NCBI GenBank assembly: GCA_963737655.1
Contig: CAVTTN010000002.1
Location: 7,520,001 to 7,584,000, forward strand
Source of the DNA: an uncultured Planctomycetota bacterium
Lineage (GTDB): Bacteria > Planctomycetota > Planctomycetia > Isosphaerales > Isosphaeraceae
DNA length: 64,000 nt
Reading direction: 5' to 3'
The notes under the pieces were generated by a model that saw only the letters and a list, made by a program, of their open reading frames with translations, was not told the origin of the DNA and did not search any database. Both the position numbers and the translations under genes were made by a program. Below, piece by piece: positions 1 through 64,000 of this stretch; position 1 is the first letter of the stretch, and each line of letters opens with the position of its first letter.

Positions 1-146
1 CCTCGGCGTCCATCGAATCCACCTCCTCTCGCGAAGGAAAACGGGGCCGTCGAAGCCTATCCCGACCTGAAGACGTCCGCAATCGGTGGCCGATCGGCCA
101 CCGGCCGGGTAGGCTGGTGTTTTCGCTCGGCCCGGAGGCGATCGCG

Positions 147-848
147 ATGGACGAATCGAAGAAGGCGGTGGTCTTGCTCAGCGGCGGCCTCGATTCCGCC
201 ACCGCCCTGGCCGAGGCGATCGCCGAGGGATTCACACCGTTCGCCCTGACGATCCTGTACGGCCAGAGGCACGCCGTGGAGCGCGACGCCGCCCGACGGG
301 TCGCCCGGTCGATGGGCGTGGCCCGCCACGTCGAGCAGACGATCGACCTCCGCGCCTTCGGCGGCAGCGCCCTGACCGCCGAGATCGACGTCCCGAAGGA
401 CCGCGACGCCGGCGCCATGGCCTCGGGCATCCCGATCACGTATGTCCCGGCCCGCAACACGGTCTTCCTCGCCCTGGCCCTGGCCTGGGCCGAGTCCCTC
501 GGCGCGTTCGACCTGTTCGTCGGCGTGAATTGCGTCGATTATTCCGGCTATCCGGACTGCCGGCCCGAGTACCTCGCCGCGTTCGAGACCATGGCGAACC
601 TGGCCACGAAGGCCGGCGTCGAGGGCTCGGGCCGATTTCGCATCCACGCCCCGTTGATCCGCATGAGCAAGGTGGAGATCATCCGCAGGGGCCGCGAGCT
701 CGGCGTCGATTACGGATCGACCCACAGTTGCTACGACCCCGACCCGCAAGGCCGGGCCTGCGGACGGTGCGACTCCTGCCGGCTGAGGCTCGACGCCTTC
801 GCCGCCCTCGGACTCGACGACCCGGCCCCTTATGCCACGACCGCCTGA
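147..848 (+). CDS. queC: 7-cyano-7-deazaguanine synthase
   Basis: Motifs [27 protein letters not shown] and C-terminal Zn ligands (SCY...CGRCDSC); GGAGG RBS before the ATG at 147. Confidence 0.95.
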
Positions 849-890
849 ACGCGTCCGCGTGCCCTCCTTCACCCGCTTCGAGACATCCTG

Positions 891-1793
891 ATGCGACTCT
901 CCCATCGCCTCCGGGGCCTGTTCCCGCCTCTGCCCACGCCGTTCACCCGCGACGAATCGATCGACGTCCCGGCGCTCTCGCGGTTCGTGGATTTCCAGGT
1001 CGAGGCCGGGGTCCACGGCCTGTGGGTCCTCGGCACGACCGCGAGGTTCGACCAGGTCACCGAGGCCGACGCCCGCCTCGTCGCCGAGACGGTCCTGGAC
1101 GCGAATCGGTCGCGGCTCCCGACCGTCCTGAACGTCTCGGACCTCGGCACGAGGCGGACCCTCTTCCGCGCCCGATCGTTCGACGACCTCGCGTTCGACT
1201 ATTACGCCGCCCTCCCGCCCTGGTATCAGCCGATGAGCCCGGCCGAGGTCGGCGACTACTTCCGAAGCCTGGCCGACGGCCTGACTCGCCCGCTGGTCAT
1301 CTACAACGCCCCGTGGGTCTGCAATCAGCTCGCGTTCGACGACCTTCGCCGACTGGCCGAGCACCCGAGGATCGTCGGCGTGAAGGACGTCTCCCCGAGC
1401 CTCTTCCGCACCGTCGACTGGCCGAAGGAGGCCCGCGAGGCCCTGGATTTCCGCTACCTCCATGGCAACGATTTGCTCGCCACCTCGATCGACCTCGGCG
1501 CCGACGGCTTCGTCTCGGCCCTGGGCAACGTGTTTCCCGAAGTGGCCGTGGCGACCTGGGACGCGATGGAACGCAACGACCTGGCGGCGGCCTTCCGCCT
1601 GCAAAGCCAGTTCACCCGGCTCGGCCGGGCGATGAACCTCGGACCCACGCTCGCCTGCCTCGAAGCCGCCGGACGCCATCGCGGCCTCTTCGACCGGATG
1701 CTCCCGAGCCCGTATCGATCGCTCGACCCCGAAAAAGCCGGGAGGGTCATCGAGGCGATCGAATCCGTCGGGATCCTCCCCTCCGAGGCGTGA
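891..1793 (+). CDS. DapA/N-acetylneuraminate lyase family aldolase
   Basis: PTPF, LGTT, IYNAP and the IVGVKD Schiff-base Lys motif. Confidence 0.85.
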   Translation: MRLSHRLRGLFPPLPTPFTRDESIDVPALSRFVDFQVEAGVHGLWVLGTTARFDQVTEADARLVAETVLDANRSRLPTVLNVSDLGTRRTLFRARSFDDLAFDYYAALPPWYQPMSPAEVGDYFRSLADGLTRPLVIYNAPWVCNQLAFDDLRRLAEHPRIVGVKDVSPSLFRTVDWPKEAREALDFRYLHGNDLLATSIDLGADGFVSALGNVFPEVAVATWDAMERNDLAAAFRLQSQFTRLGRAMNLGPTLACLEAAGRHRGLFDRMLPSPYRSLDPEKAGRVIEAIESVGILPSEA

Positions 1794-1890
1794 TTCCGCC
1801 CCGCCGGGCGAGGCGAAGCGGACTCGAAATCGGGGGCGACAATGCCGATTGGATTTGCTAGAGTCTCGCCTCGCTGGAGACGGGCCCCGG

Positions 1891-2754
1891 ATGGCCCGGC
1901 TCTCCGGCGGATCGGACCCCGCCAGTCCGCCCGTCAGGTCCCATCGAGGAGAGTCAGGGCATGGAGGCCGTCCCCATCGACCGGGCCGAGGCCGGCGCGC
2001 CCTCGCGTTGGCCGTCCTGGCCCTCTTCCCCGGCCTGGCCCGGGGCGCGTCGTACCAGACCCCGAATTTCCGGGTCGAGGCCCCGTCGGCCGAGGCCGCG
2101 AAGCTCGTCGGCGACCGCGCCGAGAGCTGCCGGAAATCGCTGGCCATCGCCTGGCTGGGCCACGAGCTGCCGGACTGGGCCTCGCGATGCCCGATCCGCG
2201 TGAAGATCACCGGCGGAGAGGCCGGCGGCGTCACGAATTTCGGCTTCGCCCGCGGACGGGTGACCGATCAGGAGATCGAGATCGAAGGACGGCTTGACCG
2301 CATCCTCGCCTCGGCCCTGCCCCACGAGGTCACCCACACGGTCTTCGCCGCGTATCTCGGCGAGCCGATGCCGAGATGGGCGGATGAGGGCGGTTCGCTC
2401 CTCAGCGAGGACGATCGCGAGTTTCGCCGTCACGACCGGATCGTGATCGACCTCCTCGCCCGCAAGGGCGATTACCCGCTCGGCCGACTGTTCGTGATCG
2501 AAGATTACCCGAGCGACCTCATGGGCTTCTACGGCCAGGGCTATTCGGTCTCGCGGTTCCTCGTCGAGATGGGCGGGCGTCCCAGGTTCCTCCAGTTCGT
2601 CAAGGACGGCATGAAAAAAGGCTGGGACGGCGCCGCCAAGGCCCACTACAACCTCGCCGATTGCCGGGAGCTCGACCGAGCCTGGCGATCCTGGCACAAG
2701 GTGATCGCCCACGGGCCGGCCTCCGGCGACGCGGTGGCCGTCCACGCGCCGTAG
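1891..2754 (+). CDS. Secreted zincin (peptidase MA-like) protein
   Basis: Signal-like segment ALALAVLALFPGLARGA; PHEVTH (HExxH) followed by WADEG; start uncertain (ORF open from 1849). Confidence 0.7.
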   Translation: MARLSGGSDPASPPVRSHRGESGHGGRPHRPGRGRRALALAVLALFPGLARGASYQTPNFRVEAPSAEAAKLVGDRAESCRKSLAIAWLGHELPDWASRCPIRVKITGGEAGGVTNFGFARGRVTDQEIEIEGRLDRILASALPHEVTHTVFAAYLGEPMPRWADEGGSLLSEDDREFRRHDRIVIDLLARKGDYPLGRLFVIEDYPSDLMGFYGQGYSVSRFLVEMGGRPRFLQFVKDGMKKGWDGAAKAHYNLADCRELDRAWRSWHKVIAHGPASGDAVAVHAP

Positions 2755-2771
2755 GGTGCATTTGATGTGGC

Positions 2772-4427
2772 CTACTCCACGTAATTTTTCGAGAACCCCA
2801 TCTCCTCGGGGGCGTGGAGTCGGAGCATCTTCAGGTCGACGTCGCTCGGGACGCTCTGCCTCGTGGCCATCGACCCGAGGAACATGATCCCCAACGACAG
2901 CGGCACGCCCCAGATCGCGGGCTGCTCCATCAGCGATCGCGCCAGGGGACCCGGGTCGATCGTGAGGATCTTCTTGTCGAGGAGCATCGAGCAGACGATC
3001 GCCCCGAGCGACAGGATTCCGCCGGTCAGCATCCCCGCCCCCGCGCCGAACTTCGTCAAGCCTCGCCACCACGAGCCGAGCAAGAGCAGCGGGAAGTACG
3101 AGGCCGCGGCGATCGCGAACGCCCAGCCGACCATCATGGCGATGTCGAACGACTCGACCAGGAACCCCAGGCCCATCGACGCCGCGCCGATCAGCACGGC
3201 CGAGAGCTTGAACGCGAGCATCCGAGACGCCGGGCTCGCCCCCGGCCTCAGGATCTTCCCATAGATGTCGTGGGCCAAAGCGACCGACATGCTCACGAGA
3301 AGCCCCGAGAACGTGGACATGAACGCGGCGAACGCCCCGGCGCTGGTGATCGCGCTGAGGATCTGACCGACCAGCGGGTTCGTCAGCTTCATCGGCAAGG
3401 AGATCACCACGCGATCGGTCGTCCCGTTGACATAAAGTGAGGGCTCGACCAGCCTCCCCAGCGTCCCCCAGATCGGCGGGAAGACATAGAACGCCCCGAG
3501 CATGACCATCACCCAGAGCGTGGTTCGCTTGGCGGCGCGGCCGTCGGGATTCGTGTAGAACCTCACGAGGATGTGCGGCAAGCCGGCCGTCCCGCAGATC
3601 AGGGCGATGATCAGCGAGTAGGTATACAAGAGCGGATGTCCGTGTTTCGAGGACATCGGCCCGAACGGATGAATCCACCGGGAATTTGCCGGGACCTTCG
3701 GGGCGGGCGAGGCTGGGGCGGCCACCACGTGCGGCCCTCCGACGGGAACCGCCTGGGTCGCAACCGGCACGCCCGTCGGGTCGGCCGCGATCTTCGCCAG
3801 GTTCCCCGGGTAGTGGCCGAACACGCTGGCGATCACGAACACGGGCGCGGAGATCGCGAAGATCTTGGCCCAGTACTGGAACGCCTGGACGAATGTGATC
3901 CCCTTCATCCCGCCGAACGCCACGTTGAACGTGATCACCACGCCCACCACCACGATCCCCGCCCAGAACGGCCATCCCAGGATCGCCGCCATCGTCACCC
4001 CGGCGCCTTTCATCTGCGGCATCGTGTAGAAGAAGCCGATGCAGAGGACGAACGACACGGCCACCTTGCGGAAATTGGGGCTGTCGAACCGGCCTTCGGC
4101 GAAGTCGGGGATCGTGTAGGCCCCGAACCTCCTGAGCGGCCCGGCGATGAACAGGAGGAGGAAGAGGTATCCCGCCGCGTAGCAGGCCGGATACCACAGG
4201 GCGTCATATCCATTCTTCATCAAGAGGCCGGCGATCCCCATGAACGAGGCGGCGGAGAGGTATTCGCCCGAGATCGCCGAGGCGTTCCAGAAGACGCTGA
4301 CCGAGCGGCCGGCGACGAAGAAATCCGAAGCGGTTTTCGCCTTGCGAGTGGCCCAGAGGCCCAGGCCGATCGTCGCGGCGGTCATGAGGAACACGCCGAG
4401 GACCGGAATCCACGAAAACGGCGTCAT
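2772..4427 (-). CDS. Sodium:solute symporter, cation/acetate symporter ActP-like
   Basis: ASAISGEYLSAASFMG, GTAGLPHILVRFYT and many TM helices; ATG at 4427 overlaps the upstream gene stop. Confidence 0.9.
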   Translation of the reverse strand: MTPFSWIPVLGVFLMTAATIGLGLWATRKAKTASDFFVAGRSVSVFWNASAISGEYLSAASFMGIAGLLMKNGYDALWYPACYAAGYLFLLLFIAGPLRRFGAYTIPDFAEGRFDSPNFRKVAVSFVLCIGFFYTMPQMKGAGVTMAAILGWPFWAGIVVVGVVITFNVAFGGMKGITFVQAFQYWAKIFAISAPVFVIASVFGHYPGNLAKIAADPTGVPVATQAVPVGGPHVVAAPASPAPKVPANSRWIHPFGPMSSKHGHPLLYTYSLIIALICGTAGLPHILVRFYTNPDGRAAKRTTLWVMVMLGAFYVFPPIWGTLGRLVEPSLYVNGTTDRVVISLPMKLTNPLVGQILSAITSAGAFAAFMSTFSGLLVSMSVALAHDIYGKILRPGASPASRMLAFKLSAVLIGAASMGLGFLVESFDIAMMVGWAFAIAAASYFPLLLLGSWWRGLTKFGAGAGMLTGGILSLGAIVCSMLLDKKILTIDPGPLARSLMEQPAIWGVPLSLGIMFLGSMATRQSVPSDVDLKMLRLHAPEEMGFSKNYVE

Positions 4428-4699
4428 CGGCCCACCTCGTCGCCGCTTGGCGCCGCTTCGGACCGGATCGCGTCCTCGATCGCGTCCGATGCGCGGACGA
4501 AATAGACCGAAAGCGCGACGGTGATCGGATAGAACAGGACGCCGAGGAACAACCAGCTCGCCGGGAAGCCGAAGATCGACGCATCGGCGACCGTCGGCAG
4601 GAAGCGATTGACCAGGGGGAGGCCGAGGATCATCGCCAGGAACACCGAGGCGACCCGGAGGCTCAGCGAGGCTTGCCTCCGCATCACCCGGCGAGACAA
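4424..4699 (-). CDS. Small membrane partner of the symporter (DUF485-like)
   Basis: Two TM helices; translationally coupled to the ActP-like gene; start uncertain. Confidence 0.7.
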   Translation of the reverse strand: MSRRVMRRQASLSLRVASVFLAMILGLPLVNRFLPTVADASIFGFPASWLFLGVLFYPITVALSVYFVRASDAIEDAIRSEAAPSGDEVGR

Positions 4700-4849
4700 C
4701 TGGGCGAGCTCGGCCCGGTCGGCACCGATCGGGGCATGGGATCATTCCGGGAGGAGGAGCGGCGACGGTCGATCGGAGCGATACTCTAGGCGTCGCCGAC
4801 CGTCTCCGCAAGCGGCCCCCGGCCCCGATCCCCCCGACGCCCGATCGCC

Positions 4850-6234
4850 TCAGGCCCGGGCGCCCTCCGCCAGCCCGGCCGCCGAGGGTTCGGCCAAGGC
4901 GGCCCTCGACCGAACGATCATCGGCAGGCCGAACTCGGGGCGGAGCGTCATCGTGGGGAGCGCCCTCACGTTCGCGTCCGGCGCGAGCTCCAGCCGGTAT
5001 TTCCTCGCGATGGTGGCCAGGACCAGGGCCATTTCCATCAACGCGAAGTCCTTGCCGATGCAGACCCTCGGGCCTCCGCCGAACGGGAAGTAGGCATATC
5101 TCGGGATTTTCCGGGCGAGGCCGCCCTCCCAGCGCTCGGGGCGGAACGTATCGGGGTCGTCGAACCATCGGGGGTCGCGGTGGACGAGCCATTGCGACAT
5201 GTAGACCGTCCAGCCCTTGGGCACGTTCACGCCCGCGACCGTCGTGGACACGATCGCCTCCCGGCCGATCAGCCAGACGGTCGAATCGACCCGCAGGGTC
5301 TCGGCGATCACGTTCTCGGTATAGGGCAATCTGGGGAGGTCGGCGATCGTCGGGGCCCGGCCTCCGAGGACCGAGTCGATCTCGGCGAGCATCTTCGCCT
5401 CGACCTCCGGGTGGCCGGCGAGCCGGTGGGCGACCCAGGCCAGGGTGTTGGCCGTCGTCTCGTGGCCGGCCATGAAGAGCGTCATGACCTCGTCGCGCAA
5501 TTGCCGGTCGGACATGCCGCCGTCTTCATCGGTGGCGTGGAGGAGCATCGACAGCAGGTCGCCCCGGCCCTCGCCGGACTTCCGCCTCTCGGCGATCATC
5601 CGGAAGACGATCGAGTCGAGCCGGCGGATGGCCTCTCGGAGGCGGCGGTTGGCCGGCGTGGGGAGCCATTCGGGGATCGGGACGATCCGGCCGATCTTGG
5701 CGGTGAAGGCGCGGAGGACGGTCTCCATCGCCTCGCTCGCCCCGGCGCTCTCGCCGCGGACCTCGGCGCCGAAGAGGGCCTTGGCGGCGATCCCCAGGGT
5801 CAGTTTCATGAACTCTTCCTGGGCGTCGATGCGCTGGTCGGGGCCCAGCCGTCGATCATGGCCTCGGCGAACTCGACCATCATCGCGGCCTGGGCGGCGA
5901 CCTTCTCGCGGGCGAACGCCGGCTGGGCGAGCTTCCTCTGCCGCCTCCAGAAGTCCCCTTCGCTGGTCAGGAGGCCCCGGCCGAGGGTCGATTTCGTCCT
6001 CTTCAATGCGAAATGCTTGATGAAATCCTTATTCTTGGTGACGAGCACCTCTTCGATCGCGTCGGGGTGGCTCACCACCAGGATTCGCCTCGGCCCCAGG
6101 CGGATCTGGAAGACGTCTCCATATTTGTGAAAGCATTCGGTGAGGAACGTGAGGCGGCCGGAGACGAACTGGCCGAGATTCCCCTTGAGCCAGTGGCCTC
6201 CCGGTCCGGGCGCGAGACGGGCATCGGTGATCAT
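4850..6234 (-). CDS. Cytochrome P450 (frameshifted as sequenced at ~5840)
   Basis: AGHETT, ETLR, PERW and FPFGGGPRVCIG motifs; adding one base to the GGGG run at 5840-5843 joins ORFs 5806..6234 and 4850..5809 (WAP-DQRIDAQEEFMKL). Confidence 0.9.
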
Positions 6235-6282
6235 CGCGGAATCCCTTCATTCCTTGCGTCGCGGAGGCGGATCGGGCCCGAG

Positions 6283-7500
6283 CTATCCGGGCGTCCCGTC
6301 CGAGGCGGTCGGCTCGGGGTCGAGCAGGACGACGTCCCGGCCGTCGAAGACGGCGTCGTCGGCGTCGGCGTCGATCGGGAGGCTGTGGATCCAGGAGTTC
6401 CAGCCGAGGATCGGCCCGGCCTCGCCCTCCTCGGGCAGGCGGCATTCGGGGACCTCGTCGGCCCGGAGGATCAGTTGGACCTCGAAATCCAGCTCGGGGC
6501 CGACGTAGAGCCTCGTCAGGTGGGAGAGCAGGAAGAACCCCTTGCGGTAGGGGACGGGGGTCGGATCGGGCAGCAGCCGGATGAACTGGCCGTAATTCAG
6601 GGGGCCGAGCCTCAGGCGGACCTTGCCCTGGACGTCCCACACGCGATCCCCGGCCACGGCCCCGACGCCCAGCTGGGCCGAGATCGTCGGCTCGCCGACC
6701 CGGGTGCGCACCTCGGGTTCGAGGGCCAGCCACTGGCCCTGGAACTGGTGGACCTCGACCGGGAGGCCGAAGAAGTCGTTGAGGATGGCTTCCAGCCCGG
6801 CGGCCGACCGCGGCCGGTGGGACAGGAGGCCCGAGTAATAGACCAGCGCGAGGTCATCCACCCGGGCGAGGGTCTCGAAGGAGAGCCGACCGGCATCGTC
6901 CCTCGGCGCGAGGACCTTGAGGCGGTTCCTCAGCGAGGGCATCCCCACGCCGACGAGGCTGAGGACCGCCTTGACGATGTCGTCGGGCTCGGAGCGGCCG
7001 GCGGTCCTCTTCTCGAACTGGATCGCCGGCCGGTACTTGGCGAAGGCGCGATAGAACAGCGAGGTCAGCCGGTGGTTGAACAGGTCGAGCCATTCGCGCA
7101 AGGCCCGGCGCTCGGCCGACTTGCTCTCGCGCTCCAGGCGGATCACGAGCTCGGTGAAGTGCCGGGGGAGGACGCCCGACGGCCCGATCAGCCCGAGGAA
7201 CGCCTGGGTGACGATCGGCGACGGCTTCTCGCTGGTGGGCCGTTCGATCGTATAGATCGAGCTGGGCGGGAACGTCAGCGAGGGGATCGAGCGAAACCGA
7301 GCGGCCTCCGATTTGGGAGGCCCCGCGTGGCCGACCGGGGCCTTCATCGGGTCCAGCAACTGGAGGAGCCGGACGGCCTGGAAGAAGTCGAAATGCGAGC
7401 CGGAGTCGAACAGCCGTTGCTCGACGGTGGGCTTCTTCCGCCTCGATGCCGAGGAGGAGGCGGTCAGATCAGGGGCTGTTCGCCCGCCCGAGGCGCCCAT
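6283..7500 (-). CDS. tssG: T6SS baseplate subunit TssG
   Basis: FDFFQAVRLL, FLGLIGPSGVLP, LDLFNHRL and LGWNSW; overlaps the tssF end. Confidence 0.92.
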   Translation of the reverse strand: MGASGGRTAPDLTASSSASRRKKPTVEQRLFDSGSHFDFFQAVRLLQLLDPMKAPVGHAGPPKSEAARFRSIPSLTFPPSSIYTIERPTSEKPSPIVTQAFLGLIGPSGVLPRHFTELVIRLERESKSAERRALREWLDLFNHRLTSLFYRAFAKYRPAIQFEKRTAGRSEPDDIVKAVLSLVGVGMPSLRNRLKVLAPRDDAGRLSFETLARVDDLALVYYSGLLSHRPRSAAGLEAILNDFFGLPVEVHQFQGQWLALEPEVRTRVGEPTISAQLGVGAVAGDRVWDVQGKVRLRLGPLNYGQFIRLLPDPTPVPYRKGFFLLSHLTRLYVGPELDFEVQLILRADEVPECRLPEEGEAGPILGWNSWIHSLPIDADADDAVFDGRDVVLLDPEPTASDGTPG

Positions 7501-9314
7501 GTCTTGAATGGCCTCTCTCCCTGCCTCGTCCGGGCGACGAGCTGGGTGAAGGAGTTGATCGTCGTGTACAGCCCGAGGAAGCGTTCCAGGAGGCTGGCGA
7601 ACAGGTAGGTCCCGGAGCCGAGGTATTTCTGCTCGTCGAGCTCGACGGAGACCTCCACCCCCCGGCAAAATCCGCTGGCGGCGCCGGAGCCGGTCCAGCC
7701 GACGACCGGGCGGGTCGAGAGGCCGACGATCCCGTCGATCAACTGCCGGCTGACCGCCGCGCCCTGTTCGCCCTGCTCGGGGTCGGAGAAGTCGTAGAGC
7801 CGGAGGATCTCCTGGAAGGCCTGGCGGCCGGCCTCGGGGTCGGACAGGCTCAGGTGGTTGAGGCTCAGGTGCGAGATCAGCCGCCAGTACGCCCCTCGCC
7901 GCGCCGGCGGCCGTTGCGTGATCGTGGGCATCCTCAGGCAGCGGATGCGGGACAGCGGGGCCGATTCCTCCAGGGAGAACGACAGCCGATCGCCGGCCGA
8001 TTGCAGCCTCGCCGGCAGGTCGCGGTTGGTGCAGGTCGTCCGGACCACCAGAGTGGACTCGGCGGGGAGCCTGGGATTGAACCCCAGGTCCACCAGGGTC
8101 AGATACACCTCGGTCCCCCGGTCGGACTCGTCGAACGACGGCCGCCTCGAGGCGATCCAGTAGGCCCGTCGGCCCGAGTCGGCCGAGCCGTGGCGGAACG
8201 AGTAGAACGGCTGGTACTCGGTCTGGGACCGCGACGCCGGATCGATCCCGATGACCTGATCGATCGAGTAGACCTCGTGCCCCGCCTGCGCGGTGACCTC
8301 CGGCAAAACGCGGTATTCCAGCTTCGCGTGGGTCAACGGGATCGGCTCGGCCGTCTTCTCGAACAGGTTCACCACCGGCGCGCAGCCGAGCCGGAACGTC
8401 TCGGCCGAGACCGATTGCTCCAGGTTCGAGGCGGCTCGGTTCAGATAGATGATCACGTCCATCGTCTTGCCGGGGCCCGACCGGCACGCCGGTCCCAGGC
8501 CCTTCAGGTCGGCGAACTGGAACTTGGACGGGAAGGCGAAGAACTCGGTCAGCAGGCGGTAGCCGAGGAACGAGTGGGACGGGTAGGGGAGCAGGCCCTC
8601 GTCCCGCTCGAACCCCACCTGGCCAAATGCCTCGTCGCCATCCAGGATGATCGGGGGCGCATCGACGCCCCGGACCTTCAGGGTCACGCACATCACCGAA
8701 TTGAACAGGGATTCATACAGGGAGGCGGCCATCGCCCCTTCGCCCAGGAGGAAGAAGCGGAGGGTCTCCAGGCTGAGTTCGTGGAAGCCCATCCCGGCCT
8801 TGCAGTCGAGCTGGAGCCGGATCGCGGCGGCGGCCCGGGGCGGGGGGTCCAGGCCCGGCGGGAAGGGCGGGGTCAGGTAGCGGGCCGACGCCACCTGGAT
8901 CGGCCACAGTATCACGTCATGACCCGTCCGGAACTTGCACGGCACGTCCTGGACCGGAGGGCTGGCGATCCGGCTCCCCCGGGGGATCTTGAAGCCGTCG
9001 GGGAGTTGGCCCCGGTCGAAGTCCAGGTCGAACTGGACGATCGCCATCGAGGGGATCGGCGCGAGGTAGTGCGGATAGAGGACGCCGAGGAGGGCGTCGG
9101 TCAGCTCGGGGAACTCGTCGTCGAGCTTCTTGTGGATCCGCCCGGCGAGCAGGGCGAATGACTCGATCAGGCGCTCGACGTGGGGGTCGATGCTCCGGTT
9201 CGGCTCCAGGAGCAGCCGCCCGGCCGCGGCCGGGTATTGCCGGGCAAACTCCTGGGAGAGCTGTCGGATGAAGATCAGCTCGCGCTCGTAATATCCGTAC
9301 AGTGCTTCGCTCAT
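7464..9314 (-). CDS. tssF: T6SS baseplate subunit TssF
   Basis: YYERELIFIR, DPHVERLIESFA, GYRLLTEFFAFPSKF, WRLISHLSLNHLSL and TINSFTQL. Confidence 0.95.
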   Translation of the reverse strand: MSEALYGYYERELIFIRQLSQEFARQYPAAAGRLLLEPNRSIDPHVERLIESFALLAGRIHKKLDDEFPELTDALLGVLYPHYLAPIPSMAIVQFDLDFDRGQLPDGFKIPRGSRIASPPVQDVPCKFRTGHDVILWPIQVASARYLTPPFPPGLDPPPRAAAAIRLQLDCKAGMGFHELSLETLRFFLLGEGAMAASLYESLFNSVMCVTLKVRGVDAPPIILDGDEAFGQVGFERDEGLLPYPSHSFLGYRLLTEFFAFPSKFQFADLKGLGPACRSGPGKTMDVIIYLNRAASNLEQSVSAETFRLGCAPVVNLFEKTAEPIPLTHAKLEYRVLPEVTAQAGHEVYSIDQVIGIDPASRSQTEYQPFYSFRHGSADSGRRAYWIASRRPSFDESDRGTEVYLTLVDLGFNPRLPAESTLVVRTTCTNRDLPARLQSAGDRLSFSLEESAPLSRIRCLRMPTITQRPPARRGAYWRLISHLSLNHLSLSDPEAGRQAFQEILRLYDFSDPEQGEQGAAVSRQLIDGIVGLSTRPVVGWTGSGAASGFCRGVEVSVELDEQKYLGSGTYLFASLLERFLGLYTTINSFTQLVARTRQGERPFKTWAPRAGEQPLI

Positions 9315-9387
9315 CGAGAGCCGTCCCGGATCGGGGCCTGCCGTGCCCGAGGCCGTTCCATCTTATCACGGACCGACGATCGGCGCG

Positions 9388-9871
9388 TCATTCCTCGGCC
9401 GTGGCGATCGTGGCCCGGCCGGTCGTCAGCTCCAGGACCGTGTCGAAGGCGACCTCGGGGCAGGGATCGACGGCGAGCCGGGCCTCGATGTGGAACCGGA
9501 CCCGGCGGAGGGTCATGTTCCCCCCCTCGATCATCGTCGCCTTCACGTCGCGGAGCCTCGGCTCGAACTTGCGGATGATCGACTCCAGGAGCCGGCAGAG
9601 ATCCTGCTTCTGCCGGGTCGCGACGAGCCTCCACCGAGGCGAGGTCCGGCATCCCGTAGGTCAGGACCGAATCGGGGGTGAAGACGAAGCCGGGCTCGAA
9701 GTCGTGCTTGGGCCGATGCGTGTTGAGCAGGTCTTCCAGGTCGCGACGGACCGCGTCCCGGACCTGCTCCAGGGTGTAGCCCCGGTTCCACGCCGTCCCC
9801 TCGGAATCCGAGTCGATCAGGCGATCGAGGATCGAGGGCATCAGCCCGTTCTGCGGCTCATCCCTGGGCAT
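9388..9871 (-). CDS. tssE: T6SS baseplate subunit TssE (frameshifted at ~9625)
   Basis: SILDRLID...RDLEDLLNT...SVLTYGMPD, continuing in another frame as IRKFEPRLRDVK...FHIEARL...FDTVLE to a stop at 9388-9390. Confidence 0.88.
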
Positions 9872-9946
9872 GGTCGGGCTCGGAGCTTGAGGAAAGGCGG
9901 GCGGGGCCGGCCTCGGAGGGGCCTGCGGGCGGGGGGCGTGCCCGCC

Positions 9947-10747
9947 TTACCCTTGGACTTCGGGCGTGGTGGGGATGAGCTCGCGGAGGTCCAGGAGCGC
10001 GATGGCGTCCTCGTCGAGGAGGAACAGGCGGGCCCCCACGCCGTGGACGGCGCCGCCCTCGGCCTCGATCCAGTCGGTCAGCCGGCCGAGCTTGGCGGCG
10101 TCGTCGGCGTGGGAGAACGTGCCGGGGTAGAGGTTGGGGAGGAACACGTCCCCGGCCTCCTCCTCCATCTCCAGCTTGGCGGGGAACCAGATCAGGTCGC
10201 GGGGGAACCGGGGCGGGGCCATCCCGAGTGAGACGACCTGCTCGACGGGCACCCAGAAATACGCGCCCTGGGCCATCACTTCCAGGAGGCTGCCGAAGAA
10301 GTCGTCGCAGTCCCGGAAGGAGGCGAAGGGGTTGCCGTTGAGGGTGCCGGAGACGGCGGGGTCGGCCTCGGCGGCCTCGACGAGCTTGGCGGCCATCTCG
10401 GCGGTCAGGCCCTGCCGGCGGCACTCCAGGGCTTCGATCCGCAGCTCGGCGTGGCGGGGGACGGGCCCGATGAACTTGGGCTTGTCGGCCGCCTCGAAGA
10501 CCTTGCGACGGGCCGCCTCGCTGTCCAGGAGCTTGCGGTAGGAGAGGGCGGCGAGGTCGAGGTCGGCGTCTCCGTAATGGATCGCGTCGAGCTGCTTGCG
10601 GGCCCGGTCGAGGTCGCCGGAGAAGGCGAGGAGCTCGAACAGGAAGAGGCGACGGTCCTGGTCGGTGGGGTGGGCCTTGACCTCGGCGGTCTGGGCCTCG
10701 ATGGCGGCCTTGAGGTCGCCGGCCTTGAACGATTCGGTCGCGGTCAC
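9947..10747 (-). CDS. tagJ: T6SS accessory protein TagJ/ImpE
   Basis: VKAHPTD..RLFLFELL..GDLDRA.KQL, D.DDFFG..LE, FLPNLYPG and KLGRLTDW; GTG start chosen. Confidence 0.88.
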   Translation of the reverse strand: MTATESFKAGDLKAAIEAQTAEVKAHPTDQDRRLFLFELLAFSGDLDRARKQLDAIHYGDADLDLAALSYRKLLDSEAARRKVFEAADKPKFIGPVPRHAELRIEALECRRQGLTAEMAAKLVEAAEADPAVSGTLNGNPFASFRDCDDFFGSLLEVMAQGAYFWVPVEQVVSLGMAPPRFPRDLIWFPAKLEMEEEAGDVFLPNLYPGTFSHADDAAKLGRLTDWIEAEGGAVHGVGARLFLLDEDAIALLDLRELIPTTPEVQG

Positions 10748-10844
10748 GGGAAGGCCCTCGGTCCGGAGCGGGTTCGGCCGGGTGGGAGGCAAGGGGCCCC
10801 CGGGGCGAGCGGCCCCGGGGTCCGAGACGGGGTCACTCGGCCGG

Positions 10845-11369
10845 TCAGGCCGCCGGCGGGGCGTTGGTGCGGACGTCGTAGGCCGCGTTGATCGCCGGCG
10901 TGATCGGCGTCCCGTCGGCCTTCTGCTGGGTGTAGGTGATGTTCACCTGGCCGAAGGCCATCGACAGCGATTCGGTCGGCGTGTCGTCGCCGCCCGAGGA
11001 CCCGCTCCACTGGATGCTCTCGATGTACACTTCCTTGAACGTGTAGAGCAGGTACTCCACCGGCTTGCCGCCGGCCTTCCTCATGACCACGTCCACCTGG
11101 GGGAAGTGGTCGCCGCCGGCGCAGGCCAGGAACAGCTTGGGCGAGGCCGAGTCGCTCTTCTTCATCACGTTGAACGAGGAAATCGACACCTTGCCGCCGC
11201 CGGTGCCGGTCGTCCCGGAGCCGATGGTGACCGGGTTGCTGGCCCCCCAGGAGAAGGAGTAGATCTCAAAGGCCGACTTCTTGCTGTAGGTCGCGTCGGT
11301 GCTCTCGCCCTTGACTTCCAGGCCGTTGGAGGACTTGCCGGTGAAATAGCAGAACGTGTCGAAAGCCAT
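10845..11369 (-). CDS. hcp: T6SS tube protein Hcp
   Basis: KGES.D...EIYSFSWG, KKSDSASPKLF.ACA.G.H and ESLSMAF; GGAG RBS. Confidence 0.93.
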   Translation of the reverse strand: MAFDTFCYFTGKSSNGLEVKGESTDATYSKKSAFEIYSFSWGASNPVTIGSGTTGTGGGKVSISSFNVMKKSDSASPKLFLACAGGDHFPQVDVVMRKAGGKPVEYLLYTFKEVYIESIQWSGSSGGDDTPTESLSMAFGQVNITYTQQKADGTPITPAINAAYDVRTNAPPAA

Positions 11370-11682
11370 GATCGACGATCTCCTGGAGAAAGGCAGCCGC
11401 GACCGCCCCGAGCGGGTCTGATTGAGTGCCAGGGATGCCTCGCCCGGGGCGGCCGGGTCGGCGAGACATCCGAGCGACGGAGACGAGATGGATGGCGACG
11501 CCGGGGGCGCCGCTCTCGGCCGGTTCGGTCGGCGGGCCCGCCCCGGACGACTCGGTCCGCGGGCGGGTCCTGGAGGGGCCGGGCGTCCGTCGCGTTGCCC
11601 TGCCCCCTCCGCTCTCTAGACGGCTGGAGCGGCGTTTCGTGACGATCGACCCGGCCTCTCTCCGGTTGGGGACGGTCGGGCC

Positions 11683-13167
11683 TCAGCCCTTCTTCGGCAC
11701 CTCGGCGACGAGCCTCATCGACGCCGAAAGCCCTTCGAGCTGGTAGTGCGGCTTCATGTACGCCACCGCCTCGAAGAACCCCGGCTTGCCGGCGACGGCC
11801 CGGACCTCGACCGTGGCCTCCGACAGCGGCTTCCTCGCCTTGATCGCGTCGCTCGCGCCGTTGGGGTCCACGCAGTACTGGCTGATCCAGTTGTTCAGCC
11901 AGTACGACAGGTCGGACACCTCGGCGAACGAGCCGATCTTGTCCCGGGCCATCACCTTCAGGTAGTGGGCGAACCGCGACGTGTTGAGGATCAGGTTGAA
12001 CTTCGACGACAGCTCGGCGTTCGAGTTGGCGATCGGGTCGAAGTACGTCTTGGGCTTCTGGCACGACTGCGCGCCCATGAACACCGCGAAGTCGTTCCCC
12101 TTGCTGTGGACCAGGGGCAGGAACCCGAGGTTGGAGAGCTCGAACTCGCGGCGGTCGGTGATGGCGATCTCGGTCGGGCACTTCATCGCCACGTCGCCGT
12201 CGTCGGTCGGGAAGGTGTGGACGGGCAGGCCCTCGACCTTGCCGCCGCCCTCGACGCCCCGGCTCCGGGCGAACCAGCCGTACTGGGCGAAGGCGTCGGT
12301 CATCCTCGTGGCGTAGGCCCAGGCGGCGCCCATCCAGCCGTAGCTGTTGTGGTCGGTGCCGTCGACCGTCTCCTCGAAGTTGAACTCCTCGATCGTCTTG
12401 AAGTTGGGCCCGTAGGGCAGCCGCGACAGGACCCGGGGCATCGCCAGGGAGACGTACCGCGAGTCCTCGCTCTCCCGGAAGCTCTTCCACGCCGCGTATT
12501 CGACCGAGTCGAAGACCTTGGCGAGGTCTCGCGGGGCGGAGAGCTCGGTATAGCTCTCCATGTTGAACATCTTGGGCGAGACGTTCGAGACGAACGGCGC
12601 GTGCGAGGCCGCCGCGACGTTGGAGATCATCTTCAGGAGGCTGATGTCCTCGGCCGAGCGGCCGAACTCGTAGTCGCCCACGAGCATCCCGTACGGCTGG
12701 CCGCCGAGCTGGCCGTACTCCTCCTCGTAGATCTTCTTGAACAGGCTGGACTGATCGAACTCGGCGGCGCGCTCCAGGTCCTTGAACAGCTCCTTCTTGG
12801 AGACGTTCAGGACGCGGATCTTGAGGCTCTCGCCGGTCTCCGACTGGTGGACGAGGTAATGCAGGCCCCTCCAGGTCGATTCCAGCTTCTGGAACGCCGG
12901 GTCGTGCATGACTTCGTTGAGCTGTGCCGAGAGGGTCTGGTCGATCTTGGAGACCCAGTGCTTGATCGAGCTCTCGACGTCCTTGGAGACCTTCTGGCCG
13001 GGCTTGACCAGCTCGCCGAGGAACTGCTTGAAGTAGTCCTTGGCGCGTTCGGCCTCGGCTTCGGACTGGGGCCGGGTGGCGGAGATGACCTGATCCAGGA
13101 GATTGGGGGCTTCGGCGTCCTGCGCCTCGGCGGCGGCGGCCCCTGCGGTCTGTTCGGCGGTGCTCAT
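11683..13167 (-). CDS. tssC: T6SS contractile sheath large subunit
   Basis: FQKLESTWRGL, YEEEYGQLGG, KCPTEIAITDRREFELS and SRFAHYLKVMARDKIGS. Confidence 0.97.
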   Translation of the reverse strand: MSTAEQTAGAAAAEAQDAEAPNLLDQVISATRPQSEAEAERAKDYFKQFLGELVKPGQKVSKDVESSIKHWVSKIDQTLSAQLNEVMHDPAFQKLESTWRGLHYLVHQSETGESLKIRVLNVSKKELFKDLERAAEFDQSSLFKKIYEEEYGQLGGQPYGMLVGDYEFGRSAEDISLLKMISNVAAASHAPFVSNVSPKMFNMESYTELSAPRDLAKVFDSVEYAAWKSFRESEDSRYVSLAMPRVLSRLPYGPNFKTIEEFNFEETVDGTDHNSYGWMGAAWAYATRMTDAFAQYGWFARSRGVEGGGKVEGLPVHTFPTDDGDVAMKCPTEIAITDRREFELSNLGFLPLVHSKGNDFAVFMGAQSCQKPKTYFDPIANSNAELSSKFNLILNTSRFAHYLKVMARDKIGSFAEVSDLSYWLNNWISQYCVDPNGASDAIKARKPLSEATVEVRAVAGKPGFFEAVAYMKPHYQLEGLSASMRLVAEVPKKG

Positions 13168-13173
13168 GAGGGA

Positions 13174-13692
13174 TCAGGCCTCCGTCGCGGGGGTTTCGGT
13201 TTCGATGCCCATCTGCTTCGCCAGCTCCTTGGCCTTGTCCGTGTTCTGGAGGATCTCGGCGAGCTTCTCTTCGAGCTTGTCGTTGCCTTCCATCTTGGAC
13301 AGGAGCTGCTGGAGGTTGAACCTCATGTCCATCAGCTCCTTGAGGGCGGGGATCTGGGCGGCGACCTTGGCCGGCTCGAAGTCGTCCATGCTCTTGAAGT
13401 TGAGCTCGACGCCGATCTTCGAGTCGTCGTTCTGGATCTTGTTATCGACGCGAGTGGTGATCCTCGGAGCGGCCTTGGCCAGGACGTCGTTGAAGTTGTC
13501 GCGGTCGATCGAGACGACCTTGCGCTCCTTCAACGGACGGAGGGGGTCCTTCGGCTGCCCGGAGAGGTCGGCCAGGACGCCGACGACGAACGGGAGCTCG
13601 ACCTTCTGCAAGGCCCCGTTGGTCTCCACGTCGTAGGTAATCTGGACGCGGGGCCGGCGGACCCGGTCCAGCTTGTGCTGCATGCTCGACAT
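13174..13692 (-). CDS. tssB: T6SS contractile sheath small subunit
   Basis: RPRVQITYDVE, ELPFVVGVLAD, IDRDNF and SMDDFEP; GAGG RBS. Confidence 0.96.
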   Translation of the reverse strand: MSSMQHKLDRVRRPRVQITYDVETNGALQKVELPFVVGVLADLSGQPKDPLRPLKERKVVSIDRDNFNDVLAKAAPRITTRVDNKIQNDDSKIGVELNFKSMDDFEPAKVAAQIPALKELMDMRFNLQQLLSKMEGNDKLEEKLAEILQNTDKAKELAKQMGIETETPATEA

Positions 13693-13913
13693 CGCAACCT
13701 CCCCGGGAAACGTGACATGGAACGGGTATCGGGGACGCCCGGTCAGGTCCCCGGTCCGGGGCCGCCTGCCCGGCGGCCCCAATTCATTCGGCGGCCGCGC
13801 TCGCATGGCCAGCCGGACCACCAATGGGTCGCGATCCTTCCAGGCCCCTGCGTTCTAAGCCAACCGGGCCGACAAGGCAAACGAAATGTTCGCGAGCGAC
13901 CATTTTCCGGACG

Positions 13914-14980
13914 TCAGGCCTCGGGCTCCTCGACCAGGGCCTTGATCCCCAAAGTCTTGGACATCTCTTCAAGGACCGTGGCCTCCTTGATCAGCTCCCT
14001 CATGAGTTGCGGGAAGCTCATCGCGCCGAGCTGGCAGGCCCTCTGGATCATGAAGGGGATCGGGCTGTGGGCTCGATCTTCTCGAGGACCGCGGCGGCCT
14101 CGGCCAGCCTCTGATACACCTGAACCCGGTTGGTCATCCGGCCGCCGCCTCCGCCGCCGCCGCCCCCCTCGGCGGCCTCGCCGCCGCCCTCCCCCTCGCC
14201 GACCTCCTCGCCGCCGGCCTCGACCGGCGCCGGCCCCTTGCGGTCGAGGATCTGCGAATTGAGGTTCCAGCATTCCTCGAGGGCGCCCCGGACGCTCGTC
14301 AGTCCGGGTGCGACGTAGCCCATCTTCTCGTTGAGGAGCGCCAGCAGGGCCGCCACGACCTCTCGGGCCTCGGCCAGGTCGTCCACGAGCGTCTGGAAGC
14401 GGTCGCGGGGGGTCTCCGACACCGCCTTGTCGAATTGCTCGGTGGTGACCTTGCCCTTGCCGCTCTGGATCTGCCGCCAGTCCTGGAAACTGAACGGCTC
14501 GCCCTCGATGAAGACGATCGGCACGCCCCGGATCGTGTTGGGGAAGCGGGCCCCGCGGTCCGGGTCGTCCAGCCAGTTGAAGGCGGCGGCGCGGGGCTCC
14601 ACGTCGCCGTCCTCGTCGATCTCCGGGCGGATCCGGTCCCAGCCGTTCTCGACCAGGGCCTTGAGGAACGCCAGGCCGTCGCGGACCCCGGCGTAGCCGT
14701 TCACCCGGGTGACGGCCTCGGTCAGCCGGGCGGCGAGCATGAGGTCCTTGGAGGTCTCGGTCAGCGCCTTGGTCGTCTGGCGGACGATCCCGGGCCAGTC
14801 GGCCTTCTTGTACTCGGTGGGTCGGGTCGGGTCGTCGGCCGGATAATCGTCCGGGTTGATCTCCTTCCTCGCGGTGTCCAGGGCCTCGCGGAGCGCGAAG
14901 GGGACGGACGATCCGGCCGGCTCGTCGCCGGGGATCGGGGCGGTCAGGGCATCAATGTCCAGCGAGGGAGGGGAGGGCAT
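13914..14980 (-). CDS. tssA: T6SS protein TssA, ImpA_N type (frameshifted at ~14070)
   Basis: LTAPIPGDEPAG, ADW and SKDLMLAARL; one extra base in the GGG run at 14069-14071 restores EPHSPIPFMIQRA. Confidence 0.9.
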
Positions 14981-15142
14981 GCCGTCCTCGGTGGGGGGCG
15001 GGACCAGGTTGCGGACTCGGGGCCGGGCCTGGGCGACATCGGCCCGGGGCCGGGGCGGCCCCGCCGGCCCTCAAGAGTATCCCACGGCGGCTCGGAAGCC
15101 AAATCCTTCCCCAAGAGACATTAGGGCTCGGGACGGTCGCGG

Positions 15143-16429
15143 TCAACGGCCCGGCCCGGAGTCTCGGAAGATTTGGGTCAAGCTCCGACGGCCGGTGCCC
15201 AGGCGGGCCGTCGGGGCCCGGGCCGGGGCCTGGGGACGCCCGGAGGAGATCGGCCGGACCGTCGGGGGCAGCGGCGGCTCGTCCGTCTCGTCCTCGGCGG
15301 GGGCCGCCGGGCTGGCCGCTCCCCTTGAAGCGGCCGGGTGGACCGTGGGATCGCCGCTCGGGGCCGACGATCCGTCTTCCAGGAAGATCGGCGCATTGGG
15401 AGGAGTCGCGGTCCCCGTCCCCGTCGCCGTCGCCGTCGCCGGGGCGGAGGCCCGGGGCGTCGCCGGCTCGGCGGTCCGGGCCCGGGCCAGGGCGTGGTAG
15501 ACGCTCCTCTGGCCCGTGTTCATCCTCGCCGCCAGCTCCGGGGCCGGGCCTCGCTTCGCCGCGGCGGAGGCAGTCTTCTTCGCCGACGCCACGACCTCCG
15601 CCAGCGTCCTCTCCTCGAGCTTCGAGTAATACGCCGTGAGGATCACCGAGGCCGAGGTCTTCGCCCCTCGGGCCCCGATCGGGTCGGGCACTTCCGCGGG
15701 CGATTCGGTCGGGGCCGGCGGGGTCGGCGGCAGCTTCACCTTGCAGAGGCACGAGTTCAGGGCCGTGAAGGCCGCCGAGCGGACCCGGGGCGAGGTCTCC
15801 GACGGATTGTCGTCGGCCTCCGAGCCCTCGACGACGATCTCCAGGGCGGCGATGGTCTTCTTGGTGCAGCAGCAGCCGCGGCCCAGGGCCAGGGCGGCCT
15901 CATAGCGGACGCATTCGTTGCGGTCGGCCCGCAGGCCGGCGATCAGGGCGGCCTCGGCGTCGGGCCAGTAGTGGCAATCGACGGTCCCGAGGTAGGCGAT
16001 CGCCGCGCGACGGGCCTTGGCGTCGGCCTCGTCGGCCTTGATCTTGGCGGCGACGGCCTCGGCGCCGTTGGGGCCTCCGGCCGCCGAGAGGGCGGCGATG
16101 TCGGCGGCGCTGGGCACCGTCGGGCAGCACTGGGGGATCAGGCCGCCGGAGAGCGCCCTCATCGGCGCCATGCCGTTGTTGAGCAAGGCCCCGAGCTGCG
16201 ACTTGCAGATCTTGTCCTTGCAGGCGGCGCAGTTGGCCTTGGTGATCCCGAAGAGGCCGAAGATCGTCCTGGGGGCCGCGGCCACCGGCGCGGCGGCGAC
16301 CGGGACGGCGGTCGCCGCGCCTCCCACCGGGGCCGCGGCGCCGGGGATTCCCGGGATCTGCGCCCGGGCCGAGGCCGCGAACAAGAAGGCCGCCACCATC
16401 GCCGCGCCAATCGCCTTGCCGCTTCTCAT
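15143..16429 (-). CDS. Exported Cys-rich protein with a HEAT-like repeat and a Pro/Ala-rich tail
   Basis: Signal peptide ending ASARA; YLGTVDCHYWP..EAALIAGLRADRNECVRYEAALALGRGCCCTK. Confidence 0.7.
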   Translation of the reverse strand: MRSGKAIGAAMVAAFLFAASARAQIPGIPGAAAPVGGAATAVPVAAAPVAAAPRTIFGLFGITKANCAACKDKICKSQLGALLNNGMAPMRALSGGLIPQCCPTVPSAADIAALSAAGGPNGAEAVAAKIKADEADAKARRAAIAYLGTVDCHYWPDAEAALIAGLRADRNECVRYEAALALGRGCCCTKKTIAALEIVVEGSEADDNPSETSPRVRSAAFTALNSCLCKVKLPPTPPAPTESPAEVPDPIGARGAKTSASVILTAYYSKLEERTLAEVVASAKKTASAAAKRGPAPELAARMNTGQRSVYHALARARTAEPATPRASAPATATATGTGTATPPNAPIFLEDGSSAPSGDPTVHPAASRGAASPAAPAEDETDEPPLPPTVRPISSGRPQAPARAPTARLGTGRRSLTQIFRDSGPGR

Positions 16430-16679
16430 GCGTCCGCCTCCGCGAAACGTTCGGGCCGTGGCACGCGAGGTCGCCCGGCGAGCCCGCCTTGTCGTCTATC
16501 GGGTCAGGGCCGAACGGCCTTGAGAGGATTTGCCGGTCGTGCCGGTCGCAGGGCGTGTCGGTCAAGGTCACCCGTTCCTCTTGGCTTTTTCGGCGGATCG
16601 GCGTATAACCCGCCCGCCCCGCGCCGCCGGGCCCCGCCTGGGGGCCGCCGCCGGGGCCGTCGCCACGGAGGGCGAACGC

Positions 16680-18442
16680 GTGGACCGGACCCCGGTCGAA
16701 CATCGACGACGGGCCACGGCCCGAGGAGCCTCGCTCCTCGCGGTCCTCGTGGCGCTGGCGGTCGGCGGGTGCTCGACGCCCGCCGCCTCGCGATCGTCGT
16801 ATCGACCGATCCTCGATGAGCCTCCGGCCGAGTCGCTCGCCCCCGAGCCGTCGCCGGCCCTGGCCGTCGGCGCCGAGGCGGAGCGGGTCCGCGTCCGCAA
16901 CGAATCGCGGCCGGCTCCGCCCGCGTCGAAGCCGTCGCCCGCTCCGTCCGCCCCGCCTGGGCCGTCGATCCTCGACGAGCCGCCTCTTCCTCCCCCCGAC
17001 CCCTCGGGCCGTCCCCGAGCTTCGACCGTCGATCCCGCCCCTCGGCCCCGGCCCCGTCGCCCTCGGTGCCGATCCGCCCGAAGGCCGTCCCCTCGGAATC
17101 GGCCGCCGAGAGGGACCGCGTTTTGCGAACGCCCCACGAGTTCATCGCCTCCGAGGAACGGCCCCGGACCGATCGAATCGCCGCCCCTCGGCCGAGATGG
17201 ACGCTCGCCGAGGTCGTCCTGCCGGTCGATCCTGATCCGCCTCCACCTCCTCCGACGGCGCCGATCGCGGAGGAGCCCGAGGAACGGACGGGAGCCGAGC
17301 CGGGCGCGCCTCCGAAGAGTGAGGGACGTGACGAATCGGTCCTCGAAGCCGCCTGCCCGACGTGCGGCGGATCGGGACGGACCTTCGACACCGATCGGGC
17401 CGAGATCGGCACGTGTGCCTCGTGCGGAGGGGGCGGCCGCTGCAGCCCGGGGCGGGCGGATTGCCCGCCGATCGTCGCGAAAACCTTCGCCGGGCGGTTC
17501 GCCGCCGAACTTTATCAGTGCCTCTGCTGCCCCGATCCCTGCTACGAGCCGAGCTGGGTGCCCCAGGCCAACGCCGCGTTCTTCCAGGACTTCGCCCGCC
17601 CTCGGACCATCACCCGGTTCCGCTACGATCGCGACAACGACCTGATGTTCCCCGACCGCTCCGAATACTTCTGGGCCCGGGAATCGCTGAATTCCCCCTA
17701 TCCGCAGGGCGGCAAGGGGCCGAAGCAGCCCAAGGCGTTCCCCGCCCACCCGAAGCCCGGCTATCACGGGCCGACGATCGCGCCCAAGGGTGAGCGAAGC
17801 CTCAACTACGACGAGCTCTCACTCTACACCGAGGCCGCCGCCGGCAACGCGAGCTTCTTCGTCGAGGTCCCGTACCTCTCCACGAACCCCTATTACACGG
17901 GCCATCACGCCGGGTTCGCGAACATGAACCTGGGGACGAAATCGGTCCTCTTCGACTGCGAACTGCTCCAGATCACCTTCCAGTTCCGCACCTACCTGCC
18001 GACGGGGAACGCCGTCGAGGGGCTGGGAAACGGCCACGTCTCGCTGGAGCCGTCCCTGCTGATGGCGCTGCGGCTCGCGCCCGATTGGTACCTCCAGGGG
18101 CAGGTCGCCGAGTGGATTCCCCTGGGAGGGGACCAGAATTACGCCGGTTCCTTGATCCACTATCACACCAGCCTGAACGGAGTCCTCGGCCGGATCGCGC
18201 CGAACTCGCCATTGATCGGCACCTTCGAATTCAACGGCTGGTCGTTCCAGGACGGGGCGTACACCGACCCGGTCCTCGGCCCGTTCCGCAAGTCGAGCGG
18301 ATCGACGTATGCGAACCTCGGTCCGGGCCTGCGGATGGTCCTGTGCGACAAGGTCGATTTCGGGGTCGCCGCGGCCTTCGCGCTGACCGATCCCCACTGG
18401 GCCAGCTCGTTCATCCGGGCCGAGTTCCGGGTCCTCTACTGA
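16680..18442 (+). CDS. Putative lipoprotein with Pro-rich linker, Cys-rich segment and C-terminal beta-barrel-like domain (frameshifted at ~17000-17065)
   Basis: Lipobox-like LAVGGC after a hydrophobic stretch; CPTC..CASC..CLCCPDPC; amphipathic strands ending RAEFRVLY. Confidence 0.55.
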
Positions 18443-18541
18443 CCTCGCAGGGTCCGCTCTTGCGGACAATTTCCAATTCCCTCGACGATTTCGCCCCAAT
18501 CGAAGAGGTCCGCAAGAGCAGACCCCACGGAGGCCGCTTCG

Positions 18542-19207
18542 CTACATGGCTTCCTTGATCCCCGAGTTCACGAGCCACCAGTTCGCCGGGTAGCTCGTGG
18601 CGAACCCGACGATCATCGCCAGTTGCATCAGGAACCAGTACGTGACGGTGTTCGGCTCGGGCGGGACTTCGAAGAACACCAGCCGGTTCAGGGCCATGAA
18701 GCCGAACATCCCGACCTCGAACGCCACGAGCGAGATCGTGTCGGCCTTGATCGCCGCCCAGATCCCTTCGCCCACCCCGAGCTTGCGCATCGGGGCGATC
18801 GTGAAGAACTGGAAGAGGACGCCGATCAGGTACGCCAGGGTGAAATCGCCGAGGTAGGCGGTCAGGAGCTTCGAGCCGAACAAGGTGACTCCCGACAGGA
18901 AGATCGCGGTCTCGGCGATCGTGTCGCCCAGGGTGCAGCCGGCCCCGCAATGGCTCGTGGCGACGAACACCGTCTGCCAGAACGGCTTTTTGGGCGCGTC
19001 GCCTTCCGTCGCCTTCGGCCGTCCCATCACCCAGTACGCCCACAGCCCGACCGGCCCGAAGTAGAGGCCCGTGATCGGCCAGACCACGTTCATGATCGCC
19101 ATCGGCCGGCGATGGCCGGCGAGCAGATCGCCCAGGATCACCAGGGAACAGACCACCGAGAGGCCCACGAACCCGTAAGCCACGATCCTCAACCAGTCCG
19201 GCGGCAT
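18542..19207 (-). CDS. DUF4396 family membrane protein
   Basis: IMNVVWPITGLY, HCGAGCTLGD and FATSYPANWWLV..GIKEAM. Confidence 0.85.
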   Translation of the reverse strand: MPPDWLRIVAYGFVGLSVVCSLVILGDLLAGHRRPMAIMNVVWPITGLYFGPVGLWAYWVMGRPKATEGDAPKKPFWQTVFVATSHCGAGCTLGDTIAETAIFLSGVTLFGSKLLTAYLGDFTLAYLIGVLFQFFTIAPMRKLGVGEGIWAAIKADTISLVAFEVGMFGFMALNRLVFFEVPPEPNTVTYWFLMQLAMIVGFATSYPANWWLVNSGIKEAM

Positions 19208-19365
19208 GGCGGTCGGCCTTTCTCTCGAAGTCGTGTTCCAAGGGCCCTGCCTGCAATCCTCACGCCGTGGGACTCGCTCGACGGCTTGACTCTCGGGGGC
19301 GGCGGATCGACGATGAACCGGTCCGGGCGCGGGGGATCGTCCTCCCGGCCCGAGGAGGCCCGCCG

Positions 19366-19746
19366 ATGCTGGGAATCGCCCTGGCTTCCGCGCTCCTGAT
19401 CCTCTTCGCGACGGCCTGGGTCGAATTCGCCTGGGTCCGGGCGCCGGCGTTCGTCGATCGATGGGCCGAGACCCACCTCTATCGGATCGTCCGTCGCCGG
19501 AGGAAGATGCTGTTCCGAGGCCCGTTCTCGTGGAAGAGCTGGGGTCTTCAAGTCGTCTTCCAAATCGAGATCGACGACGGTTCCGACCTGATCAAGGCCG
19601 GCTGGTTCCGCGTGGGAGGGTTCGGGTGGCCCTCGACCCGGCGGTTCGAGGTCCGGTGGGACGATCGATGGCCGCCGTTCGTCGGCTCCCATAGCCCGGC
19701 GACCGGGGCGGCCGTCTCGATGTGGGACCGCCAGCTCGACGGCTGA
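19366..19746 (+). CDS. Hypothetical protein with N-terminal TM helix
   Basis: GAGGAGG RBS, hydrophobic N-terminus and Trp-rich domain. Confidence 0.65.
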   Translation: MLGIALASALLILFATAWVEFAWVRAPAFVDRWAETHLYRIVRRRRKMLFRGPFSWKSWGLQVVFQIEIDDGSDLIKAGWFRVGGFGWPSTRRFEVRWDDRWPPFVGSHSPATGAAVSMWDRQLDG

Positions 19747-19762
19747 ACCCCTCGCGACGATC

Positions 19763-19815
19763 TTCGAAAGATTTCGTTGATCGCGTCCGCCCCGCGCGAT
19801 TACAATCGTCGTCAT
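19763..19815 (+). promoter_or_regulatory. Putative sigma70 promoter with a degenerate BlaI-type operator (copy 3)
   Basis: TTGATC(19777)-N18-TACAAT(19801); GATTACA-AT-CGTCGTC at 19798-19813; shares ATTTCGTTGA with copies 1 and 2. Confidence 0.55.
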
Positions 19816-19924
19816 GATCCATCGGCGATCATTGAATCGTTCGGGCCGCCGGCGAATTCGACCCTCGGCCCAGGGCTCGCGAACGAACAAACGGATCGAA
19901 ATCTCCCATTTCGAGGCCCCGCTG

Positions 19925-20776
19925 ATGAGCCGGACCGCGCGATCGTGGACCTCTCTGGCGCTCCTCGCCCTCGTCCCGCCGCTGGCCCTCGCCCAGGCCC
20001 CTCCGGCCGAGAAGGCCGCCGATCCCGCCCACAACAAGTGGCTGCCGGTCCTGAAGAAGCAGGCGGAGGAATACTCGATCGTCGTCGATGCGGCCGATGG
20101 GCCGAAGACCCGGACGAAAATGGTCGCCGAGCCGTTGATGCGATGGACCCAGCCCGTCCGGGGCGGGGATGACGGCGTCCTCTGCCTCTGGACCGATCGC
20201 GGAGTGCCCGTGGTGGCCATGACCGTCTTCACCTTCCGCGCCGACACCGGCGAGCGCTGGGTCGTCCACGAGCATCAATCGCTCTCGCTCCGGCCGATGG
20301 AGGCGACCTGGCAGGGCAAGGCGATGTGGCACACCAGCGGCCCGGGGCTGACCTTCGCCCCGGTCCCCGACGCCCCGAGCCCGGCCGGTTCTCCGGCGGG
20401 GAGGCTCCGGCAGATGCAAGGCTTCCTCCGGGACGTCTCCGCCAACACGATCGACCGCAAGGGCTCGACCTGGCCGCTCCGCCCGCTCTCGAAGCCGCTC
20501 TACCGCTATGAGGGGACCGGCCCCGAGGTCCCCGACGGCGGCGTCTTCGCCCTGGTCCAGGGCAACGACCCCGAAGCGTTCGTGGTGATCGAGGCCCGAG
20601 ACGGCCAGTGGCGATTCGGCCTCGCCCGCCTCACCGACCTGGAGCTGAAAATCCGGGTCAAGGGCAAGGAGGTCTTCTCCGCCCCCTACACCACCGGCCG
20701 GGACGACGGCCCCTATCAGACGGTCGTGGCCGTCTCCAAGAATAGCGAATCCCCCGAGGACTTCACGAAGCCGTAG
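19925..20776 (+). CDS. Secreted uncharacterised protein, paralog 1 of 5
   Basis: Signal peptide; WTQPVRGGDDG, RLRQM, PLYRY, DGGVF and GNDPE. Confidence 0.8.
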   Translation: MSRTARSWTSLALLALVPPLALAQAPPAEKAADPAHNKWLPVLKKQAEEYSIVVDAADGPKTRTKMVAEPLMRWTQPVRGGDDGVLCLWTDRGVPVVAMTVFTFRADTGERWVVHEHQSLSLRPMEATWQGKAMWHTSGPGLTFAPVPDAPSPAGSPAGRLRQMQGFLRDVSANTIDRKGSTWPLRPLSKPLYRYEGTGPEVPDGGVFALVQGNDPEAFVVIEARDGQWRFGLARLTDLELKIRVKGKEVFSAPYTTGRDDGPYQTVVAVSKNSESPEDFTKP

Positions 20777-20843
20777 GGAGGGCGAACCCTCTTTGCGGGA
20801 GGCCAGGGAACCCGTTCCATCGCTTCGCCAGGGGCGAAAACCG

Positions 20844-21734
20844 ATGACTCTCCCATCCGCACTGGTCCTGCTCCTCGCGATCCCCGCCCAGGCCCCCGCC
20901 CGGGACGAGGGCGCGGGAAGCTGGCTGCCGATCCTCCGCCAGCAAGCCTCGGAGTACGCGATCGTGCCGAGAGATCCGGCCATCCGGCCGCCGAAACCTC
21001 GGCCCGACCCGATCCTCCGCTGGACCCAGCCCGTCCGAGGGGGCGATGACGGCGCCGTCTTCCTCTGGGTCACCGACGACGGCCGCCCCGCCGCCGTGGC
21101 CACGATCTTCACCTATCGCGTCCCCGACACCAAGAGGACGATCCAGCACGAGGTCCACTCCTTCCTGCCCACGGGACTCGACGCCTCCTGGCGAGGTCGT
21201 CCGATGTGGAAGGCCGACGCGCCCGGCCTGTCCTTCCGGCCCGTCCCCGATGCACCCGAGCCGGCCGGGTCCGCCGCCGCCCGCCTCCGCCAGATGCAGG
21301 CCCTCGCCCGCGAGTTCTCCGGCGAAAACGTCCACGAAAAGGCCGGCAGGAACGAACTCCGCCTGATGCCCAGACCCCTCTATCGCCAGCCCTCGACCGA
21401 TGCCGACCCGAAGGACGGGGCCCTGTTCTGCCTGGCCCACGGCACCGACCCCGAAGTCTTCCTCCTGATCGAGTCGCGGAAGGGATCGGGCGGTGTACTC
21501 ACATGGCAATACGCCCTCGCCCGCTTCTCCGACCTCGCGCTCAAGGTCCGCCTGAAGGGCCAGGAGGTCTGGAGCGTCGGGCCCGGCCAGTGGCAGCGCC
21601 GCGACGGCATCCACGCCTACTACATCGCCGAGATGGTCGATGCCGACACGCCCGAGGAGTACCGCAAGGCCGAAAAGACGGACGGAGACGGCCCGGCGCT
21701 CCCGGTCCGCCCGGGTTCCGAAGAATTTCGTTGA
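20844..21734 (+). CDS. Secreted uncharacterised protein, paralog 2 of 5
   Basis: WTQPVRGGDDG, RLRQM, LRLMPRPLYR, DGALF and GTDPE. Confidence 0.8.
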   Translation: MTLPSALVLLLAIPAQAPARDEGAGSWLPILRQQASEYAIVPRDPAIRPPKPRPDPILRWTQPVRGGDDGAVFLWVTDDGRPAAVATIFTYRVPDTKRTIQHEVHSFLPTGLDASWRGRPMWKADAPGLSFRPVPDAPEPAGSAAARLRQMQALAREFSGENVHEKAGRNELRLMPRPLYRQPSTDADPKDGALFCLAHGTDPEVFLLIESRKGSGGVLTWQYALARFSDLALKVRLKGQEVWSVGPGQWQRRDGIHAYYIAEMVDADTPEEYRKAEKTDGDGPALPVRPGSEEFR

Positions 21735-21767
21735 CAACGCCCGGGGCTCGGCGATATTTGTAGTCAC
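21716..21767 (+). promoter_or_regulatory. Sigma70-type promoter with BlaI-type operator (copy 1)
   Basis: TTGACA at 21731-21736; GGCGATA-TT-TGTAGTC at 21750-21765; 46/52 identical to the reverse complement of 45197-45248. Confidence 0.8.
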
Positions 21768-21801
21768 ACGAGGCATCTCGTCACCCTCGCGGGAGGTCCC
21801 C

Positions 21802-22758
21802 ATGCTCGGCGGAAAAGCCCCGGCGATGGCCATCCTCGCCGCCCTGGCCGCCTTCACCCCGCCCGACGATCCGCGGCCCGAGGCCGGGGTCCCGGTCCGC
21901 CGGGCCCTGGTCCTCTGCGGCCTCCCGGGCGACGAGGAACATCGCGAACACTACGGCGCGGCCGTCGAAAAGATCGCCAAGGCGCTCGTCGATCGTTGCG
22001 GGTTCGCCTCCGAGAACGTCTGGGTCCGGTTCGGCGTCGCCGCCAGGGACGGCGACGGCCCGGCGATCCGAACCGGCCGCGGCCTGTCGACTCGCGAGGG
22101 GCTCGCGGCCGACGCCGAGGCCCTTCGCAAGGCGTCCCGGCCGGGGGACGCCCTCTGGGTCATCGTCCTCGGCCACGGGCACTTCGACGGCCGGACCGCG
22201 CACCTCAACTTGCCGGGGCCCGACGTCTCGGCCCTCGAATTCGCGAAGCTGTTCGAGGACATCCCCGCGACGGAACAGGTCTTCTTCCTGACCACCTCGT
22301 CGAGCGGGTACTTCCTCAAACCGCTGTCGAAGAAGGGTCGGGTCGGGATCTCGGCCACCGAGGCCGACCTGGAAGTCAACGAGACCCGATTCGGCGCCGC
22401 CCTGGCCGACGTCCTGGCCGAGCCACCGCCCGAGGCGGATCGCGACCGGGATGGCACGATTTCCGTCTTCGAACTCTACCTCGCGGCCGTCTCCGAGGTC
22501 ATGAAGCGATTCGCCGACGACGAGCTGATCGCCACCGAGCACGCCCAGATCGACGACAACGGCGACGGCCACGGCAGCGAAATCCAGCTCCTCTTCCTCC
22601 CGCCGGACCCCGGCGGCGAGAGGCCCGATCCGAAGCCCAAGGACCCGGCGAAGACCGTCGCGAAGAAGGCGCCCGCACTCGGCCCGACCGACGACGGGGC
22701 CCTGGCCGCGAAGCTCCGGGTCAGCCAGGCGAAACCCCCGGCCGGAGGCTCCCAATGA
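21802..22758 (+). CDS. Secreted caspase/C13-like fold protein without the usual catalytic Cys
   Basis: RRALVLCG, LWVIVLGHG, FFLTTSSSG, ISAT and an EF-hand-like ADRDRDGTISVFE; GGAGG RBS. Confidence 0.6.
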   Translation: MLGGKAPAMAILAALAAFTPPDDPRPEAGVPVRRALVLCGLPGDEEHREHYGAAVEKIAKALVDRCGFASENVWVRFGVAARDGDGPAIRTGRGLSTREGLAADAEALRKASRPGDALWVIVLGHGHFDGRTAHLNLPGPDVSALEFAKLFEDIPATEQVFFLTTSSSGYFLKPLSKKGRVGISATEADLEVNETRFGAALADVLAEPPPEADRDRDGTISVFELYLAAVSEVMKRFADDELIATEHAQIDDNGDGHGSEIQLLFLPPDPGGERPDPKPKDPAKTVAKKAPALGPTDDGALAAKLRVSQAKPPAGGSQ

Positions 22759-23552
22759 GGCTCGCCATCGCCCTGATCCTGGCCCTCCCCGCCCTCGACG
22801 ACGTGGCCGGCGAGCGTCAGACGCCCGCCGAGCGGCTGGTGTCTCTCAAGAGTACGATGAAGTCTTATGAATTGACGCTCCGTCGGGACGACGCGCCCGG
22901 GAGCCTGGGAGTCCAGGAGGAGCCGGCCTTCCGAGTGGGCCGTCAGCGAGGCAACTTCGTCGATGGCGCGATCTTCCTCTGGCTCGACGACGTCGGCCGG
23001 CCCGAGGCCGCGATGGAAGCGTTCCTCCTCAGCGAGCCGGACGTTCCCAACGGCAAGTGGATTCACGAGTTCACGTCGCTCGCCACCGGGCCGATCGAGG
23101 CGACGATCGGCGGCAAGACGCGATGGTCGCCGACCGTCCCGGGCCTGGAATTCCGGGCCGTCCCCGGGGCGCCGAAGCCCGCGAACACCCCCGCCGCCCG
23201 GCTCCGCCAGATGCGCGCGATCGCCGACGAGTTCAAGGCGGACGACGATTTCGGGGGCTCGGGCTGGCTCTCCCTGCGGATGCTCACCACGCCGATCGCC
23301 CGCTTCGGCAAGACCGGGGCGGAGCCGGAAGACGGCGCCCTCTTCGCCCTCGTCGATGGGACCGACCCCGAGGTCTTCCTCTTCGTCGAGGCCCGCAAAG
23401 GCAAGGAAGGGCCAGAATGGCAATATGCTCTCGCCTCGATGGGTTGCTGGGCCGTGAAGGTCCGTCGCGACGGCAAGCCCGTCTGGGAGCTTCCGAGGCG
23501 CTCCACCGGCGATCCCTCGAAGCCTCTGTACAACTACCCCTTCTGGCCCTGA
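22755..23552 (+). CDS. Secreted uncharacterised protein, paralog 3 of 5
   Basis: ATGA overlap with the upstream gene; DGAIFLW, WIHEFTSL, RLRQM, DGALF and GTDPE. Confidence 0.8.
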   Translation: MRLAIALILALPALDDVAGERQTPAERLVSLKSTMKSYELTLRRDDAPGSLGVQEEPAFRVGRQRGNFVDGAIFLWLDDVGRPEAAMEAFLLSEPDVPNGKWIHEFTSLATGPIEATIGGKTRWSPTVPGLEFRAVPGAPKPANTPAARLRQMRAIADEFKADDDFGGSGWLSLRMLTTPIARFGKTGAEPEDGALFALVDGTDPEVFLFVEARKGKEGPEWQYALASMGCWAVKVRRDGKPVWELPRRSTGDPSKPLYNYPFWP

Positions 23553-23598
23553 ACCGTCGCAACCCGACCCATTTCGGAGGCGGCACCGCCGGACTTCG

Positions 23599-24393
23599 AT
23601 GAGCGTCCTGCCCTCGTCCGCGATCCTGATCGCCGTGCTCGCCCAGGCGGCCCCCTCGCCCCGCGACGAGGCCGCCGAACGCCTGAAATTCATGAAAGAT
23701 TCGGTGGCCGTCTACGAATTCACGAGAGAATCCGGCCCGCTGAAGCTCGTCAGCGAGCCGGCGTTCCGCCTCGGCAATCAGGGCAACGGCGTCCTCGAAG
23801 GCGCCATCTTCCTCTGGACCGACCCGAAGACGGACCGACCCGGGGCCGCCGCCCAGGTGTTCCTCCACCGGAATGACCTCCAGCCCGAAGGTCGATGGCT
23901 TCACGAGTTCACGTCGCTTTCCACCGACCCGTTCGTCGCCGCCCGGGGCCGGTCCGAGCCGTGGAAGCCGGAGGGGCCGGGCGTGGTCTTCAAGCCCGTC
24001 CCCGGCGCGCCCGCCCCGGCCGCGACGCCCGCCGCCCGGCTCCGCCAGATGAGGGCCCTGGCCCAAAGCTTCAAGGCCGTGGACGACTTCGGCAATCACG
24101 GCACCTTCGAGCCGCTCCGCCTCCTCACCACGCCCGTGGCCCGCTACGGCAAGCCCGGGGTCGTGCCCGAGGACGGCGCCCTCTTCGCCTTCGTCCAGGG
24201 GACCGACCCCGAGGTCTTCCTCTTCCTCGAGCTGCGTAAGGGGAAGGATGGGCTGGAGTGGCAATATGCGTGCGCTCCCATGTCTTGCTGGCCCCTGAAG
24301 GTCTCGCGGGACAACGCCGTCGTCTGGGACGTCCCCTTGAGGTCGTCCGAGGACCCGAGCAAGCCGTTCTTCTGCCTGACCTACGTCCCCTGA
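23599..24393 (+). CDS. Secreted uncharacterised protein, paralog 4 of 5
   Basis: EGAIFLW, WLHEFTSL, RLRQM, LRLLTTP, DGALF and GTDPE. Confidence 0.8.
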   Translation: MSVLPSSAILIAVLAQAAPSPRDEAAERLKFMKDSVAVYEFTRESGPLKLVSEPAFRLGNQGNGVLEGAIFLWTDPKTDRPGAAAQVFLHRNDLQPEGRWLHEFTSLSTDPFVAARGRSEPWKPEGPGVVFKPVPGAPAPAATPAARLRQMRALAQSFKAVDDFGNHGTFEPLRLLTTPVARYGKPGVVPEDGALFAFVQGTDPEVFLFLELRKGKDGLEWQYACAPMSCWPLKVSRDNAVVWDVPLRSSEDPSKPFFCLTYVP

Positions 24394-24430
24394 TCGCCCC
24401 CGATCGTCTCCGCCCGAGCGAGGCCCCGCG

Positions 24431-25465
<1,035 letters not shown>

Positions 25466-25472
25466 ACCGGCC

Positions 25473-26369
25473 ATGCCGTTCGACGATCGCGAGCTGATCG
25501 ACCCGGCGTTCTTCTCCCGACTCGACTCGCTGGAGCTCCGCGCCCGCTCGATCGTCGAGGGGGCGATGCACGGCCTCCACCGCAGCCCGTATCTCGGGAT
25601 GAGCGTCGAATTCTCCAGCCACCGCGAGTACGCCCCCGGCGACGACCTCCGCCACCTGAACTGGAAGCTCTACGCCCGCCACGACCGCCTGTACATCAAG
25701 GAATATGACGCCGACACGAACCTGAACCTCTACTTGATGGTCGATATCAGCGCCTCGATGGGCTGCGCCCACGCCGGGATGAGCAAGCTCCAGTACGCGG
25801 CGACCCTCGCGGCGGCCCTCGCCCACCTCGCCCTCTCGCAGAGGGACGCCGTGGGCCTGACCCTCTTCGCCGATTCCGTCGTCGCCCACCTCGCCCCGAA
25901 AGCGAAGGCCCATCAGTTCGACGAGATCCTGGCCACGATCGCCTCGGCCCCTCTGCGCCAGGCCACCGGCACCGAAAAGGCGCTCCACCAGGCCGCCGGG
26001 CTGGCCAGGCGTCGCGGGCTGGTCGTCGTCCTCAGCGACCTCTTCGGCGACCCCGAGGCGATCGGCGGCGGGCTGGACCATCTCCGCTACCTGAATCACG
26101 AGGTGATCGTCTTCCACGTCCTCGACCCGATCGAGCGCGGCCTCGCCCTCGACGGCCTGATCCGCTTCCGGGACCTGGAGACCGGCGAGACGATCACCAC
26201 CCAGGCCGAGGGCGTCCGCGACGCCTACCGCAAGGCCGTGGACGACTGGAGCCAGGCCCTCGAGATCGAGTGTCGCAAGAGGGCCATCGAGCGCGTCGAG
26301 CTCCTGACCACCGACCCGCCCGACCGGGCCATCCTCGACTACCTGGCGAAACGCGCGGCGACCCTCTGA
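25473..26369 (+). CDS. DUF58 (VWA-like) protein
   Basis: GLHRSP..G.SVEF..HREY.PGDD.R..NWK and DISASM. Confidence 0.92.
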   Translation: MPFDDRELIDPAFFSRLDSLELRARSIVEGAMHGLHRSPYLGMSVEFSSHREYAPGDDLRHLNWKLYARHDRLYIKEYDADTNLNLYLMVDISASMGCAHAGMSKLQYAATLAAALAHLALSQRDAVGLTLFADSVVAHLAPKAKAHQFDEILATIASAPLRQATGTEKALHQAAGLARRRGLVVVLSDLFGDPEAIGGGLDHLRYLNHEVIVFHVLDPIERGLALDGLIRFRDLETGETITTQAEGVRDAYRKAVDDWSQALEIECRKRAIERVELLTTDPPDRAILDYLAKRAATL

Positions 26370-26403
26370 TCGGATCGAGACTCGATATTTCGGAGCGAAA
26401 CCC

Positions 26404-27233
26404 TTGCGCAAGAGACCGACGATCCGATTCGCCCCGCTCCTGCTGCTCGTCCTCTCCGGGGCCGACGATCCGAAGCCGCCGAGGGCGAAGCTCATGCGCG
26501 CGATGGCCGGCGAAATCGAAGTCGCGTCCGCGGACCTCGCGACGAAATATCCGATGATCGGCGAGCCGATCTATCGGTTCGACGACCCGACTCGCAGCTT
26601 CTCCGACGGAACCGTCTGGGCCTTCGGCCCGAAGGACGGCCGACCGGAGGCGCTGCTCACGCTCTCCCTGGAGGGCGAATCGGGCGGCCTCTGGCACTGG
26701 ATCTACGAGTTCACGTCGCTCTCCTCAAGCAAGGTCTGCGCGACCGGTCCCGCCGATATCCGCTATTTGCCGTGGGTGCCGGACGAGCCGGGATCCGCCT
26801 CAAACCGTTCCCGAAGGCCGATCCTCCCGCTTCGGACGCGCCGAAACGGCTCCGCCAGATGCGCGAGCTCGCCCGCCGGTTCCGCTCCGACGAGACGTTC
26901 GAGCCCAAGCCCGGGCTCAAGCCCGAGCGCTACGAATTGCGCCTTTTGAGCCAGCCGGTGCTGCGGTATTCCGACCCCAGGAACGGCCTGATCGACGGGG
27001 CGATCTTCCTCATGGCCTACGGCCAGAACGCCGAGATCGTCCTGGTGATCGAGGCGAGGCGCGAGGGCGAACTCGCGCCGGCCTGGTCGTTCGGGGTCGA
27101 GCGGATCTCGGCGGCCGAGTCCCGGGTCAGGCTCGATGAGGCGGTCGTCGTCGAGTTCCCGAGAATCCGCGATAATGTGATGACGCGAACCTATGCGGGC
27201 TTCAGCCGGCCGAGCCCGGCCGGGAAGGAGTGA
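26404..27233 (+). CDS. Secreted uncharacterised protein, paralog 5 of 5 (frameshifted at ~26791)
   Basis: DGTVWAF and WIYEFTSL; one extra G in the GGG run at 26790-26792 joins these to RLRQM, LRLLSQP, DGAIF and GQNAE. Confidence 0.75.
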
Positions 27234-27239
27234 CGCCCG

Positions 27240-29186
27240 ATGAGCTTCGTCCAGGGGGGGATGCTCGCGGCCCTGGCCGCGCTGGCGATCCCGATCCTGA
27301 TCCATCTCCTGTTCCGTCGCAAGGCCCGGCCCGTGGACCTGGGCACCCTCCAGTTCCTCAAGGTCGTCCTCCGCGACACGACCCGGCGCCGGAGGCTCAA
27401 GCGGTACGTCCTGCTCGCGATGAGGCTCGCGGCGGTCGCCCTGATCGCGCTGCTCTTCGCCCGTCCCTACCTGCTCGCCCACGAGCCATCCGAGGGGAGC
27501 CGCCTCGTGGTCGTCCTCGTCGATCGATCGGCCAGCATGGGGCTGAAGGGCGGCACGTCCCCCTCCGATCGCGCGGCCAGGGAACTCCGCGAGATCGTCG
27601 CGAGATCGGGAAAAGGCACGCAACTCGAACTGGCCGCGTTCGATCGCGCCATCTCGCCGATCGCGAAGCCCTCCGACCCTGCGACGGACGCCCTGAAGCC
27701 CGGATCAGCCGGGACCGACTACGCGCCCGCGATGGCCTGGGCCCGCGACGTGAGCATTCGATCGCGCGCGAAATCCAGGGAGTTGTACATCCTCACGGAT
27801 TTGCAACGATCGGGCCTCGACCGGGGCGAATCGGTGGCGATGCCGGGCGACCTGGACGTGCATCTCACCGACTTCGGCCGTCTATACCCGAAGAACCTCG
27901 CCGTGGTCGCCGTCTCGCTCTCGTCGCCGACGATCCGCCCCCGCGACTCGACGACCGTCTCCGCCACCGTCCGCAACGCATCGCCGATGCCCGTCGAGAA
28001 GGTCTCCGTGAGGCTCCATCTCGAATGCCCCGGCAACGAGCCGATCGACCGCGAACGGGCCGTGGACGTGGACGGCAACGGCTCGGCGGTCCTCGCATTC
28101 CCGCTCACCGACCTGGACGCGGGTTTGTGGCGAGGACATGTCGAAATCGGCACGAGCGATGATCTTCCGATCGACGATCGCCGCTATTTCGCCATGCCCG
28201 TGTCACGGCCCGCGAGGGTCCTCCTGATCGACGGCGACCCCGGCGCCTCGCCCATCGAGTCGGAAACCTTCTTCCTCCGCGCCGCCCTCCGGCTCGCCCC
28301 CGAGGGCGAAACGTATGCGAAATCGCCATTCTTGACGACAACCATCGCTGCGCAGTCACCGCTGCCCGAACTCGATCCGATCGCCGTCGTGGTCCTCGCG
28401 AACGTCGGCGATCTTCCCGCAGATCGTGCGCGACAACTCGCCGAATTCGTGGCGAGGGGAGGTGGACTCGTCGTCTTCACCGGCGACCGAGTGACGGCCG
28501 AATCGGCCCGATCCTGGATCGACGCGGGCCTCGGCGTCGGACGAGTCCTCGGGGCGGAACACGCGGCCGATCGGCCGTTCCGCCTCGAATCGTGGGATGA
28601 TTCGCACCCGATCTTCCGGCCGTTCGCCGACCCCGAATCCGGAGACCTCCGCCGCCCGACGTTCCTGGCGATTACGAAGGTCGACCCCGAGCCATCGAGC
28701 CGAGTCCTCGCGCGATTCCGGGGCGGCGCCCCGGCCCTGATCGAGCGATCGGTCGGGAAAGGGCGCATCGAAATGTTCGCATCGGCCTGCGATCACGCCT
28801 GGGGCGATTGGCCCCGAGGGCGGATGTTCTTGCCCATGGTCCACCAGATCGTCGCGCAGGCGGCCGGACTGGCCGACGGCGGCCCGACTCGCGAGGCGAT
28901 GGCCGGATCGAAGGAGATTCCCGGGATTTTCGAGGAAAACGGCCGCCTGCGCGTCGTGAACGTCGATCCGTCCGAGTCGGAGCTGGCTCGGTGTTCCTCG
29001 GCCGAGTTCGCGGCGAAATTCGGGTTGCGGCTCGCCAACGCGAACCCCAGGGTCGAGGCGCCCAGGGCGGTCCGATCGCGGGCCGACGACCGCCTACGGC
29101 CCGACGAGCTCTGGCCGTGGATCGCCCTGGGACTCATCGGCCTGTTGATGCTCGAAAGCCTGCTCGCCAATCGGACGTCCGCATAA
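27240..29186 (+). CDS. BatA N-terminal / VWA / GATase-like membrane protein
   Basis: PILIHLLFRR BatA motif, DRSASM MIDAS, ILTDLQ, FVARGGGLVVF and a C-terminal TM helix with LESLLA. Confidence 0.88.
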   Translation: MSFVQGGMLAALAALAIPILIHLLFRRKARPVDLGTLQFLKVVLRDTTRRRRLKRYVLLAMRLAAVALIALLFARPYLLAHEPSEGSRLVVVLVDRSASMGLKGGTSPSDRAARELREIVARSGKGTQLELAAFDRAISPIAKPSDPATDALKPGSAGTDYAPAMAWARDVSIRSRAKSRELYILTDLQRSGLDRGESVAMPGDLDVHLTDFGRLYPKNLAVVAVSLSSPTIRPRDSTTVSATVRNASPMPVEKVSVRLHLECPGNEPIDRERAVDVDGNGSAVLAFPLTDLDAGLWRGHVEIGTSDDLPIDDRRYFAMPVSRPARVLLIDGDPGASPIESETFFLRAALRLAPEGETYAKSPFLTTTIAAQSPLPELDPIAVVVLANVGDLPADRARQLAEFVARGGGLVVFTGDRVTAESARSWIDAGLGVGRVLGAEHAADRPFRLESWDDSHPIFRPFADPESGDLRRPTFLAITKVDPEPSSRVLARFRGGAPALIERSVGKGRIEMFASACDHAWGDWPRGRMFLPMVHQIVAQAAGLADGGPTREAMAGSKEIPGIFEENGRLRVVNVDPSESELARCSSAEFAAKFGLRLANANPRVEAPRAVRSRADDRLRPDELWPWIALGLIGLLMLESLLANRTSA

Positions 29187-29257
29187 AAGGACATGAGCGA
29201 ACCGGAACGCCTCTCCGTCGAGGGGCGCAGACCCACTCCTCCTCGAAAGGACCGCCC

Positions 29258-32200
29258 GTGACCTCCGAACCGAGAATTCTCCGGCGATTCGAGGGAGTCT
29301 GGGCCTCGCTTCGGCGTTCTCAAGCGGCCGTGGGCCTCGGCTTCACGGCCCTGGTGGCCACCCTCGGCGTGGCGTTCCTCGCCGCGAGCGATTTCTACCA
29401 TGAGATGCCCCGTCGCGATCGTGCCGCCGGACTCGCCATCCTCGGCCTCGCCGTGGCGGCGGCCCTCTGGCGAGGGTGGATCGCGCCAAGGCGATGGTGG
29501 ACCAGGCCCAGGACGGCCGTCGAGATCGAGGGCCGATTCCCTCAGCTCGGCCAGAGGGTCCGCACGGTCGTCGAGTTCGCCGGCATGCCCGACGCCCGAC
29601 TCGTCTCGGCCGGGGTGAAGCCGAGCCTCGTCGGCGCGCTGGCCGAGGAGACCGAGGCCCGGTTCGAGCCGTTGCCGATCGCCCGAATCGTCCCGAGGCG
29701 GAGGGCGGCCGTCATCGCGTCGCTCGCCGCGGTCCCCGCCTTGATCCTCGCCATCGCCTGCGCCCGAGGCCCCGAATGGCGAATCGCGACGGCCCGGACC
29801 TTCCTGGTTGAGCGGCCTTACACCACCTTGAAGGTCGTCCCGGGCGATATTCGCATCGACCAGGGTGAAAACGTGACCATCACGGTCGAATCCAGCGGTC
29901 GCGCCAGGAAGAAGGTGATCCTGGAGACGAGGCCGGCGGCCTCGCCCGGCGCACCGTGGAAGGTCGTGACGCTCGATCCGCCTGAGGGCGGCCCGGCGAA
30001 CCGTCGCGAAATGACGCTTGAAAACGTCAAGGATTCGCTGATCTATCGAATCGTCGCCGGCCCGGCCCGGAGTCAAGAGCATGAGGTCTCCGTGATCCGC
30101 CCCCTGGAAATCCGGGCGTTTGACGTCACTCTGAACCCTCCGGAATATACCGGGCTCGAGCCGTCGAAGGTCCCGGGGGGCGACATCCAGGCGGTCCAGG
30201 GCACGTTTGCGAGGTTCCGGATCGCGTTCGACGCGTCGCCGAGCGAGGCATCGATCGAGCTATTCGACGCGGCGAATCGAAACTCCTCTCTCGTGGTCGT
30301 GCCGCTCAAGAACGACGGCTCGGGGTTCGTGGCCGACCTGAAACTTGAGAAGACTCTTCGATACAAGGTGGTGACGACGCGAGTGGATGGACGCGCATTA
30401 CCGGAGGCCGAGCACCGGATCGACGTCCGCGAGGACCGCGCGCCCGGGTCGCGTTCGAGGAGCCCGAGGAGGCGCTGGAGGTCCACCCGATCGCCGAGGT
30501 GACCCACCGCGTGAGGGTCGGCGACGACTTCGGCCTGACCAGGGCCGGGATCGTGTTCCGGTTCAACGACGGGGAAGAGAAGACGTTGCTCCTGAAGGAG
30601 TTCGCCGCCGGGCCCGGCAAGAGGCCGCAGACCGTCGCGACCATCGAAGAGACGCTCCTGATGGAGACGCTCGCGGCATCGCCCCAGGACAGCGTGACCT
30701 ATTTCGCCTTCGCGGAGGACAACTTCCCCGACGCCCCGAGGCGGACCGAGACCGACCTCCGCTATATTGATATCCGTCCATTCAAGCGCGAGTATCAGCT
30801 TGCCGATCCGTCGAACGGGCAAGGGGAGCCCGATGAGTTCGTGGCCCTGGAGGAGCTGATCGGCCGACAGCGATTCAACCTCAACCGGGCCAACCGGCTG
30901 GCGAGGCACCGGCCGACCGATCGCGTCGAGCCGGAGGACCCGCTGAAGATCGCGGGGTTCGAGGAGGCCCTACTGGCGATGGCCCGCGAGTTCACCGAGG
31001 GCATCGAAAGGCTGGCCGACGCCCGGGTCGATTCGATGCATCGGGCGGAGGAGGCGATGGTCGCCGCCGTGGACGCGCTGGACCGGAGCCGGAATGCCGA
31101 GGCCCCCGGGGCCATGTCCGAGGCGCTCAAGAACCTCGTCGCCGCCCGTCGCGAGCTCGTCGAGCTCATCGGCCAGACCCCGGCCGCCGCGATGGCGATG
31201 AGGAGCTTTGATCGCAAACAGGCCCAGAAGATCCGCAATCCGAAGACCAAGGACGAGGAGGCCGAGCAGGTCGCCGAGGAAATCGAGCAGCTCGCGCAGG
31301 AAGAGGATTTCGTCTACGCGACCATCGCGAAACGGGCCGACTCCGACACGCCGGGCAAGGCGAAGGAGCAGAAGGGCTCCGGCGAGCCCCGGGATGCCAA
31401 GACGACGGAACCGACGAAGAATCGGCCCGGGACGAAGGATGGCGACGCCGAGAAGGAGGCCCGGAGCGAGGCGGCGAAGGGGAACGCGAAGGGGTCGAAG
31501 GGCCAGGGCTCTCCCGGCAAAGGCAGCGACCCCGGCGATACTTCGAACGGTCGGGATCGTCGCGAGACCGCCGACAAGCAGGAGGAAATCGCGGACGAGG
31601 CCCGCGCCCTGGAAGAGCGGCTGAAGCGGATCGAGGCCGCGTCCGACCTGGCCAAGGCCCGGATGGGCCAGGCCGCCGAGAAGGCCGAGAAGGCGTCGGG
31701 CGCCCTGAACCGGGGCAACACGAGCGAGGCCGAGAAGGAGGCCAAGGCCGGGGCGGGGATGCTCCACGAGCTGGCCCGGCAGGTCAAGGGCGAGATCGCC
31801 CGGGAAGTCGCCGACGAGATCGCGATGGCCCGCGACCTGGCCCAAGAGCTCGCCGCCCGAGAGGAAGAGCTCGCCCGAATGGCGGAAAACTCGGGGAATC
31901 CGGCCGAGGGAAGGGGCGAAGGCAAGGAACCGGGCCGAGCCTCGTCGCCTGGGACCGGGCCGGGCGGGCGGGGTCGCGGAGGGCTGGGAGACTGGACCAA
32001 CCTCGACGGCCCCGAGAGGCTCGAACGGCTCGCCGAGGCCGCGAAGACCCTGGAAGAATGGCTCAAGGGGATCGACCGCAAGGGGGAAGGCAAGGCCGCC
32101 GACGTCGTCCGCGACATCCTCCAGCAAGGCACGATCCATGACGTCGTCGAGAGGACCGGGAGGATGGCCGAAGTCCGCTCCGGGGGGAAGCCCCAGGAAA

Positions 32201-32685
32201 TCGTGCCCGAGGCGAAGGCGATCGCACGATCCCTGGAAGTCCTCGGTCAATCCCTGGAATTGCTCCATCGCGGGATCGTGGCGCCAAGGCTCGCGGCGAT
32301 GGTCGAGTTCGATCGTCGGGTGGCGGAGCTCGCCGCGAAGCTCGCCCATCTCCACACCGATGCTCAGATCACCGCATGGCATCGCGAGGCCGCGGCGCTG
32401 ATTCGGGACCTCGAAAAGGCCGGGATCGCCGAGGCCGCCGAGCTGGCCGAGGCCCTCAAGGCCGGTGGCTGGAACGGTCGAAATGTCGGCTGGGGCTGGG
32501 CCGACGGCATCGACAGCCGAGTGGCCCCGGGCGGCTACACCAACGCGCTCCGGGCCGTCTCGACCGCGATGAAGGACCAGATCCAGGAGATGATGCTCAA
32601 GGACCTCGCCTCCGCTCGCGACGAGGCCGCGCCGCCCAGGTTCCGAGAAATGATCGATCGCTATTATGAAGTCCTCTCCAAATAG
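29258..32685 (+). CDS. Large membrane-anchored Ig plus coiled-coil protein, DUF4175-like (frameshifted at ~30444)
   Basis: N-terminal TM helices, PPEYTG, DRAP[RV] and DDFGL, long helical region, PPRFREMIDRYYEVL end; CCC to CCCC at 30443-30445 joins the ORFs. Confidence 0.75.
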
Positions 32686-32781
32686 GGTGCAGGGAAGGCA
32701 CCCACCCCCGGATCGGGCCCCGAGCCTATCCCCTGGACGATGGCGGACCACCCCGCGAACCCGAGTTGCCCACGCCCCATC

Positions 32782-35251
32782 ATGATCAAAACTTATGTCC
32801 AGTGGTCATCGCCGGTCCCCATCGGCCTGCTCCTGGCCCTGGCCGGTGGGGCGGCGGTCGTCCTGATCCTGCTCGGCCGGATCGCTGGCCGGCCGCTGGC
32901 GTCGTCGAGGCGATGGGGCTTGTGGACGCTCCGCGCGGCGATCGTGGTCCTGGTCGCCGCAATCCTGGCCAACCCGGTCCGCGTGGAAGAAACGCCCGGC
33001 ACGGTCGAGCGGCCCCGGGTCGCGTACCTGCTGGACACCTCGCAGAGCATGGCCCTGGGCGAGCCCGGACGGACGCGGTGGGACCAGGTCCTCACCACGA
33101 TCCGCGAGGCCGACCCCTCGCGAGACCAATCCTCGGGGCCGCGACTGGACCTGTACCGCTTCGGCGATCGACTCTCGGCGATCTCGAATGGGTCCGCCCT
33201 GCTCGGGCCGCGAGGGCCGGTCGCCCGCCCCTCGAGGACGGGGGCGGTGGCCGCGGAGGCCCCGGCCTCCAACGAGCCCCCGCCGGCCCCGACCGACCCC
33301 GATACCCGGCTCACCGCGTCGCTCGAATCGCTGGCCGACCGCTTCGGCCAGGCTCCGCCCTCGGCCGTCGTCCTCTTCTCGGACGGCCGGGCCCGCGATC
33401 CCGCCCGGGCGGAGGCCGTCGCCCGGGGGTTTGGGCACATGAAAATCCCGATTCATGTCGTCCCCGCCGGAGAGGCGACGAGCGGCGGAGACGTCGCGAT
33501 CGTCTGCCTCGTGGCGCCCGGCCTGGTTCGCAAGTCGTCCCGCGTGGGTGTTCAGGTCTTCGTCCGAAGTTTCGGTTACGCGGGCAAGCGCGTGGAATTG
33601 AAGCTCTCGGCGATCGGTGCCGACGGCCGGCCCGGCGCGCCCCTGGCCCCGCCGACCCCCGTGGTCCTCGCCGACGGCCTCTCGCGATATGCGATGACGT
33701 TCCCCTCCGGCGAGGAGGACCGCAAGATCGTCGCCTGGATCGACCCGCAGCCCGGCGAGGTCGGCCTGGACAACAATCGATTCACGGCCGACGTGGCGAT
33801 CGATCATACGAAGATCCGCGTCCTCTATGTCGAGGGATCGACCGAGCGGATCGTGACGAGGCAGGGCGGGTTCCTCGGGATCGGCGGCCGGGAGGTCGTC
33901 AAGGGGGCATATTCGCCCCTTCAAGAGGCGTTGATGGAAGACCCGGACATCGAATGCACGGCCGTGATCCCCTCGGGCCCCGGTGGCGATTTCTCCGCCT
34001 TCCAGAGGAACGACGAGCGTGGCCGGGGCCTTCCCGAGACTCCGTCCGAGCTGTTCGCCTACGACGCCATCGTCCTCAGCAACGTCCCTCGCGAGGCATT
34101 GAGTGACCTGCATTTGCAGTGGATCGACGATTGGGTCGCGAAACGAGGTGCAGGGCTGTGCATGATTGGCGGCCCGCTCTCCTTCGGCTCCGGCCGGTGG
34201 GCGGAGACGACCGTCGGCCGGATGCTGCCGATCGACCTTCCCGCGAACGCGCGAGACTGGCGCGAGGCCACGGCGACTCTCAGCCCGGCCGACTCCGGCC
34301 CCCTCCACCCGATCTGGCACATCGCGGCCGACGATTCGGAGAACCGCGCGTCGCGGAAGTCCCTCCCGCCCTTCCTCGGCGCGAATCGGCCGGGTCGCGC
34401 GAAGCCCTCGGCCGAGATCCTCGCCACCGACGACGGCTCTCCGGCTCTCGCCGTCCAGCCGTTCGGGCGAGGGCGGACGATGGCGATGACGCCGGCCATC
34501 ACCCGGCGATGGGCCTCCGAATTCCAGTCCTGGGGGGGCCGACTCCCGATATTACAAGAAGTTCTGGCGCAATGTCGCCTACTGGCTGACCGAGAACTCC
34601 TCGATCGGCCGCCGCCGCCTCCTGGCCGAGACCGACAAGAGGCTCTACCGCCCCGGCGAGCCGATCCGCATCTCGGCCAGGGCCTTCGACGAGAACGCGG
34701 CGGCGACGACCGAGTATCGAGTGGCCGTCTCGGTCGAGCCAAGGACGGCCGCCGACACGGCGTCGGACCTCTCACCGCTGAGGAGGCCGAGGCCCGACCC
34801 CGCCTCCGCCTTCCTGCCCTGGGGCGAGGAGTTCGACCTCTCGAAGCTCTCCCCCGAACGATCGTACGCCGCCGAGCTGACGATCGCCGATTCGAAGGGC
34901 CTCCCCCCGGGCGTCTCGCCGTCGGGCGCGATTCGGATCGAATTGACGGCATATGAAAATCAAACCCAGGTCGACAGCACCGCGCTCGAGGTCCAGGTCC
35001 TCGACGACCCGACCGAGCAGCAGGACCCGACGCCCGACCACGCCCTGTTGCGCAGGATTGCGGACGCCTCCGGCGGCTCGGTCGTGGACGGGCCGAAGGC
35101 CCTCGCCCAAATCCTCAACAAGATCCCGGCCGTCGTCGGCCCGCCCGAGGTCCGCAAGGCCCCCGCCTGGAGCCGACCCGCCCTCCTCGCCCTGCTGATC
35201 GGCCTCCTGACCACCGAATGGATCTGGCGGAGGCGGCTCGGGCTGGCGTGA
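32782..35251 (+). CDS. Membrane VWA + GATase1-like domain protein (frameshifted at the G7 run 34532-34538)
   Basis: LLDTSQSM, VLFSDG, YDAIVLSNV and GAGLCMIGG..SF..G, then YYKKFWRN and EWIWRRRLGLA in the shifted frame. Confidence 0.8.
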
Positions 35252-35301
35252 AACGATTCGCGGGCGTCTTGGAGAAGACCACCCGAAAAACCACCAAGGA
35301 T

Positions 35302-35391
35302 CACCCCGAGGTCACGAAAAGCACGGAGGAAGACGCAATAGAGGCGGCAGATTTCAGGTATTTTAGCGCCTTTTCTCGTGTTTTTATGGTC
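35302..35391. repeat. Degenerate inverted repeat with ~9-nt periodic arms
   Basis: CACGAAAAGCACGGAG on the left and TTTTCTCGTGTTTTTATGGT on the right; architecture resembles the 49.4 and 54.9 kb elements. Confidence 0.35.
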
Positions 35392-35984
35392 GGATGTTGA
35401 GCTTGTTGGAGTTCTCATGCGAGCACTTCATGGCGCCTTCCTCGACGGATCGCTCACGGCCCTTCCTGACCCCCTAGCCGGCGACTCCTGCTTCTCCCAA
35501 GCTTGGATGCCAAAACTGTGTACTCCTAATTGAAATTATTGATCCCGATCCGAATGAGAAGTGCGGATCCTTCCCCCGAACGGAAATGCGTCAGGTTCTA
35601 TAAATCCGGAAAAATACGAGCAATTCAGAATTGTTGGAAAGTTGACTACAGTTGACAACACTTTTCCTCCGAAATCGTCGGAATGGGCGGTTTTTCCAGC
35701 GAATCGGCCATGCCAGTCACTCGTGCGCGCCGATGGTTCTACATTCATAAATTCCACGATTCGCGAGAAGCAAGTTCCTGGGGGATTGGGACTTGCGAAA
35801 CCGTCCCGATCGCGCCTCGGGCCGGTGGGCGCGTCCGAAAAACTCGACACCGTGCCCGGTCCGGCGAGCATCAACGCATTTGAGCAGGCCGATGGAGGCG
35901 CCGCCTCGCCGATTTCGGGCGATCGCTCGGGGGCCGGGTCCGCGATGATGTTCGGTCCGGTCCGCCGTCGTGGGGGCCGCCGAG

Positions 35985-37715
35985 CTATTTCTTGACGTCC
36001 TTCCGGGCGGCCGTCGTCGCGGCCGAGGCCTCCGTGGCATCAATCAACCCGTCACCGTCCGCGTCGAGCGCCTCGAATTGCGCCTTCGAGCCCAGGAATT
36101 CGCGGCTCGAAAGGTCGCCGTCGCGGTTGCGGTCCATCCGGCGGAACCAGCTCGGGCCATTTCCGACCCCGCCCGCCCTCGGCCCGTCCATCGGCCGGTC
36201 GACCACCGGCCCGGCAATATTGCCCATCCCCACCAGAGACCCCCGGCCCAGGGTCAGGCCGAAGTGGTGCGGGATCTCGTCCGAGGAGACCTTGCCATCG
36301 CCGTTCCGGTCCCACGAGGAGACCCGATCGATGGTCCCCCGAAGCTCGCGCAGGCCGAGCCGGCGGTCGCGGTTCAGGTCAAGAATCGCGAAGATGGCCC
36401 GGCCCTGGTCGGCCGTGGTCAGAAGCAGGCGGCTCCTCGCGGCCTCGGTTTGCTTCTCCACAAATCCCGTCAGCTCCTTGAGATACACCTTGCCATCGGC
36501 GTCGCGATCGAGGACGTCGAACAGGCCGGCGAGCGAGGAAGGGTGGTCTTTGTCCTTCATCATCTCGCTCTTTTCGAGATATCCATTATTATCGGAATCG
36601 GCCTGGTCGAACGCGGCGACGAACGAGGCGAGGGCGGCCTCGGCGGCCCGGGCGCCGTCGTCCACGTGCACTTCCAGGCGGACCTCATCGACCGCGATCT
36701 CCACGTCTCCGCCGCCGAGTTGCTTGACGATCACCTTGGCGGGCAACGTATCTCCCGAGCCCGAAGGCCCCCGGACTGCGACCGTGGCCGCCCCGGCCGC
36801 GTCGGCCGAGAGCGCCACGGCGAGCACCAGATCGGGCGCGCTGGCGGCGAGGAATCGGCGAAGTTCCTCGATGTCGAGCCGGCCGTCGGCGTCCGCGTCG
36901 GCCTTCTGGAACCGCGCCGGTTCGATCCCGAACTCGCTGCGGGCCAATCGATTATCGCCGGCCACGGCGCCGTCGGAAGCACCTCGATCGTACCGTTTCA
37001 TCAAGAGCCGGACGGGCCGGAGCGTGGCATCCTCGCGGTCGATCTCCAGGACCGGAGGCACCGCCGAGAACCGGGCCCGGCGGGTCGAGGGGTCTTCGGC
37101 TCCCATCATGGTCGGGTCGGCGAACGGCTCAAGCTCCGCCTCGTCCACCAACTCGTCGTCATCGAGGTCCAGCTTGAGGAGACCGGCGCCGTCCTTCATT
37201 TCCGCCGGGATCAGGACTCCGTCCTTGTCCCCGTCGAGTTGATCGAACAGGGCGTCCGTCTTGCCTCCCGAGACCTTGCCGACCTCCACGCGGAAGGGAC
37301 CGAGGGCCGTCCGCAGTGCCTCCGCCAGCTCGTCGAGCGAGACCTTGCCGTCCTTCGGATGCATGTCGAGCTCGGTCCGGGGCAGGGCGGTGGCGGAGCC
37401 GTTGGCGACCCGGACGATGGTGGCGAGTGCCGACCGATCCGCCTCCTCTTTCGTGACCGTCCCGTCGCCGTCGCGATCGAGATAGGCGTGCAAAGTCTTC
37501 ACCGAGTCCATCCAGGCCGACCGGAACGGACGATCGCCGAGCGTGACCTCCAGCCGGAGGAAGATGGGCCGGTTGTCGCCCAGGAAGATCAGGTCCTGGA
37601 CCGAATCGCCCGAGGCGGGTCGCGCCATCGCGGGCGGGGACTTCGGCGTTGGCTTGTCCGCCGCAAATGCCGGGCAGGTCAGCAGTAGCGTCAGGAATGC
37701 GATGCCGCGTTTCAT
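35985..37715 (-). CDS. Secreted multi-EF-hand protein
   Basis: Signal peptide MKRGIAFLTLLL; more than 10 DxDxDG-type loops such as DRDGDGTV and DRNRDGDL. Confidence 0.88.
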   Translation of the reverse strand: MKRGIAFLTLLLTCPAFAADKPTPKSPPAMARPASGDSVQDLIFLGDNRPIFLRLEVTLGDRPFRSAWMDSVKTLHAYLDRDGDGTVTKEEADRSALATIVRVANGSATALPRTELDMHPKDGKVSLDELAEALRTALGPFRVEVGKVSGGKTDALFDQLDGDKDGVLIPAEMKDGAGLLKLDLDDDELVDEAELEPFADPTMMGAEDPSTRRARFSAVPPVLEIDREDATLRPVRLLMKRYDRGASDGAVAGDNRLARSEFGIEPARFQKADADADGRLDIEELRRFLAASAPDLVLAVALSADAAGAATVAVRGPSGSGDTLPAKVIVKQLGGGDVEIAVDEVRLEVHVDDGARAAEAALASFVAAFDQADSDNNGYLEKSEMMKDKDHPSSLAGLFDVLDRDADGKVYLKELTGFVEKQTEAARSRLLLTTADQGRAIFAILDLNRDRRLGLRELRGTIDRVSSWDRNGDGKVSSDEIPHHFGLTLGRGSLVGMGNIAGPVVDRPMDGPRAGGVGNGPSWFRRMDRNRDGDLSSREFLGSKAQFEALDADGDGLIDATEASAATTAARKDVKK

Positions 37716-39052
37716 CCCAGGACCTCCTGGATCGCCGTGGCCTTGGGATCGACGATGCGGATCGGGCGGCCCACGTCCGAGATGTTCTGCTTGCCCGGGT
37801 CGATCCCCAGGACGCGACAGACCGTGGCCAGGAAGTCGGGTACCGTCACCGGCCGATCCTTGACCGCCATGCCGTCGGGCCCGGTATTGCCGATCGCCTG
37901 GCCCCCCCGGATTCCCCCGCCCGCCAGGACCGTGGACCACGCCGTGGGGAAGTGGTCGCGGCCGGCATCCTTGTTGATCTTCGGGGTCCGCCCGAACTCT
38001 CCCATCCACACAATCAGGGTCGAATCGAGGAGACCTCGCGACCGAAGGTCGCTCATGAGGGTTCCCCAGGCCGGGTCGAGCGTCCCGCACAGGGCCTTCA
38101 CGGCGTCGAAGTTCTTCTGGTGGGAGTCCCAGCCGAATACGGTCGAGCCCTGGGCGGCCGAGAGCGTGACCTCGATGAACGGAACGCCTCGCTCGACCAG
38201 CCTCCGGGCGAGCAAACACCCCTGACCAAAAGAGTTGCGTCCGTACGCATCGCGGACCGCCGCCGGTTCCTCCTCCAGCTCGAACGCCTTCGCGGCCGGC
38301 GACCTCATCATCTTCACGGCCCGGAGGTAGGCGTCCTGATGGCTCAAGGGGGCGGCCCCGGGATGGGTCGCGAGGAAGTCTTTTGAGAGCGAAGACATCA
38401 GGTTCAGCCGGGAGTCCGCGCGGTTCGCCGTAACTCCCGGAGGCGGGTTGAGGTCCTCCACCCTCAATGAAAGCTTCGAACCCTCCGAATCTCCCAGGAC
38501 CCCCCGTTCTCCCACGATCAAGGGCGCATATTGCGGACCCAGGAACCCCGAGCTGAACGCAGCCGGGTTGAACGCCCGGAACGGCGAAACGCTGACGAAT
38601 CCGGGAAGCTCGGCCGATTCGTCGGCAAACTCCTTCGCCACCAGAGAGCCAAATGTCGGGTAGTGGATCGGTCCGGTCGGCTGATAGCCGGTCCGAAGGT
38701 TGAACGTGGCCCGGCCATGGTCACCTTCCTTCGTGCTCATCGATCGGACGATCGCCAGATCTTTCATCTGGGCCGCCAGTTGCGGCAAGTGTTCCCCGAT
38801 CGAGATCCCCGGAACCGCCGTGGCCAGGGGCTGGAATGGCCCATTATGGGCATGGCCCGGCTTGGGGTCGAACGTGTCGATCTGGCTCGGCCCGCCCGAC
38901 ATCCACAGGAGGATGCATGACTTCCGCCGTTTCGGGTCGGCCGCCGCATGGGCCGCCAGGGTCTCAATCCACCCCGAAGCCGAGGCACCGATCGCCCCGG
39001 CCGAGGCCAGTCGCAGCCATTGCCGACGAGTCAGGCGGTCCGATCGGTCCAT
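37712..39052 (-). CDS. DUF1501 protein with Tat signal
   Basis: TRRQWL, LWMSGGPSQIDTFDPKP, CLLARRLVERGV, GEFGRTP and GRDH. Confidence 0.92.
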   Translation of the reverse strand: MDRSDRLTRRQWLRLASAGAIGASASGWIETLAAHAAADPKRRKSCILLWMSGGPSQIDTFDPKPGHAHNGPFQPLATAVPGISIGEHLPQLAAQMKDLAIVRSMSTKEGDHGRATFNLRTGYQPTGPIHYPTFGSLVAKEFADESAELPGFVSVSPFRAFNPAAFSSGFLGPQYAPLIVGERGVLGDSEGSKLSLRVEDLNPPPGVTANRADSRLNLMSSLSKDFLATHPGAAPLSHQDAYLRAVKMMRSPAAKAFELEEEPAAVRDAYGRNSFGQGCLLARRLVERGVPFIEVTLSAAQGSTVFGWDSHQKNFDAVKALCGTLDPAWGTLMSDLRSRGLLDSTLIVWMGEFGRTPKINKDAGRDHFPTAWSTVLAGGGIRGGQAIGNTGPDGMAVKDRPVTVPDFLATVCRVLGIDPGKQNISDVGRPIRIVDPKATAIQEVLG

Positions 39053-39126
39053 GACAACCTCGTAGAGTGCATGAAGTGCACCGTCTGGGGAAGAGACGTA
39101 GAATTCCGGGGGCTCGTTGGAAGTGA

Positions 39127-40737
39127 TCAATGATTATGCTTAAATTCCGGGCCATTCAGCAGGGCCCAGAACACGTCCGCCAGCGCCGCCGAAAGTTCGG
39201 TCGGCGTTCCAGCCTTCTCGACGTACGCACTCAGGAAACGCAGCTCGTCCGGGGAAGGCCGGCGAGTCAGGGCGGCGAGGTAAAGGGCCTCGATCCGACC
39301 TGGCGTGTCAAGATAGGGTGCCTCGGCGATCGCCGCGAGCGTGTCGCCCGTCTCCGGGTTAGTCGCCCCGGCGACGATCTGCCCGTTCATGAGCGTAAGG
39401 GCCTGGAGAATCGACGTTTGCGCCTCGGTTGGCTTCTCGTCGCGGTTGGCGAAGAGTTCCAGGAATCGCCCCCTGGCATCGCCTCCATAGCTCATCCCGC
39501 CCTCGCCGCTTCGATAGCCCGTGGCCTGGGCCAGACTCTCGAAAAGCTGGCCGGGCGAGAGGCCCCGGACGGTCATGGCCGAGAACAGGGCCGGGGGAGA
39601 TGGGTCGGGCCGATCAACCCGGCTGGTCAGGCCGTAGGCGCGGGTTGCGGTGATGGCGCGGATCAGGTATTTCAGGTCATAATCATGGGCGACGAACTGG
39701 CGAGCCAGGGAATCCAGAAGCTCCGGGTGGGCGGCCTCGTTATCGGCGCCCATGTCATCGACGGGATCGACCAGACCCACGCCGAAAAACCTGGCCCAGA
39801 CTCGGTTTACGGCGGCTCGGGCGAAATACGGATTGGTCGGCGACGTGATCCACTCGGCCAGAACGTCCCGCCCCTCCACCCGCGGCCGCCATAGGGGCTC
39901 GATGCCATCAAGATGGGTGGCCTGCACAATTCGCGTGGTTCCAGGGATCGTCAATTCTTTCCGACCGGAGACCTCGCGAATCGCGCCGGGATTGTCGTCG
40001 GTCCCTTGCCTCTGAACCCCCGCGAAAAACGCCGCAAACCCCCAGAACTCCTCACGTTTCCACTTCGCGAACGGATGGTCGTGGCATTGGGCGCACTCGA
40101 GGCGGATGCCGAGGAAGACGCGCGAGGCCCCGGCGGCGAGGTTCTCCGGCTTCCCTTCCTTGGCGGTGTAGAACGCGACGGGAGTCGCCTCGATCCGGCG
40201 ATCAGTTCCGGAAGTTATTCGCCCACCGAGTTTTGCGGTCAGGACTTCCTTGACGATGTCGTCGTAACCGGCCTCCTCGATCACCTTCTTTCGCAACCAG
40301 GCTTCGAACGGCCACGAGGCGAAGCGAGCCTGGCCATCGGTGTCGGCCTCGGGCAAGAGCAACTGCCGCCAGAGTTCGACCGCGCGAGCCGAGTAGGCCG
40401 GACTCGCGAGGAGCCGCTCGACGAGGATCCGCCGCTTATCGGGGCTGGGGTCGTCGAGGAAATCGCGGGCCTGGGCCGCCGTGGGGATCTTGCCCACGAG
40501 ATCCAGGCTCACGCGTCGGAGATACTCCGCATCATCGGCCGGGCCAACCGGCCTGAGCTTGGATTCCGCCCATTTTGCCGAGAGCATGCGGTCAATCAGG
40601 GCCGTGAGTTCGGCCGAGTCGCGGGACGTTCGGGCCGGGTCGACGCCCTTCTTCCGGGCATCGGCCGACCGGGCCGGTTTCGGGGCGATCAAGACGGCCA
40701 GGATGGCGGCAACGAGCCCGAGGCGACGTGTTCGCAT
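39127..40737 (-). CDS. DUF1549/DUF1553 protein with one CxxCH motif
   Basis: YLRRVSLDLVG.IP, FLGIRLECAQCHDHPF, NPYFARAAVNRVW and WALLN..EF..NH. Confidence 0.92.
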   Translation of the reverse strand: MRTRRLGLVAAILAVLIAPKPARSADARKKGVDPARTSRDSAELTALIDRMLSAKWAESKLRPVGPADDAEYLRRVSLDLVGKIPTAAQARDFLDDPSPDKRRILVERLLASPAYSARAVELWRQLLLPEADTDGQARFASWPFEAWLRKKVIEEAGYDDIVKEVLTAKLGGRITSGTDRRIEATPVAFYTAKEGKPENLAAGASRVFLGIRLECAQCHDHPFAKWKREEFWGFAAFFAGVQRQGTDDNPGAIREVSGRKELTIPGTTRIVQATHLDGIEPLWRPRVEGRDVLAEWITSPTNPYFARAAVNRVWARFFGVGLVDPVDDMGADNEAAHPELLDSLARQFVAHDYDLKYLIRAITATRAYGLTSRVDRPDPSPPALFSAMTVRGLSPGQLFESLAQATGYRSGEGGMSYGGDARGRFLELFANRDEKPTEAQTSILQALTLMNGQIVAGATNPETGDTLAAIAEAPYLDTPGRIEALYLAALTRRPSPDELRFLSAYVEKAGTPTELSAALADVFWALLNGPEFKHNH

Positions 40738-40764
40738 GACCGCTTTCCTCCCTCGAAAATCCTG

Positions 40765-43700
40765 TCACCGTAACGATTTCCGACCTGAGATTCCCCCCAG
40801 GCCGGGCACGTCCCAGAGCTTGGCCGTGCCGTCGAGCGACCCGGTCGCGATCGTCCATCCATCCGATGAACAGGCCAATCCGAAGACCGCGCGTGAATGA
40901 CCCACCAATCTTGCCCGTTCCCCGCCGGTTTCCAGGTCGAACAAGGTAACGCAACCATCCCCACGGCCCGCCACCGCCAGGATTCTCCCATCTGCCGCAA
41001 TTCCCAGGGCCCGGACCGCGGCCGGAAAGCCGCCGAGGGTCAGCTTCGCTCGCCCCTCAGCCAGGTTCCAGAGCCGGGCCGTCGCATCGTGCCCTCCGCT
41101 GGCCAGGATGCGTCCGTCCGGCGAGAAGGCGAGCGTCAGGACCGAACCCGCATGACCCACGAGATCCGCAACCTCAGTCCTGGAATCGACTTCGAAAACC
41201 TTAATTTCACCAAAGGCATCCTTGCGTCCATCCCGGCCCCCGCCACCGGTTGCTATCAGCCGCCCATCAGGGCTAAAAGCCACAGCATGGAGCGAACCGC
41301 GAAACTGGTGGAGATGGGCGATTTCGGTTCGCTGGGCAATCTTCCAGAGCGACAGGACCCGATCTTCGCCGGCCGAGGCGAGGAGAGTCCCATCGGGCGA
41401 AAAAGCAAGGCTCGTCGCCCCTTCGGTCGCCGCAAGTTCCCCGTCGGGAGCGCCATCGGCGACTTTCCAGAGCCGGATCGTTCGATCCCAACTGCCAGAA
41501 GCCAAAGACTTTCCGTCGGGTGAAAAGACGAGCGAGGAGACCCCCCGCGCGTGCCCAACGAGCGTGGCGCGGACTTTTCGGGTCGCCAGGTCCCACAGGA
41601 CGATGTCGCCCGGGGCGTCATAGGCCACGGCCCCGACGGCAAGAATGGTGCCATCCGGCGAAAATGCGGTTGGGCCGAGGCATCCGAGGTCGCCCTTGAG
41701 GCTCGCCCGAGGGGATTCCCGCCGAGCACCCAGGTTCCAGAGCCGAACCGTTCCATCGCGACTCGCCGAGGCGAGGGTCCGGCCATCCGGGGCGAACGCC
41801 ACCGAGGCCACGAGGTCGCCGTGCCCCTTGAGGGTGGCGAGCTTCCGGCCCGAAGCCACCTCCCAGAGAAGCAAATCGCCGCAAGCCTGTCCTGCGACAA
41901 GGAATCGGCCGTTTGGACTGTATGCCGAGCACGTTGCGTCGGCCGCTTTCCACCCGTTCTTCTCAACGAATGTCCCAGGGTCCCATAGATGGATATGTCC
42001 GTCCCCGCCGCATGAGGCGATCGACCGGCCGTCGGGCGAGTAGGAGACGCTGGCGATGGCTCCGGCCCGGCTTACGAACGAACCGAGCCGCTCGCCGGTC
42101 TGGAGCCGGTAGAGTACCACGGAACCTGCCTCGTTCTCCGGCCGATCTCCTGTGGCAATCGCCAGTTGCGTCGAGTCTGGTGAAAATGCGACGGCGGCGA
42201 CGGTCGTGGATTGCCGGAAAGATTCTCGCGGTCGACCAGGCGTCGTCCAGTCCCAGACGAACACCTCGCCATCTGCCCCGCCCGAAGCGAGCAGGCGCCC
42301 ATCCGAACTGAATGCGAGTGATCGGACTGAACCCCTGTGTCGTTCAAGGTTTGCAACGACCTGTCCATCATCCGACCGGACGAGCCGCACCGTCCCGCTT
42401 TCGCCTCCGACGGCCAGGGTCGAGCCGTCGGGAGAAACCGCCATGACCGGCCCTCCCACGGCGAGCGGCTTGCCGAGGACCAGGCCGGTCGATGGATCGT
42501 AAATCGTGATGGAATCGCACTTTCCGGCGACGAAGACGCGGCGACCGTCCGACGAGAAGGCGACCGAACGGGCCTCGTTGGGAAAGTTCAGGATCGAGGC
42601 GGCCGAGAGGATCGGCGAGGCCGGCTCCCAGAGCCGGACTGTCCCATCATAACCTGCGGATGCAAGTTGGCGTGCCCCGGCGCGAAGCTCAGCGACGCAA
42701 CACCTTCGCCGTGGCCGGTTAACGTGGTTCGTTCGCGGCCGGTCCGTACGTCCCAGAGCTTGATCGACGCGTCCAGGCTCCCGCTGGCCAGGGTCTCGCC
42801 GCCCGGGGAGAAGGCAAGAGACAGAACCATATCCTGATGACCCGTGAGAGCCACCCGTTCTCGTCCCGTCCTGAGGTCCCAGAGACGGACCTCGCCGTCC
42901 TCGCCGGCCGAGGCCAGGGTCCGGCCGTCCGGGGCGAAGCGGACCGCTCGAATGGTGCCCGAGTGTCCCTGGAACCTGATCTTCTCACAGGACTTACGCC
43001 AATCCCATAGGATCACCGCTCGGTCGGCGCCGGCGGAGGCCACGGTTGATCCGTCCGGCCCGAACGCGACCGAGCGGACGGCCGAGGTATGGCCGGTGAG
43101 GATCGACAGCGGCGTCCCCGTGGCGGAGTCCCAGAGGCGGATCGTCCGGTCCGAGCCGGCCGAGGCGATCGTCTTGCCGTCCTGACTCACGGCCACGGCG
43201 AACACCCAGTTCGAATGGCCCTCCAGCGTGCGGACGGGTCGGCCGTCGAGGCTGCTCCAGATTCGGATGGAGCGATCGTAACCTCCAGAGACAACATGAT
43301 TTCCGTCGGGAAGAAAAGCCAGGGACGTGATGGTGTCCTCGCCCGGGATGCGGACCTGGAGAGTCCCGGTCCTGGCGTCCCGAATGATGATGGAATGATC
43401 CTCGCCGGCCGTCGCCAGGAGGCGGCCATCGGGCGAATAGGCGACCGCCAGGACGGGCATGCGGGCGAAGCCGGCCGAGGCGACCCGGTCGTCGTGAAGG
43501 AACGTGGAACCGGCCGAGAAGAGGCGAGGCTCGTCTTCCGTGGTAAGTCCAATCGGAGCGGGGGTTTGAGACTCGGCGACGGCCTTGCGAGGGCGTCCGT
43601 ACGGCAGGACGATCAGTGCGAGGATGAGCAGGCCCGCCAGCGCCCGGCCCGAGAGTCGATCGTGGATCGTCCGACGGTTGTCCAGGATGCGGAGAAGCCG

Positions 43701-44741
43701 CCGACGGATCAGCATTCGTGATTCGAATAATCCCAGGGCCGCGGCCGCCGAGGGGATGGCCGAATCGACCGTCCGGCCCACGACGGTCAGGAACCCCTCG
43801 CCGCAATCGTGTCGAGGGACATGACTTGCGGCCAGGGCCATGTCGTCGCACGCGAACTCGCGCAGTTCATCCAGGATCCAGTTGGCCAGGAGCGCGGCCG
43901 GGTGGAAGAAGAACACGGCGCCGACGAGCCTCTGGAACGTGAGCACCCACAGATCCCCTCGACGGACGTGCGCCAGCTCGTGGAGGAGGACCCAGCTCAT
44001 TTGCTTCGGCGTGAGGTCGTCTTCCAGGTCGGGCGGGATCACGACGGTGGGCCGGATCAAACCGCCGACGGCCGGGGAGGTGATCCTGGGGCTAACCGCC
44101 CAACGGATGCAACCCTTGACGCCAGAAGCCTTTCGAAGGGCTTCGAGGTCGATCGCGAGGCATTCGGAGGCGTCTTCCAGGGGGATGGCCTCGCGAAGCA
44201 GACGGCGGAGCGCGAGGACCGATCTCGCGAATCGACCGATCAGCAGCGAACAAACGGCCGCCCATCCGATCATGAAGAGGGCCGGCAGTTGGATACCAGG
44301 CGCCGGAGTTTGGGCCAGGTCGGGCCGAGGCGAGGGATCGCCTCCAGGCTCTGCGGGCCGAATGGCCTCGACGGGCACGGCCGTGGCGGCCACGATCGGC
44401 TCGGGTTCGGGCACGGCGATCACCACCGGGTCCTCGGAGGGGAGGACTTCGGGGACGGTCTCGACCGGGGGAGCGGGCCGGCTCCATTTCGAGGCCCGGA
44501 CCGCGGCCGATCGAATCGAGGCGGACGTGATCGTGTTCCAGGGGACGGGGATCGGCAGGGCCAGCTTCAGCAACACCAGAAGGAACAGCCCGTACGCGAG
44601 TTGCGCCGACATTCTCCGACGCAAAGGGAGCCAGATCGCCAGGACGACCGCCAGCACGAGCGACGCTTCGACCAGCGATCGCAGGACCAGCGAGGCCCAG
44701 ACCGCTCCCCACGCGTTGAGCGTCTCGACGAGGGCGGTCAT
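40765..44741 (-). CDS. BlaR1-like M56 metallopeptidase fused to 21 WD40 repeats (frameshifted at ~42676)
   Basis: HELAHVRRGD and REFACD plus TM helices; one extra base in the CCCC run at 42675-42678 gives PGARQLASAGYDG and a continuous ORF of ~1325 aa. Confidence 0.88.
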
Positions 44742-45160
44742 GGCGCCTCCTCACCCTCCGGCCCTGGCTCCTCGTCCTCGCCCCGGGCGTGCTGGTCCAG
44801 GACTTCGCGGAGCTGGGTCAGGTCCTCGGGAGAAAGTTTGCTCTTCTTCATCATGTAAAGAAGCAGCTTTCCGTCCATGCCTTCCAGGGTGTTATTCAGG
44901 AGGGTGTCGGCGGCTCCGGCGACCGACTGCCAGGCGGGGCGGGCGGGTTTGTACAGGTAGCTCGTGCCCACGGGCGTGGCGGTGAGGTGCCCCTTGTCCA
45001 CGAGCCGGCGCAGGAGGGTCTTCGTCGTGGTCGGGGTCCAGCCGTGGACCCGCCCGGCCTCCTCGTACACGTCCCGGGCGGCGCAGCTCTTGTGCCGCCA
45101 GACGATCTTCATGACTTTCCATTCGGCGGCCGTCAGCGGCCGGGGGGCCTCGCGAGCCAT
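44738..45160 (-). CDS. BlaI/MecI/CopY family transcriptional repressor
   Basis: LTAAEWKVMKIVW, WTPTTTKTLLRRLVDKG and LSPEDL..LR; stop overlaps the M56 start. Confidence 0.93.
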   Translation of the reverse strand: MAREAPRPLTAAEWKVMKIVWRHKSCAARDVYEEAGRVHGWTPTTTKTLLRRLVDKGHLTATPVGTSYLYKPARPAWQSVAGAADTLLNNTLEGMDGKLLLYMMKKSKLSPEDLTQLREVLDQHARGEDEEPGPEGEEAP

Positions 45161-45196
45161 TCTTCGGGCGTCCCGGAGTGTGACGAAATCAGTCGG

Positions 45197-45248
45197 GTGA
45201 CTACAAATATCGCCGATCGGCCGGAGGTGTCAACGAAATTCTTCGGAA
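45197..45248 (-). promoter_or_regulatory. blaI promoter with BlaI-type operator (copy 2)
   Basis: On the minus strand TTGACA...GGCGATATTTGTAGTCAC ending about 37 bp before the blaI ATG; near-identical to 21716-21767. Confidence 0.8.
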
Positions 45249-45323
45249 AACGGCGCGGGGCAGCACGCTTCGGACCAAAGTCCCTGGCTGAAACGAGTTT
45301 GCGGCTTGTGGAAAAGCGCCCAA

Positions 45324-46745
45324 TCAGCCGATCAAGGCCGCGATTGGAGTCCCCGTTGTGACCGAGAACGGACGATCCAGCGGGTCGCGGATCAAGGTCT
45401 CGGGCCCGATCCCCATCAAGCCGTAGATCGTCGCCGCCACGTCCTGCGGGGTCACCGGATCGCGGGCAGGATAGGCGGCGAATCGGTCGCTCGCACCGAA
45501 CACGACGCCTCCTGGAACGCCGCCGCCCGCCAGGAGGATCGAGTAGCAGTGCGGCCAGTGGTCGCGCCCCCCCTTGTCGGCCCCCGCGCTACTTGTGATT
45601 TGTCCCACTTTGGGAGTTCGCCCAAATTCTCCCATCGCCGCGACCAGGGTTTCTTTCAAGAGGCCGCGCCGGTCGAGGTCTTCGAGGAGGGCCGAGAATC
45701 CCCGGTCGAACATGGGCAAGATGGAGCGTTTGAGCAAGGGGAAATGGTCGCGGTGGGTGTCCCAACTTTGGTCGTAGCGGGCCCCGGTGCAGACCGTCAC
45801 GACGCGAACCCCGGCCTCGATCAGCCTGCGGGCCAGGAGGAGACATTGGCCCAGGTGAGGCAGGCCACCGAACTGCCGGGCCTCCTTGGTCCGGGGGTTC
45901 CTGGGGTCGAGGCCGTACCGTTCGCGGACCTCGTCCGGCTCCTTGGAGAGGTCGAACGCCTTGCGGGCCTCGGGGCTTTCGATGAGCGTAAATGCCTTGC
46001 GATAATGGTTTTCCAGCCGATCGACGGCGGGTCCTGCCGCGTCCAGGGCGTGGTCAATCCGGCCGAGCAAGCCTCGGCGTTCGTCGATCCGTTGAAGGGT
46101 CAGGCCCGGCGGCAAGTCGAGCCCGGGGATTCGGTAATCCGGGCGGCTGGGGTCGCCCGCGAGGAATGGGTCGAACCTGGCTCCGAGGAACCCGCCGTCC
46201 TGGCCGGGGAGAAATGCTCCGTTGTTGCTCATCCAGTCCGGGGCGTGGACGAAGTCGGGAAGGGGGCGGCCCGTCGGCCGGAGCTTGGCGACGACCGAGC
46301 CGATCGAGGGGAAATTGTCGGGCGCGGGGGCGGTGATCAATCGGCCGCTGGCCAGCGGCTCCCGGCCGGTGAAGGCGAAGTAATAGCCGGCGTTGTGGTC
46401 GCCGATGGTATGGTGGACCGATCGGACGATGGCCAGGTGATGGGCCTGCCTGGCGAGCATCGGCAGGTGCTCGCAGAAGTCCAGGCCGGGGACGGACGTG
46501 GCGATCGGCCGGAACTCGCCCCGGACGTTCTCGGGGGCGTCGGGCTTGAGGTCCCAGAGGTCCTGGTGGGCCGGTCCGCCTTCCAGGGCGAACAGGATCA
46601 GCGATTTCGCCTTCGCCCGAACCCCTGCCGCCTTCAGGACATCGGCCAGGCCGAGGCCGATCAGCGAGGCCGAGCCGACGCGGAGGAACTCGCGACGGGT
46701 CGGGCCCTGGCAGAGGCGACGCGCTCCGGCCGACAGGCTCAGCAT
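45324..46745 (-). CDS. DUF1501 protein with Tat signal
   Basis: TRREFL, EGGPAHQDLWDLKP, LLARRLIEAGV, WDTH, GEFGRTP and GRDHW. Confidence 0.92.
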   Translation of the reverse strand: MLSLSAGARRLCQGPTRREFLRVGSASLIGLGLADVLKAAGVRAKAKSLILFALEGGPAHQDLWDLKPDAPENVRGEFRPIATSVPGLDFCEHLPMLARQAHHLAIVRSVHHTIGDHNAGYYFAFTGREPLASGRLITAPAPDNFPSIGSVVAKLRPTGRPLPDFVHAPDWMSNNGAFLPGQDGGFLGARFDPFLAGDPSRPDYRIPGLDLPPGLTLQRIDERRGLLGRIDHALDAAGPAVDRLENHYRKAFTLIESPEARKAFDLSKEPDEVRERYGLDPRNPRTKEARQFGGLPHLGQCLLLARRLIEAGVRVVTVCTGARYDQSWDTHRDHFPLLKRSILPMFDRGFSALLEDLDRRGLLKETLVAAMGEFGRTPKVGQITSSAGADKGGRDHWPHCYSILLAGGGVPGGVVFGASDRFAAYPARDPVTPQDVAATIYGLMGIGPETLIRDPLDRPFSVTTGTPIAALIG

Positions 46746-46821
46746 GAGGACGACCCCCCGGGACGAGGGAGAGCGGGCAGGGGCCTTCATTATGATCGGC
46801 CCGAGGCCCGCCGGGAACCCC

Positions 46822-48078
46822 TCAATCGTCGCCTTCGAGCCGATGGAGGACCTCTCCGGCGCGATCGACGACGAGGATCCCCTCTTCCTCCCGGTCGCGG
46901 TAGGCGGCGAGATCGATCGATTGAGGATCGAGATAGCCCAGATTGATCCTCCGGCAGCGGTCCTCCGGGATTGCCGAGGCGAGGATCACATCCACATCGG
47001 GAGTCTCGATCCCGTTTTCATACGTACCCGACCCCTTGACGTGGGTGGAATGGGCGAGGACGCCCCAGGGAACATGTTGAAACTTATCGAATTGCTCGGT
47101 GAAATACGGCAACACGTGATAGCCGATCTCCTCGATCCACCGGCCGTGGGTCCGGGAGACCTCGGCCAGGTGGGGGGCGACGATGATCAGCCGGCCGCCC
47201 TTCGCGACGATGGGTTCGAGCTTGTACATGCATTTGCCCGCCGTCCAGAGCTCGGGGTACATCGGCGGGCAGATCGACAGGACGGTGTGGAACGGGCGGG
47301 GCATGCGCCTCACGTTCACCGAGGCCGAGATGCGGGCGGCGCGGTCGTAGGCGTCCTCCGGTCGGCCGAATTCGAGGCCGTGGAGGCCGGACTTGCTGAC
47401 CACGAACGAGAGACAATGCTTGGAAACGTCGATCATGGCGGCGCAGTGGTCCACGATCCCGCGGACCGGCGTGTAATGCGTGCCGATCACCCTGCGGTTG
47501 GTGATCAGCGCGCCCAGCCAGTGGAAGACCGCGATGATCTCCGGCCCCGCGACGCCCGGGAAGAAGTACTTGTTCCCGCCCGAGAAGCCGACGACCTCGT
47601 GGGGGAACGTCGGGCCAACGATGACAACTTCATCATATTCGCAGATCATTTTGTTGATCTTCACCTCGATCCGTTCGGCCAGGAGGCCGCCGGAGAGGTC
47701 GGCGAGGGTCTCGGGGTCGATCGTGCCGATGGTCCGGAGCTGGGACGGGTCGTCCCATGCGTGGTTGAAGAATTGCGTCTTCGGCAATTCGCTCGCGTGG
47801 ATCGCCGCATCGATCCCCAGATGTGCATAGATTTGTTCCATCGGCATCGGGCGATGGGTGCCGAGCGCGATGAGGACGTCGAGCGAGCGGACGGCGGGGC
47901 CGAAGACCTCGCCGAGGGTGCGGACCATCAGGCCGATGGGGCCGGAGCGGGTGTCGTCGGGGACGATCAGGAGGACTCGCTTGCCGATCAGGTCGAGCGA
48001 ATCGGCGGCCCGCTCGACGATCTCGCGGACGTCGGAGGCGTCGAGGAGCTTCGGAGGGGCGTCGAGGATCGCGGTCAT
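46822..48078 (-). CDS. LarA-family (lactate racemase domain) racemase/epimerase
   Basis: VPDDTRS, IALGTHRPM and FPHEVVGFSGGNKYFFPG. Confidence 0.85.
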   Translation of the reverse strand: MTAILDAPPKLLDASDVREIVERAADSLDLIGKRVLLIVPDDTRSGPIGLMVRTLGEVFGPAVRSLDVLIALGTHRPMPMEQIYAHLGIDAAIHASELPKTQFFNHAWDDPSQLRTIGTIDPETLADLSGGLLAERIEVKINKMICEYDEVVIVGPTFPHEVVGFSGGNKYFFPGVAGPEIIAVFHWLGALITNRRVIGTHYTPVRGIVDHCAAMIDVSKHCLSFVVSKSGLHGLEFGRPEDAYDRAARISASVNVRRMPRPFHTVLSICPPMYPELWTAGKCMYKLEPIVAKGGRLIIVAPHLAEVSRTHGRWIEEIGYHVLPYFTEQFDKFQHVPWGVLAHSTHVKGSGTYENGIETPDVDVILASAIPEDRCRRINLGYLDPQSIDLAAYRDREEEGILVVDRAGEVLHRLEGDD

Positions 48079-48959
48079 GATCGGGGTTCCGGGCTCTCGA
48101 TGAGGTCGAACGGGAGGCCGTAGAACGCGGCGGCCGTCCCCCCGAAGATCCGTTCGGTTTCGCCTCCGCCCAGGGGTCCGAGCGCGCCGACGGCCGCCTC
48201 GAAGACGTCTTCATACGACGCCGCGAGCTCGCAGACGGGCCAGTCCGAGCCGAACATCAACCGATTCGGGCCGAAGCATTCCAGGGCGGTCTGCACATAA
48301 GGGCGCAGGTCCTGGACGGTCCATTCCGCCCAGTCCGCCTCGGTGACCATCCCCGAGATCTTGCACCAGACGTTCGGGAAGCTGGACGCGAGGCGGAAGC
48401 CCGGGAGCCAGTCGTCGAGGGCGTGCTCGCGAATCCTCGGCTTGGCCAGGTGGTCGATGACCATGGGCAGTTCCGGCAGCGCCCTCGCCAGCGTCGGGAC
48501 GTGCCGGAGGTGCTTGACATGCAGGAGGAGGTCGAAGGGGACGCGATGGCGTTCCAGGATCTTCAGGCCTCGAAGGACGTCGGGCCGGACGATCCAATCG
48601 TCGTCGGGCTCGTCCTGGACGACGTGGCGGACCCCGACGAACTTCGGATGATCCCGGAATTCGAGCAATTGCTCCTCGCACGACGGCGACGCCAGGTCGA
48701 CCCAGCCGACGACCCCGGCGATCCAGTCGTGCGCCTCGGCCAGGCCGAGCACCCAGCGGTTTTCCTCGACGTTGTGCTGGGTCTGGACGAACACCGTCCG
48801 ATCGACCCCGACGAGCTTGATCTCCGGTTCGAGGTCTCCGGGCAGGAAATCGCGGCGGATCGGCGCATGGGGCGGGGCGTCGAGCCACCGGTAATCGAAC
48901 GGGCGGGCCAACTGCCAGAAGTGCTGGTGGGCGTCGATCACGGGTCGATGCGTGGGCAT
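48075..48959 (-). CDS. Amidohydrolase_2 family sugar lactonase (L-fucono/L-galactono-lactonase-like)
   Basis: IDAHQHFW, GVVGWVDL, IDHLAKP, CKISG and MFGSDWPVC. Confidence 0.88.
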   Translation of the reverse strand: MPTHRPVIDAHQHFWQLARPFDYRWLDAPPHAPIRRDFLPGDLEPEIKLVGVDRTVFVQTQHNVEENRWVLGLAEAHDWIAGVVGWVDLASPSCEEQLLEFRDHPKFVGVRHVVQDEPDDDWIVRPDVLRGLKILERHRVPFDLLLHVKHLRHVPTLARALPELPMVIDHLAKPRIREHALDDWLPGFRLASSFPNVWCKISGMVTEADWAEWTVQDLRPYVQTALECFGPNRLMFGSDWPVCELAASYEDVFEAAVGALGPLGGGETERIFGGTAAAFYGLPFDLIESPEPRS

Positions 48960-48965
48960 GTCGAT

Positions 48966-49412
48966 TCAATCCATCCGGACGCCGAGGGTGAGCATCACGT
49001 TGGCGAAGCGCTGCTGGTCGGCGGTCTGGATCGTCAGGACGTGGTCGGGGGTGGCCACGGCGTCGTAGAAGGCCCATTTTTCGATCGGTTCGAGCGACAG
49101 GTCAAGCCCCGACTGGCGGATGGTCCGGCGGTATTCGTCCCAGACCTCGGGGTCCTCGTCGAGGGCATACGGGCCGGTGGTCTCATACATCATCGTATGA
49201 ACGGCCTCGATCGGGACCGCCGAGAGCAGGGCCTCCAGGACCTGGGTGCACGAGACGACGCCCGGCATCAGGTTCAGGCTCACGACCTCGGCATTCGGGC
49301 CCTTCTTGGACGACGCCGGGTAGTTGCCGTCGGCGATCAGGATCTTGGCGTGATGCCCCGCCCGGCCGACGATGGCGTTGATCTCGGGATGGATCAGTCG
49401 ATGCTTGAGCAT
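48966..49412 (-). CDS. RbsD/FucU family mutarotase
   Basis: MLK...HP......AGH...ILIADGNYP and the AFY motif. Confidence 0.85.
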   Translation of the reverse strand: MLKHRLIHPEINAIVGRAGHHAKILIADGNYPASSKKGPNAEVVSLNLMPGVVSCTQVLEALLSAVPIEAVHTMMYETTGPYALDEDPEVWDEYRRTIRQSGLDLSLEPIEKWAFYDAVATPDHVLTIQTADQQRFANVMLTLGVRMD

Positions 49413-49431
49413 TCGGGGTTTCTCCGGGAGC

Positions 49432-49689
49432 GGACTAACCGCCAAGACGCCAGGAACGCCAAGGGAAGAGGGGAGGAAAGTTTGAAGAGAATCGGGAGAG
49501 TTTGGATGAGGGTAAGCTTGAAGACTTGTAAAGTTTAAATTATTAAAATAATAATGATAACACAATGTGATAGAATATTGATATTTGTGCAGGAATTCGC
49601 TTCATTCACGTACTCTTATGTTCTTCACTCATCCCCTCGCTCCTCCTTTCGCTTCCCCTTGGCGTTCCTGGCGTCTTGGCGGTTAGTCC
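49432..49689. repeat. 34-bp perfect inverted repeat around a 190-bp AT-rich spacer
   Basis: GGACTAACCGCCAAGACGCCAGGAACGCCAAGGG at 49432-49465 and its exact reverse complement at 49656-49689. Confidence 0.9.
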
Positions 49690-50513
49690 TCCCTCCCGGC
49701 AAAAAGCGAGCGAAACGAGGAGATGGTCTGGAGGGCGGCGGAGTCGGAGTCGGGCCGGGGGAGGGCCTCGGCGGAGGCGAAGCCGTCGAAGTGGATGTCG
49801 CGGAGGGCCTGGGCGATCGGCTCGAAATCGAGGTGGCCGAAGCCGGCCGCCTGGCGGTTCGAATCGACGAAGTGGACGTGGCCGACGTGCCGGCCGCCGA
49901 GGCGGAGCGCCCCGGCGATATCGACTTCCTCGATGTTCATGTGGAACAGGTCGTTCAGGAGTTTCACGTTCCCGGATGAGAGACGTTCCAGGAGCGTCAC
50001 GCCGTCGGCCACGAGGTTGATCAGGTCGGTTTCGTAACGATTCAGGGGCTCGTAGAGCAGGGGGACGGCGAAGCGCGAGGCGTGTTCGCCGAGCGTGTCG
50101 AGCGCGTCCTTGAGGAAGCCGAGCGCCGACGCGCGATCGAGGCCGTCGCCCGATCGGCCCTGCATCGAGCCGATGATCGCCGGCGCGCCGAACGGGCCTC
50201 CCAGGTCGATGATCGACTTGACGAAGTCGAGGGCCCCGGCCCGGATCGAGGCGTCGGGGCTGGTCAAGGTCAGGCGATGCTTGACCCAGCCGGCACCGGT
50301 GCCGACGGCGGCCAGCCCCAGGCCGAGGTCATTCAGGAGCCGGCCCAGGTCGTTCGCGTCCACGTCCGAGGCCGACGGCGGGAAGACCTCGACGGCGTCG
50401 AACCCGAGCGCCCTGGCCTTCTCGCAGCCGGCTTCGAGGCCGTCCCAGAACACGAACGGGCCGCCCCGGGCCTCGGGGACGAGGCTGATCGTCACGCAAG
50501 ATCGGATCGGCAT
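49683..50513 (-). CDS. Sugar phosphate isomerase/epimerase (xylose-isomerase-like TIM barrel)
   Basis: GFDAVE, YEPLNRYE, DLFHMNIEE and HVHFVDSNR. Confidence 0.88.
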   Translation of the reverse strand: MPIRSCVTISLVPEARGGPFVFWDGLEAGCEKARALGFDAVEVFPPSASDVDANDLGRLLNDLGLGLAAVGTGAGWVKHRLTLTSPDASIRAGALDFVKSIIDLGGPFGAPAIIGSMQGRSGDGLDRASALGFLKDALDTLGEHASRFAVPLLYEPLNRYETDLINLVADGVTLLERLSSGNVKLLNDLFHMNIEEVDIAGALRLGGRHVGHVHFVDSNRQAAGFGHLDFEPIAQALRDIHFDGFASAEALPRPDSDSAALQTISSFRSLFAGRED

Positions 50514-50546
50514 GGGCGGATTGGTCCCCTTCGGATCGAGGCCGGC

Positions 50547-51329
50547 TCAGAACCGCATCGCGGTGAAGCCGCCGTCCACGTAGTAGGTGGCGCCGGTCAT
50601 GAAGCTCCCGGCCGTTCTGGAGAGCAACAACAGGGTGGCGCCGACGAGTTCGTGGGGCTCGCCGAACCGGGCCATCGGCGTGTTCTTCATGATGTTTTCG
50701 ACCCGGGCGGCGTCGAGGATCTTGCGGTTCTGCTCGGCCGGGAAGAAGCCGGGGCAGAGGGCGTTGACCCTCACGTTCGACGGGGCGAGCTCGCGGGCCA
50801 CGTTCTGGGTGAGGTTCACCACGGCCGCCTTCGAGGCCGAATAGGCGAAGACGCGAGACAGCGGCAGGTGGGCCGAGACGCTCGCCACGTTCAGGATTGC
50901 GCCTCCGCCGTGGTCGGCCATGAACCGCCCGAAGACCTGGCAGCCCCAGTGGACGGCGGTCAGGTTGCTCTGGATCACGCGGTCCCAGTCCTCGTCCTTC
51001 GCCTCGAAATAGGGGCTGGCGCTGTTCACTCCGGCGCCGTTGATGAGCATGTCCGCGCGTCCGAACGTGTCGATCGTGGTTTGCAGCAGTCGTTCGATCG
51101 AGGCCCGTTGCGTGACGTCCACGGCGCCGAAAGCCGCCTTGCCGCCGCCGCTTTCGATGCTCCAAACGCGTTCGGCCCCCTTCTCGGGGCTGCGACCGGC
51201 GACGACCACGGTCGCTCCGGCCAGGGCCAATCCTTCGGCCAGGGCACCGCAGAGGACCCCGGTCCCGCCGATCACGACGGCGACCTGTCCTTCGAGTCCG
51301 AACAGGCGATCCAGGTAGCCGGCCGTCAT
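50547..51329 (-). CDS. SDR oxidoreductase, UxuB/D-mannonate oxidoreductase-like
   Basis: GGTGVLCG, LINGAG.N, YSASK, PGFFPAEQNR and VDGGF. Confidence 0.8.
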   Translation of the reverse strand: MTAGYLDRLFGLEGQVAVVIGGTGVLCGALAEGLALAGATVVVAGRSPEKGAERVWSIESGGGKAAFGAVDVTQRASIERLLQTTIDTFGRADMLINGAGVNSASPYFEAKDEDWDRVIQSNLTAVHWGCQVFGRFMADHGGGAILNVASVSAHLPLSRVFAYSASKAAVVNLTQNVARELAPSNVRVNALCPGFFPAEQNRKILDAARVENIMKNTPMARFGEPHELVGATLLLLSRTAGSFMTGATYYVDGGFTAMRF

Positions 51330-51354
51330 CGGTTAGAGTTCTCCTTCGATCGGA

Positions 51355-52644
51355 TCAAAGCCCCTGGCGGAGCGCGTCCAGGTGGCGGGCGAAGTGGTCG
51401 GCGAGGACCTCGGTATACGTGGCGGGGTTCGCTTCGAGGACGCCCCGGACGGCGGGCCCGAGGGTCGGGTCGGTCAGGACCGAGCCGAACGTGCAGTGGA
51501 GGATCTGGCGGCCGGGGGCGGTGAAGCCCTTGCCCTCGGGCACGTCTTCCCATTTTTCGAGATAATGCCGTTCCAGCTCCGCGATAGTCTCCACGGACGC
51601 CTCCGGAGGGGCCGATTTCAGGGTCGCCGAGACGTGATACGTGGCCTTGTCCCGGTCGTATCGAGAGCGGGCGAAGTCGACGATTCGGCGGAACAAGGGC
51701 TCGTCGTGCCGGGCGACCACGCGGAGGGCTTCGAGGTAGCTCGTCCCGGCCGTCTTCACGTGGAATCGGCCCTTCGTGGCCCGAGCCAACGCCGGGTACA
51801 TTGAGAGCTTGTCCGAGCCGGAATGCAGGCTCAGCTTGTAGGGGCCGAGGATCTCGGCGATGGCGGCGTGATCGTTCAACGAGCGTTCGAGGGCCGCCAC
51901 ATCGCCCTTGTAATCGACGCCCTTCTCGAAGTCGCCGACGTAGCGAGGGGCGAGGCTCACGAGCTTCATCCCCCGGCCCAGGCACTGGTCGGCGATGATG
52001 TAATGCTCGCCCAGGGTCGTCGGCTGCTCGGTCTCATCCACGCTGAGCTCGATCTCGTAGTCGCGCCCGCATTGCTGATGGACGTTCTCGATATGCTCGG
52101 CCAGCGAGAGCGCGTGGTTCAGGGCCCGGCCGTACTTCACGGCCGCCCGGAGGCAGGCGTCCTCGTCGAGGGCGATGGTCGTCCCGGTCGGCAGGGTGAT
52201 CGACTCGCCCTTGTAGCGGTCGATCCAGTCGACTTCCTCGGCGATCTCGGCGAATCGACGGCGGAGCGTGTCGCGATCGTAACCGTCGGCGTGGGCATCG
52301 ACGTGGTCCGACGGGTCGATCGTGAAGAACGTGAACCCGACGGCGGCGGTTGCATCCACGTCGGCGGGCGTCTTCAGGTGATCGGCGTCCGCGCCGGTCG
52401 GCCCGGTCCATCCGGCGAGCTTCATCCAGCAAATCGCGTCGTCCATGACCTTCGCCGGAGAGCGTCCGGTCCGGGCCATTTCTCGGATCGATTGCTGGGG
52501 GAAAATCGGGTCGATCCCGCCTCCCGACCGCCTCATGGCCTCGACGTGCCCCGGAGTGGCCAGGCCGATCCGGTCGCCGAAGCCGAAGCTGGGGTTCAGG
52601 CCGAGCGTGGAGCAGGGGGACGGGCCGGAAGGGGATTCGGGCAT
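51355..52644 (-). CDS. uxaE: Tagaturonate/fructuronate epimerase
   Basis: SFGFGDRIGLATPGH, QQSIREM.RT, GADADH, SLHSGSDK and HVKTAGTSYLEALR. Confidence 0.9.
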   Translation of the reverse strand: MPESPSGPSPCSTLGLNPSFGFGDRIGLATPGHVEAMRRSGGGIDPIFPQQSIREMARTGRSPAKVMDDAICWMKLAGWTGPTGADADHLKTPADVDATAAVGFTFFTIDPSDHVDAHADGYDRDTLRRRFAEIAEEVDWIDRYKGESITLPTGTTIALDEDACLRAAVKYGRALNHALSLAEHIENVHQQCGRDYEIELSVDETEQPTTLGEHYIIADQCLGRGMKLVSLAPRYVGDFEKGVDYKGDVAALERSLNDHAAIAEILGPYKLSLHSGSDKLSMYPALARATKGRFHVKTAGTSYLEALRVVARHDEPLFRRIVDFARSRYDRDKATYHVSATLKSAPPEASVETIAELERHYLEKWEDVPEGKGFTAPGRQILHCTFGSVLTDPTLGPAVRGVLEANPATYTEVLADHFARHLDALRQGL

Positions 52645-52663
52645 GAGACTGGTGCTCCACTCA

Positions 52664-52720
52664 GTAGGGCAGGCCTCGGCCTGCCGACCCGCGAAGACGG
52701 CAGGCCGAGGCCTGCCCTAC
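52664..52720. repeat. GTAG-family REP doublet (REPIN-like)
   Basis: GTAGGGCAGGCCTCGGCCTGCCG, an 11-nt spacer, then the exact reverse complement; each arm is itself a hairpin. Confidence 0.85.
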
Positions 52721-52785
52721 GATGGACCGTCCTGCGGCGCCGGGACGTGAACCGCGGAAAGTCTTCCGATTTCCATGTCGTCCTG

Positions 52786-53805
52786 TCAATCCAGCTCCAC
52801 GATCGCCTTGATCACGCCGGTTTCGGGTTTCGTGTAGGAAGGGAACAGGGCGGGGAGGTCGTCGAACGGGGCCCGGTGGGTGATCCAGGGCTTGGTGTCG
52901 ATTCGTCCGTTTTCGATCAGGCCGATAATCCGGGTGAAGTCGCCGGGCAGGGCGTTTCTCGAGGCGAGGAGCGTGCCCTCGGGCCTGTGGAGGACCGCCG
53001 GGCGGAACTTGACCTCCTCGGAGGTGAGGCCGACATAGACCAATCGGCCGCCGGGGGCGAGGTAGGAGAAGGCCAGTCCCATCGACGTGCTGTTGCCCGT
53101 GGCGTCGATCACCACGTCGGGCAGGTGGCCGTCGGTCAGGGCGCGGAGGTCGGTTTCGAGCGAATCCGAGGGCTGCAAGGTGAATTCGAGGCCCATGACC
53201 GACCGGCAGAACTCCAGGCGGGCGGCGTTGGTGTCCAGCATGATGGTCTTCGCGCCGGAGAGCGTCACGAATTCGAGGACTGCCAGGCCGATCGGCCCGG
53301 CGCCGATGATCAGGCACGATTCGTCCGACTGGAGGGCGCCGCGATTGACGGCGTGGCAGCCGATCGCCAGGGTCTCCACCAGCGCAAGCTGATCGAGCGA
53401 GAGCTTTGTCGAGGGATGAAGCTTGCGGGCGGGCAGGAGGAATTCGGGCCTCAAGCCGCCGTCGCGATGGACCCCGAGCACTTCCAGCCGTTCGCAGCAG
53501 TTGGGATGCCCCTTGCGGCTGGCGTAGCTCGTCGGGTCGTTGATGTAGGGCTCGACCGAGCAGCGGTCGCCGGGTTTGACGTTGGACACGCCCTCGCCGA
53601 CGGCCACGACCTCGACCCCGAGCTCGTGGCCGGGGATTCTCGGGTAGCTGAAAAACGGCATCTTGCCGAGATAGCCGCTGATGTCACTTCCGCAGATGCC
53701 CACGCGATGGACCTTCACCAGGGCCTCGCCCGGGCCGGGCGCGCCCGGCGGGTCGATCTCGACCTTCTTGAAGTCCTTCGGGGCCTCCAGGAGCAGGGCC
53801 TTCAT
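52786..53805 (-). CDS. Zn-dependent dehydrogenase, L-galactonate 5-dehydrogenase-like
   Basis: GICGSD, YPRIPGHE, LGVHRDGG, GAGPIG and LLASRNA. Confidence 0.82.
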   Translation of the reverse strand: MKALLLEAPKDFKKVEIDPPGAPGPGEALVKVHRVGICGSDISGYLGKMPFFSYPRIPGHELGVEVVAVGEGVSNVKPGDRCSVEPYINDPTSYASRKGHPNCCERLEVLGVHRDGGLRPEFLLPARKLHPSTKLSLDQLALVETLAIGCHAVNRGALQSDESCLIIGAGPIGLAVLEFVTLSGAKTIMLDTNAARLEFCRSVMGLEFTLQPSDSLETDLRALTDGHLPDVVIDATGNSTSMGLAFSYLAPGGRLVYVGLTSEEVKFRPAVLHRPEGTLLASRNALPGDFTRIIGLIENGRIDTKPWITHRAPFDDLPALFPSYTKPETGVIKAIVELD

Positions 53806-54770
53806 GAGCGCGTCCCTTCGGCGAACCTCGCCGGGATCGGGTCGTTGTTCTCGGGGCGACCCTCGATGTAGAACCAGTCGTGAATCGGTTCGAGGATCGC
53901 CAGGACCTCGGCCAGCAAGGTCGGGTCGATCGGCTGGTCGGCCCATTCGACCCATTTTCGGACGTTCTTCGGGTTCGCCGACCCGACGATGCACGTGGCC
54001 ATGTCCTCGTTGGCGACCGAGTATTGCAAGGCGAGCTGGGCGATGTCCACGCCCTTCGATTCGCAGTGCTCGGCCGCCTTCTTGCAGATCGCACGGACCT
54101 GGGGCGTGGCCTTGTGCCACGGGGGAAGCTCGGTGTTCGTCAGCAGCCTCGCCGAGAACGGCGCCGCGTTCATGATCCCCACGTTCTTGGCTTTGAGGAA
54201 CGGCACGAGGTCGGCGAACATGGTGTTTTGCAAGGTGTAATGGTTGTACGACAGGACGACGTCCAGGTCGGCTCGATCGAGGACGTAGCGAAAGATGTTC
54301 ATCGGGTAGCCGCTGATCCCGATGAAGCGCACCTTCCCCTCGGCCTGGACCTTGCGGAGCGCCGGCAGCGTCTCCTCGACGATCTGGGACATCTCCACGA
54401 ACTCGATGTCGTGGCAGAGCATGACATCGAGATGGTCGGTCTTCATCCGTTCGAGGCTGATATCGACGCTCTCGACGACCCGTTTGGCCGAGAAGTCGAA
54501 ATGGCTGCCGCTGTAGCGGCCGAGCTTCGAGCCGAGGTAATACCGATCGCGAGGGATTCCCTTCAACGCGACCCCGAGGAGACATTCGCTCATCCCCCGG
54601 CCGTAGAACGGCGAGGTGTCGATGAAGTTCATCCCCAGGTCCAGCGCCTCGTGGACCGAGTGGATCGCCTCGCCGAGGTCGATCGAGCGGAACTCCTGGC
54701 CGAGCGACGAGGCGCCGAAGCTCAACCACGACAGTTCCAGGCCCGTCCGGCCGAGTGGTCGGAATTTCAT
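53802..54770 (-). CDS. Aldo/keto reductase, L-galactose/L-fucose dehydrogenase-like
   Basis: FIDTSPFYG.G.SE, FDFSA.RV..SV..SL, CHDIEF and IGISGYP. Confidence 0.85.
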   Translation of the reverse strand: MKFRPLGRTGLELSWLSFGASSLGQEFRSIDLGEAIHSVHEALDLGMNFIDTSPFYGRGMSECLLGVALKGIPRDRYYLGSKLGRYSGSHFDFSAKRVVESVDISLERMKTDHLDVMLCHDIEFVEMSQIVEETLPALRKVQAEGKVRFIGISGYPMNIFRYVLDRADLDVVLSYNHYTLQNTMFADLVPFLKAKNVGIMNAAPFSARLLTNTELPPWHKATPQVRAICKKAAEHCESKGVDIAQLALQYSVANEDMATCIVGSANPKNVRKWVEWADQPIDPTLLAEVLAILEPIHDWFYIEGRPENNDPIPARFAEGTRS

Positions 54771-54893
54771 GAAGAAGGCTCCAGAGCGGACCGGCGGAGT
54801 CGAGGCTGCCGGGAACGTCCCGAATCCTACCATCGACGGCCCGCCAGGGCACCGGGGCAGGGGGGATTCTCAGGGAGCCGAAATTCGAGTGTG

Positions 54894-54973
54894 GAAACGC
54901 GGATTACGCAGATTGCTCAGATTGCATAAATGAAATCCAATTCAATCTGCGTAATCTGCGTAATCTGCGTTTC
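54894..54973. repeat. 31-bp inverted repeat built from three 9-nt units (ACGCAGATT)
   Basis: Arms 54894-54924 and 54943-54973 are 28/31 complementary with an 18-nt AT-rich loop. Confidence 0.88.
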
Positions 54974-55085
54974 AGGATCCGTTCCCGCATCGTCCGGAGA
55001 GAGCGAGGCGGGGGTTGCGATCGGGGGAAGGGCCGATTACCTTCGGCGGGTCTCGGGCGAGTGGATCGGTTCGGGAGGTCGTCCC

Positions 55086-56213
55086 ATGAGCGCGCTGGAT
55101 CGGCCGAGTCGTCGCGAGTTCGGGGGGATCGTCCTGGGCCTGGCGGCCGGGGCGCTGGGGGCGGCGGCTCCGCGTGCAAAGGCTGTCAAAAAACGGCTTT
55201 ACGTCGCCACTCCGGGGATTCGCGACTACCTGGAATACGGCGGCCACGGCCTGATCGTGTTCGACATCGACGACGGCCACAAGTTCGTGAAACGCATCCC
55301 GACCGGCGGCACCGACCCAGCGGGCAAGCCCCGGAACGTCAAGGGAGTCGCCGCGAATGCCGACACCCACAAGATTTACGTCGCGACGACTCATACCCTG
55401 ACCTGCCTCGACCTGCTCAGCGAGTCGATCCTCTGGGAGAAGGAGTATGAGGGCGGCTGCGACCGGATGGCCATCGCCCCGGACGGCTCCAACCTGTATC
55501 TCCCTTCGTTCGAGAAGGACCACTGGAACGTCGTGGACGGGGCCTCGGGCGCGGTGATCGCCAAGATTACGCCCAAATCCGGGTCGCACAACACGGTTTA
55601 TGGCCTCGACGGCAAGCACGTCTACCTCGCCGGCCTCCGCTCGCCGTTGCTGACCGTGGCCGAGACCCGGGGGCACACCGCCGAGAGGACCGTCGGCCCG
55701 TTCGCCGACAGCATCCGGCCGTTCACGGTCAATGGCCGGCAGTCGTTGGTGTTCGTGAACGTTAATGGCTTGCTGGGTTTCGAAATCGGCGACCTGAAGA
55801 CGGGAAAGAAGATCCATCGGGTCGAGGTGAAGGGGTTCAAGACGGGCCCGGTGAAGCGTCATGGATGCCCGAGTCACGGGATTGGCCTCACTCCGGATGA
55901 GACCGAGATCTGGGTCTCGGACGCCACGAACCGGCGGATCCACGTCTTCGACAACACCGTCATGCCCCCGAAACCGATGGTCAGCCTGGAGTTGCGGGAC
56001 GAGCCGGGCTGGGTCACGTTCGGCCTCGACGGCAAGCTTGCCTATCCCTCGACGGGCGAGGTCTTCGACGTGGCGACCAAGAAGATCGTGGCGACCCTGA
56101 CCGACGAGACCGGGCGGGCGGTCCAGAGCGAGAAGCTCCTGGAACTGACCTTCGACGGCGACCGGCCCGTCAAGGCGGCCGATCAATTCGGCCTGGGGAG
56201 GGTCCGGGATTGA
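55086..56213 (+). CDS. Exported YncE/YVTN-like beta-propeller protein
   Basis: SRREF Tat-like signal; repeats such as DRMAIAPDG and HGIGLTPDE; GGAGG RBS. Confidence 0.75.
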   Translation: MSALDRPSRREFGGIVLGLAAGALGAAAPRAKAVKKRLYVATPGIRDYLEYGGHGLIVFDIDDGHKFVKRIPTGGTDPAGKPRNVKGVAANADTHKIYVATTHTLTCLDLLSESILWEKEYEGGCDRMAIAPDGSNLYLPSFEKDHWNVVDGASGAVIAKITPKSGSHNTVYGLDGKHVYLAGLRSPLLTVAETRGHTAERTVGPFADSIRPFTVNGRQSLVFVNVNGLLGFEIGDLKTGKKIHRVEVKGFKTGPVKRHGCPSHGIGLTPDETEIWVSDATNRRIHVFDNTVMPPKPMVSLELRDEPGWVTFGLDGKLAYPSTGEVFDVATKKIVATLTDETGRAVQSEKLLELTFDGDRPVKAADQFGLGRVRD

Positions 56214-57358
56214 TCCGCGCGGCCCTTGGGCTTGGCGGGACCCTGATCATCGCCTTCGTCCTGCTCGACGGGTTCGAGGCGATGCTTTTGCCTCGGCGGA
56301 TCTCCCGGTCGATCCGATTCGCCCGTTATTATTACCAGACAAGTTGGCGAATCTGGGTCGTTCTTTCGGGCCCGATGCCCTCGCCGAAGCGGAAGGGGGG
56401 CTTCCTGAGCCTCTATGGGCCGCTTTCGATCCTCGTCCTCTTCGCCATCTGGGCCGTGGCCCTGATCGCCGCATTCGCCATGTTGCAGCAGGCGGCGGGA
56501 TCGAGGCTGAATCCGGCCCGCGAGGTGGGGACGTTTGGTGATCTGATCTATTTAAGCGGGGTGACGTTCTTTACGCTCGGGTTTGGCGACCTCACGCCGA
56601 TCGACCCGGTCGGTCGGGGCCTGTGCGTTGCAGAAGCAGGGCTGGGGTTCGCGTTCCTGGCCGTGGTCATCAGCTACTTGCCGGTGCTGTATCAGGCGTT
56701 CTCGAAACGAGAAGCGACGATTTCGCTGATGGATGCCCGCGCCGGGTCGCCGCCGTCGGCCGACCAGCTCCTGATCCGCCTCGGCCCGAGCCGGTCGGCG
56801 GACCCCCTCGATCGGCTCTTCTCGGAATGGGAGCGATGGGCGGCCGAGCTTCTCGAAAGTCACATTTCGTTCCCACTGCTCAGTTTTTATCGATCGCAGC
56901 ACGACAATCAGTCCTGGCTGGCGTCTCTGGCGATGATCCTCGACGCCTCGTCGATCGCGGTCGCGGAATTCTCGGGCGTGGACACCTATCAGGCCCGGCT
57001 CACGTTCGCGATGGCCCGGCACGCCGCCGTGGACCTGGCTCAAATCTTCCAGGTGCCGCCCCAGGAACCCAATCCGCCTCGGCTTGATCCGTCTCGGGCG
57101 GCGATCTTGCGGGCCGAGCTCGAAAAATCCGGCTGGGAAGTTCGCGGCGACCCGGCGGCCTGTGCCAAGCTGGAGGAGCTGCGAAGCACGTATGAACCCT
57201 TCCTCGAAGCGCTCGGCCGGTACTTCCGCCTGAACGTCCCGCCGATCGTCCGGGACACCCCGCCGGTGGACAACTGGCAGACGAGCGCGTGGATGAGGCG
57301 GACCAGCGGCCTCGCCGGCCTGGCCACGGCCCCGGGAGCGGATGACCACGACGATTGA
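56210..57358 (+). CDS. Potassium-channel (Ion_trans_2) family membrane protein
   Basis: YLSGVTFFTLGFGD pore motif between TM helices; ESHISFP...YRSQH tail. Confidence 0.82.
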   Translation: MIRAALGLGGTLIIAFVLLDGFEAMLLPRRISRSIRFARYYYQTSWRIWVVLSGPMPSPKRKGGFLSLYGPLSILVLFAIWAVALIAAFAMLQQAAGSRLNPAREVGTFGDLIYLSGVTFFTLGFGDLTPIDPVGRGLCVAEAGLGFAFLAVVISYLPVLYQAFSKREATISLMDARAGSPPSADQLLIRLGPSRSADPLDRLFSEWERWAAELLESHISFPLLSFYRSQHDNQSWLASLAMILDASSIAVAEFSGVDTYQARLTFAMARHAAVDLAQIFQVPPQEPNPPRLDPSRAAILRAELEKSGWEVRGDPAACAKLEELRSTYEPFLEALGRYFRLNVPPIVRDTPPVDNWQTSAWMRRTSGLAGLATAPGADDHDD

Positions 57359-57395
57359 GGCGACTGAGCCGGGCAGCCCTCGACGAGGAAGACCC

Positions 57396-57809
57396 ATGCT
57401 TCGAGGTCTGGAAACGCCGATCGCGGAGAGCGGGATCGGCGGGCGAGACCGCCGGTTCCGGGTTGCCGGCAGGTGCGTCCTCGCGGCAGTGTCCATCGCG
57501 ATGACTTGTCTGATCCCGTGGCTCCTGGTGTTCCAGGAAGTCCGGGCGGGGGTGACTCGGGGCCGGGCCGGCGAGTCGCCGTCCGCGATCGGACCGGATC
57601 GGACGTTCGAGATGCGATACGTCGTCCGCGGGACGATTTACACGGCAAGAGCGGACGCCCTGCTCCCCGACGGCGTCCGGCTCCGGGTCGATGACGATGG
57701 AACCGTCGGTTCGACGCTGAGGATCTTCGTGAACGACCGATTCCCGGTCTGGTGGGAATGGGTCGATTTGAACCCCAGGGCCTCCACCTCGAAGCGTTGC
57801 TCGGGATGA
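57396..57809 (+). CDS. Small hypothetical protein with one TM helix
   Basis: GAGGAAG RBS; similar to the downstream paralog. Confidence 0.6.
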   Translation: MLRGLETPIAESGIGGRDRRFRVAGRCVLAAVSIAMTCLIPWLLVFQEVRAGVTRGRAGESPSAIGPDRTFEMRYVVRGTIYTARADALLPDGVRLRVDDDGTVGSTLRIFVNDRFPVWWEWVDLNPRASTSKRCSG

Positions 57810-58050
57810 GCGTCGTCTTTCTCCTCCTGGCGGCCCGGGACGCGCTCCGTCCGAGAAAAACGAAGCCCTCCGCGATCTAGAGCGGGTCACGCTCGGGTCG
57901 CCCACGCCTCGGGCTGGTGATCGAGCAACGTACCCCGAATCCGGATCGAATTCGGCCTTGTGGCGGTCCTGGAGAATGTGAGGCGGCCCGGTCGCCTCGA
58001 GTCGCCGAACGCCAGTTCGTGAGGCGGATTTGGGGAAGGGGGCGAGTTCG

Positions 58051-58482
58051 ATGTACCGACGCCGTCGGATCGCCGTCTAGCTCCTGCTCGCCGCGATCTC
58101 GCTCTCGCTCCTCGGGTTCCTGCCGAAGCTTCTCGTCTTCGAACCCATCGAGGCAAGTTTCTCCCGGAGGACGGGCCGCCTTTTCCAGGGCCGGTATCGC
58201 GTCCAGGAGGCGGCTTACGCGACGCTCTACGAACCGGAGGAAGGGGACCGGAGCGAGATCCTGGAAGCGACTACCTCGGCCGGCTCCCGAATGACGATCT
58301 TCGTGAATCGCGCGTTCCCCTCCTGGTGGCGGCGGGAGGATTTCCCGAAGAAATCGGTTCCGCACGAATCGCTTCGCGGTCTCGCCTTCCTGTTCGCGAG
58401 CATGGCGGCGCTGGAGGGCGTTCGGACGAAGGGGCGAAATCGCCCCGGCGCCGGTCGGTGCGAACCGGAGGCCCCCCCTTGA
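58051..58482 (+). pseudogene. Paralog of 57396..57809 interrupted by an in-frame TAG at codon 10
   Basis: MYRRRRIAV*LLLAAISLSLLGFLPKLLVF...GSRMTIFVNRAFPSWW aligns with VLAAVSIAMTCLIPWLLVF...GSTLRIFVNDRFPVWW. Confidence 0.6.
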
Positions 58483-58811
58483 TCGCGACGGGTCCGGGGC
58501 CTTCGCTGTTTTGAGGCCCCGTCGGATCGACCGGCGTTCCGGTCGGGGCCGTTTCCTTCTCGGCGGGAGATTCTTCCGAAGGGTCTTATGGGGCACGGGT
58601 TCCGTCTTTGGGACCCGATTCACGCAAGCTGCGTCCGGGCGAAAGCTCCCGGAAACGGAAACGGCCCTGGAGGTCTCGTCGGAGTATGATCCTTTCTTGT
58701 CGGTCTTCGGGTAGACTCAAGGACCCGGGAACCGCTTCGGAACAAGCGGGGTCGGGTTGATGCCGCAAGGGTCTCTCAGGACCTGGCGCGGTTCTTGCTG
58801 AGGATTGGTAC

Positions 58812-61800
58812 ATGGAAGCCTGGGTCGAGGACTTCGAAGTCCCTCCCGGCGATCCCTCGGAGCCGAGCGGACCCAGAATGGACCCGACCGAACGTAGGTC
58901 TCCGATCCCCGACCCCCTCGCGTCCCTCGCCGAAGGAGGCGAGATGGGCGGTCGCACGCGGGCGTTCGACTGGTCCGCGACGCCCCTCGGGCCGATCGAT
59001 GGCTGGCCTCGGGCGTTGCGGACGGTGGTCCGCGTGATGCTGGACTCGCGATACGCCATGTGGTTGGGCTGGGGCCCGGACCTGATCTTCTTCTACAACG
59101 ACGCCTACGCCCGGATGACCCTCGGGCCCAAGCACCCCTGGGCCCTGGGCCGACCGGCCCGCGAGGTCTGGTCGGAGATCTGGGACGACATCGGGCCCCG
59201 GGCCGATCAGGTCGTCCGGACCGGCCAGGCCACGTGGGACGAGGGGCTGCTCCTGTTCCTGGAGAGGCAGGGGTTCCGCGAGGAGACTTACCACACCTTC
59301 TCGTACAGCCCCGTGCCCGACGATGCCGGAGGGGTCGGCGGGTTGCTATGCGTGGTGACCGAGGACACCGAGAGGACCGTCGGCGAGCGTCGCCTGAGGA
59401 CACTCCGCGAGCTGGCGGCCCGGACGAGCGACGAGACGAGTTCGGCCGTCGAAGCGTGCCGGACGGCGGCCAGGACCCTCGCCGCGAATCCTCAGGACGT
59501 GGCGTTCACCTTATTCTACCTGCTCGATGCCGAGGGCCGGCGGGCGACCCTGGCCGGTTCGGCCGGGGTGGAGGCGGGGTCGCCGATGAGTCCGACGGTC
59601 GTGGACCTGGACGACGACACCGCGCCGTGGCCGTTCGGCCGGGTCGTGGCGACGGGTCGGTCGGCGGACGTCGAAGGGTCGGCCGAGCGGTTCGGCCCGT
59701 GGCCTGGCGGGGTCTGGCCCGAGCCGTCCCGGCGGGCGGTTCTCCTGCCGATGGCCCGGCCGGGTCAATCGCAGCTCGCCGGGTTCGTCGTGGTGGGCGT
59801 GAGTCCGCGCCGCCCCCTGGACGACGGCTATCGAGGCTTCCTGGACCTCCTGGCCGGCCAGATCGCCAACACCGTGGCCAACGCCCGCGCCTATGCCGAG
59901 GAACGGCGGAGGGCCGAGGAACTCGCCGAGCTCGACCGGGCCAAGACGGCGTTCTTCTCCAACGTCAGCCACGAGTTCCGCACGCCCTTGACCCTGCTCC
60001 TGGGACCCGTCGAGGACATCCTGGCCAAGCCGCCGGGCGAGGTCCTCGCCGCCAACCGGGACCTCCTGGAGGTCGTCCACCGCAACGCGCTCCGGCTCCA
60101 GAAGCTGGTCAATAGCTTGCTGGATTTCTCCAGGATCGAGGCCGGGCGAGTCCGGGCCCAGTTCGAGCCGACGGACCTGGCGGGTTTCACCGCCGAGCCT
60201 CGCCAGCAACTTCCACTCGGCCTGCGACCGGGCCGGCCTGGCCCTGGTCGTCGATTGCCCGCCGGCGGCCGAGCCGGCGTTCGTGGATCGGGACATGTGG
60301 GAGAAGATCGTCCTGAACCTCGTCTCCAACGCCTTCAAATACACCCTGGAAGGCCGGATCGAGGTGAGTCTCCGCCAGGAAGGCGACCGGTCCGAGCTGG
60401 AGGTGAAGGATACCGGGGTGGGCATCCCGGCCGAGGAGATGCCCAAGCTGTTCGAGAGGTTCCACCGGGTCGAGGCCTCTCGGGGCCGGACCCAGGAAGG
60501 CTCGGGGATCGGCCTGGCGCTGGTCAAGGAGCTCGCCCGGTTCCACGGAGGCGACGTCCGGGCCGAGAGCCGCCCCGGCCAGGGATCGACGTTCACCGTG
60601 TCGATCCCCCTGGGTTCGTCCCACCTGCCGGCCGACCGGGTCGGCGCCCGGCGGGAGGGGCCGTCGACGGCCCTGGGCGCGGCGTCCTTCGTGGAAGAGG
60701 CGCAGCGATGGCTGCCCGGGGCGTGGGCGGCGGCCCCTCCGGCGATCGTGCCGAGCGGCGACCGGCCGCCCGGGGCGTCGTCGCCGCCCCCCGGCTCCCG
60801 GCCCCGCGTCCTCCTGGCGGATGATAATGCGGACATGCGTGAGTATGTCCGCCGATTGCTGGCGACTCGCTTCGCCGTGGAGGCGGTCGGCGACGGCGTC
60901 TCGGCCCTGGCCTCGGCCCGGTCGCTCCGGCCCGACCTGGTCCTCTCCGACGTGATGATGCCGGGCCTGGACGGCTTCGGCCTCCTCCGCGAGCTCCGGG
61001 CCGACCCGGGCACGCGAGACGTGCCGGTCCTGCTCCTCTCGGCCCGGGCCGGGGAGGAGGTCGAGGGCCTGGAAGCCGGGGCCGACGACTACCTGACCAA
61101 GCCGTTCCACGCTCGCGAGCTCCTCGCCCGGGTCGCCTCGCAAATCGACCTGGCCGCTCTCCGGCGTCAGGCGGAGACGGAGCGCAGGCTGGGCGAGGAG
61201 CGAAGCCGGGCGATCCTGGAAAGCATCACCGACGCCTTCTTCGCCGTCGATCGCGCCTGGAAGTTCACCTATGTGAATCGCCAGGCCGAGCAGGTCCTCG
61301 ACCGCCGCGCCGGCGAGCTCCTCGGCCGGACCCTCTGGGAAGTCTTCCCCGGCCTGGTCGGCAGCGAATTCGAGCCGTCGTACCTCCGGGCGATGGACCA
61401 GGGGGAGTCGAGCTCGCTGACCTCCTATTATCTCGACCACGACCGCTGGTACGAGGTCCACACCTACCCCGCCGCCGAGGGCGTCTCGATCTACTTCCGC
61501 GACGTGACCGAGAAGGTCCGCGCCGAGGAGCGAGAGCGGGCACTCCTGTCGGAGGCGGCCTCGGCCAACCTGAGATTCCGAGCGTTCTTCGAGCAAGGCG
61601 CCCTGTTCGCCGGGATCATGGCCGTCGACGGAACGATCCTCGAGCCCAACCGGCTTTCTCTGGAGGCGTGCGGGTTCACCCGAGAGCAGGTCATCGGCCG
61701 GAAGTTCTGGGAATGTCCGTGGTGGAGCCCGTCGCCGGACGTCTCCCGGACGATCCGCGAGGCGTCGGCCCTGGCGGCCCTCGGTCACACCTTTCGCGCC

Positions 61801-63543
61801 GAGATGCCGTACTTCGTCGCCGACGGCGGCCAGGGCGTCCTGGACCTGATCCTCCTGCCCATCAAGGACGATGAGGGGCGGGTCCTCTTCCTCGCGCCCA
61901 CCGGCACGGACGTCACCGAGAGGAAACGGGCCGAGGCCGCCCTGATCCGCCTGACCCTGGAGTCCGAGCAACAGCGGAGGGTCTACGAGACGGCCCTCTC
62001 CAACACCGCCGACTTCAATTACGTCTTCGACCTGGACGGCCGGTTCAGCTATGTCAACGACGCCCTCCTCAGCCTCTGGCGAAAGACGCTGCCGGAAGCG
62101 ATCGGGAAGAACTTCTTCGAGCTGGACTATCCGCAGGAGCTGGCCCAACAGCTCCAGGACGAGATTCGCCAGGTGATCCGCACGAAGTCGCGGGTCCGGG
62201 GAGAGACCCCCTACACCGGTCCCGACGGCGAGCGGCAATACGAGTACATCTTCGTGCCCGTTCTCAAGGACGACGGCTCGGTCGGTGCCGTCGCGGGCTC
62301 GACCCGGGACATCACCGAGAGGAAGGAATGGGAGGAGGGCCTGAGGAGGCTGGCGGCCGACCTCTCCGAGGCCGATCGCCGCAAGGATGAGTTCCTCGCC
62401 ACGCTCGCCCACGAGCTCCGCAACCCCCTGGCGCCGATCCGCAACGGATTGCAGATCCTCCGCCTCGCCGGCGACGATCGCTCGGCCGCCGAGGAGGCGC
62501 GGATGCTCATGGAACGCCAGGTGGCCCACATGGTCCGCCTGATCGACGACTTGCTGGACGTTTCGCGGATCACCCGGGGCAAGCTGGAGCTCCGGAGGGA
62601 GCGGGTCGAGCTCGCGGCGGTCGTCCAGGTCGCCGTCGAGACCAGTCGGCCGCTGGTGGAGTCCGCCGGCCACGAGCTTTCCGTGACCATGCCGGCTCGC
62701 CCGATCGTCCTGGACGCCGACCCGACCCGCCTGGCCCAGGTGATCTCCAACCTCCTGAACAACGCGGCCAAGTACACCGAGCCCGGCGGCCAGATCGCCC
62801 TGGTCGTCGAGCGTCGGGGCGGCGAGGCCGTCGTGACGATCCGCGACAACGGCGTGGGCATCCCGGCCGAGATGCTTCCCCGAGTGTTCGACATGTTCGC
62901 GCAGGTCGACCAATCGTTGGAGAAGTCGCAGGGAGGGCTGGGGATCGGCCTGACCCTGGTCCAGAGGCTCACGCAGATGCACGGGGGGTCGGTCGAAGCC
63001 AGGAGCGACGGCCGCCCCGGCCTCGGCAGCGAATTCCAGGTTCGGCTGCCGATCGAAGCCGAGGCGACCGCCCGCCCGGCGGCTCGTCCGGCCTCGCCGC
63101 TGCCCCTCGGACCCAGCCCGAGCCTTCGCATCCTCATCGTCGATGACAACCTGGACTCCGCCCGGACCCTCGCCCGGCTTCTCCGCCTCCTCGGGCATCG
63201 CACCTTCACCGCCCACGACGGCGGTGAGGCTCTGGAGGTGGCCGAGGAGGAACGGCCAGACGTGGTCCTCCTGGACATCGGCTTGCCCGTGCTCAACGGC
63301 TACGACGTGGCCCGGCAGATCCGCCAGCGCCCCTGGGGCCGGGACATCCAGATCATCGCCCTGACCGGCTGGGGCCAGGAGTCCGACCGCCAGCGGTCGA
63401 AGGAGTCGGGATTTGACCACCACCTGGTCAAGCCGATCGACCCGGACGCCTTGCGGGGCCTCTTGCTCGGGCCCACCACCAACGGAGGGCCCGCCCCGAG
63501 CCCGTCCGCCACCGTGACGACGGCCCCTCCTCACGGCTCATGA
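58812..63543 (+). CDS. Hybrid histidine kinase with two kinase cores, PAS-GAF-HK-REC-3xPAS-HK-REC (frameshifted at ~60198)
   Basis: H-boxes VSHEFRTPL and LAHELRNPL, two HATPase and two REC domains; removing one C at 60198-60199 joins the ORFs; start may be 58878. Confidence 0.88.
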
Positions 63544-63577
63544 CGCTCGACGCCGATCCCGGTCGTCTCGCCGAAGT

Positions 63578-64000
63578 CTACTCCGATGGCCTTGAACCGT
63601 CTTCCAGGAGCCGCTTGAGAGTGGAGAGAAGCGTGGGGATGTCGAACGGCTTGAAGTGGACCGCGTCGGCATCCTCGTGGAACGGGCGATCGGGCCTGGG
63701 GTCGGCCTCGGGCCGGTGCCCGGTGATCAGGACGGTCCGGGCCTCGGGATTCTGGGCCCGGACTCTTCGGACCAACTCGGCCCCGTCGCCGTCGGGGAGT
63801 TTCAGGTCGATCAGAACGACGCGGAACGAGCGGTTCCCCAGGCTCCGGGCCGCGCCGGCCTCGTCGTGGGCGAGGCACACGCGGTAACCCTGGCCGTGAA
63901 GGACGTCCCAGAGGCTCGCGCACAGGTCGCGATCGTCGTCCACGACGAGCAGCAAGGGTTGCTCCAGGGCGAGATCGATCTGCCGTTTCAGGCGGGGCAG
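63578..64000 (-). CDS. Response regulator receiver protein (5' part outside the window)
   Basis: LLVVDDD, VLIDLKLPDGDG, LITG and KPFD; frame open to the window edge. Confidence 0.8.
   Translation of the reverse strand: MPRLKRQIDLALEQPLLLVVDDDRDLCASLWDVLHGQGYRVCLAHDEAGAARSLGNRSFRVVLIDLKLPDGDGAELVRRVRAQNPEARTVLITGHRPEADPRPDRPFHEDADAVHFKPFDIPTLLSTLKRLLEDGSRPSE

Follow-up and report, generated by a model that had tools for sequence, protein, structure and literature searches.

A BlaI/M56-WD40-associated gene block combining a MoxR/vWA operon with a DUF1501 operon in a member of the Isosphaeraceae

The window analysed comprises 64 000 nucleotides of an uncultured member of the Isosphaeraceae (Planctomycetota; GenBank assembly GCA_963737655.1, contig CAVTTN010000002.1, positions 7 520 001–7 584 000) and carries a 16-gene block at 19763..45248, which consists of one operon on the + strand and one on the − strand. 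Both operons and their gene content, as described in a first-pass annotation, were borne out by a Pfam scan and by a fold check of the caspase-fold protein. The + operon begins with two members of an unnamed exported family, paralogue 1 (19925..20776; start picked by eye, longest frame from 19814) and paralogue 2 (20844..21734; start likewise picked by eye), followed by an exported protein with a caspase/legumain fold (21802..22758), paralogue 3 (22755..23552), paralogue 4 (23599..24393), a MoxR AAA+ ATPase (AAA_3; 24431..25465) with intact Walker A and B motifs, an adjoining DUF58/vWA protein (25473..26369) with a DxSxS motif, paralogue 5 (26404..27233), a membrane protein combining a BatA double anchor with vWA and GATase1-like parts (27240..29186), a DUF4175-like membrane protein with a long helical part (29258..32685) and a further vWA/GATase1-like membrane protein (32740..35251). 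The membrane-anchored vWA proteins gave BatA and TIGR02226 matches, and three DxSxS motifs are intact. The gap at 35252–35984 holds neither a paralogue remnant nor a conserved frame. On the − strand lie an exported EF-hand protein with eight loops (35985..37715), a DUF1501 protein with a twin-arginine motif that resembles sulfatases and alkaline phosphatases (37712..39052), an adjoining DUF1549-DUF1553 (PSCyt2-PSD1; hereafter PSD) protein with an invariant CxxCH motif, here CAQCH (39127..40737), an M56 zinc protease with a WD40 sensor region (40765..44741) and a BlaI-family repressor (44738..45160). The metal-ligand-like residues of the DUF1501 protein and the CxxCH of the PSD protein are intact; a PSCyt1 domain was not matched among the window proteins in the Pfam scan, and no solved relative of the PSD protein was found. 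Another DUF1501 gene upstream (45324–46790), which is 37% identical to the cassette DUF1501, and a DUF4396 gene were rejected as parts of the block; neither adjoins it in relatives.

The repressor was assigned to Penicillinase_R (PF03965, E = 2.7e-28) and scores under the NCBIfam BlaI/MecI cut-offs. The adjoining M56 protein (PF05569, E = 4.9e-32; below the NCBIfam BlaR1 cut-off) has four hydrophobic segments and an intact HExxH motif, which reads HELAH in every aligned orthologue from the family; its C-terminal part consists of WD40 repeats, with no penicillin-binding sensor domain. No beta-lactamase or PBP family was found among the 25 window proteins scanned. The first-pass annotation was right about this absence and overstated it as a peculiarity, because just ∼6% of M56 proteins carry a penicillin-binding domain according to the available text of 10.64898/2026.04.08.717257, so that the absence is the rule. 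The same available text gives small envelope regulons as the targets of other non-canonical BlaIR pairs, and the M56 domain labels in its figure legend do not include WD40.

Two copies of a shared promoter/operator element were located, one at 21716..21788 (+) and one upstream of blaI at 45176..45248 (−). Each is a sigma-70-type promoter (TTGACA-16-GATATT) flanked and overlapped by 16-base dyads TACGAC-N4-(G/T)TCGTA, one by the −35 box and one past the −10 box; 21711–21788 and 45176–45253 are 82% complementary across 78 bases. The 72-base element is absent elsewhere in the 7.6 Mb genome, its 18-base downstream core has two matches genome-wide with up to three mismatches permitted, and, at a threshold of 8, a matrix derived from 33 copies in other genomes found only the two window loci, with scores of 88 and 77. 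A scan with a putative Mycobacterium BlaI consensus at two mismatches gave mostly noise. Of the two copies in the genome, one stands ahead of blaI and the other ahead of the caspase-fold gene; neither leads to a beta-lactamase or PBP gene. The claim that both operons share one promoter/operator holds for these two copies; however, the strong + copy stands before the third gene (21802), so that paralogues 1 and 2 lie upstream of it. Paralogue 1 is preceded by a weak promoter (TTGATC-18-TACAAT; 19763..19813, +), a degenerate site that contains only the upstream half of the element and falls below the matrix threshold.

The element is common to both operons and to scattered paralogue genes of relatives. 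In the 44 copies collected, the downstream dyad, which was outside the search pattern, retains CGA in 44/44 and a TCGTA-like half at 70–98% per base, while the 13-base spacer varies freely; in both window copies the downstream dyad departs from the consensus. The strict pattern occurred in 14/121 genomes of the family vs 0/300 genomes of other families, and the genomes with it are those with a BlaI orthologue (73% or more) and a caspase-fold orthologue. Copies also lie megabases away and on other contigs, ahead of paralogue genes: all five examined of the six distal strict copies directly precede one, and among 20 distal paralogue loci of genome G035 the element is directly upstream in six and absent upstream in 14. 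By analogy with BlaI/BlaR1, we infer that BlaI is the binder of the dyads. A repressor, an M56 protein with another sensor and a dyad operator on its own promoter, as in a CenIR-type pair, are present at the sequence level.

The block was found in 15 of 121 genomes of the same family. An outcome set beforehand against joint control, namely unlinked operons without a common motif in relatives, was not what was observed: the cassette lies on a single contig in 13/15 (the halves are on separate contigs in G386 and G410), and the element precedes blaI in 15/15 and the MoxR operon in 14/15. Near-complete genomes with the cassette, in one to three contigs, include G411, G500 and G553; in G410 the M56 gene is missing between blaI and the PSD gene. 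In eight genomes from three other families the genes run head to tail as PSD-DUF1501-EF-moxR-DUF58-BatA, with the EF-hand gene directly adjacent to moxR and the PSD-DUF1501-EF trio beside moxR rather than the sensor. Eleven gene families stay together across four families with differing order, strand and regulator. Most of these distant cassettes have a different BlaI clade with a different palindrome, AGAC-N5-GTCT, placed between the −35 and −10 boxes; six loci show it ahead of the PSD gene and nine ahead of blaI. The pattern was derived from the same loci in which it was then counted, and it can be common to further BlaI paralogues. One genome, G469, has neither blaI nor the palindrome within 30 kb. 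Minimal loci combine BlaI and M56-WD40 with paralogues and the caspase-fold gene and lack an orthologous MoxR within 10 kb. Regulator and operator change together and the gene set remains constant, and co-regulation is therefore well supported; control of both operons by this particular BlaI is a sequence-based prediction that is very probably correct. The proposal of a single unit controlled by BlaI/M56-WD40 gains support from the distant families, which fuse both operons into one string. A literature search did not find this gene combination in print.

The caspase/legumain fold was confirmed (Foldseek E = 1.8e-8), and the protein contains two Ca-loop-like motifs. The catalytic His is present in 123/123 alignment rows, and the nucleophile position, assigned through the motif rather than by superposition, has no Cys in 123/123 (Ser in 81, Pro in 23, Ala in 15 and Gln in four). 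The fold named in the first-pass annotation therefore stands without its catalytic cysteine, and an active caspase was rejected. It is probably a binding protein, although an invariant Ser two residues past the nucleophile position might support unusual catalysis.

The five paralogues show 26–55% mutual identity, and the genome has no match beyond these five. No Pfam family was matched; the family comprises about 3100 clusters, with as many as 38 matches in a single genome, and an ESM Atlas search returned only unnamed planctomycete clusters. The model of paralogue 4 shows a tandem helix-plus-sheet repeat without a clear fold match. Foldseek of the paralogue model gave nothing at E = 0.001, and the best structural match had Z = 6.9 and r.m.s.d. 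3.0, with 91 aligned of 264. Of the known folds weighed (cystatin, PepSY, LolA/LprG and glycosidase beta-sandwich), likenesses to cystatin, PepSY and LolA/LprG were too weak for naming. A fusion search yielded three longer proteins among 8000 scored (a tandem duplicate, a fusion to a PF00144 serine hydrolase and one to carboxypeptidase-regulatory repeats), too few for use. Among the outputs this family shows the greatest specificity for the regulator, with scattered copies that carry the same element, and it was underrated in the initial description.

The preferred reading, to which a probability of about 0.45 is assigned including its client step, is that the block is one signal-inducible regulon building something in the periplasm or envelope. 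As in BlaI/BlaR1, BlaI dimers would occupy the dyads until the M56 protease, which is intact, becomes active through a ligand or partner protein bound to its outward-facing WD40 propellers; BlaI would then be cut and both operons and blaI released. Cytoplasmic MoxR and DUF58 might then, on the model of MxaRSACKL, drive the membrane-anchored vWA/GATase-like and DUF4175-like proteins to assemble or metal-load exported proteins; the available text of PMC12276312 describes MxaR, MxaS and vWA proteins as needed for calcium loading of a periplasmic enzyme, methanol dehydrogenase. The likeliest client would be the DUF1501 protein, a presumed metallo-enzyme, together with its haem-c partner; the EF-hand and cysteine-less caspase-fold proteins may act as calcium- and peptide-binding helpers, and the paralogues could be a diversified set of exported binding proteins linked to this regulator.

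The client step is the part most exposed to doubt. The CxxCH, EF-hand and DUF1501 proteins may be MoxR clients, as first proposed, but each module also occurs alone, and by analogy the trio can be put forward as a client of this MoxR machine only tentatively. The foremost alternative, itself unlikely, is that the block is an envelope-stress or nutrient regulon in which the paralogues and the DUF1501 trio are induced alongside a MoxR/vWA operon of general chaperone function, as mechanically separate modules of which none is the client of another. Eight MoxR-DUF58 operons occur in the genome, whose DUF1501 and PSD loci number about 50; six sister operons contain caspase-fold, MoxR, DUF58, BatA, DUF4175-like and vWA genes, with paralogue and trio absent within 40 kb; EF-hand gene homologues occur in 100/201 genomes of the class; only 1/20 non-cassette loci has a MoxR match within the 20 kb covered; and genome G553 has a free BlaI-M56-WD40-PSD-DUF1501-EF operon. 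Such separability, like the small envelope regulons of other non-canonical BlaIR pairs, agrees with this alternative. Against it are the 11 gene families held together despite changed order, strand and regulator, the EF-moxR adjacency in the eight distant genomes and, in G000 and G355, a second trio that faces a further MoxR operon. MoxR of the cassettes as one clade gave p-AU = 0.68. Two separate recruitments were considered for the DUF1501 trio: in the tree the cassette copies fall into two groups, but a single clade is not rejected (p-AU = 0.061).

The paralogues might instead be the real cargo of the MoxR/vWA machine, as variable receptor or surface subunits, with the trio belonging to the sensor and, together with the WD40 propellers, generating or relaying the inducing signal. 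Genomes with at least two paralogues have the DUF58 orthologue in 13/13 (201 genomes of the class surveyed), and the paralogues are interleaved among machine genes at positions that shift between cassettes; a WD40 protein lies directly ahead of the trio in 4/20 non-cassette loci, a BlaI-M56 pair flanks it in 2/20, and WD40 and DUF1501 genes are frequent neighbours in planctomycetes (PMC5587647). This division of roles is nevertheless rather doubtful, given that sister MoxR operons work without paralogues, that the minimal loci keep paralogues, sensor and caspase-fold gene without an orthologous MoxR, and that the trio of the distant cassettes adjoins moxR. A joint complex prediction of the WD40 part, the caspase-fold protein and the L074 paralogue scored 0.00, which is no answer and weighs neither way.

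Four of the 16 genes (paralogue 5, DUF4175-like, vWA/GATase and M56-WD40) are split over two frames in this assembly; in genome G003 each of the latter three is one continuous frame, with lengths of 1167, 830 and 1325 residues, respectively. Real frameshifts would truncate the sensor and, with the off-consensus downstream dyads and the degenerate site at 19763, would indicate a system decaying in this genome; this is improbable, as the four frameshifts in ∼24 kb match the genome-wide rate (18 in ∼140 kb of paralogous genes elsewhere, ∼1 per 8 kb), the breaks fall at short G/C runs with no in-frame stops, and identity to G003 remains 53–85% on either side of each break. That the element is a promoter copied in a local rearrangement between mobile-island neighbours without joint control would suit the likeness of the two copies and the patchy occurrence among the 121 family genomes, but is highly improbable in view of dyads kept around a free spacer, remote copies before paralogue genes and another palindrome in the same places where another BlaI occurs.

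Building on the preferred reading of one inducible regulon, a speculative and on the whole unlikely elaboration is a hitherto undescribed, switchable envelope machine of planctomycetes, in which the WD40-sensor protease would release a MoxR/vWA motor. This motor would put together an exported enzyme of haem-c and sulfatase-fold parts and load it with interchangeable paralogue adaptors, drawn from the 3100-cluster family and possibly of new fold, whose number and scattered, operator-bearing copies would set the substrate or signal range; the link would have been kept or re-made under two BlaI-operator pairs. If true, DUF1501/PSD modules would thereby gain their first functional context. In the cassette, one DUF1501/PSD pair and one MoxR-DUF58-vWA operon are linked to the same repressor, for which an operator is defined. 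With one predicted repressor over the whole set, deletion of blaI should switch the set on, making function, complexes and clients testable and giving a genetic handle on several uncharacterized protein families in a soil-type planctomycete. The cassette further delineates a large family of exported proteins outside Pfam and without a clear fold match, and provides a case of a regulon retained while regulator and operator were exchanged.

Among known systems, the caspase-fold protein shares its fold and catalytic His with clan CD peptidases (legumain C13 and metacaspase C14) and differs from them in lacking the nucleophile Cys. The regulatory pair resembles BlaI/BlaR1, MecI/MecR1 and CenIR of Clostridioides difficile in having a Penicillinase_R repressor upstream of an M56 HExxH protease, in the dyads over its own promoter and in the small envelope-directed regulon. 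It differs in that WD40 propellers take the place of the penicillin-binding domain and that its predicted output, in which there is no beta-lactamase, comprises 14 genes and the scattered paralogues. Ternary conflict systems of the MoxR-vWA-beta-propeller type are marked by a bpMoxR-type ATPase and by bpX and effector domains of their own; the block differs from them in that MoxR scores 204 bits against AAA_3 and 36 bits against bpMoxR, no bpX or effector family was matched in the window protein scan and the WD40 repeats sit on the M56 sensor. Bat and Rhizobium RL3499–RL3502 operons are related MoxR/vWA sets. As in MxaRSACKL, MoxR stands beside DUF58 and two membrane-anchored vWA proteins, with exported metal-binding proteins within the unit; in contrast, there is no PQQ dehydrogenase and no TPR match among the window proteins (a TPR subunit is a feature of MxaK/BatC), DUF4175-like, GATase1-like and caspase-fold proteins are added, and the MoxR clade includes sister operons without the remaining cassette genes. 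Many MoxR-DUF58-vWA operons and dozens of DUF1501/PSD pairs, with functions still to be assigned, populate planctomycete genomes (PMC3542564); the main text of that paper has no mention of MoxR, BlaI or DUF58. The trio shares with the DUF1501/PSCyt/PSD1 modules of PVC bacteria, as far as that text describes them, a twin-arginine DUF1501 protein, a CxxCH PSCyt2-PSD1 protein and a WD40 neighbour; it differs in having an EF-hand protein as its third gene and no PSCyt1, and in its linkage to both a regulator and a MoxR operon.

The genome under study (G000; 7.63 Mb in three contigs; the window is C2:7520001-7584000) carries the cassette (window 19763-45248) as two strings of genes, and every gene that the first-pass annotation had named in it was matched by Pfam. 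Source names attached to near homologues include Isosphaerales and Singulisphaera, which points to a planctomycete host of the Isosphaeraceae type. The + string runs in the order paralogue 1, paralogue 2, caspase-fold gene, paralogues 3 and 4, moxR, DUF58, paralogue 5, BatA/vWA, DUF4175-like and vWA/GATase-like, with intergenic distances of -4 to 96 bases; the - string comprises blaI, M56-WD40, DUF1549-DUF1553 (PSD), DUF1501 and EF-hand, in this order. They are set apart by a 733-base gap of 56% G+C (window 35252-35984). Within this low-GC gap lie a promoter-like site at 35658-35630 (- strand) and short stretches that recur at several other sites in the genome; in relatives the equivalent position is often occupied by paralogue genes. 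A sugar-acid gene string (window 45324-52644, - strand; UxaE, isomerase-like, amidohydrolase, lactate-racemase-like and another DUF1501) is oriented toward blaI; no terminator was found ahead of the blaI promoter, and read-through into blaI is possible.

The longest inverted repeat between 17 and 48 kb of the window pairs 21711-21788 with 45176-45253, and TTGACA-16-GATATT is present in both copies of the shared element. Its downstream core had two matches in the genome, namely these copies, at up to three mismatches; using a matrix trained on 33 copies from other genomes, they scored 88 and 77 and no further G000 locus scored above 8. The promoter-operator first proposed for both operons therefore exists in two copies, of which the strong + copy (21716-21788) precedes the caspase-fold gene and not paralogue 1, so that paralogues 1 and 2 lie upstream of it; the site before these two genes, at 19763, has the upstream half of the element only. 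The other copy (45176-45248, - strand) precedes blaI. The consensus from 44 copies is ttCCGAagaAttTCG-TTGACA-N13-GGCGATATTTGTAGTC-ataCGACttGnTtCGTAAcC. It may be read as three dyads TACGAC-N4-GTCGTA, beside the -35, over the -10 and after the -10; a dyad centred on GTC(A/G)-NN-CGAC is a possible alternative. Because the last dyad lies outside the search pattern, its conservation argues independently for a site where a protein binds; we infer that this protein is BlaI.

Within the family (121 genomes), the strict element pattern was found in 14 genomes, a match to BlaI at 73% or above in 14 (one partial) and a caspase-fold orthologue in 15 (two in pieces), the three sets together making up the same 15 genomes; the strict pattern alone covered 12 of 53 genera. 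As kin are not independent, these counts are descriptions and not statistics. The strict pattern was found in 0 of 300 genomes of other families. The synteny check named beforehand, for linked operons and a shared motif in relatives, supported the proposal of one jointly controlled unit: the element stands ahead of blaI in all 15 mapped genomes and ahead of the MoxR operon in 14 (for the exception, G036, 6 kb of the relevant contig was covered), and both halves lie on one contig in 13, where they mostly converge, G003 and G375 having them head to tail. The halves are on different contigs in G386 and G410; the latter is without the M56 gene, and its PSD gene directly follows blaI at C92:18659-19411 (L098), with the element retained. 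As in the window, the element is directly ahead of the caspase-fold gene in G411 and G377. Outside the cassette there are six strict copies, and the five inspected all directly precede a paralogue gene. G035 has 38 paralogue matches; at 20 distal loci (L102-L121) the element was directly upstream in six and absent upstream in 14. About 20 paralogue genes of G035 stand alone in unrelated neighbourhoods, and those bearing the element suggest a possible spread of promoter-plus-gene units.

Across 201 class genomes the paralogue family was found in 17, the DUF58 orthologue in 16 and both in 13; all 13 genomes with two or more paralogues also hold the DUF58 orthologue. Three other families contribute eight genomes (G445, G449, G453, G522; G469, G484, G553; G500) with head-to-tail cassettes, in the order PSD, DUF1501, EF-hand, moxR, DUF58, BatA, DUF4175-like and vWA, with paralogues interspersed. 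Six of the eight have a BlaI of another clade, a one-propeller M56 and a caspase-fold gene; the G500 locus has an M56 and no BlaI match, and neither was seen in G469. Besides its full cassette, G553 has a free-standing operon (C1:6021582-6030450; L172) of BlaI, M56-WD40 (1215 aa), PSD, DUF1501 and EF-hand. Promoters of this group place AGAC-N5-GTCT between -35 and -10. It gave 19 matches in 14 loci against 9.1 expected (six before the PSD gene, nine before blaI, four elsewhere), which is not an independent test because the pattern was derived from those same loci; among the loci scanned none was found in G469 or L080, and none in the window. Two unrelated G000 blaI genes carry the same palindrome or a version one base shorter, which would fit a BlaI site and would also allow control by a BlaI paralogue. 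A second G000 BlaI (C2:5278790), 60% identical to that of the window, has a similar recognition helix and a different promoter sequence; cross-talk between the two is possible.

The gene set is thus the same in both groups while regulator and operator differ, which is the strongest argument for one regulon; the regulon is well supported, and it makes open protein families testable with one deletion. Joint control of both operons by the cassette BlaI was assigned a probability of roughly 85%. By analogy with BlaI/BlaR1, a signal would activate the M56 protease, BlaI would be cut and both operons would be released together. WD40 propellers are surfaces binding proteins or polymers, and the inducer is therefore guessed to be a periplasmic macromolecule or partner protein.

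The function of the cassette remains an analogy. Maturation of an exported DUF1501-PSD enzyme by the MoxR machine is suggested tentatively from MxaRSACKL. In its favour, a second trio of PSD, DUF1501 and EF-hand genes (58%, 71% and 48% identical to those of the window) lies opposite another MoxR operon in G000 (C2:2109693-2133507; L142, L143), which consists of MoxR-DUF58-BatA-vWA together with one prenyltransferase-like gene and one NPCBM gene; G355 is arranged alike. Against it count the EF-hand homologues in 100 of the 201 class genomes and six sister operons of caspase-fold, MoxR, DUF58, BatA, DUF4175-like and vWA genes (G363, G377:C3, G552, G035:C1, G437 and G385; L144-L156) with no paralogue or trio nearby; upstream of the one in G385 lies a distant BlaI-like gene. 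At 20 non-cassette loci the full trio was present in 14 and a MoxR match in one within the 20 kb covered. Planctomycete records also include minimal loci (L074, L075, L077, L081), which consist solely of BlaI, M56-WD40, paralogues and a caspase-fold gene. Because of the free trio, sister-operon and minimal loci the cassette is a union of three modules able to stand alone, and that these are separate and merely co-induced is the foremost alternative, albeit an unlikely one. Somewhat less likely still, the paralogues would be the cargo and the trio would serve the sensor; at the same 20 loci a WD40 protein is directly upstream in four and a BlaI-M56 pair alongside in two.

Decay of the system in G000 is improbable. 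Four cassette genes are in two frames, three of them being single frames in G003, and these four changes in about 24 kb correspond to the background rate, since 18 occur in about 140 kb of same-family paralogous genes elsewhere in G000 (our own sum of table rows, the cassette's copies left out). The breaks are located at short G/C runs and are read as putative long-read errors. The DUF4175-like gene is also in two frames at G553:C1:1882316-1886317 and G484:C29:37154-41335, where the second frame opens with a signal-peptide-like stretch and matches the C-terminal 220 residues. That the shared element is just a copied promoter is very improbable.

Gene set, linkage and shared element are accompanied by intact motifs. 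MoxR retains Walker A and B, and DUF58 and both vWA proteins retain DxSxS. DUF1501 resembles sulfatases (E 1.2e-5), and its retained Asp and His are presumably of the kind that binds metal in the sulfatase superfamily. The PSD protein has CxxCH in 9/9 alignment rows. The caspase-fold model (pLDDT 89) matched legumain and metacaspase structurally; cysteine is absent at the nucleophile position in 123/123 rows. The paralogue family forms 3,123 clusters when grouped at 50% identity; neither Pfam nor NCBIfam gave a match for it, and by eye its starts are signal-peptide-like. Its model (pLDDT 93.7) has two similar halves (98.4% probability), with conserved Arg, Asp, Glu and Trp mainly in the second, and gave no clear match in fold searches. 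In a single case, P0391, one protein combines the domain with a serine hydrolase (PF00144) and DUF3471, which could be a read-through artefact. The cassette is composed of known kinds of parts and one large unnamed family, the paralogues.

The cassette is real, conserved and undescribed in the literature searched (mainly open-access main texts), in which no description of its gene combination was found. In the accessible portions of the respective papers, DUF1501/PSCyt modules are described without function or regulator (PMC3542564), WD40 genes adjoin DUF1501 (PMC5587647) and chitin synthase genes are further companions of DUF1501 (PMC5122149). DUF1501 neighbourhoods are listed in figure S14 of PMC3542564, where part of the cassette may appear. 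The mycobacterial BlaI consensus did not appear in the accessible text of PMC8457756 or PMC12565901. According to the available part of one report, non-canonical BlaIR pairs are common, with a penicillin-binding domain in about 6% of M56 proteins (10.64898/2026.04.08.717257). The M56 protein of the cassette retains HELAH and four hydrophobic segments, and after the last of these its WD40 region occupies the position of the outward sensor of BlaR1; for the other operon, the nearest counterpart is MxaRSACKL, whose MoxR, MxaS and vWA proteins are described as loading calcium into a periplasmic enzyme (PMC12276312).
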